Source: Acidimicrobiia bacterium (GTDB taxonomy: Bacteria; Actinomycetota; Acidimicrobiia; Spongiisociales; ZC4RG35). From it: a stretch of DNA of 64,000 bases. This document shows, piece after piece, positions 1 to 64,000 of the stretch. How positions within the stretch are numbered: the first letter of the stretch is position 1; each line of letters begins with the position of its first letter. The stretch lies in contig WFOA01000010.1 in NCBI GenBank assembly GCA_015488325.1, forward strand, positions 15,945 to 79,944, read 5' to 3'. The translations under genes and the position numbers were made by a program. The notes beneath the pieces were generated by a model. It did not search any database. It was not told the origin of the DNA and was given only the letters and a program-made list of their open reading frames with translations.

Positions 1-1413
1 CACCTCGGCGGTCCGGTCGTCGACCCACGCGAACAGCGCCTCGTCTCCCCGTCCCAGACCGTCGACGACGAACACGCAGGCCGACCAGCCTTCGGCGTAG
101 CGGGCCAGGTCGTCGGGGGTCGGGTCGCCGCTCGGGTAGCCGATGGCGGTGACGCCGAGCATCAGTTCGGTGACCGCTGGTTTCCGGGAGATGACCGGTT
201 CCGTCTCCACCCGTCCGGCGGCGTCCCGATGGGCCTGGTAGAAGTCGAGCTCCTTCGTCGAAGGGCCGATGCTCTGGACGAAGCCGGACAGCCCGGCCGC
301 CAAAGCGACGGCTGCCATCGTCGCCAGGATCCCGTAGACGACACGCCGCTTCGTCGCCGCCGAACGGACCCGGTCTGCGGCCAGGCCGCCGAGCCGGTCG
401 AAGGCCACCGCCAGTCCCCCGAGGAGGACCGGGGCGACGGGGACGACGAGGCGGACCGACTCGGTGACCCTGATCGGCCAGGCCAGCAGGAGGAGGAGGT
501 ACACGGCGGTGCCCGAGACGACATCCCATCGGAAGGGTCGGGAACGACCGAGCAGACCCCACGCCATCGCCGCCAGGGTGGCGGCGGCGAGGGCCGGGCC
601 GAGGGGTGTCGCCAACACCCGGTAGGGCCAGACCAGTCGGGGGACGCCGTACCGTCCGAAGGTGACGATCCCCGACCCTATCTGGCGGGCGACGGAGGCG
701 ACGGGGCCGGCGGTCGCCGCGTTGGCGTCGTAGATGCTCTCGGCGATCTCGACGTAGCTCGGGTCGGCGACCGGCCCGGTGGCGAAATGGGCTGCGGCGG
801 CGCCGAGGATCAGGACCAGCGCCACGATGGCGACCCGGAGCCGGCGGCGGAGGCGGAGCAGCCACAGGATCCCGAAGAAGGGTGCGACGGCGATGCGGAC
901 GGCGACGGCCGCACCGGTGATGGCCGCCGCCCACATCCCCCGGCGGTCGTCCGCCAACAACACGAGGGCGACGAAGGCGAGCACGACCGGTTCGGGGTTG
1001 ATACCCCGGAGGAACCCGAGTCCGGCCTGACCGAGAGCGAAGGCTGCCGTCACGCCCAGGGAGGCCCAGGCCGTCGCCCGGAGACGGACCACCCGGTAGG
1101 TGAGGGCCAGGGCCGCCACCGCCACCCCCACCGTGAGGACCTCGATGGCCACCGTCGCCGCCGCCGGGTCGCCTCCGGTCGCCCACAGGACCGGGACGAG
1201 GAGGATCGGCAGACCGGGGCTGTACCGGGACCGGGCGACGTCGCCTTCGGAGAAGGCGATGGCGTCCCGCAGGTAGTAGGTGCCGTTGCCGAGCTCCAGG
1301 TCGGGGCCGACCCGGGCCAGTTGGAGGAGGGCGAAGCCGACGAGGACGACGACCAGCCAGAACCGTTCGTCGAATCGGATGATGCGGCGTGCCGGCTCCG
1401 CCTCAGTCGTCAC
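1..1413 (-). CDS. Integral membrane protein, partial (runs off the window start); possible GT-C-type glycosyltransferase (DUF2029/PMT-like)
   Basis: The ORF track does not list it because its stop lies left of position 1. Reverse-strand translation from the GTG at 1413 gives a continuous, very hydrophobic multi-TM reading frame (e.g. ...RFWLVVVLVGFALLQLARVGPDLELGNGTYYLRD...IAFSEGDVARSRYSPGLPILLVPVLWATGGDPAAATVAIE...). The overlapping plus-strand ORF 229..1494 is D/E/G/R-rich antisense junk. The GTG start overlaps the stop of the upstream FAD-oxidoreductase gene, suggesting translational coupling. Confidence 0.5.
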   Translation of the reverse strand, partial: MTTEAEPARRIIRFDERFWLVVVLVGFALLQLARVGPDLELGNGTYYLRDAIAFSEGDVARSRYSPGLPILLVPVLWATGGDPAAATVAIEVLTVGVAVAALALTYRVVRLRATAWASLGVTAAFALGQAGLGFLRGINPEPVVLAFVALVLLADDRRGMWAAAITGAAVAVRIAVAPFFGILWLLRLRRRLRVAIVALVLILGAAAAHFATGPVADPSYVEIAESIYDANAATAGPVASVARQIGSGIVTFGRYGVPRLVWPYRVLATPLGPALAAATLAAMAWGLLGRSRPFRWDVVSGTAVYLLLLLAWPIRVTESVRLVVPVAPVLLGGLAVAFDRLGGLAADRVRSAATKRRVVYGILATMAAVALAAGLSGFVQSIGPSTKELDFYQAHRDAAGRVETEPVISRKPAVTELMLGVTAIGYPSGDPTPDDLARYAEGWSACVFVVDGLGRGDEALFAWVDDRTAEV

Positions 1414-2890
1414 GCACGGTCACCTTCCGAGGCACCATGCGGCCACCCGTGTCGTCGGCGGAGACCTCCTCCAGGTATTCGGCGTCCTGGTTGACCCGCC
1501 ACTGGTCCCATTCCTGACCCGCCAGGTTCCGGGCGGCCATGAGTCCGGTCATCATGGCATGGTCCTGGTTGTTGTATTTGTGCATGCCGTTGCGGCCGCA
1601 GAGCTGGAGGTTGTCGAACTCGGCGTCGAGGTAGCTGCGGATCACCGCCACGTTGGCGGCGTATTCCTCGTCGTAGACGGGGTACGCCTTGTGCACCCGG
1701 ATCACCGTGCCGTCGATCACCTTGTCCGAGTCGATGAGCCCGATGGAGGCGAGCTCGCGGGATCCCCGCTCCAGCAGCTCCTCGTCGGTGGCGTCCCACA
1801 GGTCGTCGCCTTCGTTGCAGAAGTACTCCAACCCGAGGGCGGTGTGCCGCTGATCGGGCACCATCTCCGGCGACCAGTTCTTGAAGTTCTGGACCCTGCC
1901 CACCCGGACGGACGGGTCGTGGATGTAGATCCAGTTGTCCGGGAACACGTCCGGGTCGTCGAGGACGAGGACGACGGTGAGGAAGTCCCGATAGCGAAGG
2001 GCCCGGGCGGCGTCGAGGACCTCCGACGGCGGTTTCGGGCGGAGACCTTCGACGAGGGCACGGATCGGCATCGACGACACCATGGCGTCGACGGCGACCC
2101 GGCGCGACTCCGTCGCCGTCTCCACTTCGAGGGCCACCACCCGCCCACCGTCGTGGTGGATCTCCGCGACGCGGGTTCCCAACTGGACCGACACGCCTCG
2201 GGCGGCGAGGTCTTCGGCGACCCGTTCCCACATCATCCCGGGGCCGAGGCGGGGGTATTCGAACTCTTCGATGAGGGTCTTGACGATCTCTCCCCGTTGA
2301 CCGAACAGCGCTTGTTTCACCGCTCGGAACAGGGAGAGCCCTTTGATGCGCTGCGCCGCCCAGTCGGCCGAGATCTCCGAACAGGGCATCCCCCACACCT
2401 TCTCGGTGTAGGTCTTGAAGAAGATCTCGTAGAGCCGGCGACCGAAATGGGCGACGACCCAGTCCTCGAAGGAGACGATGTTTCGTTTCGGACGAAGCGT
2501 CGACGCCAGGTAGGAGAATCCACATCGGGCGGCTTCGACGACCCCGAGCTTGCGGAGGGCGTCTTTGGCGTCGAGGGGGTAGCGGAAAAACCGGCCCCGG
2601 TAGTAGATCCGGGACATCCGCTGGCGGACCAGGAAGTCCTCGTCGGGCAGGAACCGATGCCACAGTTCACGGATCTCGTCGCTCTTGGTGAAGAAACGGT
2701 GTCCACCGATGTCGAAGCGGTACCCGCCGTAGCGTTCGGTTCGTGACAGCCCTCCGACGAGGCTCGGATGAGCCTCGAACACCGTCGGTCGCAGCCCCAG
2801 CCGGTCCAGCTCCCAGGCGGCGGTGAGCCCCGCCGGCCCGGCGCCGACCACCCCGATCGTCCCTGAAGATCCGTCGCCCATCGCTCCCAT
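1403..2890 (-). CDS. FAD-dependent oxidoreductase (HemY/amine-oxidase-like Rossmann flavoprotein)
   Basis: 495 aa. N-terminal dinucleotide-binding motif IGVVGAGPAGLTAAWEL; GGHRFFTKS motif; protein-like composition throughout. Same-strand operon with the membrane protein downstream. Confidence 0.8.
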   Translation of the reverse strand: MGAMGDGSSGTIGVVGAGPAGLTAAWELDRLGLRPTVFEAHPSLVGGLSRTERYGGYRFDIGGHRFFTKSDEIRELWHRFLPDEDFLVRQRMSRIYYRGRFFRYPLDAKDALRKLGVVEAARCGFSYLASTLRPKRNIVSFEDWVVAHFGRRLYEIFFKTYTEKVWGMPCSEISADWAAQRIKGLSLFRAVKQALFGQRGEIVKTLIEEFEYPRLGPGMMWERVAEDLAARGVSVQLGTRVAEIHHDGGRVVALEVETATESRRVAVDAMVSSMPIRALVEGLRPKPPSEVLDAARALRYRDFLTVVLVLDDPDVFPDNWIYIHDPSVRVGRVQNFKNWSPEMVPDQRHTALGLEYFCNEGDDLWDATDEELLERGSRELASIGLIDSDKVIDGTVIRVHKAYPVYDEEYAANVAVIRSYLDAEFDNLQLCGRNGMHKYNNQDHAMMTGLMAARNLAGQEWDQWRVNQDAEYLEEVSADDTGGRMVPRKVTVRDD

Positions 2891-2986
2891 CCCCTGTCGG
2901 ACGCCTCACGTTAGCCCAGATCGGAGAGAGCTCTATGGGTCGATCGACCTATGCGCCGGTGATGCTCCCCCGGGCTGCGTTCCGGC

Positions 2987-5200
2987 TCACGGGGCGAGGT
3001 AGGAGTGGAGGGCGTCCCCCACGGTCTCGGAGACGACCCCCGGACCTCCGAGGATGAAGATGCGGCGAGGGGCGAGCCGACCCAGCTCGGTGGCCGTCGC
3101 CCCCGGGATGGCGTCGGGACGGGTGAGGAGCACGGGACGTCCTCCGAGGCCTCCGGGGGGTCCGCCGGCGAGGGCGTCGGGATAGTCGAGACCGGTGGCG
3201 ACCAGGACTTCCTCGGCGGTGGCGAAGCTCCCCTGGGAGACCGCCGCCGCCGTGGCGTACCGGTCGGCGCCGGCCCTCCGCACGACGGTGTAGTCGGCCG
3301 CCAGGCTCGCCTCGACGTCCGAGGAGATCACCCCGGTTCCCCCGAGGAGCACCACCGTGGACACCCCCAGATCCGCCAGGGCCTGGCGGGTCACCGTCGG
3401 GACCTGATCGGTACGGGTGAGAAGCAGCGGCCCCGGGATCGAGCCGGCGGCGGGGGCACCGGCGAGGGCGTCCGGGTAGTTCTCCCCGGTGGCCAGGTAG
3501 GCGGTGGAGGCACCCGAAGGCCACTGGCCGGAGGCCACCGCCGCCGCCGTGGCGTACCGGTCGGGCCCGGCCCACCGCACCACCGCCGGGTTGGAAGGGA
3601 GCCCCGCCAACGCCGCCGCCACCGCGTCGGAGATCACCCCGGTCCCGCCGACGATCACCACGGTCTTCGGGGCGAGGCGAACCAGCTCCGCCAGGGTGGC
3701 CGACGGGACGGCGTCGGTGCGTACCAGCAGCACCGGGGCGGAGGCCGCCGCCGCCGCCGGTCCGGCGGCGAGGGCGTCGGGATAGTTGAGACCGGTGGCG
3801 ACGAACACGGTGGCGGCGCCGTCGGGGAAGAAATACGAGGAGACGGCCGCCGCCGTCCCGTACCGGTCGGCGGCCCACAGGCGGATGACGCTGAACGCCT
3901 CGCCGACGAAGACGTCGCCTTCGGCGTTGGTGTCGTCGCCCACCAGGTTCGACGCGAAGGAGTCGAAGGCGACGAACCGTCCGTCGTCGGAGACGGAAGC
4001 CGCCAGAGAGTCGCTGTTGGAGGGGGTGCCGTCGGAGGCCACCGACACCAGTTCGGCCCGGTTCGTCTGACGGTCGTAGACGAACACGTCCCGCCGGCCG
4101 TTGGTGTCGTCGGCCACCAGGTTCGAGGCGTAGGAGTCGAAGGCGACGAACCGTCCGTCGGCCGAGATCGAGGCGTCCTGGGAGGCACCGTCGGCCTCGG
4201 TGCCGTCGAAACCGACCGAGACCCGTTCGACGGTGTCGGTCTGGCGGTCGTAGACGAACACGTCCTTCGTCCCGTTGGTGTCCCCCGCCACCAGGTTCGT
4301 CGCCGACGACTCGAAGGCCACGTACCGGCCGTCGGCCGAGATCGAGGCGAAGAAGGAGTCGGCGTCCCCCTCGGTACCGTCGGAGGCGACCGAGACCCGT
4401 TCGACGGTGTCGGCCTGACGGTCGTAGACGAACACGTCGCGGGCTCCGTTGGTGTCCCCGGCCACCAGGTTCGAGGCCCACGAGTCGAACGCCACGAACC
4501 GTCCGTCGTCGGAGAGGACGGGAAGCACCGACGAGGCGTTGCCCTGCGTCCCTCCCGACGCCACCGACACCCGTTCGATGGTGTCGGTCTGACGGTCGTA
4601 GACGAACACGTCGGTGTTGGCGTTGGTGTCTCCCGGCACCAGGTTCGTCGCCGACGATTCGAAGGCCACGTACCGGCCGTCCCCGGAGATGGAGGGGAAA
4701 CGGGCCGGCCCGTTGCTCTCCGCACCGTCCCAGGCGATCGACACCCGTTCGACGGTGTCGGTCTGACGGTCGTAGACGAACACGTCCGAGATGCCGTTGG
4801 TGTCCCCCGCCACCAGGTTCGTCGCCGACGACTCGAAGGCCACGTACCGGCCGTCTGTCGACAGCGACGGATGGAGGGAACTGGCATCGCCCTGGGTGCC
4901 GTCCGAAGCCACCGACACCCGCTCCACCGCACCGGTCCAGCGGTCGTAGACGAAGATGTCGGCGGTGGCGTTGGTGTCCCCCGCCACCAGGTTCGTCGCC
5001 CACGACTCGAAGGCCACGTACCGGCCGTCCCCCGAGATGGACGCGAACAGCGAGTATCCGTCACCTTCGGTCCCGTCGCCCGCCACCGACACCCGGTCGG
5101 TCACTACCCGGGCGGCCGAGACAGGCCGCACGCCGACGACGCCGGCGACCAGGGCCACGACGCCGATCCCGGCGATCCACCGTCTCGTCTTCGAGGTCAC
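2987..5200 (-). CDS. Cell-surface protein: signal peptide/TM, about 7 PD40 (TolB-like beta-propeller) repeats, then 3 C-terminal CWB2 (cell wall binding repeat 2) domains
   Basis: Repeated ~58-aa units of the type SxSxDGRYVAFESxATNLVxGDTNGxxDVFVYDRQTDTVERVSV. C-terminal triple repeat with RxAGxDRYxTAAAVS ... ATGxNYPDALAG ... PVLLxR ... VxxLGGTGVIS, which is typical CWB2/PF04122. Proposed start is the GTG at 5200, preceded by GGAGGG plus a 5-nt spacer, giving VTSKTRRWIAGIGVVALVAGVVGV signal/TM. The track start at 5248 is an in-frame GTG extension. The two other overlapping same-strand ORFs (2949..5003, 3655..5064) are compositionally junk. Confidence 0.8.
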   Translation of the reverse strand: MTSKTRRWIAGIGVVALVAGVVGVRPVSAARVVTDRVSVAGDGTEGDGYSLFASISGDGRYVAFESWATNLVAGDTNATADIFVYDRWTGAVERVSVASDGTQGDASSLHPSLSTDGRYVAFESSATNLVAGDTNGISDVFVYDRQTDTVERVSIAWDGAESNGPARFPSISGDGRYVAFESSATNLVPGDTNANTDVFVYDRQTDTIERVSVASGGTQGNASSVLPVLSDDGRFVAFDSWASNLVAGDTNGARDVFVYDRQADTVERVSVASDGTEGDADSFFASISADGRYVAFESSATNLVAGDTNGTKDVFVYDRQTDTVERVSVGFDGTEADGASQDASISADGRFVAFDSYASNLVADDTNGRRDVFVYDRQTNRAELVSVASDGTPSNSDSLAASVSDDGRFVAFDSFASNLVGDDTNAEGDVFVGEAFSVIRLWAADRYGTAAAVSSYFFPDGAATVFVATGLNYPDALAAGPAAAAASAPVLLVRTDAVPSATLAELVRLAPKTVVIVGGTGVISDAVAAALAGLPSNPAVVRWAGPDRYATAAAVASGQWPSGASTAYLATGENYPDALAGAPAAGSIPGPLLLTRTDQVPTVTRQALADLGVSTVVLLGGTGVISSDVEASLAADYTVVRRAGADRYATAAAVSQGSFATAEEVLVATGLDYPDALAGGPPGGLGGRPVLLTRPDAIPGATATELGRLAPRRIFILGGPGVVSETVGDALHSYLAP
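3880..5060. repeat. Intragenic tandem DNA repeats (about 170-175 bp period, about 6-7 copies) corresponding to the PD40 repeats
   Basis: Recurring near-identical segment ggtctgacggtcgtagacgaacacgtc at about 4070, 4250, 4425, 4597, 4767 and 4940. Confidence 0.7.
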
Positions 5201-5287
5201 CGAAACCCTCCACTCGTCCCCGTCGACACCTGTCGGACAGCGATGCACTCTAGCTTCCGCGCCTCCCCGGTCGAGGCCCAGTTCGGG

Positions 5288-6130
5288 TCAGAGTCGGCGG
5301 CCCCAGACCGCCAGGTCGAGGGAGGTGAGTTCCGACAGGTTACGGACCGACGCGTCGAGGCGGGCCGTCACCGACCCGGGAAGCGGCTGGTCCCGGGATT
5401 CCGCCCGCAGCCGTTCGGCCATCGGATCCCGGCGGAGCAGGAGGGGACGTACGAGCTTGCGGATCGCCCGGGGGGTGACCGGTTCGAGGCGCCGCAGCAG
5501 GCGGCTGTCGTACAGGCGCCTCATGAGGGGCGTGTAGTCGGGTTTGTCGGCGGTGACGTTCACGGCGACCCGGGGGTGGGGACTCGGCGGCAGATCCAGG
5601 AACGCCAGCACCTCGCTCCAGGCCGGATGCTCGCCGTCGACCAGATGTTCCATCTGGACGACCAGGAGCGCCTCGGTCCCGAACCGTTCGAGGAAGGGAG
5701 CCAGGGCCAGGTCGTAGAGGCTGCGGCGAACGTAGGGGTTGTCGGGTTCGGAGACGGCCTGGAGGAACGGTCGACGTTCCCTCCCATGATGCACTTCGTG
5801 CCGATAGTGGCTCCGCAGCCGGGTCTCCGGCTCCCGAAGCACACAGATGAGCCGCACCGACGGGCACATCTCGGCGATCCGAGCGGCGACCTCGGAGGCC
5901 ACCTGGGGGTCCGAGTACGCCACCGAAGCCTCCCCGGCGAGACCGTCGGTCGGGAACAGCGACCGGTAGCGCCGGTGGGCCCGGGAACCTGGCCCGTTGC
6001 CGGTGAGGAAGAACTCGGGTTCTTTCTCCCTGCACAGGATCGAACCCGACGCCTGCTGGAGCCACCGGAACAGGGCGGTGGTTCCCGATTTCATGGTGCC
6101 GACGATGATGAACTCGGGGTCGCGGCTCAT
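5288..6130 (-). CDS. Sulfotransferase family protein (PAPS-dependent)
   Basis: 5'-PSB-like P-loop FIIVGTMKSGTTALFRWL close to the N-terminus when starting at the ATG at 6130 (the track start at 6157 is TTG). About 280 aa, a typical size. Confidence 0.75.
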   Translation of the reverse strand: MSRDPEFIIVGTMKSGTTALFRWLQQASGSILCREKEPEFFLTGNGPGSRAHRRYRSLFPTDGLAGEASVAYSDPQVASEVAARIAEMCPSVRLICVLREPETRLRSHYRHEVHHGRERRPFLQAVSEPDNPYVRRSLYDLALAPFLERFGTEALLVVQMEHLVDGEHPAWSEVLAFLDLPPSPHPRVAVNVTADKPDYTPLMRRLYDSRLLRRLEPVTPRAIRKLVRPLLLRRDPMAERLRAESRDQPLPGSVTARLDASVRNLSELTSLDLAVWGRRL

Positions 6131-6203
6131 CTCAGGCTGACGGCTCCGAGGACCCAAACCGTAGACGGACCGCCTCCCCCGGAACTCCGGGCGTCGGGAA
6201 ATC

Positions 6204-6227
6204 CGGCCCCGTCGTTCGACGGGGCCG
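6204..6227. promoter_or_regulatory. 24-bp perfect palindrome CGGCCCCGTCG-TT-CGACGGGGCCG in the divergent region between the sulfotransferase and ABC-transporter genes
   Basis: Read directly from the sequence. It shares the CCCCGTCG core with the 24390 palindrome. Confidence 0.45.
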
Positions 6228-6435
6228 TACGGTCGGCGGCGAACTCGGTCGGCGCGGGGGCGGGGCGGAAGGGATGTCGAGACACCTCCGTCGCGGTCTC
6301 GGTACGAGCCTAGCGGTCGCCCGATGGTGAACGTCGACGGACCCGGGACCGGACGAGTCCGGCCTCTGCGAACACCGTCCCCCTTTCCAGCATGAAGCCC
6401 CCGGGTAGCATGGGCGGTCGGTCAGACCAGCGGGA

Positions 6436-8226
6436 GTGATCATCGCCAGTCCAGGGCTTCGCCGAAGCCTCTCCGTCCTCCTCGAACCGGGACGCCGCGC
6501 CCGGTGGGGGTGGCTGGTGGTGCTCGCCGCCGTCAACGCCGCCGTCGAAGCCCTCGGCGCCCTCCTCATCTTCTTCGCCGTCAACCGGGTCACCCAGAGT
6601 CCGTCGACGACCCCCCTCGACGCCTGGTTCCCGCCCGGTTCAGACCGGGCCACCATGATGGTCGTGGCTGCGGTGATCGGCGGCTTCTTCCTCGCCCGTG
6701 CCGTCTTCACCGTCGGCCGCACGTGGTTCGAGCACCAGGTGATCCAACACACCGCCGCCCGCACCGCCGACCGCCTGTTCCGCCGCTACCTGGCCACTCC
6801 CTACCGTGTCCATCTGCGTCGAAGCTCGCCCGAGCTGATCCGCAACGCCATCACGTCGGTCGACGAAGTGGCGATGCGGTTCCTCACCCCCCTGGTGAGT
6901 GTCAGCGGCGAGGCCGTCATCGTCGTCGTGATGGTGGCGGTCCTCGCCGTCACGGCACCGGTGGTCACCGTCGTCGCCGCAGGAGCGATCGGCGTCGTCG
7001 GTTTCGCCCTCCTCCGGTTCGTGCGGGGACGCCTCCGGCAGGTGGGACGGCTGTCCGAGCGTTCCCAGCAGCGGTCCTTCGCCGCCATCCAACACGGACT
7101 CGGGGACCTGCGGAACATCAAGGTCTACGGCCGGGAACGGTTCTTCGCCGCCATCTTTCAGACCGAACGTCTCGGGTTCGCCCGGGCCCGCTACGAGATG
7201 GCCACCCTGTCGGTGGTGCCCCGGGTGGGGATCGAGACCCTCGTGTTCCTGATGGTGGTGGGGTTCCTCGCCGTCGCCTCCGCCGACGCCGCCGCCGAAT
7301 CCCTGTCGGTCCTGGGGCTCTTCGCCTACGCGGCCCTGCGGATCATGCCGGGCGTCAACCGGATCATCCACGGCCTCAACCGGATCCGGTTCGCCACCGC
7401 GGCCGTCGACAACGTGGTCGCCGACCTGAGCGGACCCGAACCGTCGCTTCCTCCCCTTCGCAACCGGGAGGCACCCCTCGAATGGTCGGCCGTCGTCTTC
7501 GAAGACGTCTCCTTCCGCTACGACGACGACGGACCGGAGGTGCTCTCGGGGATCGACCTGACCCTCCGCAAGGGGTCGTCGACGGGGCTGGTCGGTCCTA
7601 CCGGTGCCGGGAAGTCGACCCTCCTCGACCTGATCCTCGGTCTGTTGGAGCCGACCGGCGGGACGATCACCCTCGATGGACGTCCCCTCACCGACGTCCT
7701 CGACCGGTGGCAGGCGATGATCGGTCTCGTCTCCCAGGACATCTTCCTCCTCGACGACACCATCCGCCGAAACGTCGCCTTCGGGATCCCCGACGACGAG
7801 ATCGACGACGACAAGGTATGGAGGGCCCTCCGCCTCGCCCAGCTCGCCGACTTCGTGGAGCAGACCGACCGGGGTCTCGACACCCCGGTGGGCGAACGCG
7901 GGGTGTCGCTGTCGGGGGGACAGCGTCAGCGGGTGGCGATCGCCCGGGCCCTCTACCACGACCCCGAGATCCTCGTCTTCGACGAGGCCACCTCTTCGCT
8001 CGACCCCGTCACCGAACGGGACCTCCTCGACGCCATCGACCAGCTCGGACGAGACCGGACCGTCGTCATGGTCGCCCACCGGCTCTCCACCGTCGAACGC
8101 TGCGACCGGATCGTCGTCGTCGACGGTGGCCGGATCGTCGCCGAAGGGGACTTCGGGGAGCTGACCCGGGACAGCGCCCTGTTCCGCCGCCTCTCCGCCC
8201 CTACGAGGCTGCCCGAACCGACCTGA
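6436..8226 (+). CDS. ABC transporter, fused permease/ATP-binding protein (MsbA/PglK-like exporter)
   Basis: N-terminal 6-TM domain, then Walker A GPTGAGKST, signature LSGGQRQRVAIARAL and Walker B ILVFDEATSSLD. GTG start. Confidence 0.85.
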   Translation: MIIASPGLRRSLSVLLEPGRRARWGWLVVLAAVNAAVEALGALLIFFAVNRVTQSPSTTPLDAWFPPGSDRATMMVVAAVIGGFFLARAVFTVGRTWFEHQVIQHTAARTADRLFRRYLATPYRVHLRRSSPELIRNAITSVDEVAMRFLTPLVSVSGEAVIVVVMVAVLAVTAPVVTVVAAGAIGVVGFALLRFVRGRLRQVGRLSERSQQRSFAAIQHGLGDLRNIKVYGRERFFAAIFQTERLGFARARYEMATLSVVPRVGIETLVFLMVVGFLAVASADAAAESLSVLGLFAYAALRIMPGVNRIIHGLNRIRFATAAVDNVVADLSGPEPSLPPLRNREAPLEWSAVVFEDVSFRYDDDGPEVLSGIDLTLRKGSSTGLVGPTGAGKSTLLDLILGLLEPTGGTITLDGRPLTDVLDRWQAMIGLVSQDIFLLDDTIRRNVAFGIPDDEIDDDKVWRALRLAQLADFVEQTDRGLDTPVGERGVSLSGGQRQRVAIARALYHDPEILVFDEATSSLDPVTERDLLDAIDQLGRDRTVVMVAHRLSTVERCDRIVVVDGGRIVAEGDFGELTRDSALFRRLSAPTRLPEPT

Positions 8227-8237
8227 TCCGAACTGCC

Positions 8238-9140
8238 TCAGGCCGACGGCCCCGGCAGCGGCGGCGGGAACCTGAGGTGGCGGAGGTCGCTCCCCGCCAC
8301 CGCCAACCGGAGGTAGGCACCGAGCCGTTCACGTCCGCCATGCCATCCGATCCCCCGGAGGATCTGGATGGCTCGGAGCGAAGCCGGAGAGAACCAGATG
8401 CGGTAGTAGGTGGCCCGGCCCGACATCTGGCGGAGGGAACGGGCACCCGAGTCGTAGACGGCGCTGGTGGCCACCCCCTGGGTGTGTACGCACACGGCAC
8501 CGGGGACGCTGACCCGTCGATAGCCGAGGGCGGCCAGGCGCCGGCTCAGATCGATGTCCTCTCCATACAGGAAGAAGGCGGGATTGAATCCGCCGACTTC
8601 CCGCAGCAGGTCGGTGGGTCCCAGGAGGCACGCACCCACCAGCCAGGCGACGTCGTGGGGCTCCTCCGACGCCGGATAGGTGACGTCCGCCAGGCCGACC
8701 AGCCTCCGAAGCCGCTGCCACTCCTCCGACCATCCGGGGAACCGGTAGCGGGCGCTGGGTGCCGGGGTGCCGTCTTCCCCGACGATGCGGGGACCGACCA
8801 GACCGATCGTCGGATCCGACGAGAGGGTGTCGATGAGCAGACGGATCGAGTCGGTGTCGATGACGGCGTCGTCGTTCATGATCAGCGCCCAGGTGCCCCG
8901 GGCTTCGACGAGGCCTCGGTTCACGGCCCTGCCGAAACCGACGTTGTCGTCGTTGACGAGCACCCTGCCCCGCCGGAGGACCCTGCGGGCTTCGGAGACG
9001 GTGTCGTCGGAGGAGGCGTTGTCGACGACCAGCAGCTCGGCGTCGAAGGGCTCGAGCGCGGCCTCCATCGCCTCCAGGTTGGCGGCGATGTCCCGACCCG
9101 AGTTGTAGGTTACGGTGATGAAGGTCAGCTCTGTGGCCAT
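8238..9140 (-). CDS. Glycosyltransferase family 2
   Basis: Real start MATELTFITVTYNSGRDIA... (ATG at 9140). DxD-type motifs VVDNASSDDT and MNDDAV. The upstream in-frame extension to 9539 is R/P-rich junk. Confidence 0.8.
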   Translation of the reverse strand: MATELTFITVTYNSGRDIAANLEAMEAALEPFDAELLVVDNASSDDTVSEARRVLRRGRVLVNDDNVGFGRAVNRGLVEARGTWALIMNDDAVIDTDSIRLLIDTLSSDPTIGLVGPRIVGEDGTPAPSARYRFPGWSEEWQRLRRLVGLADVTYPASEEPHDVAWLVGACLLGPTDLLREVGGFNPAFFLYGEDIDLSRRLAALGYRRVSVPGAVCVHTQGVATSAVYDSGARSLRQMSGRATYYRIWFSPASLRAIQILRGIGWHGGRERLGAYLRLAVAGSDLRHLRFPPPLPGPSA

Positions 9141-9216
9141 GCCGAGCCCGTTCCGTTCCGCGACTCCGTCCCAACACGGTAGCCCACCGGAGACCCCCCC
9201 TTCCGTCGGCGAGGAA

Positions 9217-10404
9217 GCGGCGGTGAGTTCGACATCACGGCCGCGGGTGCTGTTCTTGGGGAACGTGTTCCCCGTCCCTGCCGACGACGGCACCAAGATC
9301 CGGATCCGGAATCTGGTCGAGGCGGTGGCGACGGTCGCCGACGTCGACGTGTTCACCCTGTACGGCCCCGACGATCCCCTCGGCACCGCGGCCGACCTCG
9401 GGGTGGCGCGCCTCGGCGGCGTCTCCCGCAACCGGGCGTGGAGACCTCGCTCCCCGCTCCGATGGCCGGTGTCGCCCCTGCCGCGACCGTGGGCCTCCCG
9501 GGACGTGTCGGCCGCCCGGGAGGCCCTGTCGGCCTTCACCCGAGGTTCCTACGACCTCGTCTGGTACTGCCGGGTCGAGACGTTCCTCACCTTTGGTCCG
9601 GTCCCGGCGTCCCGCCGCCTGCTCGACGTCGACGTCCTGGAGGAGGAGCGGATCGCCACCTCCGTCGAAGCGGGGAAGGGTTCACCGCTGCGGACCTTCG
9701 CCGCCTTCGTCGACCGGGCACGGTGGCGAAGGCTCGAGAGGCGGGTCGTCGACGCCGTGGACGTCGCCTTCGTCTGCAGCGACGCCGACCGGCGCCACCT
9801 GGGAGGCGACGGCGTGGTGGTCGTCCCCAACGGCTACGAGGAGACCCGGTCGCTGCCGGCCGTCACGCCGGAGCACCCAACCGTCGGGTTCGTCGGCTCC
9901 TTCGCCTACGGGCCGAACGTCGACGCCGCCCGGGTCCTCGTGGAAGAGGTGATGCCGCGGGTCCGGGCACGGGTGCCCCAGGCACGCCTCCTCCTCGTCG
10001 GCAAACACGGCGACGAGCTGTTCGGCGTCGACCGCCCCGACTGGGTGGAGGCCACCGGCTACGTCGACGAGGTGGAACCCTGGCTGGCCCACATCGACGT
10101 GATGGCGGTGCCGATCAGGTATGGGGGCGGCACCCGGATCAAGATCCTCGAAGCCCTCTGCCACCGGATCCCGTTGGCCGCATACCGGTACGCGGTGGCC
10201 GGGATCGACGTGGCCGACGGGGTCCATGCCCGCCTCGTCGAGGACGCCGAGGGACTCGCCGCGGCCGTGGTGGCGCTGCTGGAAGACGCCGACTCGGCGG
10301 CCCGGCTGGCGGAGGCCGGGCGACGACTCTTCGAGGAGCGCTACCGCTGGGCTGCCATCCGCACACAGGTCGCCGGCCTCGTCGCCGACCTCGTTCAGAG
10401 GTAG
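9217..10404 (+). CDS. Glycosyltransferase family 4 (GT-B fold)
   Basis: C-terminal GT4 motif region ...GYVDEVEPWLAHIDVMAVPIRYGGGTRIKILEAL. The start is uncertain (GTG at 9217 proposed; the track ATG at 9115 would overlap the divergent GT2 start). Confidence 0.7.
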   Translation, partial: AAVSSTSRPRVLFLGNVFPVPADDGTKIRIRNLVEAVATVADVDVFTLYGPDDPLGTAADLGVARLGGVSRNRAWRPRSPLRWPVSPLPRPWASRDVSAAREALSAFTRGSYDLVWYCRVETFLTFGPVPASRRLLDVDVLEEERIATSVEAGKGSPLRTFAAFVDRARWRRLERRVVDAVDVAFVCSDADRRHLGGDGVVVVPNGYEETRSLPAVTPEHPTVGFVGSFAYGPNVDAARVLVEEVMPRVRARVPQARLLLVGKHGDELFGVDRPDWVEATGYVDEVEPWLAHIDVMAVPIRYGGGTRIKILEALCHRIPLAAYRYAVAGIDVADGVHARLVEDAEGLAAAVVALLEDADSAARLAEAGRRLFEERYRWAAIRTQVAGLVADLVQR

Positions 10405-11324
10405 AGCACCCGGTACCGCACCGAACCGACGAGACGTCCCAGGCGCAGCCCCGCCCCTTTGATCCATTCCCGTCGGCGGCGGGAGGAGACGACGAGGGGG
10501 AGACGAGCGACGAGCGACACGTAGGCCCGGAGCGTCGACAGCACCCCCGGATGGGGCATGTACTCGGCGCCGTAGACCCGGCGGGCGAGAGCCTGCTCGA
10601 CGCCCCACCGTACCCGTTGCCGCCACAGGGACCAGGCGTCGTCCCGGATCCGGTACCAGATCTCGGCGTCGGGGACCGACACGTACGCGAGGCCTCCTCG
10701 CTGCAGCCGCCACGACAGGTCGAGTTCGGAGAGGTGGGACGGATAGTCCTCTCGGAACCCTCCCAGGGCCCTCCACAGGTCGGCCCGCATGGCGAAGTTG
10801 GCGCTGGAGGCGTGGGATGCGGCCGCGGGCGACCGTCCCCAGGGCTGTGTGTCACGGTCGGGATGGTCGGAGGGATGCATGGGACCCGCGCCCGCAGGCG
10901 CCGACGCCAGGGCCTCGACGAACGCAGAGATCCACCTGGTCGACACCCGGTCGTCGGCGTCGCAGAAACAGAGGATGTCTGCGTCGGTGGACTTGGCGCC
11001 GATGTTGCGGGCAGCCGGGGATCCGACCGGTTCGGGAACGGAGATCACCTGGAGGGCGGGGAGGCGCTCTCGGAAGCCCTCGGCGACGGCGCGGGTACCG
11101 TCGGTCGACCCGTCGTCGACCACCACCACCTCCCAGGGACCTTCGTAGTCTTGGGCTTCGAGGGCTTCGAGCTGCTCGGCGAGATGACGGGCCGCGTTCC
11201 GGGCCGGGATCACGACGGCGACCCTCGGGTTGGGACCCGGCGGGCGGCTCACCTCCGAGAGATCCGGCACATCCCAGGGGGCGAGGTCGTCGAGGCCCAT
11301 ACGGTGAGGATACCGAGGGTCCAT
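10395..11324 (-). CDS. Glycosyltransferase family 2 (paralog of 12876..13739)
   Basis: PRVAVVIPARNAARHLAEQLEALEAQ ... VVVVDDGSTDGT ... CDADD motifs. ATG at 11324 has GGGGA 5 nt upstream; an alternative ATG lies at 11300. The C-terminus RYRVLYL matches the paralog's RYRVLVL. Confidence 0.8.
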   Translation of the reverse strand: MDPRYPHRMGLDDLAPWDVPDLSEVSRPPGPNPRVAVVIPARNAARHLAEQLEALEAQDYEGPWEVVVVDDGSTDGTRAVAEGFRERLPALQVISVPEPVGSPAARNIGAKSTDADILCFCDADDRVSTRWISAFVEALASAPAGAGPMHPSDHPDRDTQPWGRSPAAASHASSANFAMRADLWRALGGFREDYPSHLSELDLSWRLQRGGLAYVSVPDAEIWYRIRDDAWSLWRQRVRWGVEQALARRVYGAEYMPHPGVLSTLRAYVSLVARLPLVVSSRRRREWIKGAGLRLGRLVGSVRYRVLYL

Positions 11325-11433
11325 GCGGGTCCCCGACCGCGGGCTAGCCTGCCCCGCAGTCGTGACCGAGGGTGGAGTGGCGGACAGGGCGGAGATCCCC
11401 AGAGGAGACGAGGAGGGGCTGAAAGCCGGCGCG

Positions 11434-12897
11434 ATGGCGGGCGGTCGCTGGTCGGCGACCTCCAGCATCGGCCGTCAACTCGTCACCACCCTCGCCACCG
11501 TCGTCCTGGCTCGGCTCCTCGCCCCCGCCGACTACGGGATCGCGGTGGCCGTCACCGTCATCCTCGGCGTCTTCGAGCTGATGTCACAGTTCGGAATCGG
11601 CCAGTCCCTGGTCCGTCACCGTCGACTCGACCCCTCGACCACGTCGACGACGTTCTGGGCCTCGCTGATCATCGCCGGGGTGGTCTCGACCAGCGTCGTG
11701 GTGTTCGCCGACCCGCTGGGGAGCCTCATCGGCCAGGAGGCTCTGGGGCCGTTCCTCCGGCTGGCGGCGGTCGGGTTGGCGGTCTCGATGGCGGCTTCGG
11801 TGCCTGCAGGTCTGCTCACCCGGCAGATGGAATGGTCGAAGCTGACGATGATCCAGCTCGCCGGGTCGATCGTCCAGTTCTCGGTGGCGGTGGGGTTGGC
11901 GGCGACGACGGCGCTCGGGGCGTGGGTCCTCATCATCGGACGGGTGGCCGGGTCGGCCTTCCAGTTCGTCGGCCTCTTCTGGGCGGCACGGTGGACCCCG
12001 ACCTGGGAGTTCTCCCCGGCGGTGCTCCGCCGGGACCTCTCCTTCAACCTGGGGTTCTGGAGCACCTACGTCACCTCGTATGTGGCGAAGAACCTGGACT
12101 ACTGGGTGGTGGGCCGGCTGTTGGGGGCTGCCGTGCTGGGCGTCTATTACATCGCCTACGTGCTGCCGGTGCTCGTCCGCCAGCGCATCACCCGGGTCCT
12201 GGAGGGTGTCTTGTATCCGGTCATGGCACGGGTCGCCGACGACCGCCGCCGTCTCGAAGCCGTGTACGTCGAAGCCCTCGGGTTCTCCACCTTCGTCACC
12301 CTCCCGGCGGTGCTGGGCCTGGTCGCCGTCGCCGACCTCGTCGTCCCCCTGTTCTTCGGTACCCAATGGTCCGGGGCGGTGGCACCGATGCGGATCCTGG
12401 CGCTGGCGACCGCCTTCGACGCCCTCCTCCCCGTCGGCACCGCCCTGTTCCTGGCCCTCGGCCTCCCCGGCCGCAACGCCGTCATCACCACCTCCCGGGT
12501 GGTGACGATGGTCGTCGTCTTGGCCGTGGTGGCCGGGTCCCGGGACCTCACCTCGATCGCGTGGGCGGTCGCCGCCGGGTCGGTGACGGCCGTCGTCGTG
12601 GCGTTCCGCCTCGTCGTCCGCCGGGCCGGCGTGTCGCCCCGCTCCTTCGCATCCGCGGTGCTCGCCCCGAGCGTCACCTCGGCGGCGATGCTCGGTGTCG
12701 TCGTCGCGACCCGCCAGTTCACCTTCGTCGGCGGCCTGGGCGACCTCCCCCAACTCGTCGTCGCCGTCGTCGTAGGGATCGTCGCCTACACGGTGCTCGG
12801 GATGGGACTGTTCCGCCGCCGATACCGGAAGTATTTCGCCGACCTCGCAACCCTGGTCGGCTTCGACCGGATCCGTCAGAGGACCAGCACCCGATAG
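11434..12897 (+). CDS. wzx: Wzx-type polysaccharide flippase (MOP/MATE-like polysaccharide biosynthesis protein)
   Basis: About 12 predicted TM segments; N-terminus MAGGRWSATSSIGRQLVTTLATVVLARLLAPADYGIAVAVTVILGVFELMSQFGIGQSLV typical of O-antigen/EPS flippases. The track start at 11323 would overlap the divergent GT2 start codon. Confidence 0.8.
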   Translation: MAGGRWSATSSIGRQLVTTLATVVLARLLAPADYGIAVAVTVILGVFELMSQFGIGQSLVRHRRLDPSTTSTTFWASLIIAGVVSTSVVVFADPLGSLIGQEALGPFLRLAAVGLAVSMAASVPAGLLTRQMEWSKLTMIQLAGSIVQFSVAVGLAATTALGAWVLIIGRVAGSAFQFVGLFWAARWTPTWEFSPAVLRRDLSFNLGFWSTYVTSYVAKNLDYWVVGRLLGAAVLGVYYIAYVLPVLVRQRITRVLEGVLYPVMARVADDRRRLEAVYVEALGFSTFVTLPAVLGLVAVADLVVPLFFGTQWSGAVAPMRILALATAFDALLPVGTALFLALGLPGRNAVITTSRVVTMVVVLAVVAGSRDLTSIAWAVAAGSVTAVVVAFRLVVRRAGVSPRSFASAVLAPSVTSAAMLGVVVATRQFTFVGGLGDLPQLVVAVVVGIVAYTVLGMGLFRRRYRKYFADLATLVGFDRIRQRTSTR

Positions 12898-13739
12898 CGG
12901 AACGCCCCTTCCAGGCGCCCCAGACGGAAGCCGAGCATCCAGGCGAAGCGGAAACGACCCGACCGGGAAGCGAGGAGGGGCAGGCCGGCGAACAGGCGTG
13001 CCCACCCCTTCAGGCCGGAGGTGAGCCGCAGCGGCGGCATCCCCTGGGGCTCGTAGCGGAGGTGCAGAGCGACGTCCGCCACCGCGTAGGCCCGGGCCTG
13101 GCGGAGGACCCCTCGGGTGTCGTGGCGGAGGCGGTAGTGGACCACGGCGTCGGCGGCGAAATGGAGTTCGTGACCGGCGAGCTGCATCCGCCAGCAGAAG
13201 TCGGTGTCGGGGAGAGAGGGAAGCGACTCGTCGAACCCTCCGACCGCCTGGGCCGCCTTCCGGTTCACCCCGAGGTTGGCTCCGGCCGCGTGGGGGAGGA
13301 AGCCGTATTTGTTCTGGGGACGGTCCGGTTGAGGGTTCGTACGGGTGGCCAGCACCCAGGGAGGGTTGAGTTCGGTGAGGTCGAGGGGTCCGGTGACGAG
13401 GGAGTGGGTGTCGAGGGCCCGGCTCATGGCGCCGACCCACCCGCGGCCGACGACGTCGTCGGCGTCGCAGAAGGCGATCTTGTCCGACGCCGCCTCGGCA
13501 AGACCCACGTTCCGGGCATGGGGTTCCCCTGCCCGCCGGAAGGCGTCGACGATCCGCAAGGGCAGCCGGGAGGCGAAGGCCTGGGCGACGTCCCGGGTCC
13601 GGTCGGTACTGCGGTTGTCCACCACCACCACCTCGAAGGACCCGGGATCGACCTGGCGGGTCAGGGCTTCGAGCTGGTCCGCCAACGTCGCCTCGGCGTT
13701 GAAGGCGGGGATGACGACGCTGAGCTCGGGTACCTCCAT
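12876..13739 (-). CDS. Glycosyltransferase family 2
   Basis: MEVPELSVVIPAFNAEATLADQLEAL ... VVVVDNRSTDRT ... CDADD; 287 aa; last gene of the long minus-strand operon. Confidence 0.8.
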   Translation of the reverse strand: MEVPELSVVIPAFNAEATLADQLEALTRQVDPGSFEVVVVDNRSTDRTRDVAQAFASRLPLRIVDAFRRAGEPHARNVGLAEAASDKIAFCDADDVVGRGWVGAMSRALDTHSLVTGPLDLTELNPPWVLATRTNPQPDRPQNKYGFLPHAAGANLGVNRKAAQAVGGFDESLPSLPDTDFCWRMQLAGHELHFAADAVVHYRLRHDTRGVLRQARAYAVADVALHLRYEPQGMPPLRLTSGLKGWARLFAGLPLLASRSGRFRFAWMLGFRLGRLEGAFRYRVLVL

Positions 13740-13754
13740 CTTCGTGTCCCGGCC

Positions 13755-14906
13755 TCAGCCGCCCCTCGGGTCGGGGCCGGCAGAGACGACCCTTCGGGCG
13801 ATGTCTCGCCACAGGTCCACGGCGAGGCTCTCGGGAAGGGAGACGTCGGCGGTCTGGAGGACGGCTCCGCGGGGCACCGGCCGTTCGACGACGGCGTCGC
13901 GAATCAGCCCGATGGGGACGTGCTCGGGATGGTCGACGATGCGGACCGCCCGGCCCCGGAGATCGAAGGATCCGATCCCCCGGTCGAGACGGTCGCCGGG
14001 ATGCAGGTCCCGTTTCGCCACGGCCGCCAGGGACAGCTCGGGGCGAGCCGAGTTGTCGAGGAGCACCCCGCCCCCTTCCGTCACCCGTCGGATCGTCTTG
14101 AGGATCTCCAGATGCACGAAGATGTTGGGTCGGACGAGGGTGTAGTAGGGCCCGTCGCCCATCTTGTAGTACCGCAGGGCCGGGGCCTGGTCGGGGTCGT
14201 GGGTGGCGACGATGAACACGCCGTGGCTGAGATGGGGTGAGACGACGAAGTCGGTCACCGGCCGCCCCACCTTCTCCGCCAGCGACGCCAGGCGGGCGGC
14301 GCCGTCGGACAGGTCGTCGACCGCCGCCCCTTCCATGCCGTCGGGCCCGATGGTGGCACCGAAACGGTTCCCGACGAGGACCTGTTCGGCTTCGACCTTG
14401 GTGCCGTCGGTGAAGGCGGTCACCATCGGGAGGCTGATGCCCTGACGCTCGGCCCAATACTCCATCTCGTCGGGGGTGGGATCCCGGTTGAGGAACCCTT
14501 TCATGTTCCCGTAGGCGACGGGCCGAAAGCCCATCGCCACTGCCTCTTCGTGCAGCTCGGCGAGACAGCCCGGCTGGTCGCCGGCGGCTTCGGTCACGAC
14601 CCCTCGGCCGACGAAAGCCGAGCCGGTGGTGATGTGGAACTCGGTGTTCATGGTGACGACCGGGACGCCGCGGTCGACGGCCGCGGCCACCACGTCGGTC
14701 GCCCAGATGGGATCACCCGAGCATTCGACGACGACGTCGGCGTGGTCGACGAGCTCGTCGATCGAACGGGTGACCAGGTCGTCGTCGAAGACGTCCACCG
14801 TCCGACGTCGGGTGAGCACCTTGACGATACGGGCCGTGTCCCTCCGCCGGACTTCGGTGGCGAAGTTCCGGGCGATGAAGCCGGTTCCGACCAGACCCAG
14901 GTTCAT
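13755..14906 (-). CDS. NAD(P)-binding oxidoreductase with C-terminal SAF domain (COG4091-like predicted dehydrogenase)
   Basis: Start [15 protein letters not shown] (Rossmann GxGxxA). ATG at 14906 overlaps the rmlA stop (ATGA). The upstream in-frame extension is Arg-rich junk. Confidence 0.6.
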
Positions 14907-15808
14907 CGGATCGGCCTCGACCGGGGTGCCCAGCCGCTGAAGGGCTGGTCCAACAGCTCGAGCAGGTACTGGCCGTACTGGGAGGAACGCATGGCACCGG
15001 CGAGCCGGCGGACCTGTTCGGCGTCGATGTAGCCCATCCGCCAGGCGATCTCCTCGGGGGCTGCGATCTGCAGACCCTGGCGGCGTTGGATCGTGGCGAT
15101 GAAGTTGGAGGCTTCGAGCAGGGCGTCGTGGGTTCCCGTGTCCATCCAGGTGGTTCCCCGGCCCAAGAGCTGCACCGACAGTCGGCCCTGTTCCAGATAC
15201 ACCCTGTTGAGGTCGGTGATCTCGAGTTCGCCCCGGGCCGACGGTTTCAGGCCTTTGGCGATGGAGGAGACGTCGCCGTCGTAGAAGTAGAGCCCGGTGA
15301 CGGCGAAGTTCGAACGGGGCCGTTCCGGTTTCTCCTCGATGGACAGCACCGTGCCCTTCTCGTCGAACTCGATCACCCCGTACCGCCGGGGGTCTCGCAC
15401 GTAGTAGGCGAACACGAGGGCCCCTTCGGTGAGGGCGGCGGCCTCCTGCACCCGGTCGGTGATGCCGTAGCCGAAGAAGATGTTGTCGCCGAGGATCAAA
15501 GCGACGGGGTCGCCGTCGACGAACCGTTCCCCGACGATGAAGGCGTCCGCCAGGCCCCGCGGTTCGGGCTGAAAGGCGTACGAGAAGCTGAGTCCCCACT
15601 GACTGCCGTCTCCGAGGACGTTGTGGAAGCTGGGGGCGTCGCCGGGGTTGGTGATGACGAGGATGTCGCGGATCCCGGCCAGCATCAGCACCGAGAGCGG
15701 GTAGTAGATCATCGGCTTGTCGAACACCGGTAGGAGCTGTTTGGAGACCCCCCGGGTGACGGGGGCCAGCCGGGTCCCCGAGCCGGCAGCGAGGATGATC
15801 CCTTTCAT
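14903..15808 (-). CDS. rmlA: Glucose-1-phosphate thymidylyltransferase
   Basis: [52 protein letters not shown] ... is near-canonical RmlA/RfbA. The ATG at 15808 overlaps the upstream gene's stop by 4 nt. Confidence 0.9.
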
Positions 15809-16842
15809 CCCTCCGGCTCCAGGTCGATGAGAGCTCCGTCGAGCTCCACTTCGGCGAGACGGCGGCGCCATTCGGTGAGCAGCCGGTACCACTCGAGGGT
15901 GATGGTGTCGGGGGTCCGGTCGGTGAGACCCGCCGAGAGGGCCTCCACCACCTCCTGGACCCCGTCGATGGCGGTGAGTTCCGCCTTGTACCCCCGGGAT
16001 TCGATCTTGTCGAAGCACACCCGGTAGGACCGGTGGTCGGGGTCTCCGTACCATTCGATCTCGACGTCGTCGCCCACCGTTTCGGCGACGAGCCGGCCGA
16101 GGGGCCCGATCTGGTACACGTTCGCCTCCGAGCCCACGTTGAAGATCTCCCCGCTCACGTCCGAATGGGGAGCTTCGATGGCCCAGATGAGGGCGCGGCT
16201 GGTGTCGGCGACGTGGACCATCGGGCGCCACTGGCTTCCGTCCCGCATCAGCGGGAGACGACGATGTTTCCACGCCCCGTACGTCATCCCGTTGATGGCC
16301 AGGTCGAAACGCATCCGCGGGGAGTAGCCGTACACCGTCGCCTGGCGGAGCACCACCACACCGAAGGTGTCGCAGGCCAGGGGCAGCACCCCCGCCTCGG
16401 CCCGCTCGTTGGCCTGGGCGTAGATGGTGAGGGGGTTGGTGGGATGGGTCTCGTCGGCCACCACGTCGGGGTCTTGGAACCCGTACACCGAACAGGAGCT
16501 CGGCAGCACGTATCGTTCCACCCCGGCTTCACGGGCCAGACGGGCGCATCGCACCCTCGCCTCGTAGTTGATCTGCCAGGTGGCTTCGGGGAAGAGGGCG
16601 CCGCTGGGGTCGTTGGAGATGGCGGCCAGGTCGATCACGTACCGGACCCCGGAGAAATGGTCGGGACGCAGGCGTCGGGTGTCTTCGGTGATCTTCTCCA
16701 CCCGGTCGTCGTCGGCGAGGCGGTCCCGCCCGAAGAAGAACCGGTCGATGACCCGTACCCGGTATCCCCGTTCGACCAGCATCGGGACCAGGGTGGTGCC
16801 GATGTATCCGCCGCCGCCGGTCACCATCACCAGATCACTCAT
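15805..16842 (-). CDS. NAD-dependent epimerase/dehydratase (SDR family; candidate dTDP-sugar dehydratase/reductase)
   Basis: [15 protein letters not shown] Rossmann motif, YxxxK region, 345 aa. ATGA-type overlaps on both sides (rmlC upstream, rmlA downstream). Confidence 0.85.
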
Positions 16843-17411
16843 GGGGTCTCCTCGTCGTAGGTGAAGTACACGGGCAGGTCGGCGAAGCGGGGCTGTCTCC
16901 GGTCTTTCTCGGAGACGATGGCCTCGTCGGGGGCCACCGGCCAGTCGATCCCGAGGTCGGGGTCGTCCCAGGCCACCCCCCGGTCCACGTCGGGTGACCA
17001 GTGACTCGTGACCTTGTACAGGACTTCGGTGTTGGGTTGGAGGGTGCAGAACCCGTGGGCGAAGCCCACCGGCACGTAGACCTGGTTCCAGGCCTCCGCC
17101 GACAGTTCGACGGCGACGTGCCGCCCGAAGGTGGGTGAACCTCTGCGGAGGTCGACGAGGACGTCGAAGACGGCTCCGGCGGTGACCCGCACCAGCTTGG
17201 ACGTGGCCGCCGGGGGGACCTGGAAGTGGAGACCGCGTACCACTCCGACGTCCACCGAGAGGGAGTGGTTGTCTTGAACGAAGTCATCGTGGATGCCCAG
17301 CTCGGCGAGGGTTCGGCGGTTGTACACCTCGGAGAAGAAGCCCCGTTCGTCTCGGTGACGGTCCGGTACGAACAGCCACGCCCCCGGCAGCTCGAGCTCG
17401 ATCGCTTCCAC
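16839..17411 (-). CDS. rmlC: dTDP-4-dehydrorhamnose 3,5-epimerase
   Basis: Cupin RmlC motifs ...FVPDRHRDERGFFSEVY ... RGLHFQ. Proposed GTG start at 17411 has GGAGG 4 nt upstream; the track start at 17429 is also GTG. Confidence 0.85.
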   Translation of the reverse strand: MEAIELELPGAWLFVPDRHRDERGFFSEVYNRRTLAELGIHDDFVQDNHSLSVDVGVVRGLHFQVPPAATSKLVRVTAGAVFDVLVDLRRGSPTFGRHVAVELSAEAWNQVYVPVGFAHGFCTLQPNTEVLYKVTSHWSPDVDRGVAWDDPDLGIDWPVAPDEAIVSEKDRRQPRFADLPVYFTYDEETP

Positions 17412-17500
17412 CTGGCCTCCCCTCCACACCCACGGTCATGTTACCCGCCGGCACCGGGCCGACAAGGTGCGTCTCGAACCCCGCCGGAGCGTTTCCCAGG

Positions 17501-18679
17501 TCACCGCCCCAGCACCTCGTGGTAGAGACGCTCCAACTCGGCGGCCACTCGGTCCGGGCGAAATCCCTGCTCCACCACCCGTTTGGCGGCGGCACCGAGG
17601 CGGGCCCGCAGCTCGGCGTCTTCCGCCAGCTCGACGATCGCCGCCGCCAGCGCCTCAGGGTCCTGGGGTGGGACCGTGAGACCGCTTTCGCGGTCGGTGA
17701 CGACGTCGCTCATCGGGGGAACACCGGTGACGACGACCGCGCATTCGGCGGCCATCGCCTGCAGCATCGCCACCCCGATCCCTTCGAACAGGGAAGGGAA
17801 GGCGAAGACGTCGGCGGCCGCCAACAGGTCGACGACGTCACGGCGGTGCCCGAGGAACCGCATTCGGTCGCCGAGACCGGACGCGGCGAGCCGTCTCCGG
17901 AGGTCGTCGCTGAGACTGCCCGGCGTGCCGGCGACCAGGGCCCGAGCGGTGGGGATCCGGTCCACCACGAGCCGCATCGCTTCGATCAGGTAGCGCTGAC
18001 CCTTCTGGGGGGCTTCCCGGCCGATGTTCACCACGAGGAAGGTGTCCTCTGCCCAACCCATCTCCCCGAGGATCCGCTTCCGGGCGGCCTCACGGCCGCC
18101 GACGGGGACGAGATCGGCCGGGTCGACCGCCCGGGGGATGACGGCGATCCGTTCGTCGGCGATACGAGCGGTGTCTCTCCACGACCGAGCCACCTCCCCG
18201 GAGATGGCATGGAAACGGGTGACCAGCCGCATGGTGGTGGTGTCCACCACCTGGTAGGCCCGCAGCTTCCACCAGGCCAACGGGTTGTCGAGGGATTTCA
18301 CCTTCTCGTTGGCGATGTTCACCAGGGTCTCCACCACAGGAACGCGGAGGCGACGCCCGGCGAACCGGGCCGCCAAGGCGGCGTCGGCGAGGGAGCAGTG
18401 GACGAGGTCCGGCTCCAGATCGCGAAGTACACGGATGAGGTCACGGGCCCGGGTCCAGGGCCCGGGACGGGCGACACCCTTCGGGTACAGGTGGACGACC
18501 GGCACGGTCGAAGGCACTTCGTCCCTTCGCGACGGATCGACTTCGTAGAGGCAGACGAGGCTGTGGCGCAGCTCGGGGTCGGTGAACGACCGGAGGTTGG
18601 TGACGAGTTGCTGTTCGGCCCCCCCGGTCGCCGCGATCGAGTTGATGACGTGGACGACATGCGCCCGTCTGCGCGTCAT
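17501..18679 (-). CDS. Glycosyltransferase family 4
   Basis: Real start MTRRRAHVVHVINSIAATGGAEQQ (ATG at 18679). C-terminal EGIGVAMLQAMAAECAVVVTGVPPMSDVV GT4 motif. The upstream extension to 19072 is junk that overlaps the deacetylase gene. Confidence 0.8.
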   Translation of the reverse strand: MTRRRAHVVHVINSIAATGGAEQQLVTNLRSFTDPELRHSLVCLYEVDPSRRDEVPSTVPVVHLYPKGVARPGPWTRARDLIRVLRDLEPDLVHCSLADAALAARFAGRRLRVPVVETLVNIANEKVKSLDNPLAWWKLRAYQVVDTTTMRLVTRFHAISGEVARSWRDTARIADERIAVIPRAVDPADLVPVGGREAARKRILGEMGWAEDTFLVVNIGREAPQKGQRYLIEAMRLVVDRIPTARALVAGTPGSLSDDLRRRLAASGLGDRMRFLGHRRDVVDLLAAADVFAFPSLFEGIGVAMLQAMAAECAVVVTGVPPMSDVVTDRESGLTVPPQDPEALAAAIVELAEDAELRARLGAAAKRVVEQGFRPDRVAAELERLYHEVLGR

Positions 18680-18846
18680 GGTTCGGTGCGCTCCCGGCTC
18701 GGTGTCCTCCTCCGCCTCGACGAACCCGGCGTCTGCGGGCACCGAACCGTTCGCGTCGCTCCCCCGTCCGGCATGGGTTCCCCTCTCGAACGTCCACCGC
18801 GCATTATCGGACGCCGACGGGTTCAGGACCAAGTTCCCCACCTCGG

Positions 18847-19629
18847 TCACGGGCCCCGGTACCCCGACACCAATGACCGCACCCGATCTTCCAGGCTGAG
18901 GCCGCCACGCACCCGGGGCCCGAAGAACACCCGGCCGTCGGCCGCCTGCACGGGGATGCGGGGGATGCGGTGGCGGTCGGTTCCGGGCCCGACCGGGCCG
19001 GGACGTCCCAGCACGGCCGTCTCGTATCGCCGCCGGACCACCCCGTCGGCCCCCTCCGACCAGTAGCCCCACGGGTAGGCGAAATGGCGGGGCCGGATCC
19101 CCAGGCGCCGCTCGATGAGCTCGTCGGAGGCGGCGAGCTCGGATTCGACCTGGTCGGGCGCCAAGGAGCGTAGGTCGACGTGTCGATGGGTGTGAGCGCC
19201 GATCGTGACGAGGCCCGACGCCACCATCTCCTCCACCTGTTCCCAGCGCAACGGGCGGCCGTCGGGGTAGAGGGGCGTTCCCGTCTCGACGGGTTCGGTG
19301 GTGAGGAACAGGGTGAAGGGCATCTGCAAGTCGCGCAGCAGCGGGAACGCGTGCTCGTAGACATCGACGTAGCCGTCGTCGAAGGTGATCGCGACCTCCA
19401 GGGTCTCGCCATGACCGCCATCGACGGCCTGTTCGAAGGGGAGCACCCGGGCGTGCTCCGCCAACCAGGCGACATGGGCGCGAAACACCTCGGGGGTGAC
19501 GTCCATCTGGCGGGCGGATCCGCCCCCCACCTGGTGGTAGATGAGGATGCGGGGCCCGGCGACAGGCGAGAGGAGTGGGTCGGCCACGACCGCGGCCATC
19601 TTGAGGAGTCGCCGGATGAGGTGCGCCAT
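18847..19629 (-). CDS. Polysaccharide deacetylase (NodB-homology, CE4)
   Basis: TFDDGY motif and His-containing motifs (IGAHTHRHVDL). Start ATG at 19629 lies immediately after the Wzc-like stop. Confidence 0.8.
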   Translation of the reverse strand: MAHLIRRLLKMAAVVADPLLSPVAGPRILIYHQVGGGSARQMDVTPEVFRAHVAWLAEHARVLPFEQAVDGGHGETLEVAITFDDGYVDVYEHAFPLLRDLQMPFTLFLTTEPVETGTPLYPDGRPLRWEQVEEMVASGLVTIGAHTHRHVDLRSLAPDQVESELAASDELIERRLGIRPRHFAYPWGYWSEGADGVVRRRYETAVLGRPGPVGPGTDRHRIPRIPVQAADGRVFFGPRVRGGLSLEDRVRSLVSGYRGP

Positions 19630-19633
19630 GGCC

Positions 19634-22429
19634 TCAGCGATGGGACATCGGGGGGCCGAGGGCGAGGAGCTCCTCGTCGGTGAGGACCGGCTGCGCCAGG
19701 AGCCCGAGACGCTGGACCGGCGCCAGGTTGGGGCGGATCCCCTCGGACCAGTCGGGGTCCCAGCCGAGGGGCTGCTCGTTGGCGGACCGCCACGGGTAGT
19801 AGATGCGGGCTCCGTCGATCGTCCCCTCGTAGAGCCAGCCGAGACTGATCTCGAAGTACCGGACCTCTTCGATCTGCTCTTGGAGGGCGGCGGCCGTCTC
19901 GGCCTGGTTCCGTTTCGCCGCCGCCCGTTGCTTGCGGTCCAGACGCTCGATCACGGCCTTCACGTAGTCGCCCGCCAGGTGGTCGAGGGCGTCACGGTCG
20001 AACCGGGGGGCGTAGACGAACACGTTGACGGCGCCCCGCTGGCTGGCCAGATGCCAGATCACCGGCGCCCGTTCGGTCGTGGCCACGTGGATCCGGAAGA
20101 AGTTGGCGACGAGCCACTCGTCGATGGTGGGGGCCTGCCCCCCTCCGACGGCCCCGATGATCCGGGTGATGTGACGTTCCAACTCGGCGGCGGCTTTGGT
20201 GCCGAGCTCGGCCCGCAACCCGGCGAGCAGGTAGGACCCCACCGTCCGGTATCCCCGAGCCTCGTCGAGGGGAAGGAAGTCCGGGATCTGGGAGAAACCG
20301 TGTTCGGTGGCGGCGACCGGCGAGGACATGAGGAGGTTCTCGACCCGGGAGACGAGGAAGTTGGCGACGGCCGGGTAGGCACGCTCCGGCTCGGCCTCCG
20401 CCAGACGCTCGACCAGCTCCAAGGCGACGGATTCGTCGACCGCGGCCGTTCCCGTCGGCGGCGGGATCGGCCCCCCGGCCGGAGGCTCGACGGTCGGTTC
20501 GACGACCTGGCCGTCACCGGTCTCGGCGTCGGCGTCCGCCGGGACCGCCGTGGCCTCCACGGTGGGCTCCGGCTCGGGTGTCGGCTCCGCCACCTCCCCT
20601 GGCGGGGCCTCGGTGTCGGTCACCGCTTCGACCAGGGTCCCCAGGTCGGCCTGGGCGGGCTCGAACGTGGAGATCCGGCGGGGACGGGGCGCCGGTGCAC
20701 GGGCGGGTTCGGCGGCCGGTTCCCGGGGGGCGACCGCCGGAGCGACCGGCCGACCCCGTCCGAGACCGGCCGCGGGCATGACGCCCCGCCGGTCCACGAA
20801 CACCGCTCCGAGGAACTTGGCTCCCCGATCTTCGAGATCCGCCACCCGGTCGGCGAGCTCGGTGCGAGAGACCCGACCCGGGACGAGGGTGACGACGGCG
20901 TAGTCGACCCGTTGCACCAGCTCCTGAGCGGTCGCCACGGTGAGGTCGTTGGCGGCGAACAGCACCAGGTCGAACCGGGCCGAAGCCACCCGGATGAGGT
21001 CGGCGAGGAGGGGGCGGGCCAGCAGCTCGGAGGGGTCTTCGGTGGGTGAGCCGGCCTGCACGGAGATGAGGTTGGGTCGGACCGGCCGGGCCTGCGCCAG
21101 TATCCGGGCGAGGGCGGCGTCGTCGCCTTCGGGGATCTCGAGCAGCGTGGCGAAGTCGACGTCGCCCCGGTACTCCACCATGTTGGTGTCGTGGGTGAAG
21201 TCGGCGTCCACCAACAGGACCGAACGCCCTGCCCGGGCGAACGCCACCGCCAGGTCGGCGGCGAGGGCGTGGACGTCCTCGGGTTGCGTGCCGAGGCCCG
21301 TGACCGCCACCGCCGCCCCCAAGCCTCCGATCCGACCCTGCAGCCCGGCACGGAGCCCCTGGACGGCACGTTTTCTCCGCCCCCCTTCTTCCGCGTCGTA
21401 CCAGATGCTCCGCCGTGACGGTTTGCGGATCGGTACGGCCGCGAGGAGGGGAAGCGGAGCCAGGTCGGCCCCGGTCCAGACCGGCTTGAACAGGCGGTCG
21501 ACGACCAGCAAGCCCGCCACAGCGAGGACGAGGCCGACCAGCAGGCCGATGGCTCCGGCCGCTCCCCGTGAGACGGGGTCCGGTGTCTGGTCCACGACGT
21601 CGATGACCTCGGACACGACCGGGCCCGACAGCGCCGCCTGACGGAGGAACAGCTCCTGGAACGAAGCCTCCAACTCTTCGTATTCCCGTTCGAGGGCCCG
21701 GCGCAGGGTCTGCTCCGCGCTGAACTCGGAGACCGTCGGCGGCGGGCCGAGCCGGTCGAGCTGGGCGTTGACGGTGGCGATCGCCAGGGTCGTACGGTCG
21801 AGATCCGCCTGAACTTCGTCTTCGGCTCGGTCGCTGCCGACCAGCAGCTCCTTTTGGTATTCGAGGGCGTCGGCCCGCAGCGACTCGAGGAGCGCCTGCA
21901 GTTCGGCCCGCTCCTCCTCGTCGGGGTCGACGGCGACAGGCGAGCCGATGGCCTCGATCCGGGCCCGCACGTCCGCCATCCGGGCGGAGATCTGTTCGAG
22001 TTGGGTCTGGATCTGCTCCAGGACGTTGGGGGGCTGGCCTTCGAGATACCGGGACCGCAGCTCGCCGGCCCGGGCCTGCGCCTCCTCGGTGCTCGACCCT
22101 TCGGCGACGAAGACGAGGGCGCCTCGATCGACGTCGCTGAAGATCTCCCAGGAGGGGTTGGCCTCGAGCAGGTCGGCGTTCACTTCGAGGGCGAAGGCGA
22201 GGGCCTCTTCGAGACGGGCCTGGGCGAAGTCTCGGGACACACCCGACGGGTTGTCTTCGCTCTCGACGCTGGCGACGACGGTGACCGGGGCCTCCGCCCG
22301 GATCACCGGGGTCAGGGAGGCGTTCCTCCAGGCGGCGCCGAACACGCCGGCGGCGAAGCCGAGCACGGCGAACACCACCACCCAGGGCCAGCGGGCCCGG
22401 AGGACACGAAGGGTGCGGGTCAGGTCCAA
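19634..22429 (-). CDS. Wzc/Wzz-like polysaccharide co-polymerase (PCP2a topology) with degenerate P-loop ATPase domain and a large unassigned C-terminal domain
   Basis: TM1 MDLTRTLRVLRARWPWVVVFAVLGFAAGVF, long coiled-coil-rich periplasmic segment, TM2 AAGAIGLLVGLVLAVAGLLVVD. The cytoplasmic BY-kinase-like domain has its Walker A replaced (VAVTGLGTQPEDV, no GKS) while Walker A' VLLVDADF and Walker B-like FDLVLFAAND are retained. There is no C-terminal Tyr cluster. Instead a Pro/Glu-rich linker is followed by a domain of about 340 aa that I could not assign. Likely TTG start. The other overlapping frame (20514..22643) is Arg-rich junk. Confidence 0.7.
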   Translation of the reverse strand: MDLTRTLRVLRARWPWVVVFAVLGFAAGVFGAAWRNASLTPVIRAEAPVTVVASVESEDNPSGVSRDFAQARLEEALAFALEVNADLLEANPSWEIFSDVDRGALVFVAEGSSTEEAQARAGELRSRYLEGQPPNVLEQIQTQLEQISARMADVRARIEAIGSPVAVDPDEEERAELQALLESLRADALEYQKELLVGSDRAEDEVQADLDRTTLAIATVNAQLDRLGPPPTVSEFSAEQTLRRALEREYEELEASFQELFLRQAALSGPVVSEVIDVVDQTPDPVSRGAAGAIGLLVGLVLAVAGLLVVDRLFKPVWTGADLAPLPLLAAVPIRKPSRRSIWYDAEEGGRRKRAVQGLRAGLQGRIGGLGAAVAVTGLGTQPEDVHALAADLAVAFARAGRSVLLVDADFTHDTNMVEYRGDVDFATLLEIPEGDDAALARILAQARPVRPNLISVQAGSPTEDPSELLARPLLADLIRVASARFDLVLFAANDLTVATAQELVQRVDYAVVTLVPGRVSRTELADRVADLEDRGAKFLGAVFVDRRGVMPAAGLGRGRPVAPAVAPREPAAEPARAPAPRPRRISTFEPAQADLGTLVEAVTDTEAPPGEVAEPTPEPEPTVEATAVPADADAETGDGQVVEPTVEPPAGGPIPPPTGTAAVDESVALELVERLAEAEPERAYPAVANFLVSRVENLLMSSPVAATEHGFSQIPDFLPLDEARGYRTVGSYLLAGLRAELGTKAAAELERHITRIIGAVGGGQAPTIDEWLVANFFRIHVATTERAPVIWHLASQRGAVNVFVYAPRFDRDALDHLAGDYVKAVIERLDRKQRAAAKRNQAETAAALQEQIEEVRYFEISLGWLYEGTIDGARIYYPWRSANEQPLGWDPDWSEGIRPNLAPVQRLGLLAQPVLTDEELLALGPPMSHR

Positions 22430-24360
22430 ACCGTCGAAACCTCGGGTTCTGGGGTGAGGACGATCGTCTCGTCGCCGCCCCCAGTATGCCGCGCCAGCGC
22501 CCGCAACATGTCGACGACGTCCTCCAACGCCCCTTTGCGGGCGGCCCGCTCCAGCATCTCGACCCCGTCGGAGAGGGTGGTGACCCCCGGCCGAGGCGGA
22601 TGGGCGATCGAGATCTTCGGGTGCTCCGACGGCTCGAGGGCACCTTCGGCGAGGACCTCCACCATCTTCTCGCCCGGCCGGACCCCGCTGACGACGACTT
22701 CGATGTCGCGGCCGGGGACGAGTCCGGCGAGGCGGATCAGACGCCGAGCCAGGTCGGCGATCCGGATCGGCTCGCCCATGTCCAGCACGAACACCTCGCC
22801 GCCTTCGGCGAGGGCGGCGGCCTGGAGGACGAGCTGGACCGCCTCGTCGACCGTCATGAAGTACCGGGTCATGCTGGGGTCGGTGAGCGTGACCGGCCCG
22901 CCCTTCTTGATCTGCTCGACGAAGGTGGGCACGACACTGCCGCGGCTGCCGAGGACGTTCCCGAACCGCACGGCGGTGTAGGTGCAGCCGTCGGCACGCA
23001 GGTCGGCGGCCTGGACGAGCATCTCGGCGACCCGCTTGGTGGCGCCCATCACCGAGACGGGATCCACCGCCTTGTCGGTGGAGATCAACACGAACCGCTC
23101 CGCCCCGACCTGGGTGGCGATGTCGATCATGTTCCGGGTGCCGATCACGTTGGTCAGCACCGCCTCGTCCGGGAACCCTTCGAGGATCGGTACGTGTTTC
23201 AGCGCCGCCGCATGAAAGATGACCTGAGGCCGGTACGGGGTGACACGTCGCGCCAACATGTCGGCGTCCCGCACGTCGGCGAGGATCGGCGTGATCTCGG
23301 CGTCGGGTCCGCAGCCCAGCACCGTCTCGTGGAGGTGGGTCTCGTCGTTGTCGAGCGCCAGCACCGTCTCCGGACCGAACCGGAGGACCTGACGGACGAT
23401 CTCGGAACCGATCGAGCCTCCGGCCCCGGTGACGAGGACCCTTCTGCCCCGCAAGAGGCCCGCCACCGCGGCCAGGTCCGTCGAGACGGTGGCTCGAGGC
23501 AGCAGGTCGGTGAGTTCGATGTCTCGGACATCGACCGCGCCGGCGGAACCTTCCATCACCCGATGGGCGACGGGGAGGATCCGCAGCCGCACGTCGACGT
23601 CGGTGCAGAGGTCGACGACCCTCCTGCTGAGGTAGTCGTCGTCGGCCACGACGATCACCTGCTCGGCTCCGTACCGCTCGATCACGTCGTGCAGTTCGTC
23701 GAGGTCCCCCAAGATGGGCAGTCCGGCCAGACGGCGGACACTGTCGGCGCCTCCGGTCGAGACGAACCCGATGATGTCGATCTCACCGCCGTTGCTCGTC
23801 ACCTCACGGACGAAATCCGCCGCCGCCCGGCAGGTGCCGACGACGAGGGTGGGGAGCGGCCGCCCACCGGTGATGGTCCGTTTGAACGAGAACAGCCGCG
23901 ACCGGAACCGCACCAGGCCCATCCCGGCGAGGGCGAGCAGCGGGCCCATGATCGCCACCGACAGCGGGATCGGCACCAGGCCGTCGGAGGTGACGTCCAC
24001 CCAGAGCACCCAGCCGGTGACGGCCATGCCGACGACGACGTTGGAGGCGATCACCTGTTTCGCCTCGGAGATCGAGGCGAACTCCCAGACGTGCCCGTAG
24101 GCGCCGAAGACGACGTTGGCCGCGAGGTGCAGCAACAACAGCAGGGGCATCGTCCGGGTGAGGCCCGTCCACCAGGTGAGGGGGTCGGTGATCCCGGTGT
24201 CGAGCATCCGCAGCCCCAGGGCGATCGTATAGGCGCCGACGACGATGGCCAGGTCGACCACGGCGAAGGCGATGTCCGCCCGCACCCTGGAAGCGGCCGC
24301 GGCCAGCGGCCTCCACCATCGTCCAGCCCTTGTCCCCAAAACAGATCCGGTGTCTGCCAC
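22420..24360 (-). CDS. Membrane-anchored nucleotide-sugar 4,6-dehydratase/epimerase (CapD/WbpM/PglF family)
   Basis: N-terminal 4 TM segments, then VLVTGAGGSIGSEI Rossmann motif and a CapD-like C-terminus. Proposed GTG start at 24360 is preceded by GGGAGG plus 5 nt; the track start at 24417 would make the 17-bp palindrome coding. Confidence 0.85.
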   Translation of the reverse strand: MADTGSVLGTRAGRWWRPLAAAASRVRADIAFAVVDLAIVVGAYTIALGLRMLDTGITDPLTWWTGLTRTMPLLLLLHLAANVVFGAYGHVWEFASISEAKQVIASNVVVGMAVTGWVLWVDVTSDGLVPIPLSVAIMGPLLALAGMGLVRFRSRLFSFKRTITGGRPLPTLVVGTCRAAADFVREVTSNGGEIDIIGFVSTGGADSVRRLAGLPILGDLDELHDVIERYGAEQVIVVADDDYLSRRVVDLCTDVDVRLRILPVAHRVMEGSAGAVDVRDIELTDLLPRATVSTDLAAVAGLLRGRRVLVTGAGGSIGSEIVRQVLRFGPETVLALDNDETHLHETVLGCGPDAEITPILADVRDADMLARRVTPYRPQVIFHAAALKHVPILEGFPDEAVLTNVIGTRNMIDIATQVGAERFVLISTDKAVDPVSVMGATKRVAEMLVQAADLRADGCTYTAVRFGNVLGSRGSVVPTFVEQIKKGGPVTLTDPSMTRYFMTVDEAVQLVLQAAALAEGGEVFVLDMGEPIRIADLARRLIRLAGLVPGRDIEVVVSGVRPGEKMVEVLAEGALEPSEHPKISIAHPPRPGVTTLSDGVEMLERAARKGALEDVVDMLRALARHTGGGDETIVLTPEPEVSTVWT

Positions 24361-24389
24361 CAGAACCTCCCAGCTCTCGCATCCCCACT

Positions 24390-24406
24390 TGACCCCGTCG
24401 GGGTCA
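24390..24406. promoter_or_regulatory. 17-bp perfect palindrome TGACCCCG-T-CGGGGTCA in the divergent promoter region between the capD-like operon and the epimerase operon
   Basis: Read directly from the sequence. It lies outside coding if the capD-like gene starts at the RBS-supported GTG at 24360. Confidence 0.5.
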
Positions 24407-24613
24407 GTCGGATACATCCTACCCGCGGACCGACATCATCAAATGGGCCGTCCGGCCCATTCCTGGGTCCCGGGACTCATTGTCGACCGCGACCGGAAAG
24501 TCCCACTTCCCGCCGCCCGATGCACCGTCTAGCCTGGCCCGGGGCGGCGCCGCATCGGCGCCAGTTCGCCACCACATCACGACTCGGTGCGAGCCAGGGA
24601 GGTTCGAAGAGCT

Positions 24614-25498
24614 ATGAAAGTGCTCGTCACGGGGGCAGCCGGTTTCTTGGGGAGAACGGTCGCCACCTATCTGAAGGAGCAAGGACATCACGTCGTCGGG
24701 TTCGACCTGAAAGACCCGGGAATCGACGGTCTCACGATGCAGATCGGTGACCTCACCGACCTCGATCAGGTCTCGGCTGCGGTCGAAGGCCACGACGCGG
24801 TGTGTCACATCGGAGCGATCGGCGACGTCTACCTGGCCGGGGAGGATCCCGGCCTGGCGGCGGCGGTCAACGTGTTGGGGACCGCCAACGTCGCCGAAGC
24901 GGCGGTGCGTCACGGCGCCCGGGTGGTCTACGCCTCCACGTGGGAGGTCTACGGTGAACCCCGATACCAGCCGATCGACGAAGACCATCCCTGCGCCCCC
25001 GACCACCCGTACAACATCACGAAGCTGGCGGGCGAGTCGCTGCTGCTGTCGGCTGCACGTCTCCGTGGGCTCGAGACGGTCGCCCTCCGTCTCGGCACCG
25101 CCTACGGGCCGGGTCTGCGCCCGAACTCGGTGTTTCGGATCTTCATCGACCGGGCACGCCGAGGCGAGCCGATCACCATTCAGGGTGACGGCTCCCAGGG
25201 GCGGCAGTTCACCCACAGCCGCGACATCGCCCGGGCCTTCGACCTGGCGCTCCGGTCCGACGTCTCCGGGGTCGCCCTGAACACGGTGGCGACACGGACC
25301 GTGACGATTCGTGAGCTGGCGGAGAAGGTGGTCGAACGGTTCCCCACCGAGCTCACCTTCGGACCGCCCCGTCCCGGCGACGTCCCTCCGGCGACCGTCT
25401 CGGCGGCCCGGATCGCCGACGTCCTCGGATGGGAGGCGCAGATCCCCTTCGAGGACGGGCTCGCCGACCTGATCGACCATGAGCTCGCCGGAGACTGA
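24614..25498 (+). CDS. NAD-dependent epimerase/dehydratase (UDP-sugar 4-epimerase-like SDR)
   Basis: MKVLVTGAAGFLGRTV start; YxxxK; 295 aa. Divergent from the capD-like gene. Confidence 0.85.
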   Translation: MKVLVTGAAGFLGRTVATYLKEQGHHVVGFDLKDPGIDGLTMQIGDLTDLDQVSAAVEGHDAVCHIGAIGDVYLAGEDPGLAAAVNVLGTANVAEAAVRHGARVVYASTWEVYGEPRYQPIDEDHPCAPDHPYNITKLAGESLLLSAARLRGLETVALRLGTAYGPGLRPNSVFRIFIDRARRGEPITIQGDGSQGRQFTHSRDIARAFDLALRSDVSGVALNTVATRTVTIRELAEKVVERFPTELTFGPPRPGDVPPATVSAARIADVLGWEAQIPFEDGLADLIDHELAGD

Positions 25499-26585
25499 CG
25501 GGCGGATCCTCGTTCTCGTCTACGGGCTCGGCCTCGGCGGCGCCGAGAAGCTCCTCGCCACCTCGGCTCCGCTGTGGGCCGAGTCGTCGTTCACCTACCG
25601 GGTCGCCTACGTGCTCCCCTGGAAGGACCAGCTCGTCGACACCATCCGGAGGTCGGGAGTCGAGGTGGACTGTCTCGGAGGGAGAGCCTCCGACCCCCGG
25701 GTCGCCTTCCGACTGCGACGCCTCATCCGGTCCTGGAGACCCGATCTGGTCCATGCCCACCTTCCGATCGCCGGGACCATCGCCCGGGTCGTCTCCCCCG
25801 TCCCCGTCGTGTACACCGAGCACAACCTCGCCGGCTCCTACCGGCCTCTGGTCCGCCTCGGCAACCGGGTGACCTACCGGGCGAACGCGGCGGTGATCGC
25901 CGTGTCGGACGCCGTGGCATGCTCCCTCGAGGGCTACCCGGGCCCGACCCCTCGGGTCGTGCCCAACGGCGTGCTCTGCGAGGTCGGCGCCGACGAGGCG
26001 GAGGCGGCGAGACACGAACTCGACCTCGACCCTGACGCCAGACTCGTCGTACACGTGGGCAACCTCCGCCCCCACAAGGGACACCGGAACCTGGTCGAGG
26101 CAGCGGCGGTGCTGGAACAGGCCGGATCGAAGGCGATCCTGGTCTCCATCGGTGGGGAGAAACACCCCGGCGACCTCGAACGCCTCCGAGCCGAAGTCGC
26201 CGCCCGGGGTCTCGAGCACCGGCTCAGATTCCTCGGCCGTCGCGAAGACGCCCGGGCGTTCATCGCCGCCGCCGACGTGTTCGTCAGCCCCGCCGACGTG
26301 GAGGGGCTCCCCGTGGCGATCCTCGAAGCCCTCGCCCTGGGCCGCCCGGTGGCGGCGACGGCGGTGGGGGGTGTCCCCAGCGTCGTCGTCGACGGTGAAA
26401 CCGGAATCCTGGTACCGCCGGGCGACCCGGAAGCCCTCGCCGAGGCCGTCGAACGCCTCCTCGCCGACGCCGAATGGGCGGCGCGGCTGGGCAAGGCGGG
26501 ACAGGCCCTCGTGGAGACCGAGTACGGCCTCGAGAAGATGGTGGACGCCTACGAACGGGTGTACCGAGAGATCCTCGGGACATGA
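25479..26585 (+). CDS. Glycosyltransferase family 4
   Basis: GT4 C-terminal motif EGLPVAILEALALGRPVAATAVGGVPSVVVDGETG. Confidence 0.8.
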   Translation: MSSPETDGRILVLVYGLGLGGAEKLLATSAPLWAESSFTYRVAYVLPWKDQLVDTIRRSGVEVDCLGGRASDPRVAFRLRRLIRSWRPDLVHAHLPIAGTIARVVSPVPVVYTEHNLAGSYRPLVRLGNRVTYRANAAVIAVSDAVACSLEGYPGPTPRVVPNGVLCEVGADEAEAARHELDLDPDARLVVHVGNLRPHKGHRNLVEAAAVLEQAGSKAILVSIGGEKHPGDLERLRAEVAARGLEHRLRFLGRREDARAFIAAADVFVSPADVEGLPVAILEALALGRPVAATAVGGVPSVVVDGETGILVPPGDPEALAEAVERLLADAEWAARLGKAGQALVETEYGLEKMVDAYERVYREILGT

Positions 26586-27526
26586 CCGGCCCGAGCATCC
26601 GCCTCGCCCGACCCGACGATCTCCCCCAGATCCTCGACGTCCTGCGGGCCGCCCTGGGCGAGACGCCCCTGTTGCGACGCACCCCGGAGCTGTGGCGTTG
26701 GAAACACGTCGAGAACCCCTTCGGGCCGTCTCTGGTCCTCGTCGCCGAAGCCGACGGCCGGGTCGTCGGGGTACGGGCCTTCATGCGTTGGGAGTTGGAG
26801 ACGCCCGACGGTGACACCCTCCGGTGCGTCAGGGCGGTCGACACCGCCACCCATCCCGACTATCTGCGACGGGGGATCTTCCGGCGTCTGACCGAGTCGG
26901 CGATCGAATACGCCCGGGACGAAGGGGTGGATCTGGTCTTCAACACCCCCAACGCCAAGTCGGGGGCGGGATACCTGAAGATGGGGTGGCGGACCGTCGC
27001 CCGACTCGGGGTGATCGTCCGATGGCGGACGGGTCGGGTCGCACCCCTCGATTCCGATACCGTGCCCCGCCTCGACGACCATGTGGCGGCGGTCGACCCG
27101 CTGGATCCGCTGCCCCCGGCCAGACGGGGACACGGTCTCAGGACTCCCCGCCGCGACGCCTACCTCCACTGGAGGTTCTCACAGCATCCGACGGCACGCT
27201 ACGGAGCCGTCCGGTTCGGATCCGGGACCGCCGTGGTGCGACCCAACGTCCGTGCAGGACGCCGGGAGCTGGTGGTGTCGGACGTCCTCGGTGACGCCAC
27301 CGCGGGGCTGTTCCGGGAGGTGGCGAAGAGGAACCGCTCCCGCTACGTGGCCACCTGGTTCTCCCCGGCGGCACCGGAACGGCGCATAGCCCGACGTGCC
27401 CTGTACGCTCCGGTTCCGGGACTGCGGACCCTCACCCTCGTGGCCCGACCGCTACGGTCCCTCCCCGTGGACGTCTTCGATCTGGGGAACTGGGATCTGG
27501 CGGTGAGCGACCTGGAGTTGCTGTGA
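26582..27526 (+). CDS. GNAT-family acetyltransferase with C-terminal extension
   Basis: Start ATG at 26582 overlaps the upstream stop (ATGA). Acetyl-CoA binding region VVGVRAFMRWELE ... RRGIFRRLTESAIEYARDEGVDLVFNTPN. The in-frame N-terminal extension to 26474 is junk. Confidence 0.7.
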   Translation: MTGPSIRLARPDDLPQILDVLRAALGETPLLRRTPELWRWKHVENPFGPSLVLVAEADGRVVGVRAFMRWELETPDGDTLRCVRAVDTATHPDYLRRGIFRRLTESAIEYARDEGVDLVFNTPNAKSGAGYLKMGWRTVARLGVIVRWRTGRVAPLDSDTVPRLDDHVAAVDPLDPLPPARRGHGLRTPRRDAYLHWRFSQHPTARYGAVRFGSGTAVVRPNVRAGRRELVVSDVLGDATAGLFREVAKRNRSRYVATWFSPAAPERRIARRALYAPVPGLRTLTLVARPLRSLPVDVFDLGNWDLAVSDLELL

Positions 27527-28869
27527 GACAGCAGATCGTCCTCGGGATCGGCGCCGGGTTGACGGCACTGGTCGCGTTCGTCCTCGCCGCCGGCGCCGTC
27601 CCCCTCCACCTCGTGGTGCTGGCGGTGGCCGGCCTCTCCGTCACCTACCTGGTGGGTCGGGCGATGGCGACGGACTTCGACCGGTCCTGGCTCCCCGGTC
27701 TCCTGGTGGCCGGACTGGCCGCGAAGCTGGTCGGGGCCTGGGTCCGGTACTTCGTCCTCATCGAGGTGTACGGCGGTGTGGGTGACGCCCTCGGATACCA
27801 CAGCCGAGGCCTCCGCCTCGCCGAGATGTTCCGGGCGTTCACGGTCCCCACCTTCGAGGACGCCGGTTTCGGGTCGACCGGCACCCGGTTCGTCTCCTGG
27901 TTCACGGGTCTCGTCTACACGCCGTACCAGCCCGAGCCCCTCGGCGGTTTCTGGCTGTTCTCGCTGATCGCGTTCGCCGGCACGGTTCTCTTCTACGCGG
28001 CGGTGCGACGCAGCCTGCCACCGTCGACGTGGCGGCGGTTCCTCATCATGCTGATGTTCTGGCCGACGCTGCTGTACTGGCCGTCGTCGGTGGGCAAGGA
28101 AGCCCTGATCCTGGGCTTCGGAGGGGTGGTGACCTACGGGGCGGCGCGGCTGTTCGAGCGGTACCGCCTGAGCTGGCTGCTCGTCATCGGCGCGGCGATG
28201 GCCGTCATAGGCATCATCCGGGTCCACGTCGCCGGCCTGTTCGCCGGAGCGATCGTCGTCGGCATGCTCGTCTCCGCCGCACCTCGCGGTGCAGGCCCGA
28301 AGAGTCGCCGCCTCCTCCTCATGGCGGCCGGGTTCGCGGCGCTCATCCCCCTGGCCGCCCTGGTCTCGAGGGAGTTCGGCATCGACCCCAGCGGCCCCCT
28401 CGACCCCTCCGCCCTCGAGCCGGTCCTGTCCGAGGTGGCCCGCACCACCGGCCAGGGAGGCTCGGCGGTGCAGGGCGGGGTGATCCGCTCCATCGCCGAC
28501 GTCCCGGCCGGTGTCCTCAAGGTGTTGTTCCGTCCCCTCCCCTACGAGGCGTCCAACATCCAGATGCTGGCGGCCAGCGTCGAGGGCGTGGCGTTGCTCC
28601 TGTTGATCCTCTCCCGCACCCCGTGGATGATCGGGAACCTGCGTCGGCTGCGCCGCTTCCCGTATCTGATCTTCGCCGCCACGTTCTCGGCCGGTTTCGT
28701 GGTGGCCTGGAGCGCGATCCTCAACCTGGGGATCATCGCCCGCCAGCGGGCCCTCGTCATCCCCTTCGTCCTGACCCTCGTCGCCGGCCTCGGCTGGCCC
28801 CTGGCCGCCGGCGAGGAGCCGGCTTCCGCTGCCGAACCCGACCGGGACGCCGCCCTCAACCCCACTTGA
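27523..28869 (+). CDS. Polytopic membrane protein, candidate Wzy-type glycan polymerase
   Basis: 448 aa, at least 10 hydrophobic TM segments and one large extracytoplasmic loop. Placed in the operon after GT4 and GNAT and next to wzx-pathway genes; no specific motif recognised. Confidence 0.5.
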   Translation: MRQQIVLGIGAGLTALVAFVLAAGAVPLHLVVLAVAGLSVTYLVGRAMATDFDRSWLPGLLVAGLAAKLVGAWVRYFVLIEVYGGVGDALGYHSRGLRLAEMFRAFTVPTFEDAGFGSTGTRFVSWFTGLVYTPYQPEPLGGFWLFSLIAFAGTVLFYAAVRRSLPPSTWRRFLIMLMFWPTLLYWPSSVGKEALILGFGGVVTYGAARLFERYRLSWLLVIGAAMAVIGIIRVHVAGLFAGAIVVGMLVSAAPRGAGPKSRRLLLMAAGFAALIPLAALVSREFGIDPSGPLDPSALEPVLSEVARTTGQGGSAVQGGVIRSIADVPAGVLKVLFRPLPYEASNIQMLAASVEGVALLLLILSRTPWMIGNLRRLRRFPYLIFAATFSAGFVVAWSAILNLGIIARQRALVIPFVLTLVAGLGWPLAAGEEPASAAEPDRDAALNPT

Positions 28870-29794
28870 GCGCGGCCCCCACGGCGCCGACCACCGCCAG
28901 CACCCCGGTGACCGCCGCCGCGCCCACCCCGGCCCACCACCAGGCGGCGACGACCGCGCCACATAGGAGCGCCTGCGCCCCGGCGGCCACGAACACGACC
29001 GTCGGCACGCTCCACCCCCGGTCGGCCAGCCGGTCGTAGAGATGGGACCGGTCCCCTTGGAACAGGGGCATCCCCGCCCTCCGCCGTCGCAGCACCGTCG
29101 AGACGAGGTCGACGAGGAACACGCCGAGCAACGAGCCGCCGGCGACCATCCCGACCACGTCTTCGCCTCCCAGCCGGACACCGGAGGCCACGAGCATCAG
29201 GCCGACCAGGTAGCTGCCGTTGTCCCCGAGGAACACCCGCGCCGGATGCCAGTTGAAGACACCGAACCCGACCAAGGCGGCACCGAGGGCGACTTCGGCA
29301 CCGAGATCCGCTCCCGACGTCGACCCGACCAGCCCCATCGCCACCAGCGTCACCAGGGCCACCGACGCGACCAACCCGTCGAGGCCGTCGAAGAGGTTCA
29401 CGGCGTTGATCCCCACCACCACGCCGGCGGCGACGAGGGCACCGCCGACGGGTCCGACCCCGAGAGCCCAGGCCACGAGCACCCCGGCGACGGCTTCGAC
29501 GGCGAGCCTGAGCACCGGGGGCAGGCCTCTGCGGTCGTCGACCAGCCCCAACGCGACCACCAGCCCTGCCGCGACCATCAGCCTCGGGGAGGGACGTCCG
29601 GTGAGTATCGACGAGACGACGAGGGCGCCGTACAGCCCCACCCCTCCGAGGGGCACCGCCGGGACCGTGTGGACTTTCAGGGCCTCCCCGGGTCGGTCGA
29701 CGATCCCCAGTCGGGGGCCGAGCGCCGGTGCGATCGCCGACCACCCGGCGGAGACGACTGCGGCGGCGAGCCCTCCGGCGATCAGGCCGACCAC
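28856..29794 (-). CDS. Polyprenyl-phosphate N-acetylhexosamine-1-phosphate transferase (WecA/MraY family, GT4 phosphoglycosyl transferase)
   Basis: Conserved INAVNLFDGLDGL and VFLGDNGSYLVG motifs. Proposed GTG start at 29794 has GGAGGT 7 nt upstream; the long Arg-rich extension to 30619 is junk overlapping the next gene. Confidence 0.8.
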   Translation of the reverse strand: MVGLIAGGLAAAVVSAGWSAIAPALGPRLGIVDRPGEALKVHTVPAVPLGGVGLYGALVVSSILTGRPSPRLMVAAGLVVALGLVDDRRGLPPVLRLAVEAVAGVLVAWALGVGPVGGALVAAGVVVGINAVNLFDGLDGLVASVALVTLVAMGLVGSTSGADLGAEVALGAALVGFGVFNWHPARVFLGDNGSYLVGLMLVASGVRLGGEDVVGMVAGGSLLGVFLVDLVSTVLRRRRAGMPLFQGDRSHLYDRLADRGWSVPTVVFVAAGAQALLCGAVVAAWWWAGVGAAAVTGVLAVVGAVGAALKWG

Positions 29795-31554
29795 ACCAGC
29801 ACCTCCGAGGTCTCGCCGCGGTGGACTTCGATCGTCCCCACCGGTTCGAACCCCATCTTCCGGTAGGCGGCGATCGCCGCCGAGTTGTCGGCGCCCACGA
29901 CCACCTTCACCTTCCCCACGCGGCTCATCGCGGTGAGGAGCTCCCGTCCCAGAACGGTGCCGATCCCTCGACCGCGCCGATCCGCCACCACCGCCATCGA
30001 CACCAGTTCGGCGTCGACGCCGACGTCGCCGCCTTCGTAACGGAAGGTCTCCCAGGCCCGCCGCAGCATCGTCGGGCGCAGCAACCGAGGTGCGGCCGCC
30101 ACGACCGCCCGGATCCCGAAGCGACGGACGAAGGAACGGTAGAAGGCGCCGATGTCGGCGACGCCGGCGACGAACCCGACCGGCCCGCACTCGTCCTCGG
30201 CGACGAGCACGACGGCGTCTTCGTGTTCCACGAGCGCACGGTAGAGGAGTGTCATGAACCGGCGTCCCAGACGGGGCAGGAAACCGGTGGAGATCGCTTG
30301 CGCGTGCAGGACGGCCAGGAAACGGGTGTCCCCTTCGTCGGCCCGCCGGACCCGGACCTCGCCGGAAGGTCCGTCGCCGAGGGCGGCCGCCAGCCGGTCC
30401 AGGCCTTTGGTGAGGGCGAGCTCCCGATAGGTGGAGAGGACGATCTCGACGACCCTGTCCTCGTCGAAGAGCCGTCTGGCCCGTTCGCGCCCGGCCCGGC
30501 CCATCCGAGAGGCCAGCTCCGGGTCGTCCCCGATGGTCCGGATCGCCCGGGCCAGGGACCGGGCGTCGGAGACGGGGACGAGGAGGCCGTTCTCGCCGTC
30601 GGCGACGACCTCCCGGCATCCCCGGATGTCGGTGGCGACGATGGGCAGGCCCATGGCGGCAGCCTCCATCGCCGCCCGGGGGAAGCCTTCACGGTGCGAC
30701 GGGAGCACGAACACGTCCATCGTCGGGTAGAGGGCATCGACGTCGGTGCGCATCCCCAGGAACCGGACGCCGTTCGCCTTCGCCCGTTCGATCATCGCGT
30801 CGCCGAGGTCGTCCGCCTTTTCGGGGTCCCGGGGCCCGATGCAGACCACCACGTACCGGTCGTCGAGGAGTCGGGCGGCCTCGAAGAGCTCCGGGTAGCC
30901 CTTCTCCGCCACCATCCGCCCCACCATGCCCACCACCACCGCGTCCGACGGGATGCCGAGCTCGGCACGCATCCGATCCCGATGGGACCGGTCGTACCGG
31001 GCGGGATCGAACCGGGCGAGGTCGACACCGTTGCCGAGATGCCGTGTCCGAGCCCGGGGTGCGAGACGCAGCCTGTGGGCCAGTTCGAGATCCTCCGCGC
31101 TCTGATAGAGCTCGGCGTCGGAGAACCGGGAGGCGACGAACTCCAGGGCGTAGACGACCAGGCGTTTCAGCGGTGGATCGTCGGGGGCCGCGTAGAAGCC
31201 GTGCACCGTGTTGACGACGACGGGCACGCCGGCCACACGGCCGAGGATCCGACCGTAGACGCCGGGTTTGGGGTTGTGGGTGTGCAGCACGTCCGGTCGG
31301 AGCCGCCTCAGCACCCTCCAGAGCTGGGCGGCTGCCCGCAGGTCGGCGCCGAGGCTCATCCCACGTGTCGACGCCGACAGTGCCACATGTTCGATGCCTG
31401 CCGCCTCCAGCTCGGCCACCCAGGGGCCGGGAGAGGAGATCCCCACCGACCGGATGTCCCTCTGGAGGGGTGCGAGGAGCTGGGGGAACACCAGGTAGCG
31501 GAGGGACAGGTCCACCGTCGTCAGGTGGGCGATCACCGGGCGCCGATCAGCCAT
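29782..31554 (-). CDS. Bifunctional glycosyltransferase family 4 / GNAT acetyltransferase fusion
   Basis: N-terminal about 380 aa GT4 (EGFPRAAMEAAAMGLPIVATDIRGCREVV). C-terminal about 200 aa GNAT-like (FLAVLHAQAIS ... GRGIGTVLGRELLTAMSRVGKVKVVVGADNSAAIAAYRKMGF). Confidence 0.8.
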   Translation of the reverse strand: MADRRPVIAHLTTVDLSLRYLVFPQLLAPLQRDIRSVGISSPGPWVAELEAAGIEHVALSASTRGMSLGADLRAAAQLWRVLRRLRPDVLHTHNPKPGVYGRILGRVAGVPVVVNTVHGFYAAPDDPPLKRLVVYALEFVASRFSDAELYQSAEDLELAHRLRLAPRARTRHLGNGVDLARFDPARYDRSHRDRMRAELGIPSDAVVVGMVGRMVAEKGYPELFEAARLLDDRYVVVCIGPRDPEKADDLGDAMIERAKANGVRFLGMRTDVDALYPTMDVFVLPSHREGFPRAAMEAAAMGLPIVATDIRGCREVVADGENGLLVPVSDARSLARAIRTIGDDPELASRMGRAGRERARRLFDEDRVVEIVLSTYRELALTKGLDRLAAALGDGPSGEVRVRRADEGDTRFLAVLHAQAISTGFLPRLGRRFMTLLYRALVEHEDAVVLVAEDECGPVGFVAGVADIGAFYRSFVRRFGIRAVVAAAPRLLRPTMLRRAWETFRYEGGDVGVDAELVSMAVVADRRGRGIGTVLGRELLTAMSRVGKVKVVVGADNSAAIAAYRKMGFEPVGTIEVHRGETSEVLVWSA

Positions 31555-33658
31555 CGATCGTGCTCCTCAGGACCTGCTCGTACCGGTCGATGCTCGCACC
31601 CATCGTGTACCTGCGGGCCAGCTCCCGGGCGGCGGCACCCATCCGGCGGCGACGCTCGGGATCCGCGGCGAGGTTCTTCAGGGCGGCGGCGGCACCTTCG
31701 ACGTCCCCGGGCCGGACCAGGATCCCCGTCGTACCGTCGGTCACCACTTCGGGGGTGCCTCCCACCCGGGTCGCCACCACCGGACGTCCCGCCGCCGCGG
31801 CCTCCAGCACGACGCCGGGGAGCCCTTCGGTGCGGGAGGTGGACAACAGCACGTCCGCCCATCCGAACAGCTCTTCCATCTCCGCCGCCGAACCGAGGAC
31901 CTCGATCCGGGGACCCGCCGCCGCCTCGACTTCGGTGCGCAACGGGCCGTCACCGGCGATCTTCGCCCACACGTCGGCGTCGGCCGCGGCGAGGTTGATC
32001 GCCTGCACCGCCGTCAGCGGGTCCTTCTCCGTGGACAGGGCGCCGGCCACCAGCACCCGCAGCTCGGGGTGCGGGAGGGGCGGGTCCAGCTCGAACCAGT
32101 GGTCGGGCACGCCGGTGGGCGCGACCGTGACCCGGTCGGGGGCCACACCCATCGAGTCGATGAGCTGGCTGCGGGTGGCCTCCGACACGGCGGTGATCCG
32201 GTCGCAACGTCCGAGGAGGTACCGCTGGATCCGAGCGTGCCACGGGCCCCGCACCCAGTACCGGGGTTCACCGATCGACGAGTAGACGACGCGGGGACGC
32301 CCGGGCATGAACCTGGTGGCGGCGACGACGGTCCGCAGGGTGGCTCCTCCGTTGGCCAGGACGACGTCGGGCCGGCGCCGCCGGAGGAGCCTGCGCAACA
32401 GCCGTGGCAGCGCCACGTCGGAGACGTCGGCTCCCCCGACGGCGTCGTCCACCTGGACCCGGGGGTCGGATCCGCCGGCTCTGAGGGCCACCAGGCTCGC
32501 CTTCCATCCCCGTGCCCGCAGGCCCTCGACGAGACGTTCACCGAACACTTCGGCGCCGCGTCGCCGATCGGAGCTGACCAGCACCATCACCGACCCGAAC
32601 CGGTCCCCCTTCGAGGCGACGACCCGCCGACGCCAGCGCGGGTAGGCGCGGGGGGCCCGCAGCGCCAGCACCGCCCGGTCGAGCCGTCGGTCGGCGTGGA
32701 GGGTGACCGCCAGGTTGAGGAGATGGGGCCTCTTCCCGTCGAACCGCACCAGGTCGGTGCGGGGGAGCAACTCCCGGGCGACCCGGAGGGGGAGACCGCC
32801 GGTGGAGGTCTCCGCCAACACCTCCCCGGGTACGGCGGCTCCCAGGGCGGAGGCGACGCTCCAGGCCAGATGCCCGAACCCGGCCAGGCCGTGGTCGTGG
32901 GCGAAGCGGACCGCCGTCTCCCAGTCGAGGCCGTGCCGGGCGACTTCGACGAGGTCACGGAACAGCACCAGCCGGAACCGATGATCCAAGAGGGCGTGGG
33001 TACACAGGAACGCCGCCACGACCTCGTCGGGCAGCAGCCACCCGAGGTGGGTCTGGTCCGGCTCGGGGGGACGTGCCCGCTCCCACGCCTGCTCGGTCGC
33101 TCCGGCGGCGCGGCCGCGGAGTTGACGGTACGAGAAGAGGTCCCAGTGCAGGTCGACGTTGAAGACCACCCCGGAGGGGTCGCGGAACGGGATGTCCCGT
33201 TTGTCGGCTCTCGGTCGCTTCGGTGGAATCCCCAGACATTCGGGGTCGGAGGCGACGATCTCAAGGGTGCGACCGAGTTCGGCGGACGGGACGACCAGAT
33301 CGAGGTCGGTGAAGATCCGCTGGCCCGGGGTCGGGTAGAGCCGGTCCGCCAGCGCGGGCCCCTTCACCACCGCCGCTCGGATGCCGGCGGCGGCGAGGCG
33401 TTCCATGAGGCGACGGAGGCTGCGGCGCATCACGATGCCCAGGGCGACCGCCCGGGTCTGCACGGTGGACAGCTCGTGGCGATCGACGACGTCGCCGGGG
33501 GTGAGCAGGCCGACCAGACCGTGGCTACAGGCGAGTTCGAAGACGGCGCCGTCGACCGACCCGGCCGGGCGTTCCCATCCTGCCGCCACCGCCGCCAGCA
33601 CCCGTTCGGCGGGATCGGCCGCGAACAGCCATCCTTCGTTCGGTTCGGTGCCCCTCAC
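31547..33658 (-). CDS. Fusion protein: N-terminal uncharacterised nucleotidyltransferase-like domain (NTP_transf_5-like) + C-terminal glycosyltransferase family 4
   Basis: N-terminal region with FTDLDLVVP-type motif. C-terminal GT4 motif EGLPGVVLEAAAAGRPVVATRVGGTPEVVTDGTTG. First gene of a 3-gene minus-strand operon; stops overlap downstream starts. Confidence 0.75.
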   Translation of the reverse strand: MRGTEPNEGWLFAADPAERVLAAVAAGWERPAGSVDGAVFELACSHGLVGLLTPGDVVDRHELSTVQTRAVALGIVMRRSLRRLMERLAAAGIRAAVVKGPALADRLYPTPGQRIFTDLDLVVPSAELGRTLEIVASDPECLGIPPKRPRADKRDIPFRDPSGVVFNVDLHWDLFSYRQLRGRAAGATEQAWERARPPEPDQTHLGWLLPDEVVAAFLCTHALLDHRFRLVLFRDLVEVARHGLDWETAVRFAHDHGLAGFGHLAWSVASALGAAVPGEVLAETSTGGLPLRVARELLPRTDLVRFDGKRPHLLNLAVTLHADRRLDRAVLALRAPRAYPRWRRRVVASKGDRFGSVMVLVSSDRRRGAEVFGERLVEGLRARGWKASLVALRAGGSDPRVQVDDAVGGADVSDVALPRLLRRLLRRRRPDVVLANGGATLRTVVAATRFMPGRPRVVYSSIGEPRYWVRGPWHARIQRYLLGRCDRITAVSEATRSQLIDSMGVAPDRVTVAPTGVPDHWFELDPPLPHPELRVLVAGALSTEKDPLTAVQAINLAAADADVWAKIAGDGPLRTEVEAAAGPRIEVLGSAAEMEELFGWADVLLSTSRTEGLPGVVLEAAAAGRPVVATRVGGTPEVVTDGTTGILVRPGDVEGAAAALKNLAADPERRRRMGAAARELARRYTMGASIDRYEQVLRSTIDG

Positions 33659-33812
33659 CCCGGCCTTCCCTCGTCTCGATGCCTGCCGGGGCGAACGATG
33701 GCGTCACCCGCCCCGGTGCCTCCTTAGAGTACCGGCGGGCAGCCGGCCCGAAAGGGGGTACCGGGCGGCCGCCGCCCAGACGACCAGCGGACGACCAGGA
33801 GGATCCCAGCCC

Positions 33813-34409
33813 GTGACGACCCTCACCGCCGCCGACGGGACGGTGTTGGAGGCCCGATGGGACGGCCCCGCAGACGCCGGGATGGCGGTTGTGTTCTGCC
33901 ATCCCCATCCCGGTTACGGGGGGACCATGACCGCCCCCCTCATGAACGGTGTCACCGACGGGCTCACGGCGAGGGGTTTCGCCGTCCTCCGCTTCAACTT
34001 CCGTGGTGTCGGCGAGTCGGGCGGGCACCACGACGACGGCGAAGGAGAGGTCGCCGACGTCGCCGCGGCGGTCGCCGCCGCCGAGGCCCGCCACCCCCGG
34101 GTCTCGGTGTGCGGCTGGTCCTTCGGGGCGGCGATGGCCCTGGGTTGGATGGCCCGGTCCCGACGGGCTCTCCCCTTCGTCGGGATCGCCCCGCCCCCTC
34201 AGCTCTGCCCTCCGCCCGACGAGGTACCGCCCGGTCCGAAGCTCATCGTCGTCGGCGACCGTGAACAGGTGATCGACCTCGACGCCCTCCGCGCCTACGC
34301 CGCCGCCATCGGGGCGACGGTCGAGACGCTCGTCGGCTCGGACCATTTCTTCGTGTTCCGCCACACCCAGGTGGCGGAGATGGTGGCCGGTTTCCTCAGC
34401 GCGGAGTGA
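33813..34409 (+). CDS. Alpha/beta hydrolase (COG2945-like)
   Basis: GTG start with AGGAGG 10 nt upstream. HPHPGYGG motif and nucleophile elbow GWSFG. The track's long N-terminal extension is Arg/Ser-rich junk. Confidence 0.7.
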   Translation: MTTLTAADGTVLEARWDGPADAGMAVVFCHPHPGYGGTMTAPLMNGVTDGLTARGFAVLRFNFRGVGESGGHHDDGEGEVADVAAAVAAAEARHPRVSVCGWSFGAAMALGWMARSRRALPFVGIAPPPQLCPPPDEVPPGPKLIVVGDREQVIDLDALRAYAAAIGATVETLVGSDHFFVFRHTQVAEMVAGFLSAE

Positions 34410-34599
34410 ATCCGCGGTTTCGAGCCTCGGCGAGCTCGTCCGGTCCGAAGGACGCCAACAGGTTCCGCCCGAGCAGGTCGTCGGCTTCCACCCTGGCCTC
34501 GAGCAGCTCGTACTGTCGGGGATCGTCGGTGTCATAGACCACCATGTCGTCGCGGGTTCCCACGTAGCGGTGGTGCTCGAACCTCCGCAGCCGGGGCAT
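34396..34599 (-). CDS. Small hypothetical protein (67 aa)
   Basis: MPRLRRFEHHRYVGTRDDMVVYDTDDPRQYELLEARVEADDLLGRNLLASFGPDELAEARNRGFTPR. Its ATG overlaps the zinc-ribbon stop codon (GTGATG). The rest of the long ORF in this frame is Arg-rich junk. Weak support. Confidence 0.35.
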   Translation of the reverse strand: MPRLRRFEHHRYVGTRDDMVVYDTDDPRQYELLEARVEADDLLGRNLLASFGPDELAEARNRGFTPR

Positions 34600-34901
34600 C
34601 ACTCCTCCCCTCCCCGACCGGTCGGCACCTCGGCTCCGCAGTTCGGGCAGGTGGCGACGGCGATGTCGCCGACGATGAAACGGAACTCGCATTCGGGACA
34701 CTGCACCCGGGGCGATGGCGGTTCGGGCCGCGGAGGAGGCGGAGGCGACGTGTATCCCGGGGGTGCCCCGGCCGCCTGGCCCGGTCCGGGCCGAGCTCCG
34801 GCGGCCCTCACCGCGTTCACCGACCCGCAGGCCGGACAGGAGAACTTCCCGGGACCGGGCACCTCGAACTGCGTGTGGCATGCTCCGCACCGTACGATCA
34901 T
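34599..34901 (-). CDS. Double zinc-ribbon protein
   Basis: Two CxxC...CxxC pairs (CGACHTQF...CPACG and CPECEF...CPNCG) separated by a Pro-rich linker. Confidence 0.6.
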   Translation of the reverse strand: MIVRCGACHTQFEVPGPGKFSCPACGSVNAVRAAGARPGPGQAAGAPPGYTSPPPPPRPEPPSPRVQCPECEFRFIVGDIAVATCPNCGAEVPTGRGGEE

Positions 34902-35338
34902 CCTTCACCTCCCACCGGCTCGCCGACCGCCCCGATCGCCGCCAGATACTCGGCCTCCAGGGCCAGCACGGCGACGACGTCGTCCCGAGGGTAGGAGACG
35001 CCGTGACGGAGGGCGATCTGGTCCATGATGTACTCGACGGCCGCCGGGGCGCCGCCGGCCGTGACCTCCACCGGGGTGCGTCGACGCCTCTGGGCGAGCC
35101 CCTGGAGGTAGTAGACCTCCCATTCGATGATCCGGCGGATGTCGGAACGTCTGAGACGTGCCGCCAGCTCGGAGTCGAGCCGCTCGTGGATGAAGGCGAC
35201 GGCGTCTTCCACGACGTACACGGGTTCGATCGGACCCGAACTGCGACGTTTGGCCTCCTGGTAGACGAGGGCGGCGACGATGAAGAAGAAGATCGCCGCC
35301 AACAGACCGGCGAGGGCGACGGTGGTGACCCCGGACAT
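34898..35338 (-). CDS. Hypothetical membrane-anchored protein (single N-terminal TM)
   Basis: MSGVTTVALAGLLAAIFFFIVAALVYQEAKRR, then a soluble domain of about 110 aa. Its stop overlaps the start of the zinc-ribbon gene (ATGA). Confidence 0.55.
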   Translation of the reverse strand: MSGVTTVALAGLLAAIFFFIVAALVYQEAKRRSSGPIEPVYVVEDAVAFIHERLDSELAARLRRSDIRRIIEWEVYYLQGLAQRRRRTPVEVTAGGAPAAVEYIMDQIALRHGVSYPRDDVVAVLALEAEYLAAIGAVGEPVGGEG

Positions 35339-35370
35339 GGTCTGAACTGTAGATGTCTTCCGGCCGGATC

Positions 35371-36480
35371 TCAGAGCCCGATCCGGTCGGCCAGGAGCCG
35401 CCGATGGTGGGCGGGGTCCCCGAACATGAGCTGGGTGCTCTTGGCCCGGCGAAAGTACAGGTGGGCGTCGTGTTCCCAGGTGAAGCCGATGCCGCCGTGG
35501 ACCTGGATGTTCTCACCGGCGCAGAACAGGGCCGCTTCGGAACAGTACGACTTGGCGAGGGGGGCGAGCTCGTCGAGTTCGTCGTCGCCTGCCGCCAGGG
35601 CGACGGCGGCCGCGGAGGCGGCGGCGCGGGCCGACTCGGCCTGGACCAGCATGTCGGCGCAGGTGTGCTTCACCGCCTGGAAGGACCCGATCGGCCGCCC
35701 GAACTGGTGTCGTTCTTTGGCGTAGGACACCGCCATGTCGAGGCAGCGTTCGGCGAGGCCGACCTGTTCGGCGGCGAGGGCCACCGACCCGACCTTCACC
35801 GCCCGTTCCAACAGGTCCTCACCGGCCGCCGGGAGCCGGGCGTCGTCGGGGACCTCCACCCCGTCGAAGCGGACATCGGCGAGGGCCCGGGTGAGGTCGA
35901 GGGCGTCGAGACGGCGGCGTTCGGCCGCCGCAGCCGGGACGACGAACCACGAGACCCCGTCGCCGGTCCGGGCCGCCACCAGGTAGTCGTCCGCCACGTG
36001 CCCGTGGGCGACGTAGCGCTTCGTCCCGGTGATGACCCATCCGTCGTCGGCGGCGACGGCTTCGGTGGCGACACCTGCGGGTTCCCACTCCCCCGTCGTC
36101 TCGGTGACGGCGGGAACGACGATCCGTGTCCCGTCGGCGATGCCGGGGAGCAGGGATTCCTTGTGGGCGTCGGAACCGCCGGTGAGCAGAAGGTCGGCGG
36201 CGAGTACCGCCGAGAACAGGTAGGGGGTCGGGTCGAGGGCACGACCCATCTCTTCGATCAGCACCGCCGCTTCGAGGTGTCCGAACCCCGCCCCTCCGTA
36301 CTCCTCGGGGATCAGCATCGCCTGCCATCCCATGGCAGCCATCTCGTCCCAGTGGGCGCGGTCGAACCCTTCGGGGAGGTCGATGACCCGCCGCAGCTCC
36401 GCGGAGGGGAGGCGTTCGGAGAACCAGCGCCGGGCGACGCGCGCCAGTTCCTGTTGTTCCTCGCCGAAGGCGACTCCCAT
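35371..36480 (-). CDS. Acyl-CoA dehydrogenase
   Basis: Real start MGVAFGEEQQELARVARRWF (ATG at 36480, GGAAGGAG upstream). ACAD C-terminal motifs QVHGGIGFTWE. Confidence 0.85.
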   Translation of the reverse strand: MGVAFGEEQQELARVARRWFSERLPSAELRRVIDLPEGFDRAHWDEMAAMGWQAMLIPEEYGGAGFGHLEAAVLIEEMGRALDPTPYLFSAVLAADLLLTGGSDAHKESLLPGIADGTRIVVPAVTETTGEWEPAGVATEAVAADDGWVITGTKRYVAHGHVADDYLVAARTGDGVSWFVVPAAAAERRRLDALDLTRALADVRFDGVEVPDDARLPAAGEDLLERAVKVGSVALAAEQVGLAERCLDMAVSYAKERHQFGRPIGSFQAVKHTCADMLVQAESARAAASAAAVALAAGDDELDELAPLAKSYCSEAALFCAGENIQVHGGIGFTWEHDAHLYFRRAKSTQLMFGDPAHHRRLLADRIGL

Positions 36481-36530
36481 GTCGGCTCCTTCCCCGGGGC
36501 CAGCACAGGTTAGCGGTCGTTCACCGCCCT

Positions 36531-38321
36531 TCAGAACGCCTCGACGGCCAGCTCCATGATCCGTCCGTCCTCGGATTCGGCTGCACGCCGGCGGGCGGCG
36601 ACCTGGGGTGCCACCGACCGCACGAAGAACCGGGCCGACTCCACCTTGCCGGCGTAGAAGGGGTCGTCGGCGACCTTGGGGGCGGCGACTTCGGCGTGGC
36701 GCAGGAGCAGCCACGCCACCACGACCTCGGCGAGGCTGAACAGAAGCGGAGTCGCGTGGAGGCCCGTCAGGTAGATCTCGGCCGGTTCGGTCTGGGATGC
36801 GACGAGGTGGCCGACCATCGCGCCCACATGGGCCTGGGCGTCGTCGAGCATCCGCCCCAACAGCTCCCGCTCGGCCGACACCGGGTCGTCGGCGCCTCCG
36901 GCCTTGACGAACTCGGCGATCTCGGCGGCGAGGGCGGCCACGGCCTGGCCCTGATCCCGTGCGATCTTGCGGAAGAACAGGTCGAGACCCTGGATGCCGG
37001 TCGTGCCTTCGTAGATGCTGTCGATCTTCGCGTCCCGGATGTACTGTTCCAGCGGGTAGTCCTTCAGGTATCCGGAACCTCCGAGGGTCTGAAGGGACAG
37101 GGAGAGCAGCTCGTACCCCTTCTCCGACGAGTACCCCTTGACCAGGGGCAGCAGCAGATCGTTGCGCCGCCGCCAGGTGTCGTCGTCGGGATGGAGGTGG
37201 ACCTGATCCTGCACCCAGGCCGTGTAGGCGACGAGGGCGCGCAGCCCTTCGGCCCAGGCCTTTTGGATCATCAGCATCCGCCGGACGTCGGGGTGGGCGA
37301 TGATCGGGACCCGCGGGGACGTCTTGTCGGCGGCCCTGGTGAGATCCGGACCTTGGATCCGCTCCTTGGCGTATTCGAGGGCGTTGAGGTAGCCGGTCGA
37401 CAGGGTCGCCATCGACTTGGCGCCGATCATCATCCGGGCGTGCTCGATGACCCGGAACATCTGGCGGATCCCGTCGTGAACACCCCCGACGAGGTATCCG
37501 ACTGCGGGACGGTCCATCCCGAGGGTCAGCTCGCAGGTCGCCGACCCGTTGATGCCCATCTTCTTCTCCAGGTTGGTGGCGACGATCCCGTTGCGTTCGC
37601 CGAGGGTTCCGTCGGGGTTCACCAGGAACTTGGGGACGATGAACAGGGAGAGCCCCTTCGTTCCGGGTCTCGCACCTTCGGGTCGGGCGAGGACCAGGTG
37701 GATGATGTTCTCGGCGCCGTCGTGTTCGCCTCCGGTGATGAACCGCTTCACCCCTTCGAGGTGGTACACGTCGCCGTCGACGTGGGTCGCCTTGGTCGTT
37801 CCGGCGCCGACGTCGGAGCCGGCGTCGGGTTCGGTGAGGACCATCGTCGCGGCCCAGCCCCGCTCGACCATCGTCCGGGCGAGGTCACGCTGGGCCGGCG
37901 TGCCCTCCTCCCACAGCACCCGGGCGAACAGTGGACCCGACGCGTAGAAGGTGATGGCCGGGTTCGCTCCGAGCAGGAACTCCTGGGTCGCCCAGAAGAT
38001 GGTGGGGGGCACCACCATGCCGCCGAGCTCTTCGGGGATCCCGAGCCGGTCCCAACCGGTTTCCCGCAGCAGCGCCAGGGCTCCCTTCACCTCGTCGGGG
38101 AGGTGGATCTCGCCGTCGGTCAGCTCGAGGGGGGTACGGTCGGCGAGGGCGAACGACCGGGCCCATTCCTCGCGGGCGAAACGTTCGACCTCCCGGAGGA
38201 TGTCGCGGGCCGTGTCGAGGTCGAGGTCGGAGAACGCGTCGAGGTGCTCTTGGATGCCCAGCACCTCGAACAGGTTGAATTCCAGGTCCCGCAGGTTCGA
38301 CCGGTAGTGGGTCATGGCCAT
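36531..38321 (-). CDS. Large acyl-CoA dehydrogenase (FadE-like, about 600 aa)
   Basis: MAMTHYRSNLRDLEFNLFEVLG N-terminus and ACAD middle/C-terminal domains (YEGTTGIQGLDLFFRKI). Confidence 0.85.
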   Translation of the reverse strand: MAMTHYRSNLRDLEFNLFEVLGIQEHLDAFSDLDLDTARDILREVERFAREEWARSFALADRTPLELTDGEIHLPDEVKGALALLRETGWDRLGIPEELGGMVVPPTIFWATQEFLLGANPAITFYASGPLFARVLWEEGTPAQRDLARTMVERGWAATMVLTEPDAGSDVGAGTTKATHVDGDVYHLEGVKRFITGGEHDGAENIIHLVLARPEGARPGTKGLSLFIVPKFLVNPDGTLGERNGIVATNLEKKMGINGSATCELTLGMDRPAVGYLVGGVHDGIRQMFRVIEHARMMIGAKSMATLSTGYLNALEYAKERIQGPDLTRAADKTSPRVPIIAHPDVRRMLMIQKAWAEGLRALVAYTAWVQDQVHLHPDDDTWRRRNDLLLPLVKGYSSEKGYELLSLSLQTLGGSGYLKDYPLEQYIRDAKIDSIYEGTTGIQGLDLFFRKIARDQGQAVAALAAEIAEFVKAGGADDPVSAERELLGRMLDDAQAHVGAMVGHLVASQTEPAEIYLTGLHATPLLFSLAEVVVAWLLLRHAEVAAPKVADDPFYAGKVESARFFVRSVAPQVAARRRAAESEDGRIMELAVEAF

Positions 38322-38349
38322 CCCTTCTCTTTTCAGCACCCAGTCTAAT

Positions 38350-38365
38350 TTGAGTAATAGCTCAA
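38350..38365. promoter_or_regulatory. Candidate TetR operator: inverted repeat TTGAG-taatag-CTCAA in an AT-rich fadE/tetR divergent intergenic region
   Basis: Perfect 5-bp arms with a 6-bp spacer inside the only AT-rich stretch (38341..38380) of this intergenic region. Confidence 0.45.
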
Positions 38366-38403
38366 GAACATTCGACCTCCGGGAACCTGGTACGGTCGCC
38401 ACC

Positions 38404-38949
38404 ATGAGGAACCGCGCCGGTATCGAGACCCGGGAGCGAATCCTGGAAGCGACCCGCACGCTCCTCTCCGAGCGAGGTCTGGAGGGCACCACCGTCAAGG
38501 CGATCTGCGAGGTCGCCGGGATCCTGGCCGGGAGCTTCTACAACCTGTTCGACTCGAAGGAGCAGGTGGTGCTGTCCGTCGTCGCCGAGGCGATCGCGGC
38601 CGTCGACCCCGACGGCCCGGGCCCCGAGAGCGTGGCCGAACTCGTCGAGGCGTACGTCCGGTTCGTCACCGAGGAACAGACCCTGGCGAGGGTGTACCTG
38701 GCCGTGGCGGTGAGCAAAGGCCTCCAAGACCCCGAGATGGCCCGACGGGTGCTCCGACACCACGAGCAGCGGGTCGAACGGTTCCGACGTGCCCTGGCCG
38801 CCGAAGGACTCGGCGAACCGGAGGCCTCCCTGCGGGCGGAGGCCGTCGCCGCCACGTTGGAGGGGTATGCCCTCCATGCCCTGTTGGACCCCGGCTTCGA
38901 TCTGGCCGCCCACGCCCTCAGGTTGGTGAACGAGACGGTGGGAGCATGA
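38404..38949 (+). CDS. TetR-family transcriptional regulator
   Basis: HTH RERILEATRTLLSERGLEGTTVKAICEVAGILAGSFYNLFDSKEQ. Divergent from the fadE-like gene. Confidence 0.8.
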   Translation: MRNRAGIETRERILEATRTLLSERGLEGTTVKAICEVAGILAGSFYNLFDSKEQVVLSVVAEAIAAVDPDGPGPESVAELVEAYVRFVTEEQTLARVYLAVAVSKGLQDPEMARRVLRHHEQRVERFRRALAAEGLGEPEASLRAEAVAATLEGYALHALLDPGFDLAAHALRLVNETVGA

Positions 38950-39557
38950 AGGTGGAGACGCTGCGGGACGACGACACCCTCGTCGTTCGACGGGTACCGT
39001 CGATCGGCCCCTTCGACAACAACGCCTACGTCGTCGGTACCCCCGGCGGGGCAGCAGCGGTGATCGACGCCGCTGCCGAACCGGAGCTGATCATCGAGGC
39101 CTGCGCCGGCCTGACACCGCAGATGATCGTCACCACCCACGGCCACCTCGACCACATCGGCGCCCTCGACGCCGTCCAAGAGGCCTTCGACATCCCGTTC
39201 CTCCTCCACCCGGCCGACACCGAGATCGCCCAACGCTCCCCCGACGCCCCCCTCGGCGACGGCCAGGAGATCGTCCTCGGCGACGTCGCCCTCCACGTCG
39301 TCCACACCCCGGGACACACCCCGGGTTCGGTCTGCTTCGTCGTCGAGCCCTTCCTGTTCTCCGGCGACACCCTCTTCCCGGGCGGTCCCGGCGCGACCCG
39401 GTGGGAGTACTCGAGCTTCGGCCAGATCATGGATTCGCTGGAACGGCGTCTGTTCACCCTCCCCGATCCCACCTTGGTCTACCCGGGCCACGGCGATCCG
39501 ACGACCATCGGCGCCGAACGTCCCCATCTGGACGAGTGGCGGGCGCGAGGTTGGTGA
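38946..39557 (+). CDS. MBL-fold metallo-hydrolase (glyoxalase II-like)
   Basis: HxHxDH motif TTHGHLDHIGAL; 203 aa; ATGA overlap with the tetR stop. Confidence 0.85.
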   Translation: MKVETLRDDDTLVVRRVPSIGPFDNNAYVVGTPGGAAAVIDAAAEPELIIEACAGLTPQMIVTTHGHLDHIGALDAVQEAFDIPFLLHPADTEIAQRSPDAPLGDGQEIVLGDVALHVVHTPGHTPGSVCFVVEPFLFSGDTLFPGGPGATRWEYSSFGQIMDSLERRLFTLPDPTLVYPGHGDPTTIGAERPHLDEWRARGW

Positions 39558-39582
39558 CCCCGAGGCGATAGGCTCGGGCGTC

Positions 39583-40506
39583 ATGGACTACGCCCTCATG
39601 ACCGAGCCGCAGATCGGCGGCACCTACGAACAGCTCCTCGAACTCGCCCGCTGGGCCGAGGCGGCCGGGATGGTCGCCTTCGCCCGTTCCGACCATCTCT
39701 ACTCGTCCCGGGAGCCTCGCCCCGACGCCACCGAGGCCTTCACCACCCTCGCCGGCCTCGCCCGGGAGACCGACCGGATCCGGCTCTGCGTGTTGGTGAC
39801 ACCGATCACGTTCCGTCACCCGGCGATCATCGCCAAGGCGGCCGCCACCATCGACCAGATGTCGGAGGGCCGCCTCGACCTGGGGATCGGAACCGGGTGG
39901 ATGGAGCTGGAACACGAGGCGTTCGGACTGACGTTCCCCCCGGAACGAGAGCGGTTCGAACGGCTGGAGGAGGCGATCCGCTACGTCCGCTCTGCCTTCG
40001 GAGACGACCACGCCCGCTTCGACGGACGCCACTATCACCTCGACGCCGAGGTGCGCCCCCGACCGTCGGGGACCCGCATCGTCGTGGGAGGCTCCGGTCC
40101 CCGCCGCACCCCCACCCTGGCCGGACGTTTCGCCGACGAGTACAACCATTTCCTCGCCCCACCGGAGACCATCGCCCCCAAGGTGGCGACGATGCGCCGG
40201 GCGGCAGAAGAGGCAGGTCGCGACCCCGAGGGGATCTGCGTGTCTGTGATGGGTCCCGTCGTGGCCGGCACCGACGAGGCGGACTACGCCGAGAGGCTGG
40301 CCCGGAGGGCGGCGAGCCGTGACCTGTCCCCGGCCGAATACGAGGAACGGCTGGTCGCGGCGGGCGTCCCGGTGGGCCCACCCGACCGACTGGCCGAGGC
40401 CGTCGGGGGTCTCGAAGCCGTCGGTGTCTCCAAGCTCTACCTGCAATGGGTCGACCTCGACGACCGCGAAGGCCTCGAAGCCACCTACCGGGCCCTCACC
40501 GGGTGA
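39583..40506 (+). CDS. LLM-class (luciferase-like) F420/flavin-dependent oxidoreductase
   Basis: TIM-barrel LLM signatures (RLDLGIGTGW, TRIVVGGSGPRRT). Confidence 0.8.
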   Translation: MDYALMTEPQIGGTYEQLLELARWAEAAGMVAFARSDHLYSSREPRPDATEAFTTLAGLARETDRIRLCVLVTPITFRHPAIIAKAAATIDQMSEGRLDLGIGTGWMELEHEAFGLTFPPERERFERLEEAIRYVRSAFGDDHARFDGRHYHLDAEVRPRPSGTRIVVGGSGPRRTPTLAGRFADEYNHFLAPPETIAPKVATMRRAAEEAGRDPEGICVSVMGPVVAGTDEADYAERLARRAASRDLSPAEYEERLVAAGVPVGPPDRLAEAVGGLEAVGVSKLYLQWVDLDDREGLEATYRALTG

Positions 40507-40548
40507 CGGCGAACCGAGACCGACGACGCCGTCGACACCCCCAAACCC

Positions 40549-41040
40549 TCAGCCGGTGCCGGGACGTTCCGCCACCTCGGCCACCACCGCCCCCGAGACC
40601 CGCAGGAGGTCGGCGACGGAGAGGGGGAACACCGTGTCCGGCGTCCCCGCCGCCACCCACACCGGATCGTGGCGGGCCAGCAGCGGGTCGGCGAACACCC
40701 GGAGCGGCTCCGGGAAGCCGAAGGGGGCCGTCCCGCCCGCGGCGAACCCCGTCGCCTCCCGCACCTCCTCCAAGGTGGCTCTCCGCACCTCGGTCCCCCC
40801 GGCGGCGACCGCCAGACGCTCGGGATCGAGCCTCCTGTCGCCGGGGACCAGCGCCACGACCGGCTCATCGTCGACCATGAACACGAGGGACTTCACGATC
40901 GCCGCCACCTCGCATCCGACCGCCCGAGCCGCCTGCTCCGCGGTCTTCGTCCCCTCCGGGAAGCGGTGGACCTCCATGGCCAGCCCGAGCTCCGAGGCGA
41001 CGTGTTGGAGACGACGGGTGGCGGCGGGGAACTCGGTCAC
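40549..41040 (-). CDS. YbaK/ProX-type aminoacyl-tRNA deacylase domain protein
   Basis: The C-terminal 163 aa of the track ORF (VTEFPAATRRLQHVASELGLAMEVHRF...KSLVFMVDDEPVVALVPGDRRLD...) is protein-like; GTG start. The upstream part of the same ORF is antisense junk over the lipoprotein gene. Confidence 0.65.
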   Translation of the reverse strand: MTEFPAATRRLQHVASELGLAMEVHRFPEGTKTAEQAARAVGCEVAAIVKSLVFMVDDEPVVALVPGDRRLDPERLAVAAGGTEVRRATLEEVREATGFAAGGTAPFGFPEPLRVFADPLLARHDPVWVAAGTPDTVFPLSVADLLRVSGAVVAEVAERPGTG

Positions 41041-41109
41041 GGCCCCCGAGACTAATGATTGCTCCGGAAACGGCCGATACTGGAGGGGATCCACGAGAGG
41101 GGAACGACC

Positions 41110-42201
41110 GTGAAGACCCGCCTGCGCATCCTGGCAGCCGTGTTCGCCCTGACCGCGGCAGCGTGCGGCGGTGGCACACCCGCCGCCACCGACCCGGCCG
41201 CCCCGGCCGACGACACCACCTCCCCACCTGCGTCGGGGCCCCAGATCGCGCCGGCGTCGTTCCAGTACCACTACGACGACGTCGTCGAATACGCGTTGAC
41301 CCTCGACCAGACCCTGACGATGCGCGCCGACGGCGACGCCTCGGGTTTCGGCGACGGCCGGTACGAGCTGCCCGTCGAGATGGAAGCCGATGTGCGGGCG
41401 GACCTGACGCTGCGCTACGAGACGAGTCCCGGTCCCGACCCGGGCACCACCACCGTCCGCCTCACCTCCGAGGTGACGAACCTGGTCGTCGAAGGGACGA
41501 TCAACGGCGAGCCGGCGGCCGACACCGACATGGCCCAGCTCGGGCCGACCACCCTGCCACCGGTGGACGTCACCGTCATCGTGGACGAACGGGGCAACGT
41601 GGTGGAGATCGAGAGCTCCGGCGAAGATCTCGGAGCCCTCTTCGGCGGGCTCGGGAGCCTCGAGAACCTCGGCACCTCCCGGCTCGGCCGCCCCGTCGGC
41701 CCGGCCTTCCCCGAAGAGCCGGTGGGGGTGGGCGACACCTGGACGGAGACCACCGAGACGGAAGGCCCCGAAGGGCCCATCGTCACCCGGGCCACCCACA
41801 CCGTCGTCGGCACCGACGTCGTCGCCGGGCGGGACGTGCTCGTCGTCGAGAGCGTCTACGAGACCGACGGGTTCTCGTTCGACTTCACCGACTTCCTCCG
41901 AGGGTTCCTCGAAGGCTTCAGCGACGCCGCCGGCGAGGCCGGGGCACCCGACGAGGGGGAGCTCCAAGACATGCTCGAACAGCTCGTGTTCCGCATCGAC
42001 GTGGCGCCGACGACCAGCACCGTGACCTCCTGGTTCGATCCCGAACGGGGCCTCGTCGTCGAGGCCGACGGCAACGACGACACCGGAATGGCGATGCAGT
42101 TCCAGGGCCCCAACGAGGAGACGGGGGCGATGGAACGCCTCGACGTGGACATGTCGATCACCCAGTCGGTCTCCTACCGCCTCCTCGGCCCGGGCGCCTG
42201 A
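41110..42201 (+). CDS. Putative secreted lipoprotein, function unknown
   Basis: GTG start with GAGAGGGGA upstream. Signal peptide VKTRLRILAAVFALTAAACGGG (lipobox-like LTAAAC), then an acidic, Thr/Gly-rich domain of about 340 aa. Confidence 0.6.
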   Translation: MKTRLRILAAVFALTAAACGGGTPAATDPAAPADDTTSPPASGPQIAPASFQYHYDDVVEYALTLDQTLTMRADGDASGFGDGRYELPVEMEADVRADLTLRYETSPGPDPGTTTVRLTSEVTNLVVEGTINGEPAADTDMAQLGPTTLPPVDVTVIVDERGNVVEIESSGEDLGALFGGLGSLENLGTSRLGRPVGPAFPEEPVGVGDTWTETTETEGPEGPIVTRATHTVVGTDVVAGRDVLVVESVYETDGFSFDFTDFLRGFLEGFSDAAGEAGAPDEGELQDMLEQLVFRIDVAPTTSTVTSWFDPERGLVVEADGNDDTGMAMQFQGPNEETGAMERLDVDMSITQSVSYRLLGPGA

Positions 42202-42202
42202 G

Positions 42203-42229
42203 CGCGTCGACCTCGCAAGGGTCGACGCG
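42203..42229 (+). terminator. GC-rich hairpin immediately after the lipoprotein stop (stem cgcgtcgac / gtcgacgcg, 9-nt loop)
   Basis: 9-bp perfect stem seen in the sequence. No clear U-tract (followed by gcgcctgcattt), so the intrinsic-terminator call is tentative. Confidence 0.4.
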
Positions 42230-42238
42230 GCGCCTGCA

Positions 42239-42264
42239 TTTCCACTATCACGACCGTGGAATTT
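42239..42264. promoter_or_regulatory. Inverted repeat TTTCCAC-N10-GTGGAAT upstream of sufC(1)-sufS-sufU
   Basis: 6-bp perfect core arms TTCCAC/GTGGAA with partial flanking matches, located 12-37 nt upstream of the sufC GTG. Confidence 0.4.
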
Positions 42265-42275
42265 AGGCTGGGGCC

Positions 42276-43037
42276 GTGCGCACCGAGACCCCCCTCCTCC
42301 AGATCGAGAACCTCCACGCCGGGGTCGATGACGTCGAGATCCTCAAGGGCGTCGATCTCACGGTCGAACGCGGCCGCATCCACGTGCTGATGGGTCCCAA
42401 CGGCTCCGGCAAGTCCACCCTCGCCAACGTCCTCATGGGTCACCCCTCCTACGAGGTGACCGAAGGTCGCATCCTCTTCGACGGCGACGACGTCACCGAG
42501 ATGGCCCCGGACGAACGGGCACGGCGCGGCATGTTCCTCGCCTTCCAATACCCCGAAGCCATCCCCGGGGTCTCGGTGATCCAGTTCCTGCGCCAAGCCC
42601 TCTCCAACCGCCACGGCATCGACTACACGGTGCTGGAGCTGCGGCTCAAGGTGATGGACGCGATGAGAGAGCTGGGGATGGACTCCAGCTTCGCCGACCG
42701 CTACCTCAACGAGGGATTCAGCGGCGGTGAGCGGAAACGCAACGAGGTCCTGCAGATGGCGATCCTCGAGCCGACCCTCGCCATCTTGGACGAGACCGAC
42801 TCCGGTCTCGACATCGACGCCCTCAAGACCGTCGCCGAGGGGATCGACAAGCTCCGCCACCCGGACCGTGGTTTCCTCATCATCACCCACTACCAGCGGC
42901 TGTTGGACTACGTCACCCCCGACGACGTCCACGTCTTCATGGACGGCCGGGTCGTCGAGACCGGCGGCCCCGAGCTGGCGAAGCGACTCGAAGAGGAAGG
43001 GTACGAGGCCTTCCGCCGAACCGAGGTCCCCTCATGA
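42276..43037 (+). CDS. sufC: Fe-S cluster assembly ATPase SufC (copy 1)
   Basis: [10 protein letters not shown] Walker A, FLAFQYP, LNEGFSGGERKRNEVLQM signature, [17 protein letters not shown] start. Confidence 0.9.
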   Translation: MRTETPLLQIENLHAGVDDVEILKGVDLTVERGRIHVLMGPNGSGKSTLANVLMGHPSYEVTEGRILFDGDDVTEMAPDERARRGMFLAFQYPEAIPGVSVIQFLRQALSNRHGIDYTVLELRLKVMDAMRELGMDSSFADRYLNEGFSGGERKRNEVLQMAILEPTLAILDETDSGLDIDALKTVAEGIDKLRHPDRGFLIITHYQRLLDYVTPDDVHVFMDGRVVETGGPELAKRLEEEGYEAFRRTEVPS

Positions 43038-44263
43038 GCGGTCTCGAGCACCTCCGGGCAGATTTCCCGGTGCTCCAACGGGAGATCGGGGGCAAGCCGG
43101 TGCATTTCCTCGACTCCGCCGCCAGCTCCCAGAAGCCGACGAGCGTCCTGGAAGCGATGGACGACTTCTACCGGTGCTGTTACGCCAACGTCCACCGGGG
43201 GGCGTACGCCCTGTCGGTGGAGTCGACCGAACGGTACGAGGCGGCCCGGAGCAGGGTCGCCTCGTTCATCAACGCCTCCGATCCGACCCAGGTGGCCTTC
43301 GCCCGAGGTGCCACCAGTGCGCTGAACCTCATCGCCCACGGCTGGGGTGGCGAACACCTCCGCCCCGGTGATCGGGTGCTGCTCACCGAGATGGAACACC
43401 ACGCCAACCTGGTGCCTTGGCAGATGGTCGCCGCCCGTACGGGAGCCCGCCTCGATTTCGTCCCCCTCACCGACGACTACCGGCTCGACCTGGAGGCGTT
43501 GGAGCAGAAGCTGGACGACGACGTGGCCGTCGTCGGCGTGACCGGGATGTCGAACGTCCTCGGCACCATCCCCCCGATCCCCCGGATCGCCGAGGCGGCC
43601 CGGACCGTCGGTGCTCTCCTGGTCGTGGACGGAGCCCAGCTCGTACCCCACCAACCCGTCGACGTCCAGACCCTCGGAGCCGACTTCCTCGTCTTCTCGG
43701 CCCACAAGATGCTGGGTCCGACCGGCATCGGGGCCCTGTGGGGTCGCCCCGAACGTCTCGAGGAGATGGAACCCTACGAAGGGGGCGGGGAGATGATCGC
43801 CGACGTCCAGCTCCACACCTCGACCTGGGCGGCGATCCCCCACCGTTTCGAGGCGGGGACACCGCCGATCGCCGAAGCCGTTGGTTTCGCCGCCGCGGTC
43901 GACTACCTCGACAAGGTGGGGATGGACCAGGTCGCCGCCCACGACGCCGACCTCACCGCCTACGCCCTCCAGCTCCTCGCCGAGATCCCCCACGTCACCG
44001 TGTACGGACCCGCCGACGTCGACGCCCGGGGAGGGGTGATCTCCTTCACGATGGCGGACGTCCACCCCCACGACCTGGCCACGATCCTCGACCAGCAGGG
44101 CGTGTCGGTGCGGGCGGGACATCACTGTGCCAAGCCCCTGATGCGCCGTCTCTGCGTGCCCGCCACCGCCCGGGCCTCCTTCTACGTGTACAACACCCGG
44201 ACCGACGTGGACGCCCTGGTCGAGGCCCTGGGGGTCGCATCTCGGATCTTCGGGGTCGGGTGA
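43034..44263 (+). CDS. sufS: Cysteine desulfurase SufS
   Basis: Class II aminotransferase V: PLP lysine region SAHKMLGPTGIGAL and catalytic Cys loop RAGHHCAKPLM; ATGA overlap with sufC. Confidence 0.9.
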   Translation: MSGLEHLRADFPVLQREIGGKPVHFLDSAASSQKPTSVLEAMDDFYRCCYANVHRGAYALSVESTERYEAARSRVASFINASDPTQVAFARGATSALNLIAHGWGGEHLRPGDRVLLTEMEHHANLVPWQMVAARTGARLDFVPLTDDYRLDLEALEQKLDDDVAVVGVTGMSNVLGTIPPIPRIAEAARTVGALLVVDGAQLVPHQPVDVQTLGADFLVFSAHKMLGPTGIGALWGRPERLEEMEPYEGGGEMIADVQLHTSTWAAIPHRFEAGTPPIAEAVGFAAAVDYLDKVGMDQVAAHDADLTAYALQLLAEIPHVTVYGPADVDARGGVISFTMADVHPHDLATILDQQGVSVRAGHHCAKPLMRRLCVPATARASFYVYNTRTDVDALVEALGVASRIFGVG

Positions 44264-44274
44264 GGGAGGCGGAG

Positions 44275-44730
44275 ATGTCACTCGAAGAGCTGTATCGAGA
44301 GGTCATCCTCGACCACTACCGCAACCCGCGTCATCGCAAACCCCTCGACCGGGCCGACGCCCACGCCGAAGGCGTCAACCCGCTGTGCGGCGACGAGGTG
44401 ACGGTCGAACTCGCCGTCACCGACGGGAGGATCAGCGACGTCGCCGCCATCGGCCAGGGATGTTCGATCAGCCAGTCCTCGGCTTCGATGATGACCGACG
44501 CGATCCTCGGCAAGACCGTCGAAGAGGTGCGGGACCTCATCCAACGGTTCAAGGCCATGATGGACATCGACCACGAAGCCGACCTGGGTCTCGACCCGGA
44601 TCGTCCGGGGGCGGTGTTGGGGGACCTGGAAGCCCTCCAGGGCGTGCGCCGCTACCCGGTCCGGATCAAGTGCGCCAACCTCCCCTGGACCACCCTCGCC
44701 CAGGCTCTCGACCAGCTCTCCGCCTCTTAG
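44275..44730 (+). CDS. sufU: SUF-system NifU/IscU-like scaffold SufU
   Basis: MSLEELYREVILDHYRNPRHRKPL...NPLCGDEVTV...GQGCSISQSSASMM. GAGGGAGG upstream of the ATG. Confidence 0.85.
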   Translation: MSLEELYREVILDHYRNPRHRKPLDRADAHAEGVNPLCGDEVTVELAVTDGRISDVAAIGQGCSISQSSASMMTDAILGKTVEEVRDLIQRFKAMMDIDHEADLGLDPDRPGAVLGDLEALQGVRRYPVRIKCANLPWTTLAQALDQLSAS

Positions 44731-44816
44731 GCTCTTCTTGACCTCCTGCTGATGCGCCCCTGAGTCGCATCCCGGCACGATGTCCACAGAACCGAGGGAT
44801 CAGTAGGAGGTCTCAC

Positions 44817-45692
44817 ATGGAACGAAAGATCTGGACCACGGCGGCGGCGCTCACCGTCGTTCTCGCCGTGACCGGCGTCGCCTGGGCAGGGCTGCCCCGC
44901 GCCGCCGAGACGAGCACCACCGTGACCGTGGAGAACGAGCTGGTGGCCCCGGCAGCCGACGCCGGCACCGTCACCCTCCGGAAAGTCGCCGCCGGCCTCG
45001 AGGTCGTGTCGGTGAGCCCGGCCGACGGCTGGGAGTACACCGTGAAACGTGCCGCCGGCCGGGAGGTCGAAGTCGACTTCCGAGCGATGGACGGGACGGT
45101 CGAGTTCGAGGCCGAGATCGACAACGGCCAGGTTCGCATCAAGGTGAAGGTCCGCGTGGACGCCGGTGCCTCCTCCACGACGACCGTCGATTCCACGTCC
45201 TCGACGGTGGACAGCACCTCCACCTCGGTGGCCGCCGGCCCCTCCACCACCGAGGCGGTGACGTCGACCACCATCGACGACAGCCCGTCCACCACGGTCG
45301 ACGATACGTCGCCGACCACCATCGACGACGACCGCACCACCTCGACCACGGTGTACGACGACGACGATGACGACGACCACACCACCTCGACCACGGTGTA
45401 CGACGACGATGACGACGACCGCACCACCTCGACCACGGTGGCGCAGGGCGATCCGGCCGACTTCGGCACCAAGGTCTACGACGTCGACGGCATCGGCACC
45501 GTCACCGTGGAACGGGACGCCGACGGCCTGACCCTCATCGCCGTCGTCTCCAACCCCGACTGGACGATCAACGTCGAGAAGGCCGGTCCGAAAGAGATCG
45601 AGATCGAGTTCAGGAACGGAGAGCTCGAGGTCAAGTTCGAAGCCGAGCTCGAGTACGGGGAGCTCCGGATCAAGATCGAGCGGGGTTCCTGA
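44817..45692 (+). CDS. Secreted protein with two PepSY-like beta domains separated by a Ser/Thr/Asp-rich low-complexity linker
   Basis: GGAGG 7 nt upstream. Signal peptide MERKIWTTAAALTVVLAVTGVAWA. N-terminal and C-terminal domains of about 80 aa each share the pattern ...VEVDFRAMDGTVEFEAEIDNGQVRIKVKV / ...EIEIEFRNGELEVKFEAELEYGELRIKIE. The PepSY assignment is by pattern only. Confidence 0.6.
   Translation: MERKIWTTAAALTVVLAVTGVAWAGLPRAAETSTTVTVENELVAPAADAGTVTLRKVAAGLEVVSVSPADGWEYTVKRAAGREVEVDFRAMDGTVEFEAEIDNGQVRIKVKVRVDAGASSTTTVDSTSSTVDSTSTSVAAGPSTTEAVTSTTIDDSPSTTVDDTSPTTIDDDRTTSTTVYDDDDDDDHTTSTTVYDDDDDDRTTSTTVAQGDPADFGTKVYDVDGIGTVTVERDADGLTLIAVVSNPDWTINVEKAGPKEIEIEFRNGELEVKFEAELEYGELRIKIERGS
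45334..45441 (+). repeat. Intragenic tandem repeat (about 42-45 bp unit, about 2.4 copies) encoding RTTSTTVYDDDDDDD-type peptide
   Basis: accacctcgaccacggtgtacgacgacgacgatgacgacgacc repeated nearly exactly. Confidence 0.7.
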
Positions 45693-45696
45693 CCGG

Positions 45697-46974
45697 TCAA
45701 TCCTTCCCGAACACCACCCGGAGAACCGCCCCGCCCTCGGGGCGGTTCTCCGCGTCGAGGTGGCCGCCCGTCCGCGCGGCGGTACGGGCCACGATGTCGA
45801 GTCCGAGACCCGTCGACCCGGCCCCGCTCTCCCCCCGGCGCAGGGGATCGACCCCGTCGGGGAACCCGGGTCCCTCATCGGCGACTTCCAGGACGGCACC
45901 ACCGGCGCCTCTATCGACCTTCACCGTGAACCCGGTCCCCGGAGGGGTGTGGGCGAAGACGTTGCCGACGAGGGCGTCGACGGCGGCTGCGACGTCGCCC
46001 GGAGGGAGCGGCACCGGCGTGGGATCGTCGGTGATCTTCACCTCCAGGGCGCGGTCCTGGTCTTCGGCGGCGACCGCCCAGAAGGCGATCCGGTCTCGGA
46101 CCACCGTCCCCAGATCGCAGGAGGCGGGCCGGTCGTCGGGCCTGGACCGGGCCTCTTCGATGAGCAGGTCGACTTGGCGCTGGAGGCGATCGAGCTGGGC
46201 GAGGAGGGACTCCCGCTCGGGGGATGCTTCGAGCCGCTCGACGCGCAAGCGGAGGGCGGTGAGGGGGGTGCGAAGTCGATGGGAGAGGTCGGCGACCGAT
46301 TCCCGCTCGGCGGCGAGGAGGTCGTCCAACCGCCGTGCGAGCCAGTTGAACGACCGGGCGACCTCCTCGATCTCGACCGGACCTTCCAGGGGAACCCGAA
46401 CCTGCAGATCGCCGGCTCCGAGACGGCGGGCGGCCGTCGCCAGGCGAGTGACGGGACGAACGAGGGACGTTCCCAGTCGGTCGGCCACCAGGACGGCAGC
46501 GACGATCATCCCCAACCCGAGCAGCGCCAAGAACACCCAGGCGGTGGCCACACCCGACCGCAACTGGTCGTCGGTGACGAAGGCCGTGACCACGATCGGG
46601 CCTTCCCGGGTCACCACCGGGAGCGCCACCTGCCAGCCCCCGTCGACCTCGTCGGCCACCGCACGTTGCTCATCGGCGGCGAGGCGGGTCACCGCGCTGG
46701 GCAGGGCGGACCCGATCAACCCTCCGTCGGGGAGGATGACGCTCACTCCGGGAGGTAGGGGCCCGAGGAGGTCGGCGAGGACGTCGACGTCGAGGCGGTC
46801 CACCTGGGCGAGGGCGAGGGCGACGAGGCTCCCCACCTCCTGAATGTCCCGTTCAGCGGCGACCCGGGCTCGGGTCTCCGCCTGGTGGCGGACCAACAGG
46901 GCCAGGGGCACGGTGAAGGCGATGACGACCAGGGACGTCACGGCGGCGGAGACGAGGACGAATCGGCGTCTCAC
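45697..46974 (-). CDS. Two-component sensor histidine kinase (HAMP-HisKA-HATPase)
   Basis: Two TM segments, HAMP, H-box ESVADLSHRLRTPLTAL and G-boxes GTGLGLDIV. GTG start overlaps the response-regulator stop (GTGA). Confidence 0.85.
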   Translation of the reverse strand: MRRRFVLVSAAVTSLVVIAFTVPLALLVRHQAETRARVAAERDIQEVGSLVALALAQVDRLDVDVLADLLGPLPPGVSVILPDGGLIGSALPSAVTRLAADEQRAVADEVDGGWQVALPVVTREGPIVVTAFVTDDQLRSGVATAWVFLALLGLGMIVAAVLVADRLGTSLVRPVTRLATAARRLGAGDLQVRVPLEGPVEIEEVARSFNWLARRLDDLLAAERESVADLSHRLRTPLTALRLRVERLEASPERESLLAQLDRLQRQVDLLIEEARSRPDDRPASCDLGTVVRDRIAFWAVAAEDQDRALEVKITDDPTPVPLPPGDVAAAVDALVGNVFAHTPPGTGFTVKVDRGAGGAVLEVADEGPGFPDGVDPLRRGESGAGSTGLGLDIVARTAARTGGHLDAENRPEGGAVLRVVFGKD

Positions 46975-47654
46975 GATTCGGGTTCGACCAGCTTCACCCC
47001 CACACCGTGAACGGTCCGCAGGTAGCGGGGCTGCTGCGCAGACTCGCCCAGTTTCTTGCGAAGCCACGACAGGTGCACGTCGACGGACCGCTCACTGCCG
47101 CCGTACGGCTCCCGCCAGACTTCGGCCATCAGCTCCCGCTTCGACACCACTTCGCCTGCACGTTCCGCCAGCACCCGCAACAGGTCGAACTCCTTGGGAC
47201 TGAGGTCCAGGGGTTCACCGTCGAGGGAGGCTTCCCGGGAGGACGGGTCCACCACCAGGCCGCCGATGACGATGGGTCCGTCCCGCCGACCCGACTCGGC
47301 CCGGCGAAGCACCGCCCGCACCCTCGCCTCGAGCTGGGCCACCGAGAAGGGCTTCACGAGGTAGTCGTCGGCGCCGGCGTCGAGGGTACGGACCACCGAC
47401 TCGTCCCCTTCCCGGGCGGTGATGACCACGACGGGCACCTGCGACACCGCTCGGATCATCCGGAGCAGCTCCGAGCCGTCGAGGTCGGGCAGGCCCAGGT
47501 CGAGGATCACCAGATCGGGCGACGATCCGACGACCTGGCGGAGACCCTCCATGGCGGTGGCCGCCGATTCGACGTCGTGACCCTGGCGGGCCAGCGTCTC
47601 GGCGACCAGGTGCCTGATCTCGAAGTCGTCCTCGACGACGATCACACGGGACAT
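46971..47654 (-). CDS. OmpR-family response regulator
   Basis: Receiver domain MSRVIVVEDD...DLVILDLGLPDLDG plus winged-helix output (trans_reg_C) ...VDVHLSWLRKKL. Confidence 0.85.
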   Translation of the reverse strand: MSRVIVVEDDFEIRHLVAETLARQGHDVESAATAMEGLRQVVGSSPDLVILDLGLPDLDGSELLRMIRAVSQVPVVVITAREGDESVVRTLDAGADDYLVKPFSVAQLEARVRAVLRRAESGRRDGPIVIGGLVVDPSSREASLDGEPLDLSPKEFDLLRVLAERAGEVVSKRELMAEVWREPYGGSERSVDVHLSWLRKKLGESAQQPRYLRTVHGVGVKLVEPES

Positions 47655-47694
47655 CGGCCCCGAGCATATCGGCCGTGCCACCCCGGAGATCGGA

Positions 47695-47723
47695 CCTTGA
47701 CGAAACCTTGACTACCCCTTGAC
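47695..47723. promoter_or_regulatory. Three direct repeats CCTTGAC spaced 11 bp apart in the intergenic region between the response regulator and the PepSY-like gene
   Basis: ccttgacgaaa-ccttgactacc-ccttgacttcc. Helical-turn periodicity is typical of OmpR/PhoB-family binding sites. The last TTGACT could also serve as a -35 element. Confidence 0.5.
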
Positions 47724-47757
47724 TTCCGAGTGCGCGGATCTCGGGGAGAATGACGGT

Positions 47758-48405
47758 ATGCGCCGGCTCGTACTCGTCGTCGCCTGGATGGGCGCCACCG
47801 TGATCGTCACCGCCACCGCCTGGGCGGTGGTCTCCGCGGTGGAGGACCGGGTCAGCGACCGGCCCCTCACCCCCCTCATCGCCACCACCTTGGCGGTCGA
47901 CGAGACCACGACCACCACCTTGCCTCCGGTGACGGACCCGTCGGCCGAGACCCCGCCGCCGGCGACCGGCGACGAACCGACCACGACCACGGTCGGAGCC
48001 GAGACCGACGACACGGTGGCCTCGACGGGAAACACCGGAGGGGGCACCGTCCCCACCACCGCCGCCCCGACCACCACCACGACCTTGGTGACCACCACGA
48101 CGACCGTCCCGACCACCACCACGACCGTCGCGACCACCACGACCACCTCGACGGAGCCCTCCGGCGAGTGGCAGACGAAGACGATCGTGACGCCGGGAGG
48201 CAGCCTCACCATCAAGCACCGCCCCGACGAAGTCGTCTTGACGTCGACGACTCCGGCCGCCGGCTTCGTGGTCGAGATCAAAAACGCCGGTCCACCCGAA
48301 GTGGATGTCGAGTTCGAGACGAACGACGACACCGTCAAGATCGACGTGCGGGTCCGCTACGAGAACGGCGTCCTCATCGAAGACATCGAAGAGGAGCGAA
48401 GCTGA
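47758..48405 (+). CDS. Membrane-anchored/secreted protein with Thr/Pro-rich linker and C-terminal PepSY-like domain (paralog of the 44817..45692 domains)
   Basis: MRRLVLVVAWMGATVIVTATAWAVVSAV anchor, poly-Thr linker, then a domain GEWQTKTIVTPGGSLTIKHRPDEVVLTSTTPAAGFVVEIKNAGPPEVDVEFETNDDTVKIDVRVRYENGVL matching the pattern of the other protein. Confidence 0.6.
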   Translation: MRRLVLVVAWMGATVIVTATAWAVVSAVEDRVSDRPLTPLIATTLAVDETTTTTLPPVTDPSAETPPPATGDEPTTTTVGAETDDTVASTGNTGGGTVPTTAAPTTTTTLVTTTTTVPTTTTTVATTTTTSTEPSGEWQTKTIVTPGGSLTIKHRPDEVVLTSTTPAAGFVVEIKNAGPPEVDVEFETNDDTVKIDVRVRYENGVLIEDIEEERS

Positions 48406-48408
48406 ACC

Positions 48409-49800
48409 TCAGAGGATGCCACCCTCGGTCATCTTCTTGATGTCGAGGGCGGCGTCGACCTCTTCGGCGCTCATCAGCCCCTTCTCGAGGACCACCTCCC
48501 GCACGGTCCGCCCGCTGGCGAATGCCTCTTTCGCCACGGCGGCTCCGGCGTCGTAGCCGATGTGGGGGTTGAGGGCCGTTACCACGATGACGTTTTTCTC
48601 GACGAGTTCACGGGCCCGTTCTTCGTTCGCCTCGATCCCGGTGACACACTTCTCGGCCAGCACCCGCGACGCGTTGCCGAGGATCGTGATCGCCTGCAAC
48701 AGGTTGTGGGCGATCAACGGCATCATCACGTTGAGCTCGAAGTTGCCGTTGGCTCCCCCCCAGGTGATGGCGGCGTCGTTGCCCATCACCTGCGCCGCCA
48801 CCATCATCACCGCCTCGGGGATGACCGGGTTCACCTTGGCGGGCATGATCGACGAGCCGGGTTGGAGTGCCGGAAGCCGGATCTCGCCGATCCCGGTGAC
48901 CGGACCGCTCGACAGCCAGCGGAGGTCGTTGGCGATCTTGAACAGTGACGTGGCGACGGTCTTGAGGGTGCCGGCCGCCTGCACCGTGGCGTCCTTCGCC
49001 GCCTGCGCCTCGAAGTGGTTCGTGGCTTCCCGGAACGGGATCCCGGTCCGCTCGGAGATGACGTCGATCACCTTCGCGGCGAAGCCTTCCGGACAGTTGA
49101 TCCCGGTCCCTACGGCGGTTCCCCCGAGGGGGAGCTCCTCGAGTTCGGGGAGGACCTTCTCGACCCGTTCGATCCCCTTGCGGACCTGGGTGGCGTAGCC
49201 GGAGAACTCCTGGCCGAGGGTGACCGGCGTGGCGTCCATGAGGTGGGTCCGTCCCGACTTCACGACCCGTTCGAACTCCCGGGACTTCTCCTCCAAGGCG
49301 AGGGCCAGCGCCGACAGTCCCGGGATCAGCACTTCCCGCACCTCGGCGGCGGCGGCGACGTGGATCGCCGTGGGGATCACGTCGTTCGACGACTGACCGA
49401 AGTTGACGTGGTCGTTGGGATGTACGAGTTTGGACCCCAGGGCTCCACCCAGGACCTGCGAAGCGCGGTTGGCGATCACCTCGTTGGCGTTGGTGTTCGT
49501 CGACGTCCCCGATCCGGTCTGGAAGATGTCGACCGGGAAGTGCTCGTCGAAGTCGCCCCTCGCCACTTCGGCGGCGGCCTGCTCGATCGCCTTCGCCTTC
49601 TCGGCGTCGACGTACCCTTCGGGTCCTGCGACGGCGGCCACCGCCCCTTTGATGACGCCGAGGGCCCAGATGAACCGACGGGGGAAACGGATCCCCGAGA
49701 TCGGGAAGTTCTCGATCGCCCGTTGCGTCGAAGCTCCGTAGAGGGCGTCGGCCGGGACCCGGACCTCGCCCATCGAGTCTCTCTCGGTGCGGTACTCCAC
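48409..49800 (-). CDS. fumC: Class II fumarate hydratase
   Basis: [11 protein letters not shown] signature, [40 protein letters not shown]. These align better with FumC than with aspartase. GTG start with GAAGGAG 7 nt upstream. Confidence 0.9.
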
Positions 49801-49873
49801 GATGGTGCTCCTTCGTCGACAGCTCCAGCGTACGCCCCGGCCGCCCCGGCCGCGACCGCTGAAAGTCCATCCG

Positions 49874-50674
49874 TCAGAAGTCGAAGGGAGTGTCGGTGAA
49901 GAAGTCCGACGGCCGGCGTTCCGACGGGGTGGGTTCGGGCTGGAGACCGAGACGCTCCCGCAGGCCTTCGTATCCTTCTGCCTCCAGCTCGTCGGCCAGC
50001 TCGGGTCCTCCCGAACACACGATCCTGCCGTCCATCATCACGTGGATCCGGTCGGCCCGCAGGTAGCGGAGGATGCGGGAGTAGTGGGTGATGAGCAGCA
50101 CCCCGAGGTCGGGGCCTCGCATCTCCTCCACGGCGGCCGCCACCTCCCGGACGGCGTCGATGTCGAGTCCGGAGTCGATCTCGTCGAGCAGCGCCGCCTT
50201 CGGACGGAGTACGGCCATCTGGAGGATCTCGGAACGCTTCTTCTCCCCGCCGGAGAGGTCGTCGTTGACCGACCGGTCCAAGAATTCGGTGGCGCCGAGG
50301 CGTTCGGCGAGCTCCCGGGCCCGGGTCAGTGTCGCCTCCGGGTCGGCTCCCCACTCTTCCGCCGCCTCTCGGAGCAGCTCGGACAGTTTCACCCCGGGGA
50401 TCTCCACGGGATACTGGAAGGCCTGCAGGAGCCCCAACCGGGCCCGCTCGTCCACCTCGAGGCCCAACACCTCCGTCCCGTCGAGGAGGGCGGATCCCGA
50501 GACCTCGTAGCCGTCTTTTCCGGTGAGCACATGACAGAGGGTCGACTTGCCCGAACCGTTCGGGCCCATCACGGCGTGGACCTCGCCGAAACCGATGTCG
50601 AGGTCCACGCCACGCAGGATCTCGACGGAACCAACCGAGGCGTGGAGGTCGCGGATCTGGAGGGCGAGGCTCAT
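49874..50674 (-). CDS. sufC: Fe-S cluster assembly ATPase SufC (copy 2) with about 25-aa C-terminal tail
   Basis: [15 protein letters not shown]...[10 protein letters not shown]...LQAFQYP...[17 protein letters not shown] at 50674 overlaps the Rieske gene stop (ATGA). The upstream extension is Arg-rich junk. Confidence 0.9.
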
Positions 50675-50985
50675 GACGGCTCCACGGACAGGTAGACGTC
50701 GCCGTCTTCCACCTTCACCCGGTAGGTGGGCACCGGCCGGGTCGCCGGAAGGGTGAGGGGTTTGCCCGTCTTGAGGTCGAAGACGGCGCCATGGCGGGGA
50801 CATTCGATCTCGTGGTCCACGACCTCTCCTTCGGCGAGGGACGCCTCGGCGTGACTGCATCGATCACCGAGGGCGTAGACGTCGTCTCCGACCCGGACGA
50901 GGGCGATCCGGTGCCCGGGAAGGTCGACCCGCACCGGGGCGCCCGGGACCAGATCGTCCATCGACGTCACCTTCACCCAGCTCAT
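50671..50985 (-). CDS. Rieske [2Fe-2S] domain protein (suf-operon associated ferredoxin-like)
   Basis: CxH...CxxH boxes DRCSHAEASL and ECPRHGAVF; 104 aa; sits between sufD and sufC, as in actinobacterial suf operons. Confidence 0.85.
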   Translation of the reverse strand: MSWVKVTSMDDLVPGAPVRVDLPGHRIALVRVGDDVYALGDRCSHAEASLAEGEVVDHEIECPRHGAVFDLKTGKPLTLPATRPVPTYRVKVEDGDVYLSVEPS

Positions 50986-52247
50986 CCCAACCTCCCTGCG
51001 GCCTGAGCGGCACCGAACCGTTCGTCCACTTCCCGCCGGAGCGGATCGGCCATGGCGTCCGACGGGAGGCGTTCGATGACCTCTTCGAAGAACCCGTGCA
51101 CCAGGAGGCGTTCGGCCCGGTCACGGGAGAGACCCCGGCTCATCAGGTAGTACAGATGTTCGGCGTCGAGGGGCCCGACGCTGGAGCCGTGCCCGCAGAC
51201 CACGTCGTCACAGAGGATCTCGAGGTTGGGGACCGAATGGGCCTTCGCCCCGTCGGAGAGGACCAGGTTGCGGTTGGTCTCGAACGCCGATGTGCGGGCG
51301 GCGGTGGGAGCGATCCGCAACAGACCGGTGAACACCGACTGGGCGTGATCTTCCACCGCGCCTTTGAGGAGGACGTCGGAGCTGGTGGAGCGGCCCACGT
51401 GGTCGATCACCATCCGGTAGTCGAGGACCTGGGTGCCTTCACCGAAGTACAACCCGACGACCTCGGCGGAGCTACCGTCGCCTTCGAGGCGCACCCCGAG
51501 GTCGAGCCGGGCCGTCGACCCCCCGAGGCCCGCCTCCCCGACCCGCAGGGTGGCGTCCCGGGCGAGTCGAGCCCGCTCGTGGGCGACGAGGACGGTGGCG
51601 TCGCCGAGGAGCTGGACGGTGGTGAACCGCAGCCGGGCCCCCTGGGCGACGTCGAGTCCGAGCAGCGGAGCGACGACGGCGTCGACGCCGTCGGGGCTGC
51701 GGTAGACGACCACCACGTTCGCCTCGGCGTTCTCACCGACCTCCACCGTCACTTCCGGGAACGAGATCGTGCCGCCGGCGGTGGCTTGGAGTTCGACCAC
51801 CACCGGACGGACCTCGACCGCACCGGCCGGGACGCCGACGAACACCCCGTCGCCGCCGAAGGCGAACCCGGCGGCGGCGAACTTGTCCACCGAGGGGTCG
51901 ACGAGGGATGGGACCGCTCCCCGCTCCCACCGTTCCGCCCCCCGGCCGATTCGCACGGTGTCCCCACCGTCCACCGACACCGTGTACCCGTCCACGACCA
52001 CGACCCGGCCGGCAGCGTCGCCGATCGCCGACACGAAGGGGCCGGGCTTCAGCGGTTGTCCGGGTTCTTCGGGGAGGGCGAGGGTGTCGAAGTCGACGTC
52101 GAGGTCGACGTATCTCCAGGCCTCGTCGGTGTCGGACGGAGGGGGGATCTCGCGGTAGAGGTCGAAGGCTTCGAGTCGCCGCCGAGCGAGGGGCTCGGGG
52201 GCGTCGCGATTCAGGACCTCGACGGTCGTGGCGTTCAGGGCGAGCAC
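50982..52247 (-). CDS. sufD: Fe-S cluster assembly protein SufD
   Basis: SufBD-family beta-helix C-terminal region (...NLEILCDDVVCGHGSSVGPLDAEHLYYLMSRGL...). GTG start; ATGA overlap with the Rieske gene. Confidence 0.85.
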   Translation of the reverse strand: MLALNATTVEVLNRDAPEPLARRRLEAFDLYREIPPPSDTDEAWRYVDLDVDFDTLALPEEPGQPLKPGPFVSAIGDAAGRVVVVDGYTVSVDGGDTVRIGRGAERWERGAVPSLVDPSVDKFAAAGFAFGGDGVFVGVPAGAVEVRPVVVELQATAGGTISFPEVTVEVGENAEANVVVVYRSPDGVDAVVAPLLGLDVAQGARLRFTTVQLLGDATVLVAHERARLARDATLRVGEAGLGGSTARLDLGVRLEGDGSSAEVVGLYFGEGTQVLDYRMVIDHVGRSTSSDVLLKGAVEDHAQSVFTGLLRIAPTAARTSAFETNRNLVLSDGAKAHSVPNLEILCDDVVCGHGSSVGPLDAEHLYYLMSRGLSRDRAERLLVHGFFEEVIERLPSDAMADPLRREVDERFGAAQAAGRLG

Positions 52248-52287
52248 GGTCTCTCCGCAGGCAGGGACGGCCCGAATCGTATTCTCA

Positions 52288-52977
52288 CTACCGCCGTATT
52301 GGAAATTCGTCGAGCAGCGACCGCGCCCGCTCGAACACGGCGTCGAGCATGGCCTCGGTGAGACGCCCTGTGAAGGTGTTCTGCTGGGACGGATGGTAGG
52401 AGGCGAGGAGGGTGGCGGCCCCCACCCGGACCTCGACCCCGTGGCCGAAGCGGGGACGGGGACGGGGGACCTCCCGCCCCAGGTCGCTCAACACCCGCAG
52501 CACCCCCCGGAAGGCGACACCGCCCAGGGCGACGACCACGGAAGGGTCGAGGAGTTCGAGTTCTTCGGCGAGGAACGGGCGACATGCCGCCTCCTCGGCC
52601 CCGACCAGGCGGTTCTGGGGCGGCGCGCAGCGGGCCACGGCGGTGATCCAGCAGTCGGTGAGCACGAGACCGTCGTCACGGCCGACCGACTCCGGCCGGT
52701 CGGCGAACCCGGCCCGGTGCAGCGCCCGGTACAGCCAGTCGCCGGACCGGTCTCCGGTGAACATGCGCCCCGTACGGTTGGCGCCGTGGGCGGCGGGGGC
52801 GAGGCCCACCACCACCATCCGGGCATCCGGGTCTCCGAATCCGGGTACGGGGCGCCCCCAATAGGTCTCGTCCCGGTAAGCCGCCCGTTTGGTCCGAGCG
52901 ACCTCCTCCCGCCACTGCACCAGACGGGGACATCGCCGGCACTCGACGATCTCGGCTTGGAGGTCGGCGAGCCTCAC
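52288..52977 (-). CDS. Uracil-DNA glycosylase, family 4-like (4Fe-4S UDG)
   Basis: ECRRCPRL...GDPDARMVVVGLAPAAHGANRTGRMFTGDRSGDWL...YHPSQQN motifs. Proposed GTG start at 52977 overlaps the upstream gene stop (GTGA). The track's long N-terminal extension is Arg/Pro-rich junk. Stop coordinate taken from the track (my own reading places it 1 nt lower). Confidence 0.7.
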   Translation of the reverse strand: MRLADLQAEIVECRRCPRLVQWREEVARTKRAAYRDETYWGRPVPGFGDPDARMVVVGLAPAAHGANRTGRMFTGDRSGDWLYRALHRAGFADRPESVGRDDGLVLTDCWITAVARCAPPQNRLVGAEEAACRPFLAEELELLDPSVVVALGGVAFRGVLRVLSDLGREVPRPRPRFGHGVEVRVGAATLLASYHPSQQNTFTGRLTEAMLDAVFERARSLLDEFPIRR

Positions 52978-54500
52978 TCCCGACCCGCCGGATCCAGGGC
53001 CTCCACCGTCACGTTCGACAGTGCGTTCCACAGCATCCATCCGAACCCGAACCCTTCGGCGGCGTCGATCTGTGCTCGGACCTGTTGGGGGTCGTAGCCG
53101 AAATCCTGGAGCCAGGGACGGATGACCGTCCCCGAGTCGAGCCGCTCCACGCCGTCGGCGAGGGCCCGGGAGACCACCTCGGCCGGGTAGTCGTTGGGGT
53201 TGTCGAACCCGAACCACCCGCGGCCGTAGTGGCTCGGGTACAGCATCGGGGAGATCACGTCGACGACTTCGGCGACGGCCGGCCAGAGCTGGCCGATCCC
53301 GCCGTCGTCCAGGGCGGTAGTGGTGAACCCGAACACGTCGGCGGCCACCGCGCATCCGAGGGGATGGAGCTGGTCCCGGGCGCGGCCGAGGAACCCGACG
53401 ATGGTCCGTACACGGGTCTGGGGGTCGGATCCCTCGTCGAACACGGTCGACGGCCCGAAGCCGTCCGGATAACGCACGTAGTCGAACTGGATCTCGTCGA
53501 CGCCCCGGGTACAGGCCTCCCGGGCGATCTGGAGTGCGTAGTCCTGGGCGGCGGGATCGGTGGGGTCGAGGAACCACTGCCCGCCCTTGCGGTACGGGGC
53601 CCCCCGGGCCGTGTCCCACACCGCCATCTCCGGGGCACGGCGGGCGGCGATGGGATCCTGGAAGGTGACGATCCTGGCCACCACGTAGAGGCCGGCGGCG
53701 TCGGCCTGGCGAACCACCTCGTCCAGCGAGTACGGCTCCGCGACGATGGTCCCGAGCCGCAGCGCCGTGGCGACGTTCGAGTCGTACCAGATGAGGCCGT
53801 CGTCGTCTTTCAGGTCGATCATCAGAGCGTTGAGCTCGGTCGTCTCCGCCATGCGGAGGTATTCCTGGCGGCGGGATTCGTCGGCGAGGACCTCACCGCC
53901 GATGTGCACGGCCTTCACCACCCGGGGGACCACTTCGATCTGGCGGAACCCGGGGCCTCCGTCCCAGTCGAAGGCGGTGTTCTCCCATGCCGGGCGCCAG
54001 ACGTCCACCGGCCCCGCCTCCGCTCGCCGCAGCAGGAACCGTCCTGTCTCGTCGGTGACCGTCGAAGCACCACCAGCCGTGATCCGTACCGCCCCCACCG
54101 GCCGGCCTTCGGGGTCACGTACCTCGCCCCGGAGCATCCGGGCCTGGACCCGGAAACGCACCGGCCCGTCGGGACGTCGAGGGATCGACATGGTCCGGGG
54201 CAGGTACCCGGGGGCGTCGAAGGTGAGCTGGGTCCCCGGCGGTCGCCACGCGAGCAGCACGGTTCCCTCCGGGTCGGTCACCCCCAGGGAGTCGCCGTCG
54301 GCCAGGACCTCGACACCGACCACCGGGACTCCCTCCTCGTCTACGACCAGCACGGCGACGTCGGCGCTGCCGGCCGCCACCCGCCATCCGGCGAGTGCCG
54401 CCCACAGGAGGGTGACGAAGAGGAGCAGCCGGAGCTGTCTGGGTCGGGACACCGACGTGGAGGATACCGACCGCCCGGGGGTGCGCACCCCGGCGACCAT
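52974..54500 (-). CDS. Secreted TIM-barrel-like protein, putative glycoside-hydrolase-like (GHL/DUF4015-like)
   Basis: Signal peptide after MVAGVRTPGRSVSSTSVSRPRQLRLLLFVTLLWAALAGWRVAAG, N-terminal beta-rich region, then KAVHIGG...NALMIDLKDDDGLIWYDS...WFLDPTDP...FDYVRYP. The functional assignment is tentative. Start is ATG 54500 or 54515. Confidence 0.55.
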   Translation of the reverse strand: MVAGVRTPGRSVSSTSVSRPRQLRLLLFVTLLWAALAGWRVAAGSADVAVLVVDEEGVPVVGVEVLADGDSLGVTDPEGTVLLAWRPPGTQLTFDAPGYLPRTMSIPRRPDGPVRFRVQARMLRGEVRDPEGRPVGAVRITAGGASTVTDETGRFLLRRAEAGPVDVWRPAWENTAFDWDGGPGFRQIEVVPRVVKAVHIGGEVLADESRRQEYLRMAETTELNALMIDLKDDDGLIWYDSNVATALRLGTIVAEPYSLDEVVRQADAAGLYVVARIVTFQDPIAARRAPEMAVWDTARGAPYRKGGQWFLDPTDPAAQDYALQIAREACTRGVDEIQFDYVRYPDGFGPSTVFDEGSDPQTRVRTIVGFLGRARDQLHPLGCAVAADVFGFTTTALDDGGIGQLWPAVAEVVDVISPMLYPSHYGRGWFGFDNPNDYPAEVVSRALADGVERLDSGTVIRPWLQDFGYDPQQVRAQIDAAEGFGFGWMLWNALSNVTVEALDPAGRE

Positions 54501-54571
54501 CCCAGGATTTTCCATTGTGGTTGTCCGTGGGTGGTGATAGCGTTGCCTTCCAAGGGGACAGAGGTGATGAG

Positions 54572-55504
54572 GTGGCAGAGCACCGCGGGTCCGGTGCATC
54601 GGTGGCGGATGCCGTAGGCCTCTACCTCGACGAGGTGGCGGATCACTATCTGCTCACCGCCGAGGACGAGGTTCGGCTGGCCAGGGCGATCGAACAGGGA
54701 CGACGCGCCCAGAGCCGTCTCGACGGTGACACCGAACTCGATCCCGCCGAACGGGCTCGTCTGGAACAGCTCGTAGAAGAAGGCCACGACGCCAAACTCA
54801 CCTTCATCCGGTGCAACCTGCGGCTCGTCATCTCGATCGCCAAGCGGTACACGGGCCGCGGCCTCGACCTCCTCGACCTCATCCAGGAGGGCAACCTCGG
54901 GTTGATCCGGGCGGTGGAGAAGTTCGACTGGCGGAAAGGCTTCAAGTTCTCCACGTACGCCACCTGGTGGATCCGTCAGGCCATCACCCGGGGACTGGGG
55001 AACAACGCCCGGACGATCCGCCTCCCGGTGCACATGGTCGACGTCGTCCGCACCGTCCACGACACCCACCAGCAGCTCGCCGAAGAGTTCCACCGGGCAC
55101 CGACGGTGGACGAGATCGCCGCCGTCTCCGGGCTCGACCCCGACCGTGTCGAAGCAGCCCTGTCGGCCCCCACCGACACCGTCTCCCTCGACCGGCCCGT
55201 CGGTGACGACGGCGACGCCGAACTCCACGAATTCATCTGCGACGACGACACCCCCGACCCCTTCACCACCGCCGTCGAACGGATGCGGGACGCCGAGATC
55301 CAACGGGCGCTCTCGATGCTCAGCCGGGAAGAGCGGGTCGTCCTCACCCTCCGGTTCGGGCTCGACGGCCGCGACTCGTGGACGCTGTCGGCGGTGGGCA
55401 AGCTGTTGGGCATGACCCGGGAACGGGTCCGCCAGATCGAGAGTCGGGCCCTCGCCAAGCTCCGCCATCCCTCGGCCGCCGTCCAACTGGAGTCGCTCCT
55501 GTAA
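54572..55504 (+). CDS. RNA polymerase sigma-70 family factor (group 1/2-like, SigB-type)
   Basis: Regions 1.2 through 4: DAVGLYLDEVADHYLLTAEDEVRLARAIE, FSTYATWWIRQAITR, LSREERVVLTLRFGLDGRDSWTLSAVGKLLGMTRERVRQIESRALAKLRHP. Start uncertain (GTG 54572 with AGAGGTGA upstream; ATG 54515 would collide with the divergent gene start). Confidence 0.8.
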   Translation: MAEHRGSGASVADAVGLYLDEVADHYLLTAEDEVRLARAIEQGRRAQSRLDGDTELDPAERARLEQLVEEGHDAKLTFIRCNLRLVISIAKRYTGRGLDLLDLIQEGNLGLIRAVEKFDWRKGFKFSTYATWWIRQAITRGLGNNARTIRLPVHMVDVVRTVHDTHQQLAEEFHRAPTVDEIAAVSGLDPDRVEAALSAPTDTVSLDRPVGDDGDAELHEFICDDDTPDPFTTAVERMRDAEIQRALSMLSREERVVLTLRFGLDGRDSWTLSAVGKLLGMTRERVRQIESRALAKLRHPSAAVQLESLL

Positions 55505-55563
55505 CGGCCCTTCGGGGTCGAGACCCTGGCCATCGGCGAACCCTGCTGTAGCCTGACCCTCCG

Positions 55564-55836
55564 ATGGAAGCCATCAGCAGCGAAATCGTCGACGCGTTCA
55601 TCCGGATCGCCGTCGCCGGCGGCATCGGAGGCCTCTTCGGAGGGTTCATCGGAGGTCGGGGGAAGAACCTGATCGGCTCGATCCTGTTGGGAATCATCGG
55701 CGGGATCTCGGCTTCGGCGATCCTCCGGATCGCCGGGGTGCCCGCCATCATGAACGCCGGCGAAGGATTCGGACTGGTCTACGGCTTCGTCGGTGGTTTC
55801 ATCCTGGCGTTCGTCGTGGGAGCCTCCAATCGCTGA
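55564..55836 (+). CDS. GlsB/YeaQ/YmgE-family small membrane protein (transglycosylase-associated family)
   Basis: 90 aa, Gly-zipper rich (AGGIGGLFGGFIGGRGKNLIGSILLGIIGGI). Confidence 0.55.
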   Translation: MEAISSEIVDAFIRIAVAGGIGGLFGGFIGGRGKNLIGSILLGIIGGISASAILRIAGVPAIMNAGEGFGLVYGFVGGFILAFVVGASNR

Positions 55837-55900
55837 CCTGCCCCGCTCCGGAGTCACCAAGCTCGACATCGCCCGGGACTGGCTGCCCCGGTACACGGGT

Positions 55901-56623
55901 ATGCCGGTCGAGGATTTCGGCGACTACATCCTGCTGACGAACTTCGGCTACTACGTGGAGCGGTTCGCCGAGCGTTTCGACTGCCCGATCACCGGCACCG
56001 ACCGCCCCATGCAGGCGGCCACCAACGACGACGGCCTCACCATCGTCAACTTCGGGATCGGCACCGCCAACGCCGCCACGATCATGGACCTGCTCACCGC
56101 CCGCCGGCCCGCCGGGGTCCTGTTCCTCGGCAAATGCGGCGGGCTCAAGCATTCGACCGAGATCGGGCATTTCATCCTCCCGATCGCCGCCATCCGGGGA
56201 GAGGGCACCTCCAACGACTACTTCCCGCCCGAAGTCCCCGCCCTCCCCTCCTTCAAGCTCCACAAGTTCGTCTCCGACCGCATCGTCGCCCGGGGCCTCG
56301 AATACCGCACCGGCGTGGTCTACACGACCAACCGCCGGGTGTGGGAACACGATCAGGAGTTCCTGGCCCGGCTCCGCCGGCTCACCGCGATCGGCATCGA
56401 CATGGAGACCGCCACCCTGTTCATCGTCGGGCACGCCAACCGGATCAGCCGCGGGGCGCTGCTGTTGGTCTCCGACGTGCCCTTTCATCCCCAGGGGATC
56501 AAGACCGAGGAGAGTGACGCGCGGGTCACCGCCCAATGGTCGGACACCCACCTCGACATCGGTATCGAGGCGATGAGCCAGATCGCCCGGGAAGGCGAGC
56601 CGATCAAACACTTCACCTTCTGA
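55901..56623 (+). CDS. Nucleoside phosphorylase family-1 protein (AMP-nucleosidase-like catalytic domain)
   Basis: ...VLFLGKCGGLKHSTEIGHFILP...IGIDMETATLFIVGHANRISRGALLLVSD... Start uncertain (ATG 55901; the track start at 55793 overlaps the previous gene). Confidence 0.55.
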   Translation: MPVEDFGDYILLTNFGYYVERFAERFDCPITGTDRPMQAATNDDGLTIVNFGIGTANAATIMDLLTARRPAGVLFLGKCGGLKHSTEIGHFILPIAAIRGEGTSNDYFPPEVPALPSFKLHKFVSDRIVARGLEYRTGVVYTTNRRVWEHDQEFLARLRRLTAIGIDMETATLFIVGHANRISRGALLLVSDVPFHPQGIKTEESDARVTAQWSDTHLDIGIEAMSQIAREGEPIKHFTF

Positions 56624-56645
56624 GCGGCCCGGTAGAGTCCCCGGG

Positions 56646-56903
56646 GTGTTCGGGTTCCTGTTCTCGCTGGTCGTCGCCGCCTTCGCCGGGTGGCTGGGAG
56701 CCCGTCTGGCGGGCCGTGACGAACCCCTCGGGTGCCTGTCGTCCATCGTGTTGGGGTTCATCGGATCCCTCTTCGGGTCGTGGCTGGCCCGCACCCTCGA
56801 CCTGCCCCTCCTCTGGACGGTCCGGGGCTTCCCGGTGATCTGGGCGGTGGTGGGCGCGGCCCTGTTCGTCGCCCTGCTCAACCTCGTCGGCGGGCGACGC
56901 TGA
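56646..56903 (+). CDS. GlsB/YeaQ/YmgE-family small membrane protein (paralog)
   Basis: 85 aa, two hydrophobic helices with GxxxG repeats; GTG start. Confidence 0.5.
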   Translation: MFGFLFSLVVAAFAGWLGARLAGRDEPLGCLSSIVLGFIGSLFGSWLARTLDLPLLWTVRGFPVIWAVVGAALFVALLNLVGGRR

Positions 56904-56927
56904 ACCCGAAGGCGGTCGGTTCCGACC

Positions 56928-58340
56928 TCAGCCGACGGCGCCGGCCTCCGCCATGTTCAGCTCGATGAGCCGGTTCATCTCGACCGCGTACTCCATCGGG
57001 AGCTCCTTCACGATCGGTTCGATGAACCCGGCCACGATCATCGAGGTCGCCTGGTCTTCGGTGAGGCCGCGACTCATCAGGTAGAAGAGCTGCTCCTCCC
57101 CGACCTTCGAGACGGTCGCCTCGTGGCCGATCTCGGCGTCGTTCTCTTCGATCTCCATGTAGGGGTAGGTGTCCGACCGGCTCTTCTCGTCGAGGATCAG
57201 GGCGTCGCAGCGGACGAAGCTGCGCGAATCCTCGGCGTCCGGCTCGACCCGGACCAGACCCCGGTACCCGGCCCGACCTCCGTCCTTCGAGATCGACTTG
57301 GAGACGATCGTCGACGTGGTGTGGGGGGCGGCATGCACCATCTTCGCCCCGGTGTCCTGGTGTTGGCCTTTCCCGGCGAAGGCGATCGACAGCACTTCGC
57401 CGTGGGCCCCGGGCTCCATGAGCCACACGGCCGGGTATTTCATCGTCAGGCGGGAACCGAGGTTGCCGTCGACCCACTCCATGGTGGCGTCGGCGTAGGC
57501 CATCGCCCGTTTCGTCACGAGGTTGAACACGTTCGACGACCAGTTCTGGATGGTCGAGTAGCGGCAGCGTCCGCCCCGCTTGACGACGATCTCGACGACG
57601 GCGGCGTGGAGAGAGTCGGTCGAGTAGATCGGAGCCGAACACCCTTCGACGTAGTGCACGTAGGCGCCCTCGTCCACGATGATGAGGGTCCGTTCGAACT
57701 GACCCATGTTCTCCGAGTTGATCCGGAAGTAGGCCTGGAGGGGCTGTTCGACGTGGACCCCGGGGGGCACGTAGATGAAGGACCCTCCCGACCAGACCGC
57801 CGAGTTGAGGGCGGCGAACTTGTTGTCGTTGGGCGGGATCACCGTCCCGAAGTACTGGCGAACCAGCTCTTCGTACTCCCGCAGGGCGGTGTCCATGTCG
57901 GTGAACAGCACCCCTTGGGCTTCGAGCTCCTCCCGGTTGCGGTGGTACACCACCTCGGATTCGTATTGGGCGGTCACCCCGGCCAGATATTTCCGTTCCG
58001 CCTCCGGGATCCCGAGCTTCTCGTAGGTCTCTTTGATCTCCTCGGGCACCATGTCCCAGGACTTGGCCTGACCCTCGGTGGGTTTGATGTAGTAGTAGAT
58101 GTCGTCGAAGTCGATGGTGTCGAGGAGCCCACCGCCGCCCCAGGTGGGCATCGGCTTGCGAAGGAAACGCTGATAGGCGCGCAGACGGAAGTCGAGCATC
58201 CAGGCGGGCTCGCCCTTCATGTCCGACATCTGGCGGATGATGTCCTCGGACAGCCCCTTCTGGGGCTTGAAGACGTACTCCTCCTCGGAGTCCTTCCAGC
58301 CCAGCTTGTAGGCACCCAGGTCGATGTCAACGGTTGCCAT
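56928..58340 (-). CDS. sufB: Fe-S cluster assembly protein SufB
   Basis: Highly conserved SufB sequence (…[50 protein letters not shown]...). ATG with GAGGAG 7 nt upstream. Confidence 0.9.
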
Positions 58341-58411
58341 GCGGCGTCTCCTCGAGGGTCTCGACGAAGCGAATTTCTACTACGCAGATAGTGTATAGGA
58401 CTCGGGCGGGT
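58341..58411 (-). promoter_or_regulatory. Relatively AT-rich gltB-sufB intergenic region, likely sufB promoter/regulatory region
   Basis: gaatttctactacgcagatagtgtataggactcg stands out against the about 70% GC background; no specific operator identified. Confidence 0.3.
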
Positions 58412-62830
<4,419 letters not shown>

Positions 62831-62913
62831 GGGTGGGCACTCCCCGGTCGGCGGAACGGCGATCTTACCTGGTGACGACGGTGCCCAAACCCGCCGGGTA
62901 CCCTGAACAGCCC

Positions 62914-63357
62914 ATGCCCGTCATCGTCGTCGGAGCCGACACCCCCGCCGGGGAGGCCGTCATCGGCGCCCTCCTCGCCCCCGGACGTGAGGTCCGGGCG
63001 TTCGTATCCGACCCCGGCGCGGCCCTCCGACTGAAGAAGGCCGGGGTGAAGGTGGCCCTCGGCGACGTCTCCGACGCCTCCCACCTCGCCGGTGCCGCCC
63101 TCAACTGTTTCAGCGTCGTGTTCATCGAGGCCGCCGCCACCGACGGCCGGGACCGGGCCTTCGCCGCGGACCGGGCCGCCGTGTTCGAAGCCTGGGCGGA
63201 GGCCGCATCCGACGCTTCGGTGCGGAGGGTGATCTGGGTTTCCAGCGTCGAACCCCCCGCAGGTGCCGCCCCCGAGTCGGCTCGGGTGGATCCGGGTCTC
63301 GCCCTCGACGAGCTGGCACGGCGGGTCGCCGAGCTCGACGACGCCGTCGAGCTCTGA
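62914..63357 (+). CDS. Small NAD(P)-binding Rossmann-like protein (NmrA/SDR-like, possibly truncated)
   Basis: MPVIVVGADTPAGEAVIGALLAPGREVRAFV; Ala-rich; only 147 aa; weak support. Confidence 0.4.
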   Translation: MPVIVVGADTPAGEAVIGALLAPGREVRAFVSDPGAALRLKKAGVKVALGDVSDASHLAGAALNCFSVVFIEAAATDGRDRAFAADRAAVFEAWAEAASDASVRRVIWVSSVEPPAGAAPESARVDPGLALDELARRVAELDDAVEL

Positions 63358-63389
63358 ACCGGGCGACCGGACCCCGCCGAGGGTTGACC

Positions 63390-63995
63390 TCAGTCGAGGG
63401 GGATCGTCGCCAGCCAGGCGAGCCGGGCGGCGAGGGCGGCCCGCTCGTAGGCCGGGGCGAGATAGGGGTAGGGGTCCACCGCCTCGCCCCGGTAGCGAAG
63501 CTCGAAGTGGGTGTGCGGAGACGAATCCTCGGTGTTCCCCGAATCCCCGACGTAGGCGATCACGTCGCCTGCCCGGACGAAGGCGCCCACTTCGATCCCC
63601 GGGGCGTATGTGTATCGGTAGTCGGCGGCCCCGTCGTCGGTGCCGGGGGTGTCGTTGTTGAGGTGCAGATACCAGGTCTCCCACCCGCCGGCGTGGGTGA
63701 CGACCAGATACCTCCCGGCGTTCCCCGACGTCCGGATCCTCGTCACCACGCCGTCGGCGGCCGCGTAGACCGGTGTCATCTTCGGGGCGAACAGGTCGTT
63801 GCCTTGGTGACGATGGTTGTGCCGGGGGTCACCGAAGGTGGACCGGAAACGGGTCACCGCCTGATCTTGGGGGAAGACGAGGACCAGCTCCGGGATCTCC
63901 ACCCCGGTGTCGGGCACCGCCGTGCCGGCGACGGCCGGTGTCGCCGGCAGGATCCCGGCCAGGGCGAGGACGATGACGATGATGCGGCGCGGCAC
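63390..63995 (-). CDS. M23-family (LytM-type) metallopeptidase, secreted
   Basis: Signal peptide MPRRIIVIVLALAGILPATPAVAG; HxxxD (HQGNDL) and HxH (HTHFE) zinc motifs. Confidence 0.8.
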   Translation of the reverse strand: MPRRIIVIVLALAGILPATPAVAGTAVPDTGVEIPELVLVFPQDQAVTRFRSTFGDPRHNHRHQGNDLFAPKMTPVYAAADGVVTRIRTSGNAGRYLVVTHAGGWETWYLHLNNDTPGTDDGAADYRYTYAPGIEVGAFVRAGDVIAYVGDSGNTEDSSPHTHFELRYRGEAVDPYPYLAPAYERAALAARLAWLATIPLD

Positions 63996-64000
63996 GACCA

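Follow-up and report, generated by a model that had tools for sequence, protein, structure and literature searches.

The window, the whole 64,000-nucleotide stretch of Acidimicrobiia DNA analysed here, carries a minus-strand gene at 2987..5200 that encodes a 737-residue protein predicted to be secreted and anchored to the cell wall. The gene starts with a GTG at 5200, preceded 5 nt upstream by the ribosome-binding site GGAGGG, and ends with a stop codon at 2987-2989, confirming the placement and strand given in the first-pass annotation. Alternative starts at 5203 and 5248 had no exact database match, and we set the start at 5200. A 737-residue protein with 99% identity (P0001) is present in ENA, NCBI and JGI assemblies. 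The source organism is known from metagenomes only, and the named nearest homologs and the sequence composition point to a probable place in Acidimicrobiia. Third-position GC content is 0.90, and the codon score supports coding. Both this score and the divergence of the gene are typical of the locus, with 81-85% identity to the ortholog in a related species (L002) and 64-92% for the neighbouring genes.

Residues 1-31 of the protein (5108..5200, minus strand), MTSKTRRWIAGIGVVALVAGVVGVRPVSA followed by an alanine, form a predicted signal peptide. Judged from sequence, it has an n-region TSKTRRW with a twin-arginine-like TRRW, a hydrophobic h-region at residues 9-27 and a plausible cleavage site between VSA and A; the same 31 residues are disordered in the AF2 model. 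Residues 32-436 (3893..5107, minus strand) make up an acidic (pI 4.05) PD40/TolB-type beta-propeller with exactly seven blades of 58 residues each and zero indels, encoded by a 174-bp tandem array of 6.8 copies with 76% matches. The AF2 model of the full protein (pLDDT 91.1, pTM 0.83) shows seven four-stranded blades followed by three alpha/beta units. Foldseek matched the propeller to those of TolB and of S9 peptidases (E about 1e-14), and we found no catalytic domain or active-site signature in it, its closest folds being non-catalytic.

The C-terminal residues 437-737 (2990..3892, minus strand) are a triple CWB2 module, with repeats at residues 437-538, 539-637 and 638-737 that each carry an ILL-type motif (PVLL, PLLL and PVLL). 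The HMM search and structure prediction proposed as checks were both run. Pfam recovered PF04122 (CW_binding_2) in three stretches at 178.7 bits against a cut-off of 24.9 bits (E 3e-53) and PF07676 (PD40) at 39.5 bits (E 4.9e-10), both significant, in agreement with the original call of about seven PD40 repeats and three CWB2 repeats. The modelled module folds as a pseudo-trimer and superimposes on Clostridioides difficile SlpA-HMW (7acy_B; TM 0.72, rmsd 2.1 A, Foldseek). Cwp8 was also matched, as was Cwp6 (5j72; phmmer E 1.3e-26, Foldseek E 3e-23). In C. difficile, SlpA, Cwp2, Cwp6, Cwp8, Cwp66 and CwpV all use three CWB2 repeats on the anionic polymer PSII, and the ILL-type motif is essential for anchoring, as shown for Cwp66 (PMC4973711). 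Our protein resembles these Cwps in its three non-identical tandem repeats with a (P)ILL motif, pseudo-trimeric fold, variable head and signal peptide. However, it differs in its high-GC Acidimicrobiia host, its PD40 head and the sulfotransferase in its locus, and identity is about 20-24%. The module is itself net acidic (pI 4.6), so electrostatics give no argument for polyanion binding.

In contrast to the initial description of this protein as Firmicute-style and of its arrangement as undescribed in an actinobacterium-like organism, the nearest CWB2 triples come from high-GC Actinomycetota, Acidimicrobiia and Chloroflexota, and Desvaux et al. 2018 had already recorded CWB2 in Actinobacteria, especially Micrococcales. 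There are at least 2,602 matches to the CWB2 triple, and the NCBI name for proteins of this sort is “cell wall-binding repeat-containing protein”. The closest anchor relatives, PF04122 proteins of Actinomycetota and Chloroflexota, share 40-54% identity and carry the triple at either the C- or the N-terminus. Their partner domains are mostly enzymatic (NlpC/P60, CAP, M23, amidase, GH18, VanY, SpoIID and GSDH), with GSDH-propeller and PD40-propeller heads also among them. Our literature search found no experimentally characterised CWB2 protein from either phylum. The fusion of PD40 and CWB2 is likewise not unique, recurring in at least eight distinct 50%-identity clusters. Moreover, hundreds of proteins carry this propeller head alongside unrelated partner domains and in unrelated contexts, and other organisms combine it with an SLH or a PG_binding_1 anchor, which fits a swappable-anchor model (bioRxiv 10.1101/2025.04.02.646754). 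Among GTDB species representatives, we detected no full-length ortholog, the matches being to CWB2 only. An M23 peptidase at the right edge of the window was considered as a further CWB2 protein and ruled out, as it has 201 residues and lacks CWB2.

The gene 87 bp upstream, on the same strand, encodes a PAPS-dependent carbohydrate-type sulfotransferase of 280 residues (5288..6130, minus strand). It matches Sulfotransfer_3 at 32.5 bits (27-bit cut-off, Pfam), and heparan sulfate 3-O-sulfotransferase 5 is its top match in the PDB (E 7e-10), the PSB, the PB and the catalytic Glu all aligning. The corresponding motifs are GTMKSGTT (K14), E37 and REPETRLRS (R99 and S107), and all four of these residues are invariant across 22 homologs. 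The transmembrane profile shows neither a transmembrane segment nor a signal peptide, and the enzyme is predicted to be cytoplasmic. Homologs sit within glycan loci on three other contigs (L166, L170 and L172). The sulfotransferase named in the first-pass annotation is therefore present, and can be further specified as a carbohydrate-type enzyme of the heparan-sulfate family lying within a glycan locus.

Both genes are embedded in that glycan locus, which exceeds 45 kb. They belong to a co-directional string that runs from the sulfotransferase through the propeller-CWB2 gene to an FAD oxidoreductase and a GT-C-like membrane protein, with gaps of 87 and 96 bp. The FAD/NAD oxidoreductase (1403..2890, minus strand), downstream of the propeller-CWB2 gene, belongs to the PRK07208 family (NCBIfam NF005548, 724.7 bits); it has an amine-oxidase fold (Pfam Amino_oxidase in L001) and weakly resembles UDP-galactopyranose mutase. 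The membrane protein (1..1413, minus strand) is polytopic with about 10 transmembrane segments. It is cut by the window edge, has 489 residues in full (L001) and gives a weak GT87/GT-C-like match of 21.3 bits, below the 25-bit cut-off. Promoter and terminator scans around the string gave counts not above those in shuffled sequence, and searching the window for Rfam families and tRNAs gave zero matches.

On the other side of the sulfotransferase lies a fused MsbA/HepA/PglK-like ABC exporter (6436..8226, plus strand; NCBIfam, and Pfam in L001) that is missing from the related species L002. Pfam then identifies a GT2 (8238-9140, minus), a GT4 (9247-10404, plus), a second GT2 (10395-11300, minus), a Wzx/MOP flippase (11323-12897, plus; NCBIfam MOP flippase/TuaB-like) and a third GT2 (12876-13739, minus). 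These are followed by a minus-strand block at 13755..19629 with a DRL oxidoreductase, an RmlA-like protein, an epimerase/dehydratase, RmlC, a GT4 and a polysaccharide deacetylase (Pfam). A 931-residue protein with two transmembrane segments (19634..22429, minus) resembles a polysaccharide co-polymerase or tyrosine autokinase by NCBIfam and transmembrane profile, with a TIGR01007 match of 55 bits (below cut-off) and other Wzc/EpsG matches. The right end of the locus is the block at 22420..33658, within which Pfam and NCBIfam identify a PglF/CapD-like 4,6-dehydratase, an epimerase, a GT4, a GNAT, a GT4-GNAT and an NTP_transf_5-GT4. The Wzy candidate (27523-28869, plus; 448 residues, about eight transmembrane segments, no family match) and a WecA-like phosphotransferase (28856-29794, minus; Pfam, NCBIfam) also lie there, and housekeeping genes follow from 33.8 kb on. 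A second, MurJ-like Polysacc_synt gene is present besides Wzx. The large polysaccharide locus claimed at first, with GT2, GT4, Wzx, WecA-like and ABC exporter genes, is thus real and also contains rml genes. The propeller-CWB2 gene had been placed between the sulfotransferase and this locus; the adjacency to the sulfotransferase stood, but the border position did not, as glycan genes lie on both sides (L001, L002 and L163).

The propeller, the CWB2 anchor, the sulfotransferase and the glycan locus are therefore all real, and all belong to known and common types. Taken together, we interpret them as a wall-held CWB2 surface protein encoded within a locus for a sulfated envelope glycan, an explanation to which we assign a probability of roughly 0.55. 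The N-terminal signal peptide would steer the protein to export through Sec, or possibly Tat. The three CWB2 repeats would then form a pseudo-trimer like that of SlpA, Cwp6 and Cwp8 and dock non-covalently on a wall-linked secondary glycopolymer, with the acidic propeller displayed outward as a putative binding platform. The cytoplasmic sulfotransferase most likely sulfates a lipid-linked glycan before export, and hence the probable product of the locus is an envelope glycan that is sulfated and anionic. The gene content is that of a secondary-wall-polymer locus in having an initiating polyprenyl-phosphate transferase (WecA-like), glycosyltransferases, and a flippase and exporter. However, neither the window genes nor the flanks of L001, L002 and L163 (roughly 55 kb for the window plus L001 and L002) yielded an LCP ligase (PF03816), which leaves wall attachment of the product unsupported; an LCP gene could be encoded in another part of the genome.

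The presence of sulfotransferases within Wzx/Wzy loci of actinomycetes is already on record from 2026. The Actinoplanes missouriensis wps-1 cluster encodes a Wzx/Wzy pathway and a pair of sulfotransferases, of which one is heparan-sulfate type (PMC13390465), and the cyanobacterial synechan (xss) cluster is another sulfotransferase-bearing glycan cluster (PMC8205485). Our locus resembles wps-1 in combining a heparan-sulfate-family sulfotransferase with an actinobacterial Wzx-type locus, a methyltransferase and a co-polymerase-like gene, and for both loci the sulfated polysaccharide is a prediction rather than a chemical result. Unlike our locus, wps-1 and xss contain no CWB2 gene, and their proposed product is an exopolysaccharide, for sporangium matrix or bloom slime.

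Whether the glycan of the locus is also what the CWB2 module binds is a separate question, and here we are considerably more tentative. In C. difficile, the PSII (AP) locus lies immediately beside the slpA/cwp cluster (PMC4973711), so a CWB2 gene adjoining a wall-glycopolymer-type locus is an already known arrangement. By analogy, it is reasonable to consider an anionic polymer of local origin as a candidate for the ligand. The two loci differ, however, in that we saw no mannose-phosphate or LCP genes, and no SecA2 or Cwp84, in ours. That the sulfated glycan itself is the ligand seems to us plausible but unlikely, and the adjacency on which the idea rests is shared by no more than two related species. 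In the second of these (L002, about 78% DNA identity), the sulfotransferase ortholog still lies upstream of the propeller-CWB2 gene despite local rearrangement. Limited further support comes from multi-sulfotransferase glycan loci in related genomes of Acidimicrobiaceae type and from a contig (L098) on which a GSDH-CWB2 gene adjoins a PAPS synthase. L098 is probably from the same organism, judged solely by shared sample, GC content and tetranucleotide similarity. Proximity of PAPS synthase to CWB2 is not a general rule, as it occurs at 2 of ~160 loci (adjacent in L098, two housekeeping genes apart in L013) against about 0.5 expected by chance, which is not significant. A pairing of a CWB2 protein (P0143) and a sulfotransferase (P0351) on one 39,294-bp contig was ruled out, as the samples differ and the matching lengths are coincidental.

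It is also possible, though on balance doubtful, that this is an ordinary CWB2 surface protein whose ligand, a general wall polymer, is produced by genes outside this locus, and that the genes lie together simply because envelope genes cluster. About 155 other CWB2 loci are mostly away from glycan genes, which are recognisable at about 14% of them, and none has a homologous sulfotransferase nearby; sampled CWB2 proteins of Actinomycetota and Chloroflexota likewise never adjoin a sulfotransferase. Glycan genes are likewise absent around a distant CWB2-PD40 protein (L176), and the missing LCP ligase points the same way. In addition, L098 probably provides a second CWB2 protein of this organism at a different locus, so a shared ligand need not be encoded beside each CWB2 gene. 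Weighing against mere co-location, the gene keeps its place in two species, with the sulfotransferase on one side, the oxidoreductase and GT-C-like genes on the other and short same-strand gaps of 87 and 96 bp, and C. difficile cwp genes directly adjoin the locus that makes their ligand.

Alternatively, the locus could glycosylate the protein, which would then carry the O-linked and possibly sulfated glycan rather than bind it; we regard this as improbable. The precedent is in Geobacillus, where sgsE and sgtA lie close to slg clusters with rml genes, glycosyltransferases and an ABC transporter (PMC2943079). Our locus also sets a surface-protein gene beside RmlA, RmlC, many glycosyltransferases and a PglK-like ABC exporter. 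Ser and Thr are abundant in the propeller, and the 448- and 489-residue polytopic membrane proteins (the latter with its weak GT87 match) could be transferases. However, the slg systems use SLH or another anchor and a WsaB-type O-oligosaccharyltransferase and lack a sulfotransferase, whereas ours has CWB2 and a sulfotransferase, and no Pfam or NCBIfam match in the locus indicates a Wzy_C, O-antigen-ligase or WsaB-type oligosaccharyltransferase. The co-polymerase/tyrosine-kinase-like protein is, moreover, typical of polymer export. Least probable of all is that the propeller is a wall-resident factor for assembling or processing the polymer, one that CWB2 merely positions and that scaffolds in the manner of TolB or binds or trims glycans, since despite the operon-like same-strand placement between modification enzymes and the wall-acting enzymatic heads of many CWB2 proteins (NlpC/P60, M23, amidase, GH18 and SpoIID), it lacks a catalytic domain and recurs across unrelated contexts.

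Returning to the wall-held surface protein with its sulfated-glycan locus, the protein is one more modular CWB2 surface protein, and its main value lies in a correction: CWB2 is not Firmicutes-specific and is abundant in uncultured high-GC lineages. To our knowledge, its ligand in those lineages has never been identified. The C. difficile ligand PSII carries phosphodiesters, and SLH anchors use pyruvate ketals. It is conceivable, if unlikely, that CWB2 modules of this Acidimicrobiia-like lineage recognise a sulfated secondary wall glycopolymer from the surrounding locus; equally speculatively, sulfate esters would then take the place of those groups. Our literature search found no sulfated secondary cell-wall polymer, and sulfated bacterial polysaccharides are still regarded as essentially cyanobacterial (PMC13390465). 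If true, binding to a sulfated polymer would be a third chemistry for non-covalent surface-protein anchoring, and the polymer would be the first sulfated one in a Gram-positive cell wall, as well as the first evidence of sulfated cell-wall glycans in Actinomycetota. The multi-sulfotransferase loci in genomes of Acidimicrobiaceae type suggest widespread glycan sulfation in the class Acidimicrobiia, where it is worth chemical study.

The minus-strand gene at 2987..5200 was singled out by GC3 and codon-usage scoring in a window of 70% GC. It begins with a GTG at 5200, with GGAGGG five bases upstream, and its product is 99% identical to a recorded 737-aa protein (P0001). Pfam searches identified CW_binding_2 (PF04122; 178.7 bits, E 3e-53) in three stretches, along with PD40 (PF07676; 39.5 bits, E 4.9e-10), and the N-terminal two thirds consists of exactly seven 58-aa repeats with no indels. 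Because of these results, and because a Sulfotransfer_3 gene lies next to it, the coordinates and domain calls of the first-pass annotation proved correct. At the DNA level, the propeller forms a 174-bp tandem array (3925-5099, 6.8 copies, 76% matches), and this indel-free regularity points to recent amplification or concerted evolution. A D-T-N-G-x-x-D loop, which recalls the calcium-binding loops of propellers, is also present in every blade. Every CWB2 repeat contains a PVLL or PLLL motif, which corresponds to the “PILL” motif; anchoring of Cwp66 requires the ILL residues of that motif (PMC4973711). The N-terminus resembles a signal peptide (MTSKTRRW, hydrophobic aa 9-27, then VSA-A), and its n-region T-R-R-W-I-A (5176-5191, aa 4-8) is similar to a twin-arginine (Tat) motif; Tat, instead of Sec, might export the propeller in fully folded form. 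The mature protein is very acidic (pI 4.1), and neither its codon score nor its evolutionary rate stands out within the locus.

An AlphaFold2 model built from a 46-sequence alignment (pLDDT 91.1, pTM 0.83) showed disorder at residues 1-31, fitting a signal peptide, followed by seven four-stranded blades at 32-434 and three alpha/beta units at 438-737. When this model was compared with the PDB by Foldseek, Clostridioides difficile CWB2 proteins ranked top (Cwp6, 5j72, E 3e-23; SlpA-HMW, 7acy_B, TM 0.72, rmsd 2.1 Å; and Cwp8), with TolB and S9-peptidase propellers after them. A PDB sequence search agreed, returning Cwp6 at E 1.3e-26. As judged from sequence and predicted structure, the protein is a secreted, CWB2-anchored PD40-propeller surface protein.

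The CWB2 module had been described as Firmicute-style, and this did not hold. As a query alone, the CWB2 triple yielded at least 2,602 matches at E below 1e-10, the top ones (40-54% identical) coming from Actinobacteria, Acidimicrobiales, Actinomycetota MAGs, Intrasporangium, and Ca. Limnocylindria. Among GTDB species representatives, matches occurred in Acidimicrobiia, Dermatophilaceae, Kineococcus, Rathayibacter, Ornithinimicrobium, Coriobacteriia, Chloroflexia, and Bacillota; Desvaux et al. (2018) had already placed CWB2 in Actinobacteria, above all in Micrococcales. The matches carry NlpC/P60, CAP, M23, amidase, GH18, subtilase, and VanY heads. The propeller head is extremely common, with all 8,000 scored candidates below E 1e-10 (hence at least 8,000), and elsewhere it is joined to SLH, PG_binding_1, PKD, Ig-like, and calcium-binding modules. 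An exhaustive search using a junction-spanning query with Pfam confirmation found PD40 fused to CWB2 in at least 8 distinct 50%-identity clusters, with the anchor at either terminus. Because CWB2 is widespread in Actinobacteria, the propeller is common, and the fusion recurs in these clusters, the distribution indicates that the architecture belongs to an already known modular family, with no transfer from Firmicutes. A homolog at 40% identity lies beside an IS21 element (contig L084), and one short contig (L175, 17-4660) carries two tandem PD40+CWB2 paralogs. Two giant proteins, P0405 (6770 aa) and P0398 (7417 aa), contain 52-78 matches to the blade, and one stretch of P0405 crosses the blade-CWB2 junction.

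The gene had been placed between a sulfotransferase and a large glycan locus. The locus is real, extending from the left window edge to about 33.66 kb, but related contigs show that it continues past that edge, so the gene is embedded within it rather than bordering it. Within the window, it comprises an MsbA/HepA/PglK-like ABC exporter, three GT2 and five GT4 genes, a Wzx/MOP flippase, RmlA, RmlC, epimerases, a PglF/CapD-like 4,6-dehydratase, a deacetylase, a GNAT, a WecA-like initiating transferase, a 931-aa co-polymerase/tyrosine-kinase-like protein (19634-22429, minus strand), and a 448-aa protein that has about 8 TM segments and matched no family, the putative Wzy-like protein of the first-pass annotation. 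Two of the GT4 genes, at the locus end, are unusual fusions, one with a C-terminal GNAT (29782-31536, minus strand) and one with an N-terminal NTP_transf_5 (31547-33658, minus strand). Residues 742-855 of the 931-aa protein weakly match the BREX PglX methyltransferase C-terminus (38.6 bits, far under cut-off). Beyond the left edge, related contigs add a GT-C-like membrane protein with about 10 TM segments, a second, MurJ-like flippase, a methyltransferase, a deacetylase, two GT4 genes, and one GT2 gene. Neither an LCP ligase nor a Wzy_C-type transferase was detected among the window genes of the locus or the flanks on related contigs. Past 33.8 kb, the window holds housekeeping genes (acyl-CoA dehydrogenases, Suf genes, fumarase, GltB, sigma-70). 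The Suf genes lie in three scattered pieces (SufC-SufS-NifU, 41059-44730; SufC-Rieske-SufD, 49874-52247; SufB, 56928-58340), interleaved with two-component system, fumarase, uracil-DNA glycosylase family, DUF4015 glycosyl-hydrolase-like, and sigma-70 genes.

The adjacent sulfotransferase gene was likewise confirmed. It is the neighboring same-strand gene on the upstream side (5288..6130, 280 aa) and scores above the Sulfotransfer_3 threshold. Among solved structures, its product is closest to heparan-sulfate glucosamine 3-O-sulfotransferases (3bd9, E 7e-10) and N-sulfotransferases; it aligns the 5'-phosphosulfate-binding lysine, the 3'-phosphate-binding Arg and Ser, and the catalytic Glu with the 3-O-sulfotransferases, and K14, E37, R99, and S107 are invariant in 22 homologs. 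Because no signal peptide or TM segment was found in it, the enzyme would work in the cytoplasm on lipid-linked or nascent glycan. A glycan acceptor is well supported by gene context, because homologs at 40-47% identity sit inside glycan loci: beside a Wzm/Wzt exporter, GT2, GT4, and pyruvyl transferase genes (L166); with a GT2 and a GT4 gene in an Acidimicrobiaceae MAG carrying six sulfotransferases (L170, GCA_041166745.1; 5224-10843 and 17030-17737); and with GT4 genes, a deacetylase, and a GNAT on a 2.84-Mb ENA contig carrying five (L172; 4290-13971). The locus, which belongs to a probable member of the Acidimicrobiia, therefore probably makes a sulfated envelope glycan.

Four contigs (L001, L083, L163, and L164) belong to the same species, as their 99.65% DNA identity across 15.2 kb shows, and L002 represents a related species at about 77-79%. 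The L002 ortholog of the CWB2 protein shows 81% identity over the propeller and 85% over the CWB2 region (neighboring genes, 64-92%), and the sulfotransferase ortholog (E 3e-126) keeps its upstream, same-strand position. However, L002 is missing the MsbA/PglK-like ABC exporter, and another, divergent sulfotransferase of 280 aa, encoded on the opposite strand, is inserted between the orthologous sulfotransferase and the CWB2 gene; this segment is the variable spot in an otherwise syntenic locus (L002 7967-9768 vs. window 5288-8226). The 90% cluster of the protein has 10 members, from NCBI, GEM, JGI, and ENA assemblies, and its source samples include JGI 3300028399 and ENA ERZ23495177.

The first-pass annotation proposed a sulfated or otherwise anionic wall polymer made by this locus as the CWB2 ligand of this protein; to the specific claim of a sulfated polymer, we assign a probability of roughly 0.2. 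In its favor, the sulfotransferase adjacency is kept in two species, the PSII locus of C. difficile adjoins the cwp/slpA cluster (PMC4973711), and in Peptostreptococcaceae the CWB2 and SLH anchors are co-distributed with polymer-synthesis genes, namely those of CD2777 and TagA (bioRxiv 10.1101/2025.04.02.646754). Against it, phmmer found no homolog of the sulfotransferase in about 155 other CWB2 loci, one CWB2-PD40 gene lacks glycan context (L176), no LCP ligase was detected in the locus or its flanks, and the anchor module is net acidic. Recognizable glycan genes occurred in only about 14% of those loci, which is a minimum figure, since searching with a single sequence lacks sensitivity. That the envelope genes are merely co-located is a possible rival explanation, held with low confidence. 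We consider it improbable that the locus instead glycosylates the protein: sgsE/sgtA adjoining slg clusters offer a parallel (PMC2943079) and two polytopic membrane proteins of the locus have no family assignment, but an O-oligosaccharyltransferase was not found in the locus. A role for the protein as a wall-resident assembly or processing factor seems very improbable.

A second CWB2 protein was found on contig L098 (JGI Ga0256830_1004855), which comes from the same metagenome as L083. In GC (0.695) and tetranucleotide composition, it resembles the window as closely as the two window halves resemble each other (tetranucleotide correlation with the window, 0.976), so it is probably from the same organism. 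It encodes an 823-aa GSDH (glucose/sorbosone-dehydrogenase)-propeller protein with three CWB2 repeats (3200-5668, plus strand), directly followed by a bifunctional PUA_2/ATP-sulfurylase/APS-kinase, or PAPS synthase (5772-7499, plus strand). This pairing counts in favor of the sulfated-ligand claim. Only one other locus has a PAPS synthase near a CWB2 gene. In this Acidimicrobiia MAG (L013, bin10049, 2481-10969), the synthase and an SLC13/CitMHS sulfate-symporter-like gene lie 2 kb from a SpoIID+CWB2 gene, with housekeeping genes (PduO-type adenosyltransferase and PepA) between synthase and CWB2 gene, and the proximity is probably fortuitous. Such linkage is not a rule, since 2 of about 160 loci do not differ significantly from the roughly 0.5 that chance would give, and this rarity weighs against the claim.

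Our literature search turned up no publication describing a sulfated secondary cell-wall polymer, and none on the ligand that CWB2 recognizes in Actinobacteria. Sulfated polysaccharides, generally viewed as a cyanobacterial product (e.g., synechan, PMC8205485), have been predicted for actinomycetes in a 2026 study of Actinoplanes missouriensis, whose wps-1 Wzx/Wzy cluster holds two sulfotransferases, one of the heparan-sulfate type (PMC13390465). L170 and L172 carry clusters of five to six sulfotransferase paralogs, with GT2/GT4, deacetylase, and GNAT genes scattered among them. Acidimicrobiia-type bacteria may in general sulfate their glycans extensively, a trait that has gone unstudied.

Follow-up and report, generated by a model that had tools for sequence, protein, structure and literature searches.

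Does a gene cluster that carries a Wzx-type flippase, a fused ABC exporter and many glycosyltransferases make one surface glycan or several, and by which route is the product assembled? We addressed this question in a stretch of 64,000 nucleotides, referred to here as the window. A preliminary description had proposed a surface-glycan assembly locus, and Pfam and NCBIfam gene families bear this out, backing almost all of the genes that it listed. The locus is a genuine large surface-polysaccharide gene cluster, fairly ordinary in kind, from an uncultured high-GC (70 %) Gram-positive-type bacterium; the host is Actinomycetota-like and probably monoderm. This analysis directly shows which genes and protein folds are present, which motifs are degenerate, the synteny and the core/accessory pattern. 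The reading that we favour, tentatively and at slightly less than an even chance, is a modular envelope-polysaccharide super-locus encoding a lipid-linked pathway of Gram-positive style in which GT-C enzymes act outside the cytoplasm.

Extent of the locus

The cluster had been placed at 6130-33658. Its right end holds, with an alpha/beta hydrolase and acyl-CoA dehydrogenases coming next, but its left end does not, as glycan genes continue across window positions 1-5248 and beyond the window start. That interval also misses its own first listed gene, because its first coordinate, 6130, falls on the start codon of the sulfotransferase, which is encoded on the minus strand. The cluster genes at positions 1-6130 are:

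1..1413, minus strand: GT-C1, a GT-C_A-fold membrane glycosyltransferase (471 of 489 aa in the window, the final 18 aa outside)
1403..2881, minus strand: UGM-like flavoprotein of the NCBIfam PRK07208 family (NF005548, 722 bits against a cut-off of 389)
2987..5200, minus strand: secreted beta-propeller protein with three C-terminal CWB2 (wall-binding) domains (CW_binding_2 E 3.8e-53, 3 stretches; PD40/Kelch repeats)
5288..6130, minus strand: cytoplasmic PAPS-type sulfotransferase (Sulfotransfer_3 E 1.3e-7)

The cluster runs at least 5 kb past the window start, and in two relatives at least 11 kb; this part carries another MOP flippase along with a methyltransferase, a CE4 enzyme and GT4s. The modular super-locus takes up about 34 kb of the window and extends at least 5-11 kb outside it. 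The tight operon coupling noted earlier is confirmed by overlaps at 11 of the 15 same-strand junctions, six of them 4-nt ATGA/GTGA overlaps.

The sulfotransferase assignment is upheld by the PAPS-binding motifs KSGTT (5'-PSB) and REPETRLRS (3'-PB), and neither a signal peptide nor a TM segment was found in the sequence. The gene adjoins the CWB2 gene in the relative L013 as well, and a CWB2 protein of 80 % identity stands beside the sulfotransferase in L013/L097; the N-terminus of the CWB2 protein resembles a signal peptide. The model NF005548 carries the name 'hypothetical protein' only, and the best solved relatives of the flavoprotein are eukaryote-type UDP-galactopyranose mutases (4dsg, E 1.5e-22; 3ute, E 1.9e-21). 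Its stop overlaps the GT-C1 start by 11 nt, an overlap kept in L013 and L014.

Sugar-nucleotide and modification genes

13755..14906, minus strand: DRL-type NAD(P) oxidoreductase with a weak SAF domain and NAD_binding_3 (DRL_cat E 6.6e-34; PDB 3upl/3upy E 6e-34)
14903..15808, minus strand: RmlA, glucose-1-phosphate thymidylyltransferase (TIGR01207, 483.6 bits against a cut-off of 360.65)
15805..16842, minus strand: SDR1, a Cj1427-like extended SDR (PDB 6vo6 E 3e-34)
16839..17411, minus strand: RmlC-type dTDP-4-dehydrorhamnose 3,5-epimerase (TIGR01221, 214.4 bits against a cut-off of 155.75)
18847..19629, minus strand: CE4 polysaccharide deacetylase (Polysacc_deac_1 E 1.6e-26)
22420..24417, minus strand: membrane-anchored CapD/WbpM/PseB-type UDP-GlcNAc 4,6-dehydratase (Polysacc_synt_2 E 1.3e-105; four N-terminal TM segments)
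24614..25498, plus strand: SDR2, a UDP-sugar 4-epimerase or 4-reductase-type SDR (Epimerase E 3e-52; YNITK intact)
26582..27526, plus strand: GNAT acetyltransferase (Acetyltransf_9 E 6.7e-18)

An rmlA/SDR/rmlC branch without rmlB and rmlD had been described, and it stands: rmlA and rmlC exceed their cut-offs and, judged by sequence, are bona fide, while the locus contains neither rmlB nor rmlD and SDR1 falls far under the cut-off in both models. The enzyme previously listed as a SAF-domain oxidoreductase is a DRL_cat/NAD_binding_3 protein in which SAF is weak. Its gene is translationally coupled to rmlA, and it is a candidate sugar-nucleotide reductase. The four-gene unit (DRL-type oxidoreductase, rmlA, SDR1, rmlC) is kept in L095. 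SDR1 is without the catalytic Lys, YAQAN aligning to YGIDK of 6VO6, which we take to be Cj1427 in line with its depositor label; the SDR1 orthologue has YAKAN at the same motif.

Pfam family matches were likewise obtained for each of the CE4, CapD-type dehydratase, epimerase and GNAT genes. The dehydratase scores under the cut-off with the PseB model (184 bits) and with the FnlA equivalog, and the best PDB matches of SDR2 are MoeE5 and UDP-GlcNAc 4-epimerases.

Glycosyltransferases, flippase and initiating enzyme

8238..9140, minus strand: GT2a glycosyltransferase (Glycos_transf_2 E 2.9e-19; 300-aa call from public assemblies)
9223..10404, plus strand: GT4a glycosyltransferase (Glyco_trans_1_4 E 1.5e-23)
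10395..11300, minus strand: GT2b glycosyltransferase, flanking Wzx, conserved core (Glycos_transf_2 E 3.7e-25)
11323..12897, plus strand: Wzx-type MOP flippase (Polysacc_synt_3 E 1.5e-66; about 12-13 TM segments)
12876..13739, minus strand: GT2c glycosyltransferase, flanking Wzx, conserved core (Glycos_transf_2 E 1.8e-23)
17501..18850, minus strand: GT4b glycosyltransferase (Glycos_transf_1 E 1.4e-33)
25479..26585, plus strand: GT4c glycosyltransferase (Glycos_transf_1 E 8.9e-39)
28856..29794, minus strand: WecA/MraY-family polyprenyl-phosphate HexNAc-1-P transferase, initiating (Glycos_transf_4 E 3.2e-24)
29782..31554, minus strand: GT4-GNAT fusion (Glycos_transf_1 E 2.2e-37, residues 192-358; Acetyltransf_7/1 at 458-571)
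31547..33658, minus strand: NTP_transf_5-GT4 fusion (NTP_transf_5 E 1.6e-24, residues 61-271; GT4 at 368-679)

Three GT2 genes had been reported and all three are recovered. The GT4 family was also correctly named but not its count of four, as three are stand-alone and two lie in fusions. Pfam agrees with the Wzx flippase, the WecA-like initiator and the two fusion enzymes, both of which are kept in L095 (GT4-GNAT, 590 aa; NTP_transf_5-GT4, 703 aa). The initiator has about nine TM segments, scores 73 bits with TIGR02380, under its cut-off, and is the only initiating transferase in the inspected sequence. GT2b, found in all three lineages, has generic GT-A enzymes as its best PDB matches, with DPMS weak. 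GT2b and GT2c resemble ordinary GT-A enzymes, and no GtrB/GacI-type polyprenyl-P-sugar synthase was identifiable. Together with the only moderate model of GT-C1 (pLDDT 62), in whose first external loop no invariant acidic residue was found, this counts against the reading that we favour.

GT-C enzymes and the PCP-like protein

19634..22429, minus strand: 931-aa PCP-2-like protein (PCP topology; degenerate BY-kinase-like P-loop domain)
27523..28869, plus strand: GT-C2, a GT-C_A-fold membrane glycosyltransferase

The gene at 27523-28869 had been called Wzy-like and the locus Wzx/Wzy-type. GT-C2 was rejected as a Wzy because its high-confidence model (pLDDT 91) matches GT-C_A enzymes only (ALG12, ArnT, Pmt4, AglB). 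Wzx is present, and a canonical Wzy was not found in the locus. GT-C2 is a candidate polymerase or ligase.

Another reading is protein glycosylation, in which GT-C1 and/or GT-C2 would move lipid-carried sugars or an oligosaccharide onto the adjacent CWB2 beta-propeller protein. We consider this very improbable. The oligosaccharyltransferase motif WWDxG is absent from both proteins, and a family search of GT-C1 found no Wzy_C/PglL or PMT/PMT_2 match, so that the PglB, PglL or PMT features proposed for the 1..1413 protein were not detected. The closest structural neighbours are lipid-P-mannose transferases with glycolipid acceptors, and the flavoprotein-GT-C1 pair is retained in L014, which is without the CWB2 gene.

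The 931-aa protein consists of TM1 (residues 16-34), a coiled-coil ectodomain of about 255 aa, TM2 (292-310), a P-loop domain, a Pro/Ala linker and a C-terminal domain. Residues 382-560 match BceF/Wzc/CapB (E 1.5e-8), but Walker A has V/H in place of K/S, and the Walker-A lysine and Tyr cluster are missing in all family members. The earlier Wzc-like label therefore stands for the topology and fails for the kinase. The C-terminal domain (about residues 670-931) is conserved, has no match in a Pfam search and weakly resembles the C-terminus of BREX PglX (E 3e-10).

These results bear on the scheme first proposed, a classical Wzx/Wzy/Wzc capsule or EPS plus a second, ABC-exported lipid-linked oligosaccharide, which we regard as improbable. 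The Wzx flippase, the WecA-like initiator and the PCP-like protein speak for it. Group 1/4 capsule and Gram-positive CpsC/D systems likewise have an initiating transferase for polyprenyl-P and a Wzx flippase, together with a membrane protein of PCP-2-like topology whose P-loop domain is cytoplasmic. However the Wzy candidate is a GT-C_A enzyme and the Wzc-like kinase is catalytically degenerate; unlike those systems, the locus is without Wzy (GT-C_B/Wzy_C), Walker A lysine, Tyr cluster and OPX.

ABC exporter

6436..8226, plus strand: fused ABCB-type exporter, TMD and NBD (ABC_membrane and ABC_tran), an accessory gene

The fused exporter is present as described, with Walker A and LSGGQ both intact; public gene calls place an alternative start at 6517. 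MsbA, HepA and PglK are its best-scoring NCBIfam models, and JGI annotation calls many relatives PglK, as the classical scheme would have it, but every score is far below cut-off (PglK 266 vs 1000). The closest relative, at 78 % identity, lies in another glycan/sulfotransferase cluster and a distant one (46-47 %) within a glycan cluster, whereas relatives at about 50 % occupy NRPS or unrelated neighbourhoods, so that neither a fixed role in glycan export nor one unrelated to glycans is supported. The gene is missing from a syntenic sister lineage in which both flanking genes are present. The exporter is thus an optional accessory cassette and not a core export route, and the fixed second route once proposed for it is not supported. 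More than one lipid-linked product stays plausible, mainly on account of the second MOP flippase module just outside the window.

Synteny and modules

L095 retains the complete in-window module, and the GT2c-Wzx-GT2b set, the flavoprotein-GT-C1 pair and the second flippase module are common to three lineages. In L014, the third of these, the core lies next to dnaG/rpoD, without the rml/CapD/PCP module, sulfotransferase, CWB2 protein and ABC exporter; because of this, the modules may make separate products.

The locus could accordingly be a mosaic of several neighbouring, functionally independent glycan loci, each with its own product, which we judge possible though unlikely. One would be the core (GT2c-Wzx-GT2b, UGM-like flavoprotein, GT-C1, second flippase, methyltransferase, CE4, GT4s), a second rml/CapD/PCP/WecA/GT-C2, and the third a small variable cassette (ABC exporter, sulfotransferase, CWB2 protein). 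The free-standing core of L014, the two MOP flippases, the two CE4 enzymes and an exporter that shifts between clusters agree with this. On the other hand, two lineages hold all modules contiguous in unchanged order over >40 kb, a single initiating transferase was seen in the inspected sequence, and composite two-chain wall polymers from bipartite loci have a known precedent (PMC9574508).

Comparison with known systems

The super-locus that we favour resembles lactococcal and streptococcal Rha-CWPS, a dual-chain polymer made with RgpCD (ABC), WpsG/GacK (Wzx), WpsI/WpsJ/GacL (GT-C) and WpsH (Wzz-like); in L. lactis, WpsI is the GT-C polymerase, WpsJ a GT-C transferase and WpsH has two TM segments (PMC9574508). 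Shared features are TagO/WecA-type initiation, rml genes, a Wzx-family flippase, a modular bipartite locus, a two-TM Wzz-like partner, an ABC exporter within the locus and, with roles inferred here, GT-C-fold enzymes replacing Wzy in extracytoplasmic polymerisation or transfer. Unlike Rha-CWPS, the locus is without rmlB and rmlD, neither a GacI/WpsA-type Und-P-sugar synthase nor a GacJ partner was identified, its PCP-like protein has a degenerate kinase domain and a novel C-terminal domain, the phylum is Actinomycetota-like with 70 % GC, and no LCP gene was seen at the locus. The exporter is a fused ABCB type, dispensable across lineages, and not an ABC-2 type as RgpCD is, a difference that counts against our reading.

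Pseudomonas aeruginosa WbpM and WbpL are a CapD-type dehydratase and a WecA-family initiator of a UDP-QuiNAc/FucNAc-initiated O-antigen. Here too an approximately 665-aa membrane-anchored Polysacc_synt_2 dehydratase occurs with a nearby SDR and a WecA-family initiator; the PseB and FnlA equivalogs are below cut-off. Campylobacter jejuni capsular heptose modification uses the C4-dehydrogenase Cj1427, an RmlC-like C3/C5 epimerase and a C4 reductase (PMC10680097). Similarly, a Cj1427-subfamily SDR adjoins an RmlC-type epimerase with a separate reductase candidate, but the nucleotide is dTDP (RmlA) instead of GDP, the SDR is without the YxxxK lysine and a DRL-type enzyme, not an SDR, is the candidate for the reductase. 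The Actinoplanes missouriensis wps-1 EPS cluster has two sulfotransferases, its sulfation being predicted and unverified (PMC13390465). Both are actinobacterial surface-polysaccharide clusters with sulfotransferase, methyltransferase, Wzx and Wzz-like genes; unlike the present locus, wps-1 has a predicted 10-TM Wzy and is without the GT-C pair, ABC exporter and CWB2 protein (PMC13390465).

In C. difficile, CWB2 triplets bind the anionic polymer PSII, encoded beside cwp genes (PMC4973711). As at that Clostridioides difficile AP locus, a gene for a three-tandem-CWB2 protein adjoins a large polysaccharide locus with a MviN/MOP-type flippase and a product predicted to be anionic; here the predicted anionic group is sulfate instead of phosphodiester, and the phylum and glycosyltransferase set differ.

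Proposed pathway

From these genes we infer which substrates are used, in what order the steps run and what the GT-C enzymes do, as well as glycan sulfation and CWB2 binding. A dTDP-L-sugar would be made by RmlA, RmlC, the Cj1427-like SDR and the DRL-type reductase, a UDP-2-acetamido-2,6-dideoxyhexose by the CapD-type dehydratase with SDR2, and probably a furanose sugar by the UGM-like flavoprotein. The WecA-family enzyme would begin the chain on polyprenyl phosphate, and the GT2 and GT4 enzymes, including the two fusions, would lengthen it, with GNATs and the PAPS-dependent sulfotransferase decorating it on the cytoplasmic side. Lipid-linked units would cross the membrane through the MOP (Wzx-type) flippases; the accessory ABC exporter may flip one further lipid-linked intermediate, possibly a sulfated one. 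Outside, the two GT-C_A-fold transferases would draw on lipid-linked donors, either for polymerisation or for joining chains or side chains, without a canonical Wzy, the 931-aa Wzz/PCP-like pseudo-kinase acting as the putative chain-length partner of GT-C2, and CE4 enzymes would remove N-acetyl groups from the product. No LCP ligase was found at any of the compared loci, which counts against this pathway as an account of wall attachment. The adjacent 3xCWB2 beta-propeller protein probably has the anionic polymer as its wall ligand, and the product of the super-locus may be a sulfated wall polymer that anchors this protein.

Results

Extent, gene content and host

The region is a genuine cell-envelope glycan locus, well conserved yet lineage-restricted; it represents a variation on the Gram-positive lipid-linked polysaccharide pathways already known. 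Because GC is uniform at about 70 % across the whole window and a compositional island is absent, genes were called by third-position GC, and the calls were then compared with public gene calls on identical contigs. The genes discussed are the following.

1-1413 (-), GT-C-like membrane protein, GT-C1
1403-2881 (-), flavoprotein
2987-5200 (-), beta-propeller protein with CWB2 domains
5288-6130 (-), sulfotransferase
6436-8226 (+), fused ABC exporter
8238-9140, GT2a
9223-10404, GT4a
10395-11300, GT2b
11323-12897, Wzx flippase
12876-13739, GT2c
13755-14906, DRL oxidoreductase
14903-15808, rmlA
15805-16842, SDR1
16839-17411, rmlC
17501-18850, GT4b
19634-22429, 931-aa protein
22420-24417, CapD dehydratase
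24614-25498, SDR2
25479-26585, GT4c
27523-28869, GT-C2
28856-29794, WecA-like initiating transferase

Pfam and NCBIfam bear out nearly all of the gene list of the preliminary description: the sulfotransferase, the fused ABC exporter, three GT2 proteins, the Wzx/MOP flippase (PF13440, E 1.5e-66), the DRL_cat/SAF oxidoreductase, rmlA and rmlC (both exceeding their NCBIfam equivalog cut-offs), two SDRs, a CE4 deacetylase, a CapD/PseB-type membrane-anchored dehydratase, a GNAT protein and the WecA/MraY-family initiator, a polyprenyl-phosphate PNPT/PGT enzyme (PF00953, E 3.2e-24). The GT4 tally is three stand-alone proteins plus two fusions (GT4-GNAT and NTP_transf_5-GT4). The tight operon coupling described there is also real, with overlaps at 11 of the 15 same-strand junctions, six of these being 4-nt ATGA/GTGA overlaps.

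The right border proposed at 33658 stands, since the genes after it encode a hydrolase and acyl-CoA dehydrogenases and, further on, housekeeping functions (Suf, fumarase, a two-component system, a sigma factor, glutamate synthase). The left border does not: the minus-strand sulfotransferase gene has its start codon at position 6130, and an interval beginning there leaves this gene out; 1-5248, with the genes for a secreted beta-propeller protein carrying three CWB2 domains, the flavoprotein and the GT-C-like membrane protein, is also part of the locus. The cluster goes on beyond the window start with another MOP flippase, a methyltransferase, a further CE4 gene and more GT4 genes; the syntenic sister lineage (L013) and a third lineage (L014) carry extra GT2 genes further out beyond this second-flippase region.

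Three observations concern the remainder of the window. The Suf Fe-S genes form two groups, one at 42-44 kb with SufC-like and SufS genes, the other at 50-58 kb with a SufC-like gene and two SufBD paralogues (spans 41059-44730, 49874-52247 and 56928-58340), interspersed with fumarase, two-component system, UDG and sigma factor genes. Amid housekeeping genes 19 kb from the locus, 52974-54500 (-) encodes a putative glycoside hydrolase of the DUF4015/GHL10 type that also carries a CarboxypepD_reg domain. At 47701-48405 (+) and 47712-48356 (-) two ORFs overlap almost fully and both have high GC3, leaving the coding strand ambiguous.

The sequence derives from a metagenome-assembled genome, and the same genes are found, identical, in NCBI GCA_015484725.1 and in several ENA 'REYS20-1' scaffolds. 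The host is probably an Actinomycetota-like monoderm, judging from the high GC, the relatives of the exporter (nearest named ones in Acidimicrobiia MAGs and Nitriliruptor alkaliphilus) and of the flavoprotein (best genome match in an Egibacteraceae MAG), the CWB2 protein and the lack of an OPX/Wza gene.

Modules conserved across lineages

Comparison with related loci, using a presence/absence matrix together with their gene listings, splits the locus into three modules.

Modules of the locus and their conservation
Core, kept in three lineages: GT2c-Wzx-GT2b; flavoprotein followed by GT-C1; second flippase; methyltransferase; CE4; GT4 genes
Variable cassette: GT4a; GT2a; ABC exporter; one or two sulfotransferases; CWB2 protein
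Large module, kept in two lineages: rmlC-SDR1-rmlA-DRL; GT4b; CE4; 931-aa protein; CapD; SDR2-GT4c-GNAT-GT-C2; WecA-GT4/GNAT-NTP5/GT4

The ABC exporter is an accessory component

The exporter is a fused ABCB-type half-transporter, a single polypeptide with PF00664 and PF00005 and with intact Walker A and LSGGQ motifs, and not an ABC-2-type permease with a separate NBD as in Wzm/Wzt, RgpCD or TagGH. Its scores fall far short of the equivalog cut-offs for PglK (NF050066, 266 bits where 1000 are needed), MsbA (311 against 602) and HepA (283 against 725).

Genomic context of relatives of the ABC exporter
L096, 97 % identity: same population, same locus
L009, 78 %: different cluster, with GT2, sugar nucleotidyltransferase, SDR, C-methyltransferases, sulfotransferase and GT4
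L010, 55 %: unrelated genes around
L011, 51 %: NRPS cluster
Nitriliruptor (L012), 46-47 %: within a Wzx/Wzy_C/GT2/GT4/CE4 locus

In the syntenic sister lineage (L013 and L097) the exporter is missing while both flanking genes are in place, and its slot holds a second sulfotransferase. From these contexts and this absence, the exporter appears to be glycan-associated in close relatives, and it is an accessory cassette, not a fixed second export route; the preliminary description had read its presence together with Wzx as a sign of two lipid-linked products. Co-conservation with glycan assembly genes is mixed: glycan loci surround the relatives at 97 %, 78 % and 46-47 % identity, other contexts those at 55 % and 51 %, and the syntenic sister lineage has no exporter.

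Two of these loci deserve separate mention. In L009 (GCA_054037635.1, 2136-4585) two Methyltransf_13/14-type sugar C-methyltransferase-like genes accompany a different sulfotransferase, which hints at a methylated, sulfated deoxysugar glycan. The Nitriliruptor alkaliphilus locus (GCA_000969705.1, 1-21791) places the ABCB exporter amid Wzx, Wzy_C-type, GT2/GT4, CE4 and methyltransferase genes and adjoins an APH-like kinase gene; this species is a cultured actinobacterium and a possible experimental model for a comparable locus.

Two GT-C transferases and no recognizable Wzy

The protein at 27523-28869, previously labeled Wzy-like, is not a Wzy but a second GT-C_A transferase. This 448-aa protein (GT-C2) is without a Pfam or NCBIfam match, and an exhaustive HMMER search returned about 2500 cluster representatives for its family (homologues P0127-P0276). 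When 42 spread members were compared with Pfam, none matched Wzy_C, five matched PMT_2 and one matched DUF2142. GT-C2 also shows no BLASTP similarity to the Wzy_C-type protein of the Nitriliruptor locus. Since the family is of GT-C_A type and the members compared are free of Wzy_C matches, no Wzy polymerase (Wzy_C/GT-C_B, WaaL-like fold) is recognizable within the window. The family profile finds no match among PDB sequences; the fold comparison alone was informative.

The GT-C2 family thus has neither a Pfam/NCBIfam model nor a relative of solved structure by sequence. Its invariant residues are R75, D88, W186, K192, R233, H235, E354, N401, R407 and R409, and some members are part of far longer fused proteins of 719-1216 aa.

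GT-C1 has a full length of 489 aa, with 18 C-terminal residues outside the window, and is identical on another copy of the locus (L007). Its family is rare: of five relatives, one reaches Pfam GT87, and GT-C1 itself stays below the gathering score of PF09594, the GT87 family of PimE-type polyprenol-P-mannose mannosyltransferases. The idea that this protein at the window start has oligosaccharyltransferase-like features is not supported. It shares the GT-C fold with PglB/AglB/STT3, but PMT and Wzy_C matches are absent, its first loop has no invariant acidic residue, and a regular-expression search found the WWDxG motif in neither GT-C1 nor GT-C2.

The flavoprotein stop overlaps the GT-C1 start, and the pair is kept in two other lineages, including L014, which has no CWB2 gene; this argues against a role dedicated to glycosylation of the CWB2 protein. 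For the flavoprotein, the matching NCBIfam equivalog bears just the name 'hypothetical protein', and the nearest proteins of known structure are eukaryote-type UDP-galactopyranose mutases (E 1.5e-22), a likeness which suggests that the product contains a furanose sugar. Such a pairing is found in some loci only: in 6 of 53, the gene right after the flavoprotein encodes a polytopic membrane protein (490-650 aa, 6-10 TM segments), and tblastn of GT-C1 against 80 flavoprotein loci of other phyla (L015-L094) gave no match. The flavoprotein family itself is very widespread, with at least 599 loci at 50-61 % identity in Planctomycetota, Acidobacteriota, Verrucomicrobiota, Chloroflexota and others.

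A polysaccharide co-polymerase-like protein with a degenerate kinase domain

The 931-aa protein had been called Wzc-like, a label that is overstated: the PCP-2 topology is there, but the kinase motifs are degenerate. TM segments at residues 16-34 and 292-310 enclose a coiled-coil ectodomain, and residues 382-560 match BceF, Wzc and CapB. However, GK[ST] is absent over the full length, Val/His replace the Walker A Lys/Ser in the alignment with BceF, Walker B is without its second Asp, and residues 540-600 and the last 40 residues are free of Tyr, so that a Tyr cluster is lacking. All four family members show the same losses, whereas a canonical BY-kinase (P0298) in the same alignment retains GEGKT and ends in RYRYYEAY. 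We read the protein as probably Wzz-like, with a pseudo-kinase domain and a role in chain-length control or as a scaffold.

Its conserved C-terminal domain of about 260 aa (residues ~660-931; 19637-20452 (-)) belongs to no Pfam family. It weakly resembles the very end of the C-terminus in PglX/BrxX methyltransferases of BREX systems (E 3e-10 in NCBIfam; the PDB match to BrxX, 9ewz/8zek, is non-significant at E 1.4), an odd feature on a polysaccharide co-polymerase-like protein and the only likeness detectable. The 931-aa protein has no BLASTP similarity to the 736-aa protein of the Nitriliruptor locus.

Sugar precursors

CapD, SDR2 and the WecA-like protein are reminiscent of the WbpM/WbpL logic, in which a 2-acetamido-2,6-dideoxyhexose is the initiating sugar. 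As noted in the preliminary description, rmlA and rmlC are present in the locus without rmlB or rmlD: rmlA (TIGR01207, 484 against a cut-off of 361) and rmlC (TIGR01221, 214 against 156) are bona fide, while within the locus rmlB models reach at best 42 and 112 bits (cut-off 365) and rmlD models 39 and 78 bits (cut-off 224). Two readings are open to choice: rhamnose or another 6-deoxy-L-hexose as product, with rmlB and rmlD located elsewhere in the genome, or a different dTDP-L-sugar made by the conserved quartet rmlC-SDR1-rmlA-DRL.

SDR1 is of the same subfamily as PDB 6VO6 (E 3e-34), which, going by its depositor label, is presumably Cj1427 of C. jejuni. Cj1427 is a GDP-heptose C4 dehydrogenase (PMC10680097). 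Where 6VO6 has YGIDK, SDR1 has YAQAN and its 89 % identical orthologue YAKAN. SDR1 is therefore without the canonical YxxxK lysine; even so, the gene is conserved in its place between rmlA and rmlC, to which it is translationally coupled.

Proposed sulfation and CWB2 anchoring

The CWB2 protein, whose adjacency to the locus is conserved in L013, matches PF04122 (E 3.8e-53) in three stretches corresponding to three tandem CWB2 domains. In C. difficile, CWB2 triplets bind the anionic polymer PSII, which is encoded beside the cwp genes (PMC4973711), and CWB2 is already known in Actinobacteria (PMC5817068). On these precedents we propose that the product may be an anionic, possibly sulfated wall polymer serving as anchor for the adjacent CWB2 protein. 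The sulfotransferase has intact PAPS motifs and, as it has no export signal, sulfation would occur on the cytoplasmic side. A metagenome scan with the sulfotransferase recovered three loci, two of them already known. An actinomycete EPS cluster bearing a sulfotransferase has recently been described, its sulfation being predicted (PMC13390465).

Discussion

GT-C-based extracytoplasmic polymer assembly has been worked out mainly in lactococci, streptococci and mycobacteria. Of the known pathways, the one whose logic fits the present locus best is that of Gram-positive Rha-CWPS, with 'dual-chain' or multicomponent transmembrane glycosylation, and the locus does encode two GT-C-fold transferases, as such glycosylation calls for. 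The Rha-CWPS players are a Wzx-family flippase, the GT-C polymerase WpsI with the two-TM Wzz-like WpsH, the GT-C transferase WpsJ, an ABC exporter, rml genes and TagO/WecA initiation (PMC9574508). Compared with that pathway, the locus has another type of ABC exporter, a pseudo-kinase PCP and an added sulfotransferase; an Und-P-sugar synthase is not identifiable, and an LCP ligase is absent from all listed loci. A role of GT2b and GT2c as GtrB/GacI-type lipid-P-sugar synthases is not supported: they have no GtrB match and no C-terminal TM pair, their best PDB matches are TarS-like structures (5tz8), chondroitin synthase and PglI, and matches to DPMS are weak (E 5e-4 and 2e-7).

A more far-reaching model, to which we give rather long odds, is that the locus makes a sulfated secondary wall polymer, that the GT-C_A protein of the ~2500-representative family polymerizes it instead of Wzy under the control of the pseudo-kinase PCP with its new C-terminal domain, and that CWB2 proteins of actinobacteria have this polymer as their natural ligand, with sulfate in the role that phosphate has in clostridial PSII.

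As it stands, this work is mostly careful annotation that corrects the Wzy and Wzc labels, and it will not surprise a specialist; members of the GT-C2 family are nonetheless likely to be mislabeled Wzy by automated readers. Should the model of GT-C-based assembly hold, this mode of extracytoplasmic polymer synthesis would be found in a high-GC lineage without cultured members as well, a sizeable unannotated family of membrane proteins would gain a function, and the ligand of CWB2 proteins in actinobacteria might be a sulfated wall polymer.

Follow-up and report, generated by a model that had tools for sequence, protein, structure and literature searches.

The gene under study lies on the reverse strand at positions 19634..22429 of the window, by which the whole analysed stretch of 64,000 nucleotides (70% GC) is meant, and was read as an ORF of 931 aa from a TTG start at 22429 to a stop codon at 19634-19636. 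The evidence given below supports its reading as a fusion of a PCP-2a-type polysaccharide co-polymerase, a pseudokinase and a PglX-type C-terminal domain. The TTG is the earliest possible start in this frame; the stop-to-stop frame extends 451 codons in the 5' direction, and a start further upstream was rejected because this extension overlaps a gene of high GC3 and holds no start codon. That upstream gene (22420..24417, reverse strand) encodes a CapD/WbpM-like membrane-anchored sugar-nucleotide dehydratase (Polysacc_synt_2), and its stop overlaps the fusion-gene start by 10 nt, as is also the case at the homologous loci L001 and L002. On the downstream side, a gene for a polysaccharide deacetylase (Polysacc_deac_1; 18847..19629, reverse strand), which is a conserved neighbour, follows 4 nt past the fusion stop. 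The order CapD-fusion-deacetylase is conserved, as is the 10-nt overlap, and the CapD-like gene was found directly upstream in five of the six contexts examined, while P0086, the most divergent member, has no CapD neighbour. The cluster in the window further includes a Wzx flippase gene (11323-12897), a gene for a polytopic 448-aa candidate Wzy, and many genes for glycosyltransferases and sugar-nucleotide enzymes; the syntenic locus L002 also encodes a PF00953 initiating transferase.

All features of the fusion gene described here are on the reverse strand. The protein begins with TM helix 1 at about residues 14-37 (22319..22390; helix 14-37 in the structural model, hydropathy segment 12-30), followed by a mostly helical extracytoplasmic PCP domain (residues 38-287, 21569..22318) delimited by the model and a match to the Wzc fold, and by TM helix 2 (residues 288-314, 21488..21568; model and hydropathy). 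The ectodomain is closed just before TM2 by a conserved TPxPxS motif, and the family consensus around the start of TM2 reads DLTPxPxSPxxNGxxGLxxG, with T282, G295 and G299 each shared by 90% or more of the 45 fusion members in the alignment and P283 and S287 invariant in the four closest sequences. A Pro/Gly-rich motif before or overlapping TM2, which we take to be a mark of PCP-2a proteins, is thus present. The model matched full-length Wzc (PDB 7nhr) in Foldseek at E 2e-19 over about 680 columns, canonical BY-kinase PCPs matched the sequence at E values down to 1e-28, and NCBIfam eps_fam matched the cytoplasmic domain at E 7e-15, under its cutoff. The PCP2a architecture proposed in the earlier note was borne out by the Wzc and eps_fam matches and the Wzx/Wzy cluster context, and the gene product is supported as a Wzc-type PCP-2a polysaccharide co-polymerase of this cluster. 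In common with E. coli Wzc (PDB 7nhr, 3la6) it has TM1, a helical ectodomain, a Pro-rich motif ahead of TM2, TM2 and a cytoplasmic P-loop BY-kinase fold in the same order, whereas the ectodomain is shorter and a linker of 115 aa and a domain of 268 aa are added. Being presumably monoderm, the host would lack Wza.

Spurious long open frames are common in high-GC DNA and the linker is of low complexity, but the chance that an assembly error, a frameshift or wrong gene calling has joined an ordinary Wzc-like gene to a second gene is negligible, since GC3 is 0.89 throughout, a value typical of real genes in the window, the identical architecture recurs in about 55 sequence clusters of relatives (50% identity), the fusion is still present at 25-35% identity, an exact length of 931 aa was found in 18 of 18 distinct close sequences from independent NCBI, ENA, JGI and Logan assemblies, and a seemingly stand-alone copy turned out to be a fusion truncated where its contig ends. 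No frameshift of the kind that the earlier note had considered was seen in these 18 sequences, and the N-terminus is conserved in relatives down to 32% identity.

TM2 is followed by a juxtamembrane segment and the BY-kinase-fold domain (residues 315-548, 20786..21487; eps_fam and Foldseek), the fold proper comprising residues 340-548 and being cytoplasmic in the model. In Foldseek this domain matched the kinase domains of Wzc, CapAB, Etk and BceF at TM 0.67-0.81, whereas curated BY-kinase cutoffs lie far above its score (55 vs 108 bits). Motif columns were assigned with reference to ten canonical database BY-kinases (P0005-P0014) in the same alignment, on which the conclusions rest; an S. aureus CapB sequence served as a column guide. 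In the Walker A loop (residues 376-387, VTGLGTQPEDVH; 21269..21304), Val386 occupies the column of the catalytic Lys and His387 that of the Ser/Thr, so that the degenerate loop described in the earlier note held on careful alignment. GK[S/T] occurs at this position in none of the approximately 55 fusion-family clusters, which have neither Lys nor Ser/Thr in these columns, and in 10/10 of the canonical BY-kinases, and the P-loop of the family is shortened and unconstrained in sequence. The Walker A' remnant (residues 404-414, VLLVDADFTHD; 21188..21220) departs from hhhhDxDxR in that the DxD is kept (D408 and D410, the former in at least 90% of the family) and the Arg/Lys is absent family-wide. 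The Walker B remnant (residues 486-496, FDLVLFAANDL; 20942..20974) departs from hhhhD, its catalytic Asp aligning to Ala492 and the family having V, A or G there, often with an acidic residue three positions further on. Walker A' and B-like motifs had been described as remaining, which is correct for the A' DxD and the hydrophobic strand of B but not for the A' Arg or the catalytic Asp of B; as only the strand is left, the likeness to Walker B is superficial.

The EX2RX2R motif on helix alpha2 is the oligomerisation motif of BY-kinases (PMC9800525). In the fusion family, alpha2 (residues 351-363, RRKRAVQGLRAGL; 21341..21379) carries xxxQxxR in place of ExxRxxR, the Glu position being variable, the first Arg being replaced by Q357 (52/52) and the second being kept as R360 (52/52). 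The motif is preceded by RK, and R352, K353 and R360 are invariant. Judged from this conservation, the domain would still be expected to oligomerise.

The disordered linker that follows (residues 549-663, 20441..20785; model pLDDT <50) is rich in Pro, Ala and Glu, with a basic proximal part (+3) and an acidic distal part (-14). Across the family it varies from 42 to 299 aa, and its distal part is acidic in 42/47 members. Residues 549-663 hold no Tyr, and a Tyr cluster is present in none of 47 fusion-family linkers (0-2 Tyr each), in agreement with the reported absence of the usual C-terminal cluster. The linker motif R-L-x-x-Y-P-[FS]-P was considered as a phospho-site or docking motif and, because it occurs in only 11/45 members and the protein encoded here has no Tyr there, was dropped as a general feature. 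No second BY-kinase-like domain was found in six frames of the window, nor any phosphatase gene among about 50 window ORFs scanned, as the earlier note had also observed.

Compared with Wzc, therefore, the fusion protein is missing the Lys/Ser of Walker A, the Asp of Walker B and a Tyr-rich tail, has a remodelled alpha2 motif, and is encoded without a nearby Wzb-type phosphatase. Because the same losses of catalytic motifs recur across about 55 clusters of relatives, the alignments support a pseudokinase assignment for the BY-kinase-fold domain at the family level, as had been proposed for the single protein. It is very improbable that the domain is instead an active NTPase or kinase that uses non-canonical residues and phosphorylates targets besides its own tail. 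The retained DxD of Walker A' and the acidic residue beyond the lost Walker B Asp would suit such an enzyme, but they are outweighed by the P-loop and Walker B losses throughout the family, the low score against the curated cutoffs and the lack of a nearby phosphatase gene.

EcpK of Myxococcus xanthus and HfsB of Caulobacter are BY pseudokinases from a PCP-2 subfamily that is independent of phosphorylation, for which a scaffold concept was put forward (PMC12004946). At the level of the fold, the fusion family resembles them in having a BY-kinase fold without catalytic motifs or Tyr cluster, in its Wzx/Wzy association, and in a probable role as a co-polymerase scaffold rather than an enzyme. 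As stand-alone proteins, EcpK and HfsB each bind a separate, kinase-less PCP and are needed for polysaccharide synthesis, whereas the fusion protein holds pseudokinase and PCP in a single chain (PCP-2a layout). The C-terminus of EcpK is a short basic helix; the fusion instead continues into the long acidic linker and the PglX-type domain.

The region after the pseudokinase had been described as a domain of about 340 aa that could not be assigned to any family. A folded module does follow, but the region divides into the disordered linker and a folded domain of 268 aa (residues 664-931, 19637..20440; the C-domain), which was assigned to the PglX/BrxX family by profile homology and fold. Single-sequence searches of the C-terminal part returned nothing in Pfam or PDB, and the link emerged only from profiles and the NCBIfam and PADLOC models. 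The NCBIfam BREX-1 PglX model matched the C-domain at E 3e-10 (38.6 bits, cutoff 500; model positions 1049-1169 of 1210), PglX accounted for 11/12 matches to PADLOC models, a C-domain profile detected PglX/BrxX in the PDB at E 1.4e-14, and BrxX/PglX were the only significant PDB matches in Foldseek. The counterparts are residues 961-1225 of Salmonella PglX (PDB 8c45) and the CTD of E. coli BrxX (PDB 9ewz), and the fold of this region is present, with a helical part, a three-stranded sheet and a two-helix bundle, which in the model includes a helical hairpin of 2 x 27 residues. Unlike PglX/BrxX, the fusion protein lacks the N-terminal domain, the N6-adenine methyltransferase domain of the Eco57I/MmeI type with its NPPY motif, and the TRD, with no match to any methyltransferase family in Pfam or NCBIfam, and its gene lacks BREX neighbours (BrxA/B/C, PglZ, BrxL).

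HMMER with the C-domain against 1.84 billion representatives gave 669 matches, and among the best 150 of these, those whose architecture could be classified were either PglX-type methyltransferases or further instances of this fusion. The tree recovers the fusions as a monophyletic clade, indicating a single origin, and both genome matches of the fusion are Acidimicrobiia MAGs. The PglX copies on the donor side are genuine BREX-1 genes, and outside the fusion family all C-domain copies with an examined context belong either to a BREX PglX or to a fragment of a split PglX within a BREX locus. The search for stand-alone copies that the earlier note had suggested was carried out: three short matches on longer contigs were split PglX pieces within BREX loci, P0023, a candidate stand-alone copy of the fusion type, was the truncated fusion mentioned above, and no genuine stand-alone C-domain gene was found among these. 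The C-domain is an exapted C-terminal region of PglX, the type-1 DNA methyltransferase in BREX anti-phage defence, and descends from a single capture of that region.

PglX conserves the metal ligands D997, D999 and Y1113, which with D1012 make up the metal site of its CTD, together with the basic DNA-contact residues K1076 and R1078, whereas the fusion family has lost the equivalents of these three ligands and two contacts. In the protein encoded here, the residues at PglX D997, D999, D1012 and K1076 are Q714, P716, R728 and E786, and Y822 is kept in its clade and replaced by V, L or I in most of the family. The equivalent of R1078 is Glu in 37/57 fusion copies, so that the K-x-R DNA-contact patch of PglX is reversed in charge; the DNA contacts compared were K1076/K1077 and R1078, and PglX has further ones, R1145 and K1152, on its helix bundle. 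The net charge of the C-domain is -11 here and on average -11.8 in the fusion family, as against -1.4 in PglX. With its metal ligands and basic contacts lost and its strongly acidic character, the C-domain probably no longer binds DNA and would rather be a protein-interaction or regulatory module, although it may have another nucleic-acid or ligand site.

Capsules act as phage receptors and as barriers, and a rival reading would couple the synthesis of surface polysaccharide to phage sensing or defence, the PglX-type domain retaining its BREX-type function at the membrane, where it would bind DNA or dock BrxB, BrxC or PglZ. The BREX context of the non-fusion copies points in this direction, as does the PglX C-terminal region itself, for which roles in binding DNA and Ocr, and perhaps in contacting other BREX components, have been suggested (PMC11341690; PMC11842806; PMC13326643). 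We regard this explanation as decidedly improbable, since the basic DNA contacts are now acidic or neutral, the metal site is gone, the domain carries a net charge of about -12, no BREX gene was found among the window ORFs scanned or in loci L002, L004, L005 and L013-L015, and the genes around the fusion are ordinary biosynthetic ones whose order is conserved.

A broader and rather doubtful idea is that, in BREX and the fusion alike, the C-terminal region of PglX works as a portable adaptor and docks on oligomers of catalytically inactive P-loop-fold proteins. The BREX partner would then be BrxB, an inactivated P-loop/AAA+-like protein, or a BrxC assembly, and the partner in the fusion family would be the dead BY-kinase ring. 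If this were true, the Acidimicrobiia fusion would be a natural separation-of-function module, stripped of DNA and metal binding, and would reveal a role of the PglX C-terminal region in the assembly of the BREX complex and in its switch between methylation and restriction.

The explanation that we favour, with somewhat better than even confidence in the whole, is a phosphorylation-independent PCP-2a-type co-polymerase serving the Wzx/Wzy pathway of a monoderm member of the Acidimicrobiia. Its pseudokinase would form an oligomeric scaffold beneath the membrane, the role put forward for EcpK and HfsB, and the tethered PglX-type domain would be a protein-docking or regulatory module without DNA binding. 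This module might either take over from a phospho-Tyr tail in tuning how the pseudokinase ring assembles or recruit a cytoplasmic enzyme of the pathway, the translationally coupled CapD-like dehydratase being the best candidate partner. The earlier suggestion that another module had replaced the phospho-tyrosine switch agrees with the position of the C-domain, which is that of the Tyr tail; its functional replacement of the switch we infer, and the full-length model (pTM 0.44, low) gave no defined contact between C-domain and pseudokinase.

A narrower alternative, unlikely but deserving some weight, limits the C-domain to self-association or autoregulation, without an external partner. Either protomers would be bundled together through their two long helices, or the basic RRKR/alpha2 face of one pseudokinase would receive the acidic linker and domain of a neighbour, with ring stability set electrostatically, as if by a Tyr tail that is permanently phosphorylated. 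In Wzc, accumulating negative charge on the tail drives disassembly of the ring, with the O-motif of alpha2 as the interface (PMC9800525). The acidic distal linker and C-domain of the family, the invariant R352, K353 and R360, and the helical hairpin would all fit such a scheme. Against it, PglX and BrxX are monomers whose helix bundle does not dimerise (PMC12839542; PMC11341690), a conserved fold of 268 aa seems too much for a charge mimic, and no interdomain contact was predicted.

BY pseudokinases, EcpK and HfsB among them, being already known, what is new is the fusion with a PglX domain, which was not found described in the literature within reach of the search. The recently proposed phosphorylation-independent PCP-2 class would thereby be extended to a fused (PCP-2a) form in Actinomycetota, and with a tethered folded module at the position of the phosphotyrosine tail, regulation would need neither kinase nor phosphatase. 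On the BREX side, the PglX/BrxX C-terminal region is highly conserved and its function unexplained; the study of the E. coli BrxX structure detected nothing significantly similar in structure to the CTD and judged it unique to type I BREX (PMC11842806). The fusion family provides a non-BREX home for this fold, and residues common to fusion and PglX copies are accordingly taken as fold-defining, the metal site and basic patch as BREX-specific. These common residues may be purely structural, in which case the common fold says little about a common function. As to the size of the family, a standard word-indexed homologue search recovered 4 relatives, as against about 55 clusters by exhaustive HMMER, and so badly under-counted it; supplying a profile of 45 sequences still gave only 3 other fusion proteins, since the candidate list was swamped by canonical BY-kinases.

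The 931-aa fusion ORF (window 19634-22429, minus strand, TTG start) has codon-position GC contents (GC3 0.89, GC2 0.49) in agreement with those of the other real genes of this ~70% GC window, and the plus-strand ORFs overlapping it are high-GC by-products. Upstream of its start 451 codons stay open, yet no ATG, GTG or TTG occurs before 22429; it is the upstream gene read in the +1 frame, and the TGA of that gene lies in a 10-nt overlap with the fusion TTG that recurs in the homologous loci L001 and L002. A frameshift, considered in the earlier note, or a mis-join is excluded, because the 18/18 distinct sequences of the two closest clusters (independent NCBI, ENA, JGI and Logan assemblies) are exactly 931 aa long and the N-terminus is kept in homologues down to 32% identity.

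From 45 family members AlphaFold2 produced a confident model (pLDDT >=90 in the domain cores), which comprised TM1 (residues 14-37), a helical ectodomain, TM2 (residues 288-314), an alpha/beta domain (residues 340-548), a disordered stretch (residues 550-664, pLDDT <50) and a second folded domain (residues 665-925). The model was superposed by Foldseek on full-length Wzc structures (7nhr among others; E 2e-19, ~680 columns), in agreement with the PCP2a layout first read from the sequence (TM1, ectodomain, TM2, BY-kinase-like domain), and its alpha/beta domain on the kinase domains of Wzc, CapAB, Etk and BceF (TM 0.67-0.81). BY-kinase sequence models matched this domain only under their curated cutoffs (eps_fam, 55 bits vs 108). 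With the fusion-family profile, canonical PCP/BY-kinases were matched at E values between 1e-28 and 1e-11.

An alignment was made of the kinase-like domains from 55 family members and ten canonical database BY-kinases. Walker A GK[S/T] was present in 10/10 canonical kinases and 0/55 family members, so that careful alignment bore out the degenerate Walker A described earlier and recovered no canonical GxxxxGK[ST]; the positions are occupied by Val386 and His387 in the fusion, and in the family as a whole the loop shows no sequence constraint. Walker A' and B, previously regarded as remaining, persist in part: the DxD of A' and the hydrophobic strand of B are retained, while the basic residue of A' is gone and the catalytic Asp column of B is Ala492 in the query and V/A/G in the family. 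The absence of a Tyr cluster was likewise confirmed (no Tyr in the query linker, 0-2 in 47 family linkers), as was that of a separate BY-kinase or phosphatase: no second BY-kinase-like domain was found in any frame of the window, and no tyrosine phosphatase among the window ORFs scanned. Judged from these alignments, the kinase domain is dead family-wide. In a subclade (11/45 aligned members) a linker motif R-L-x-x-Y-P-[FS]-P with a single Tyr stands right after the pseudokinase domain (for example, residues 579-586 of the related protein P0004 and about 155-180 of L010), where the window fusion has RRISTFEP, without Tyr; it may serve as a short docking motif or represent a phospho-site that is now vestigial.

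The oligomerisation motif on alpha2 of BY-kinases (O-motif) is EX2RX2R (PMC9800525). In the fusion family it is altered to xxxQxxR, with Gln and Arg invariant in 52/52 members; since R352-K353 and W343-Y344 ahead of it are invariant as well, the helix is still under strong selection. The juxtamembrane stretch W343-Y344-D345...R352-K353...Q357...R360 (residues 343-360, window 21350-21403) holds 6/11 fully invariant columns of 45 aligned members, the highest number for any stretch of the protein, and its conservation exceeds that of every vestigial catalytic motif. The equivalent region is the site of CapB activation by CapA, and of the contact with EpsV in a model of EcpK.

The C-terminal part, described in the earlier note as a single ~340-aa domain assignable to no family, was resolved into a linker and a 268-aa domain. 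Family linkers are low-complexity and 42-299 aa long, with an acidic distal half in 42/47 members. The domain has no Pfam family, and was tied to the BREX type-1 methyltransferase PglX/BrxX by several independent lines. It matched the C-terminal end of the NCBIfam BREX-1, -5 and -6 PglX models (E 3e-10), and PglX models made up 11/12 of its PADLOC matches. In an exhaustive HMMER search with the domain profile, 669 of 1.84 billion representatives matched, 69 of them under 1e-30. When the best 150 of the 669 were sorted by architecture, ~55 clusters had the same TM / dead-kinase / C-domain layout, at least 19 were 1000-1730-aa Eco57I/MmeI methyltransferases carrying the domain at the extreme C-terminus, and the remainder were fragments. 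All six long methyltransferases tested exceeded the NCBIfam curated BREX-1 PglX cutoff (520-635 bits vs 500), and the closest, P0058, is encoded in an operon BrxA-BrxB-BrxC-PglX-GmrSD-PglZ-BrxL. The homology spans ~210 residues, beginning at a "DGIIPL"-type motif and ending at the C-terminal "NIAPLQRLGLL"; solved PglX and BrxX structures were matched by a mixed profile (E 1.4e-14 and 7.6e-14), and two published descriptions apply to the part that matches. What the fusion is, in structure and in evolutionary origin, is virtually certain.

E. coli BrxX numbering was mapped onto an alignment of the domain from 19 PglX methyltransferases, 36 split PglX pieces and the fusion family. The metal ligands D997 (D in 17/19 PglX and 28/36 split pieces) and D999 (18/19 and 31/36) are variable in the fusions (Q714 and P716 in the query), and the ligand Y1113 (17/19 and 36/36) is mostly V/L/I, the query retaining Y822. 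The DNA contact K1076 (K in 16/19 and 31/36) is D/G/E, and R1078, in the basic patch beside the DNA-contact K1077 (R in 19/19 and 36/36), is Glu in 37/57 fusions. Mean net charge is -11.8 in fusions (query -11) vs -1.4 in methyltransferases. This charge reversal and the absence of BREX genes from the window ORFs scanned and the related loci speak against the C-domain keeping its BREX function, a reading that is disfavoured. W772, F778, H781, P789, W792, H793, S796 and a Trp/Pro-rich tail are common to fusions and PglX; because the two contexts have no other common protein, these residues are most simply taken as fold-defining. A neighbour-joining tree was built from 106 domains; in it the 54 copies from fusions formed one clade without intruders, which indicates a single capture. 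Identity to a PglX piece reached 40% at best.

The fusion combines a PCP-2a scaffold with a kinase that is dead throughout the family and has no Tyr tail; its alpha2 helix is constrained, its tether is long and flexible, and its C-domain is PglX-derived, stripped of DNA and metal features. By analogy with EcpK and HfsB (PMC12004946), the pseudokinase would be a scaffold that determines, independently of phosphorylation, how the co-polymerase oligomerises, and the fusion is probably a phosphorylation-independent PCP. The tethered acidic C-domain would be a protein-interaction or regulatory module. Its target could be the pseudokinase ring, at the site on which the negatively charged phospho-tail works in Wzc, or it could recruit a cytoplasmic enzyme, the most obvious candidate being the translationally coupled CapD-like dehydratase (window 22420-24417, minus strand). 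A docking or regulatory function without DNA binding is proposed tentatively.

The fusion works like a PCP-2a protein and has the structural features of that class; it fails every defining feature of an active BY-kinase. The pseudokinase concept of EcpK and HfsB fits, but here the pseudokinase is joined to the PCP and bears an extra module; of PglX only the C-terminal fold is present, without methyltransferase, TRD, metal site or operon. In the searchable literature, Wzc was not found named together with BREX or PglX in any paper, and polysaccharide or tyrosine-kinase contexts are absent from a large BREX comparative study. The fusion is regarded as an undescribed domain architecture in which a domain from a defence system has been exapted; its pseudokinase part is an established idea. 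Such domain sharing would surprise BREX and capsule specialists alike, and the C-domain may offer a natural separation-of-function form of the unexplained PglX region.

The fusion occurs in two GTDB genomes (78% and 32% identity), both Acidimicrobiia MAGs. A CapD-like dehydratase gene, the fusion and a polysaccharide deacetylase gene (window 18847-19629, minus strand) follow one another in this order in the window and the loci L002/L004, L005, L001 and L013; in L015 the CapD-like gene lies directly upstream, and the contig ends within the downstream gene. Conservation across homologous loci extends to several flanking glycosyltransferases, and only the most divergent member, P0086, has another gene setting. 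Identity to L005 is 32% for the fusion, 56% for CapD, 49% for the deacetylase and 66% for an epimerase, on which comparison the fusion is evolving more rapidly than the genes around it. Genuine stand-alone copies of the C-domain, whose existence had been raised as a check, were not found: 3/3 short proteins examined were split PglX C-terminal pieces in BREX loci, and one fusion-type short protein came from a gene truncated where its contig ends. Split PglX genes occur in several BREX-1 loci (L007 4191-9071, also L008; L009 4737-8951; L006 946-1809). The order in L007 is a 701-aa Eco57I-domain piece, a Fic-domain gene, a ~830-bp gap without a called gene, a 356-aa ORF carrying the PglX C-terminal region only, and then AAA_21, PglZ and BrxL. 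These genes are either disrupted pseudogenes or indicate a C-terminal region able to work as a separate subunit.

A Wzx/Wzy-type cluster (window ~8.2-33.7 kb) surrounds the fusion and encodes a Wzx flippase, GT2- and GT4-family glycosyltransferases, RmlC, several epimerases/dehydratases, a nucleotidyltransferase and GNAT acetyltransferases, with housekeeping genes (SUF, glutamate synthase, sigma-70, fumarase) on its flanks. A 448-aa polytopic protein (window 27523-28869, plus strand; at least 8 predicted TM segments, no Pfam match), kept in L002, L004 and L005 (83-36% identity), is the probable candidate for the Wzy-type polymerase. Two fused enzymes, a GT1-family glycosyltransferase with a C-terminal GNAT acetyltransferase (window 29782-31554, minus strand) and an NTP_transf_5 nucleotidyltransferase with a GT4/GT1 glycosyltransferase (window 31547-33658, minus strand), are conserved in the same three loci. 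The 523-aa GT4-family ORF (window 17501-19072, minus strand) overlaps the deacetylase gene by ~225 nt, and its true start is probably internal, near 18670-18750, because the L002 orthologue has a called length of 390 aa. A 753-aa protein with three CWB2 cell-wall-binding repeats and Kelch/PD40 beta-propeller repeats is encoded ~3 kb from the cluster (window 2987-5248, minus strand). CWB2 domains tether proteins to secondary cell-wall polymers, and the cluster polysaccharide could therefore anchor this protein. At the cluster edge are a sulfotransferase-family protein (window 5288-6157, minus strand) and an ABC exporter with fused TMD and NBD (window 6436-8226, plus strand); they may point to sulfation of the polysaccharide, or to synthesis of a second, ABC-dependent glycan at this locus.
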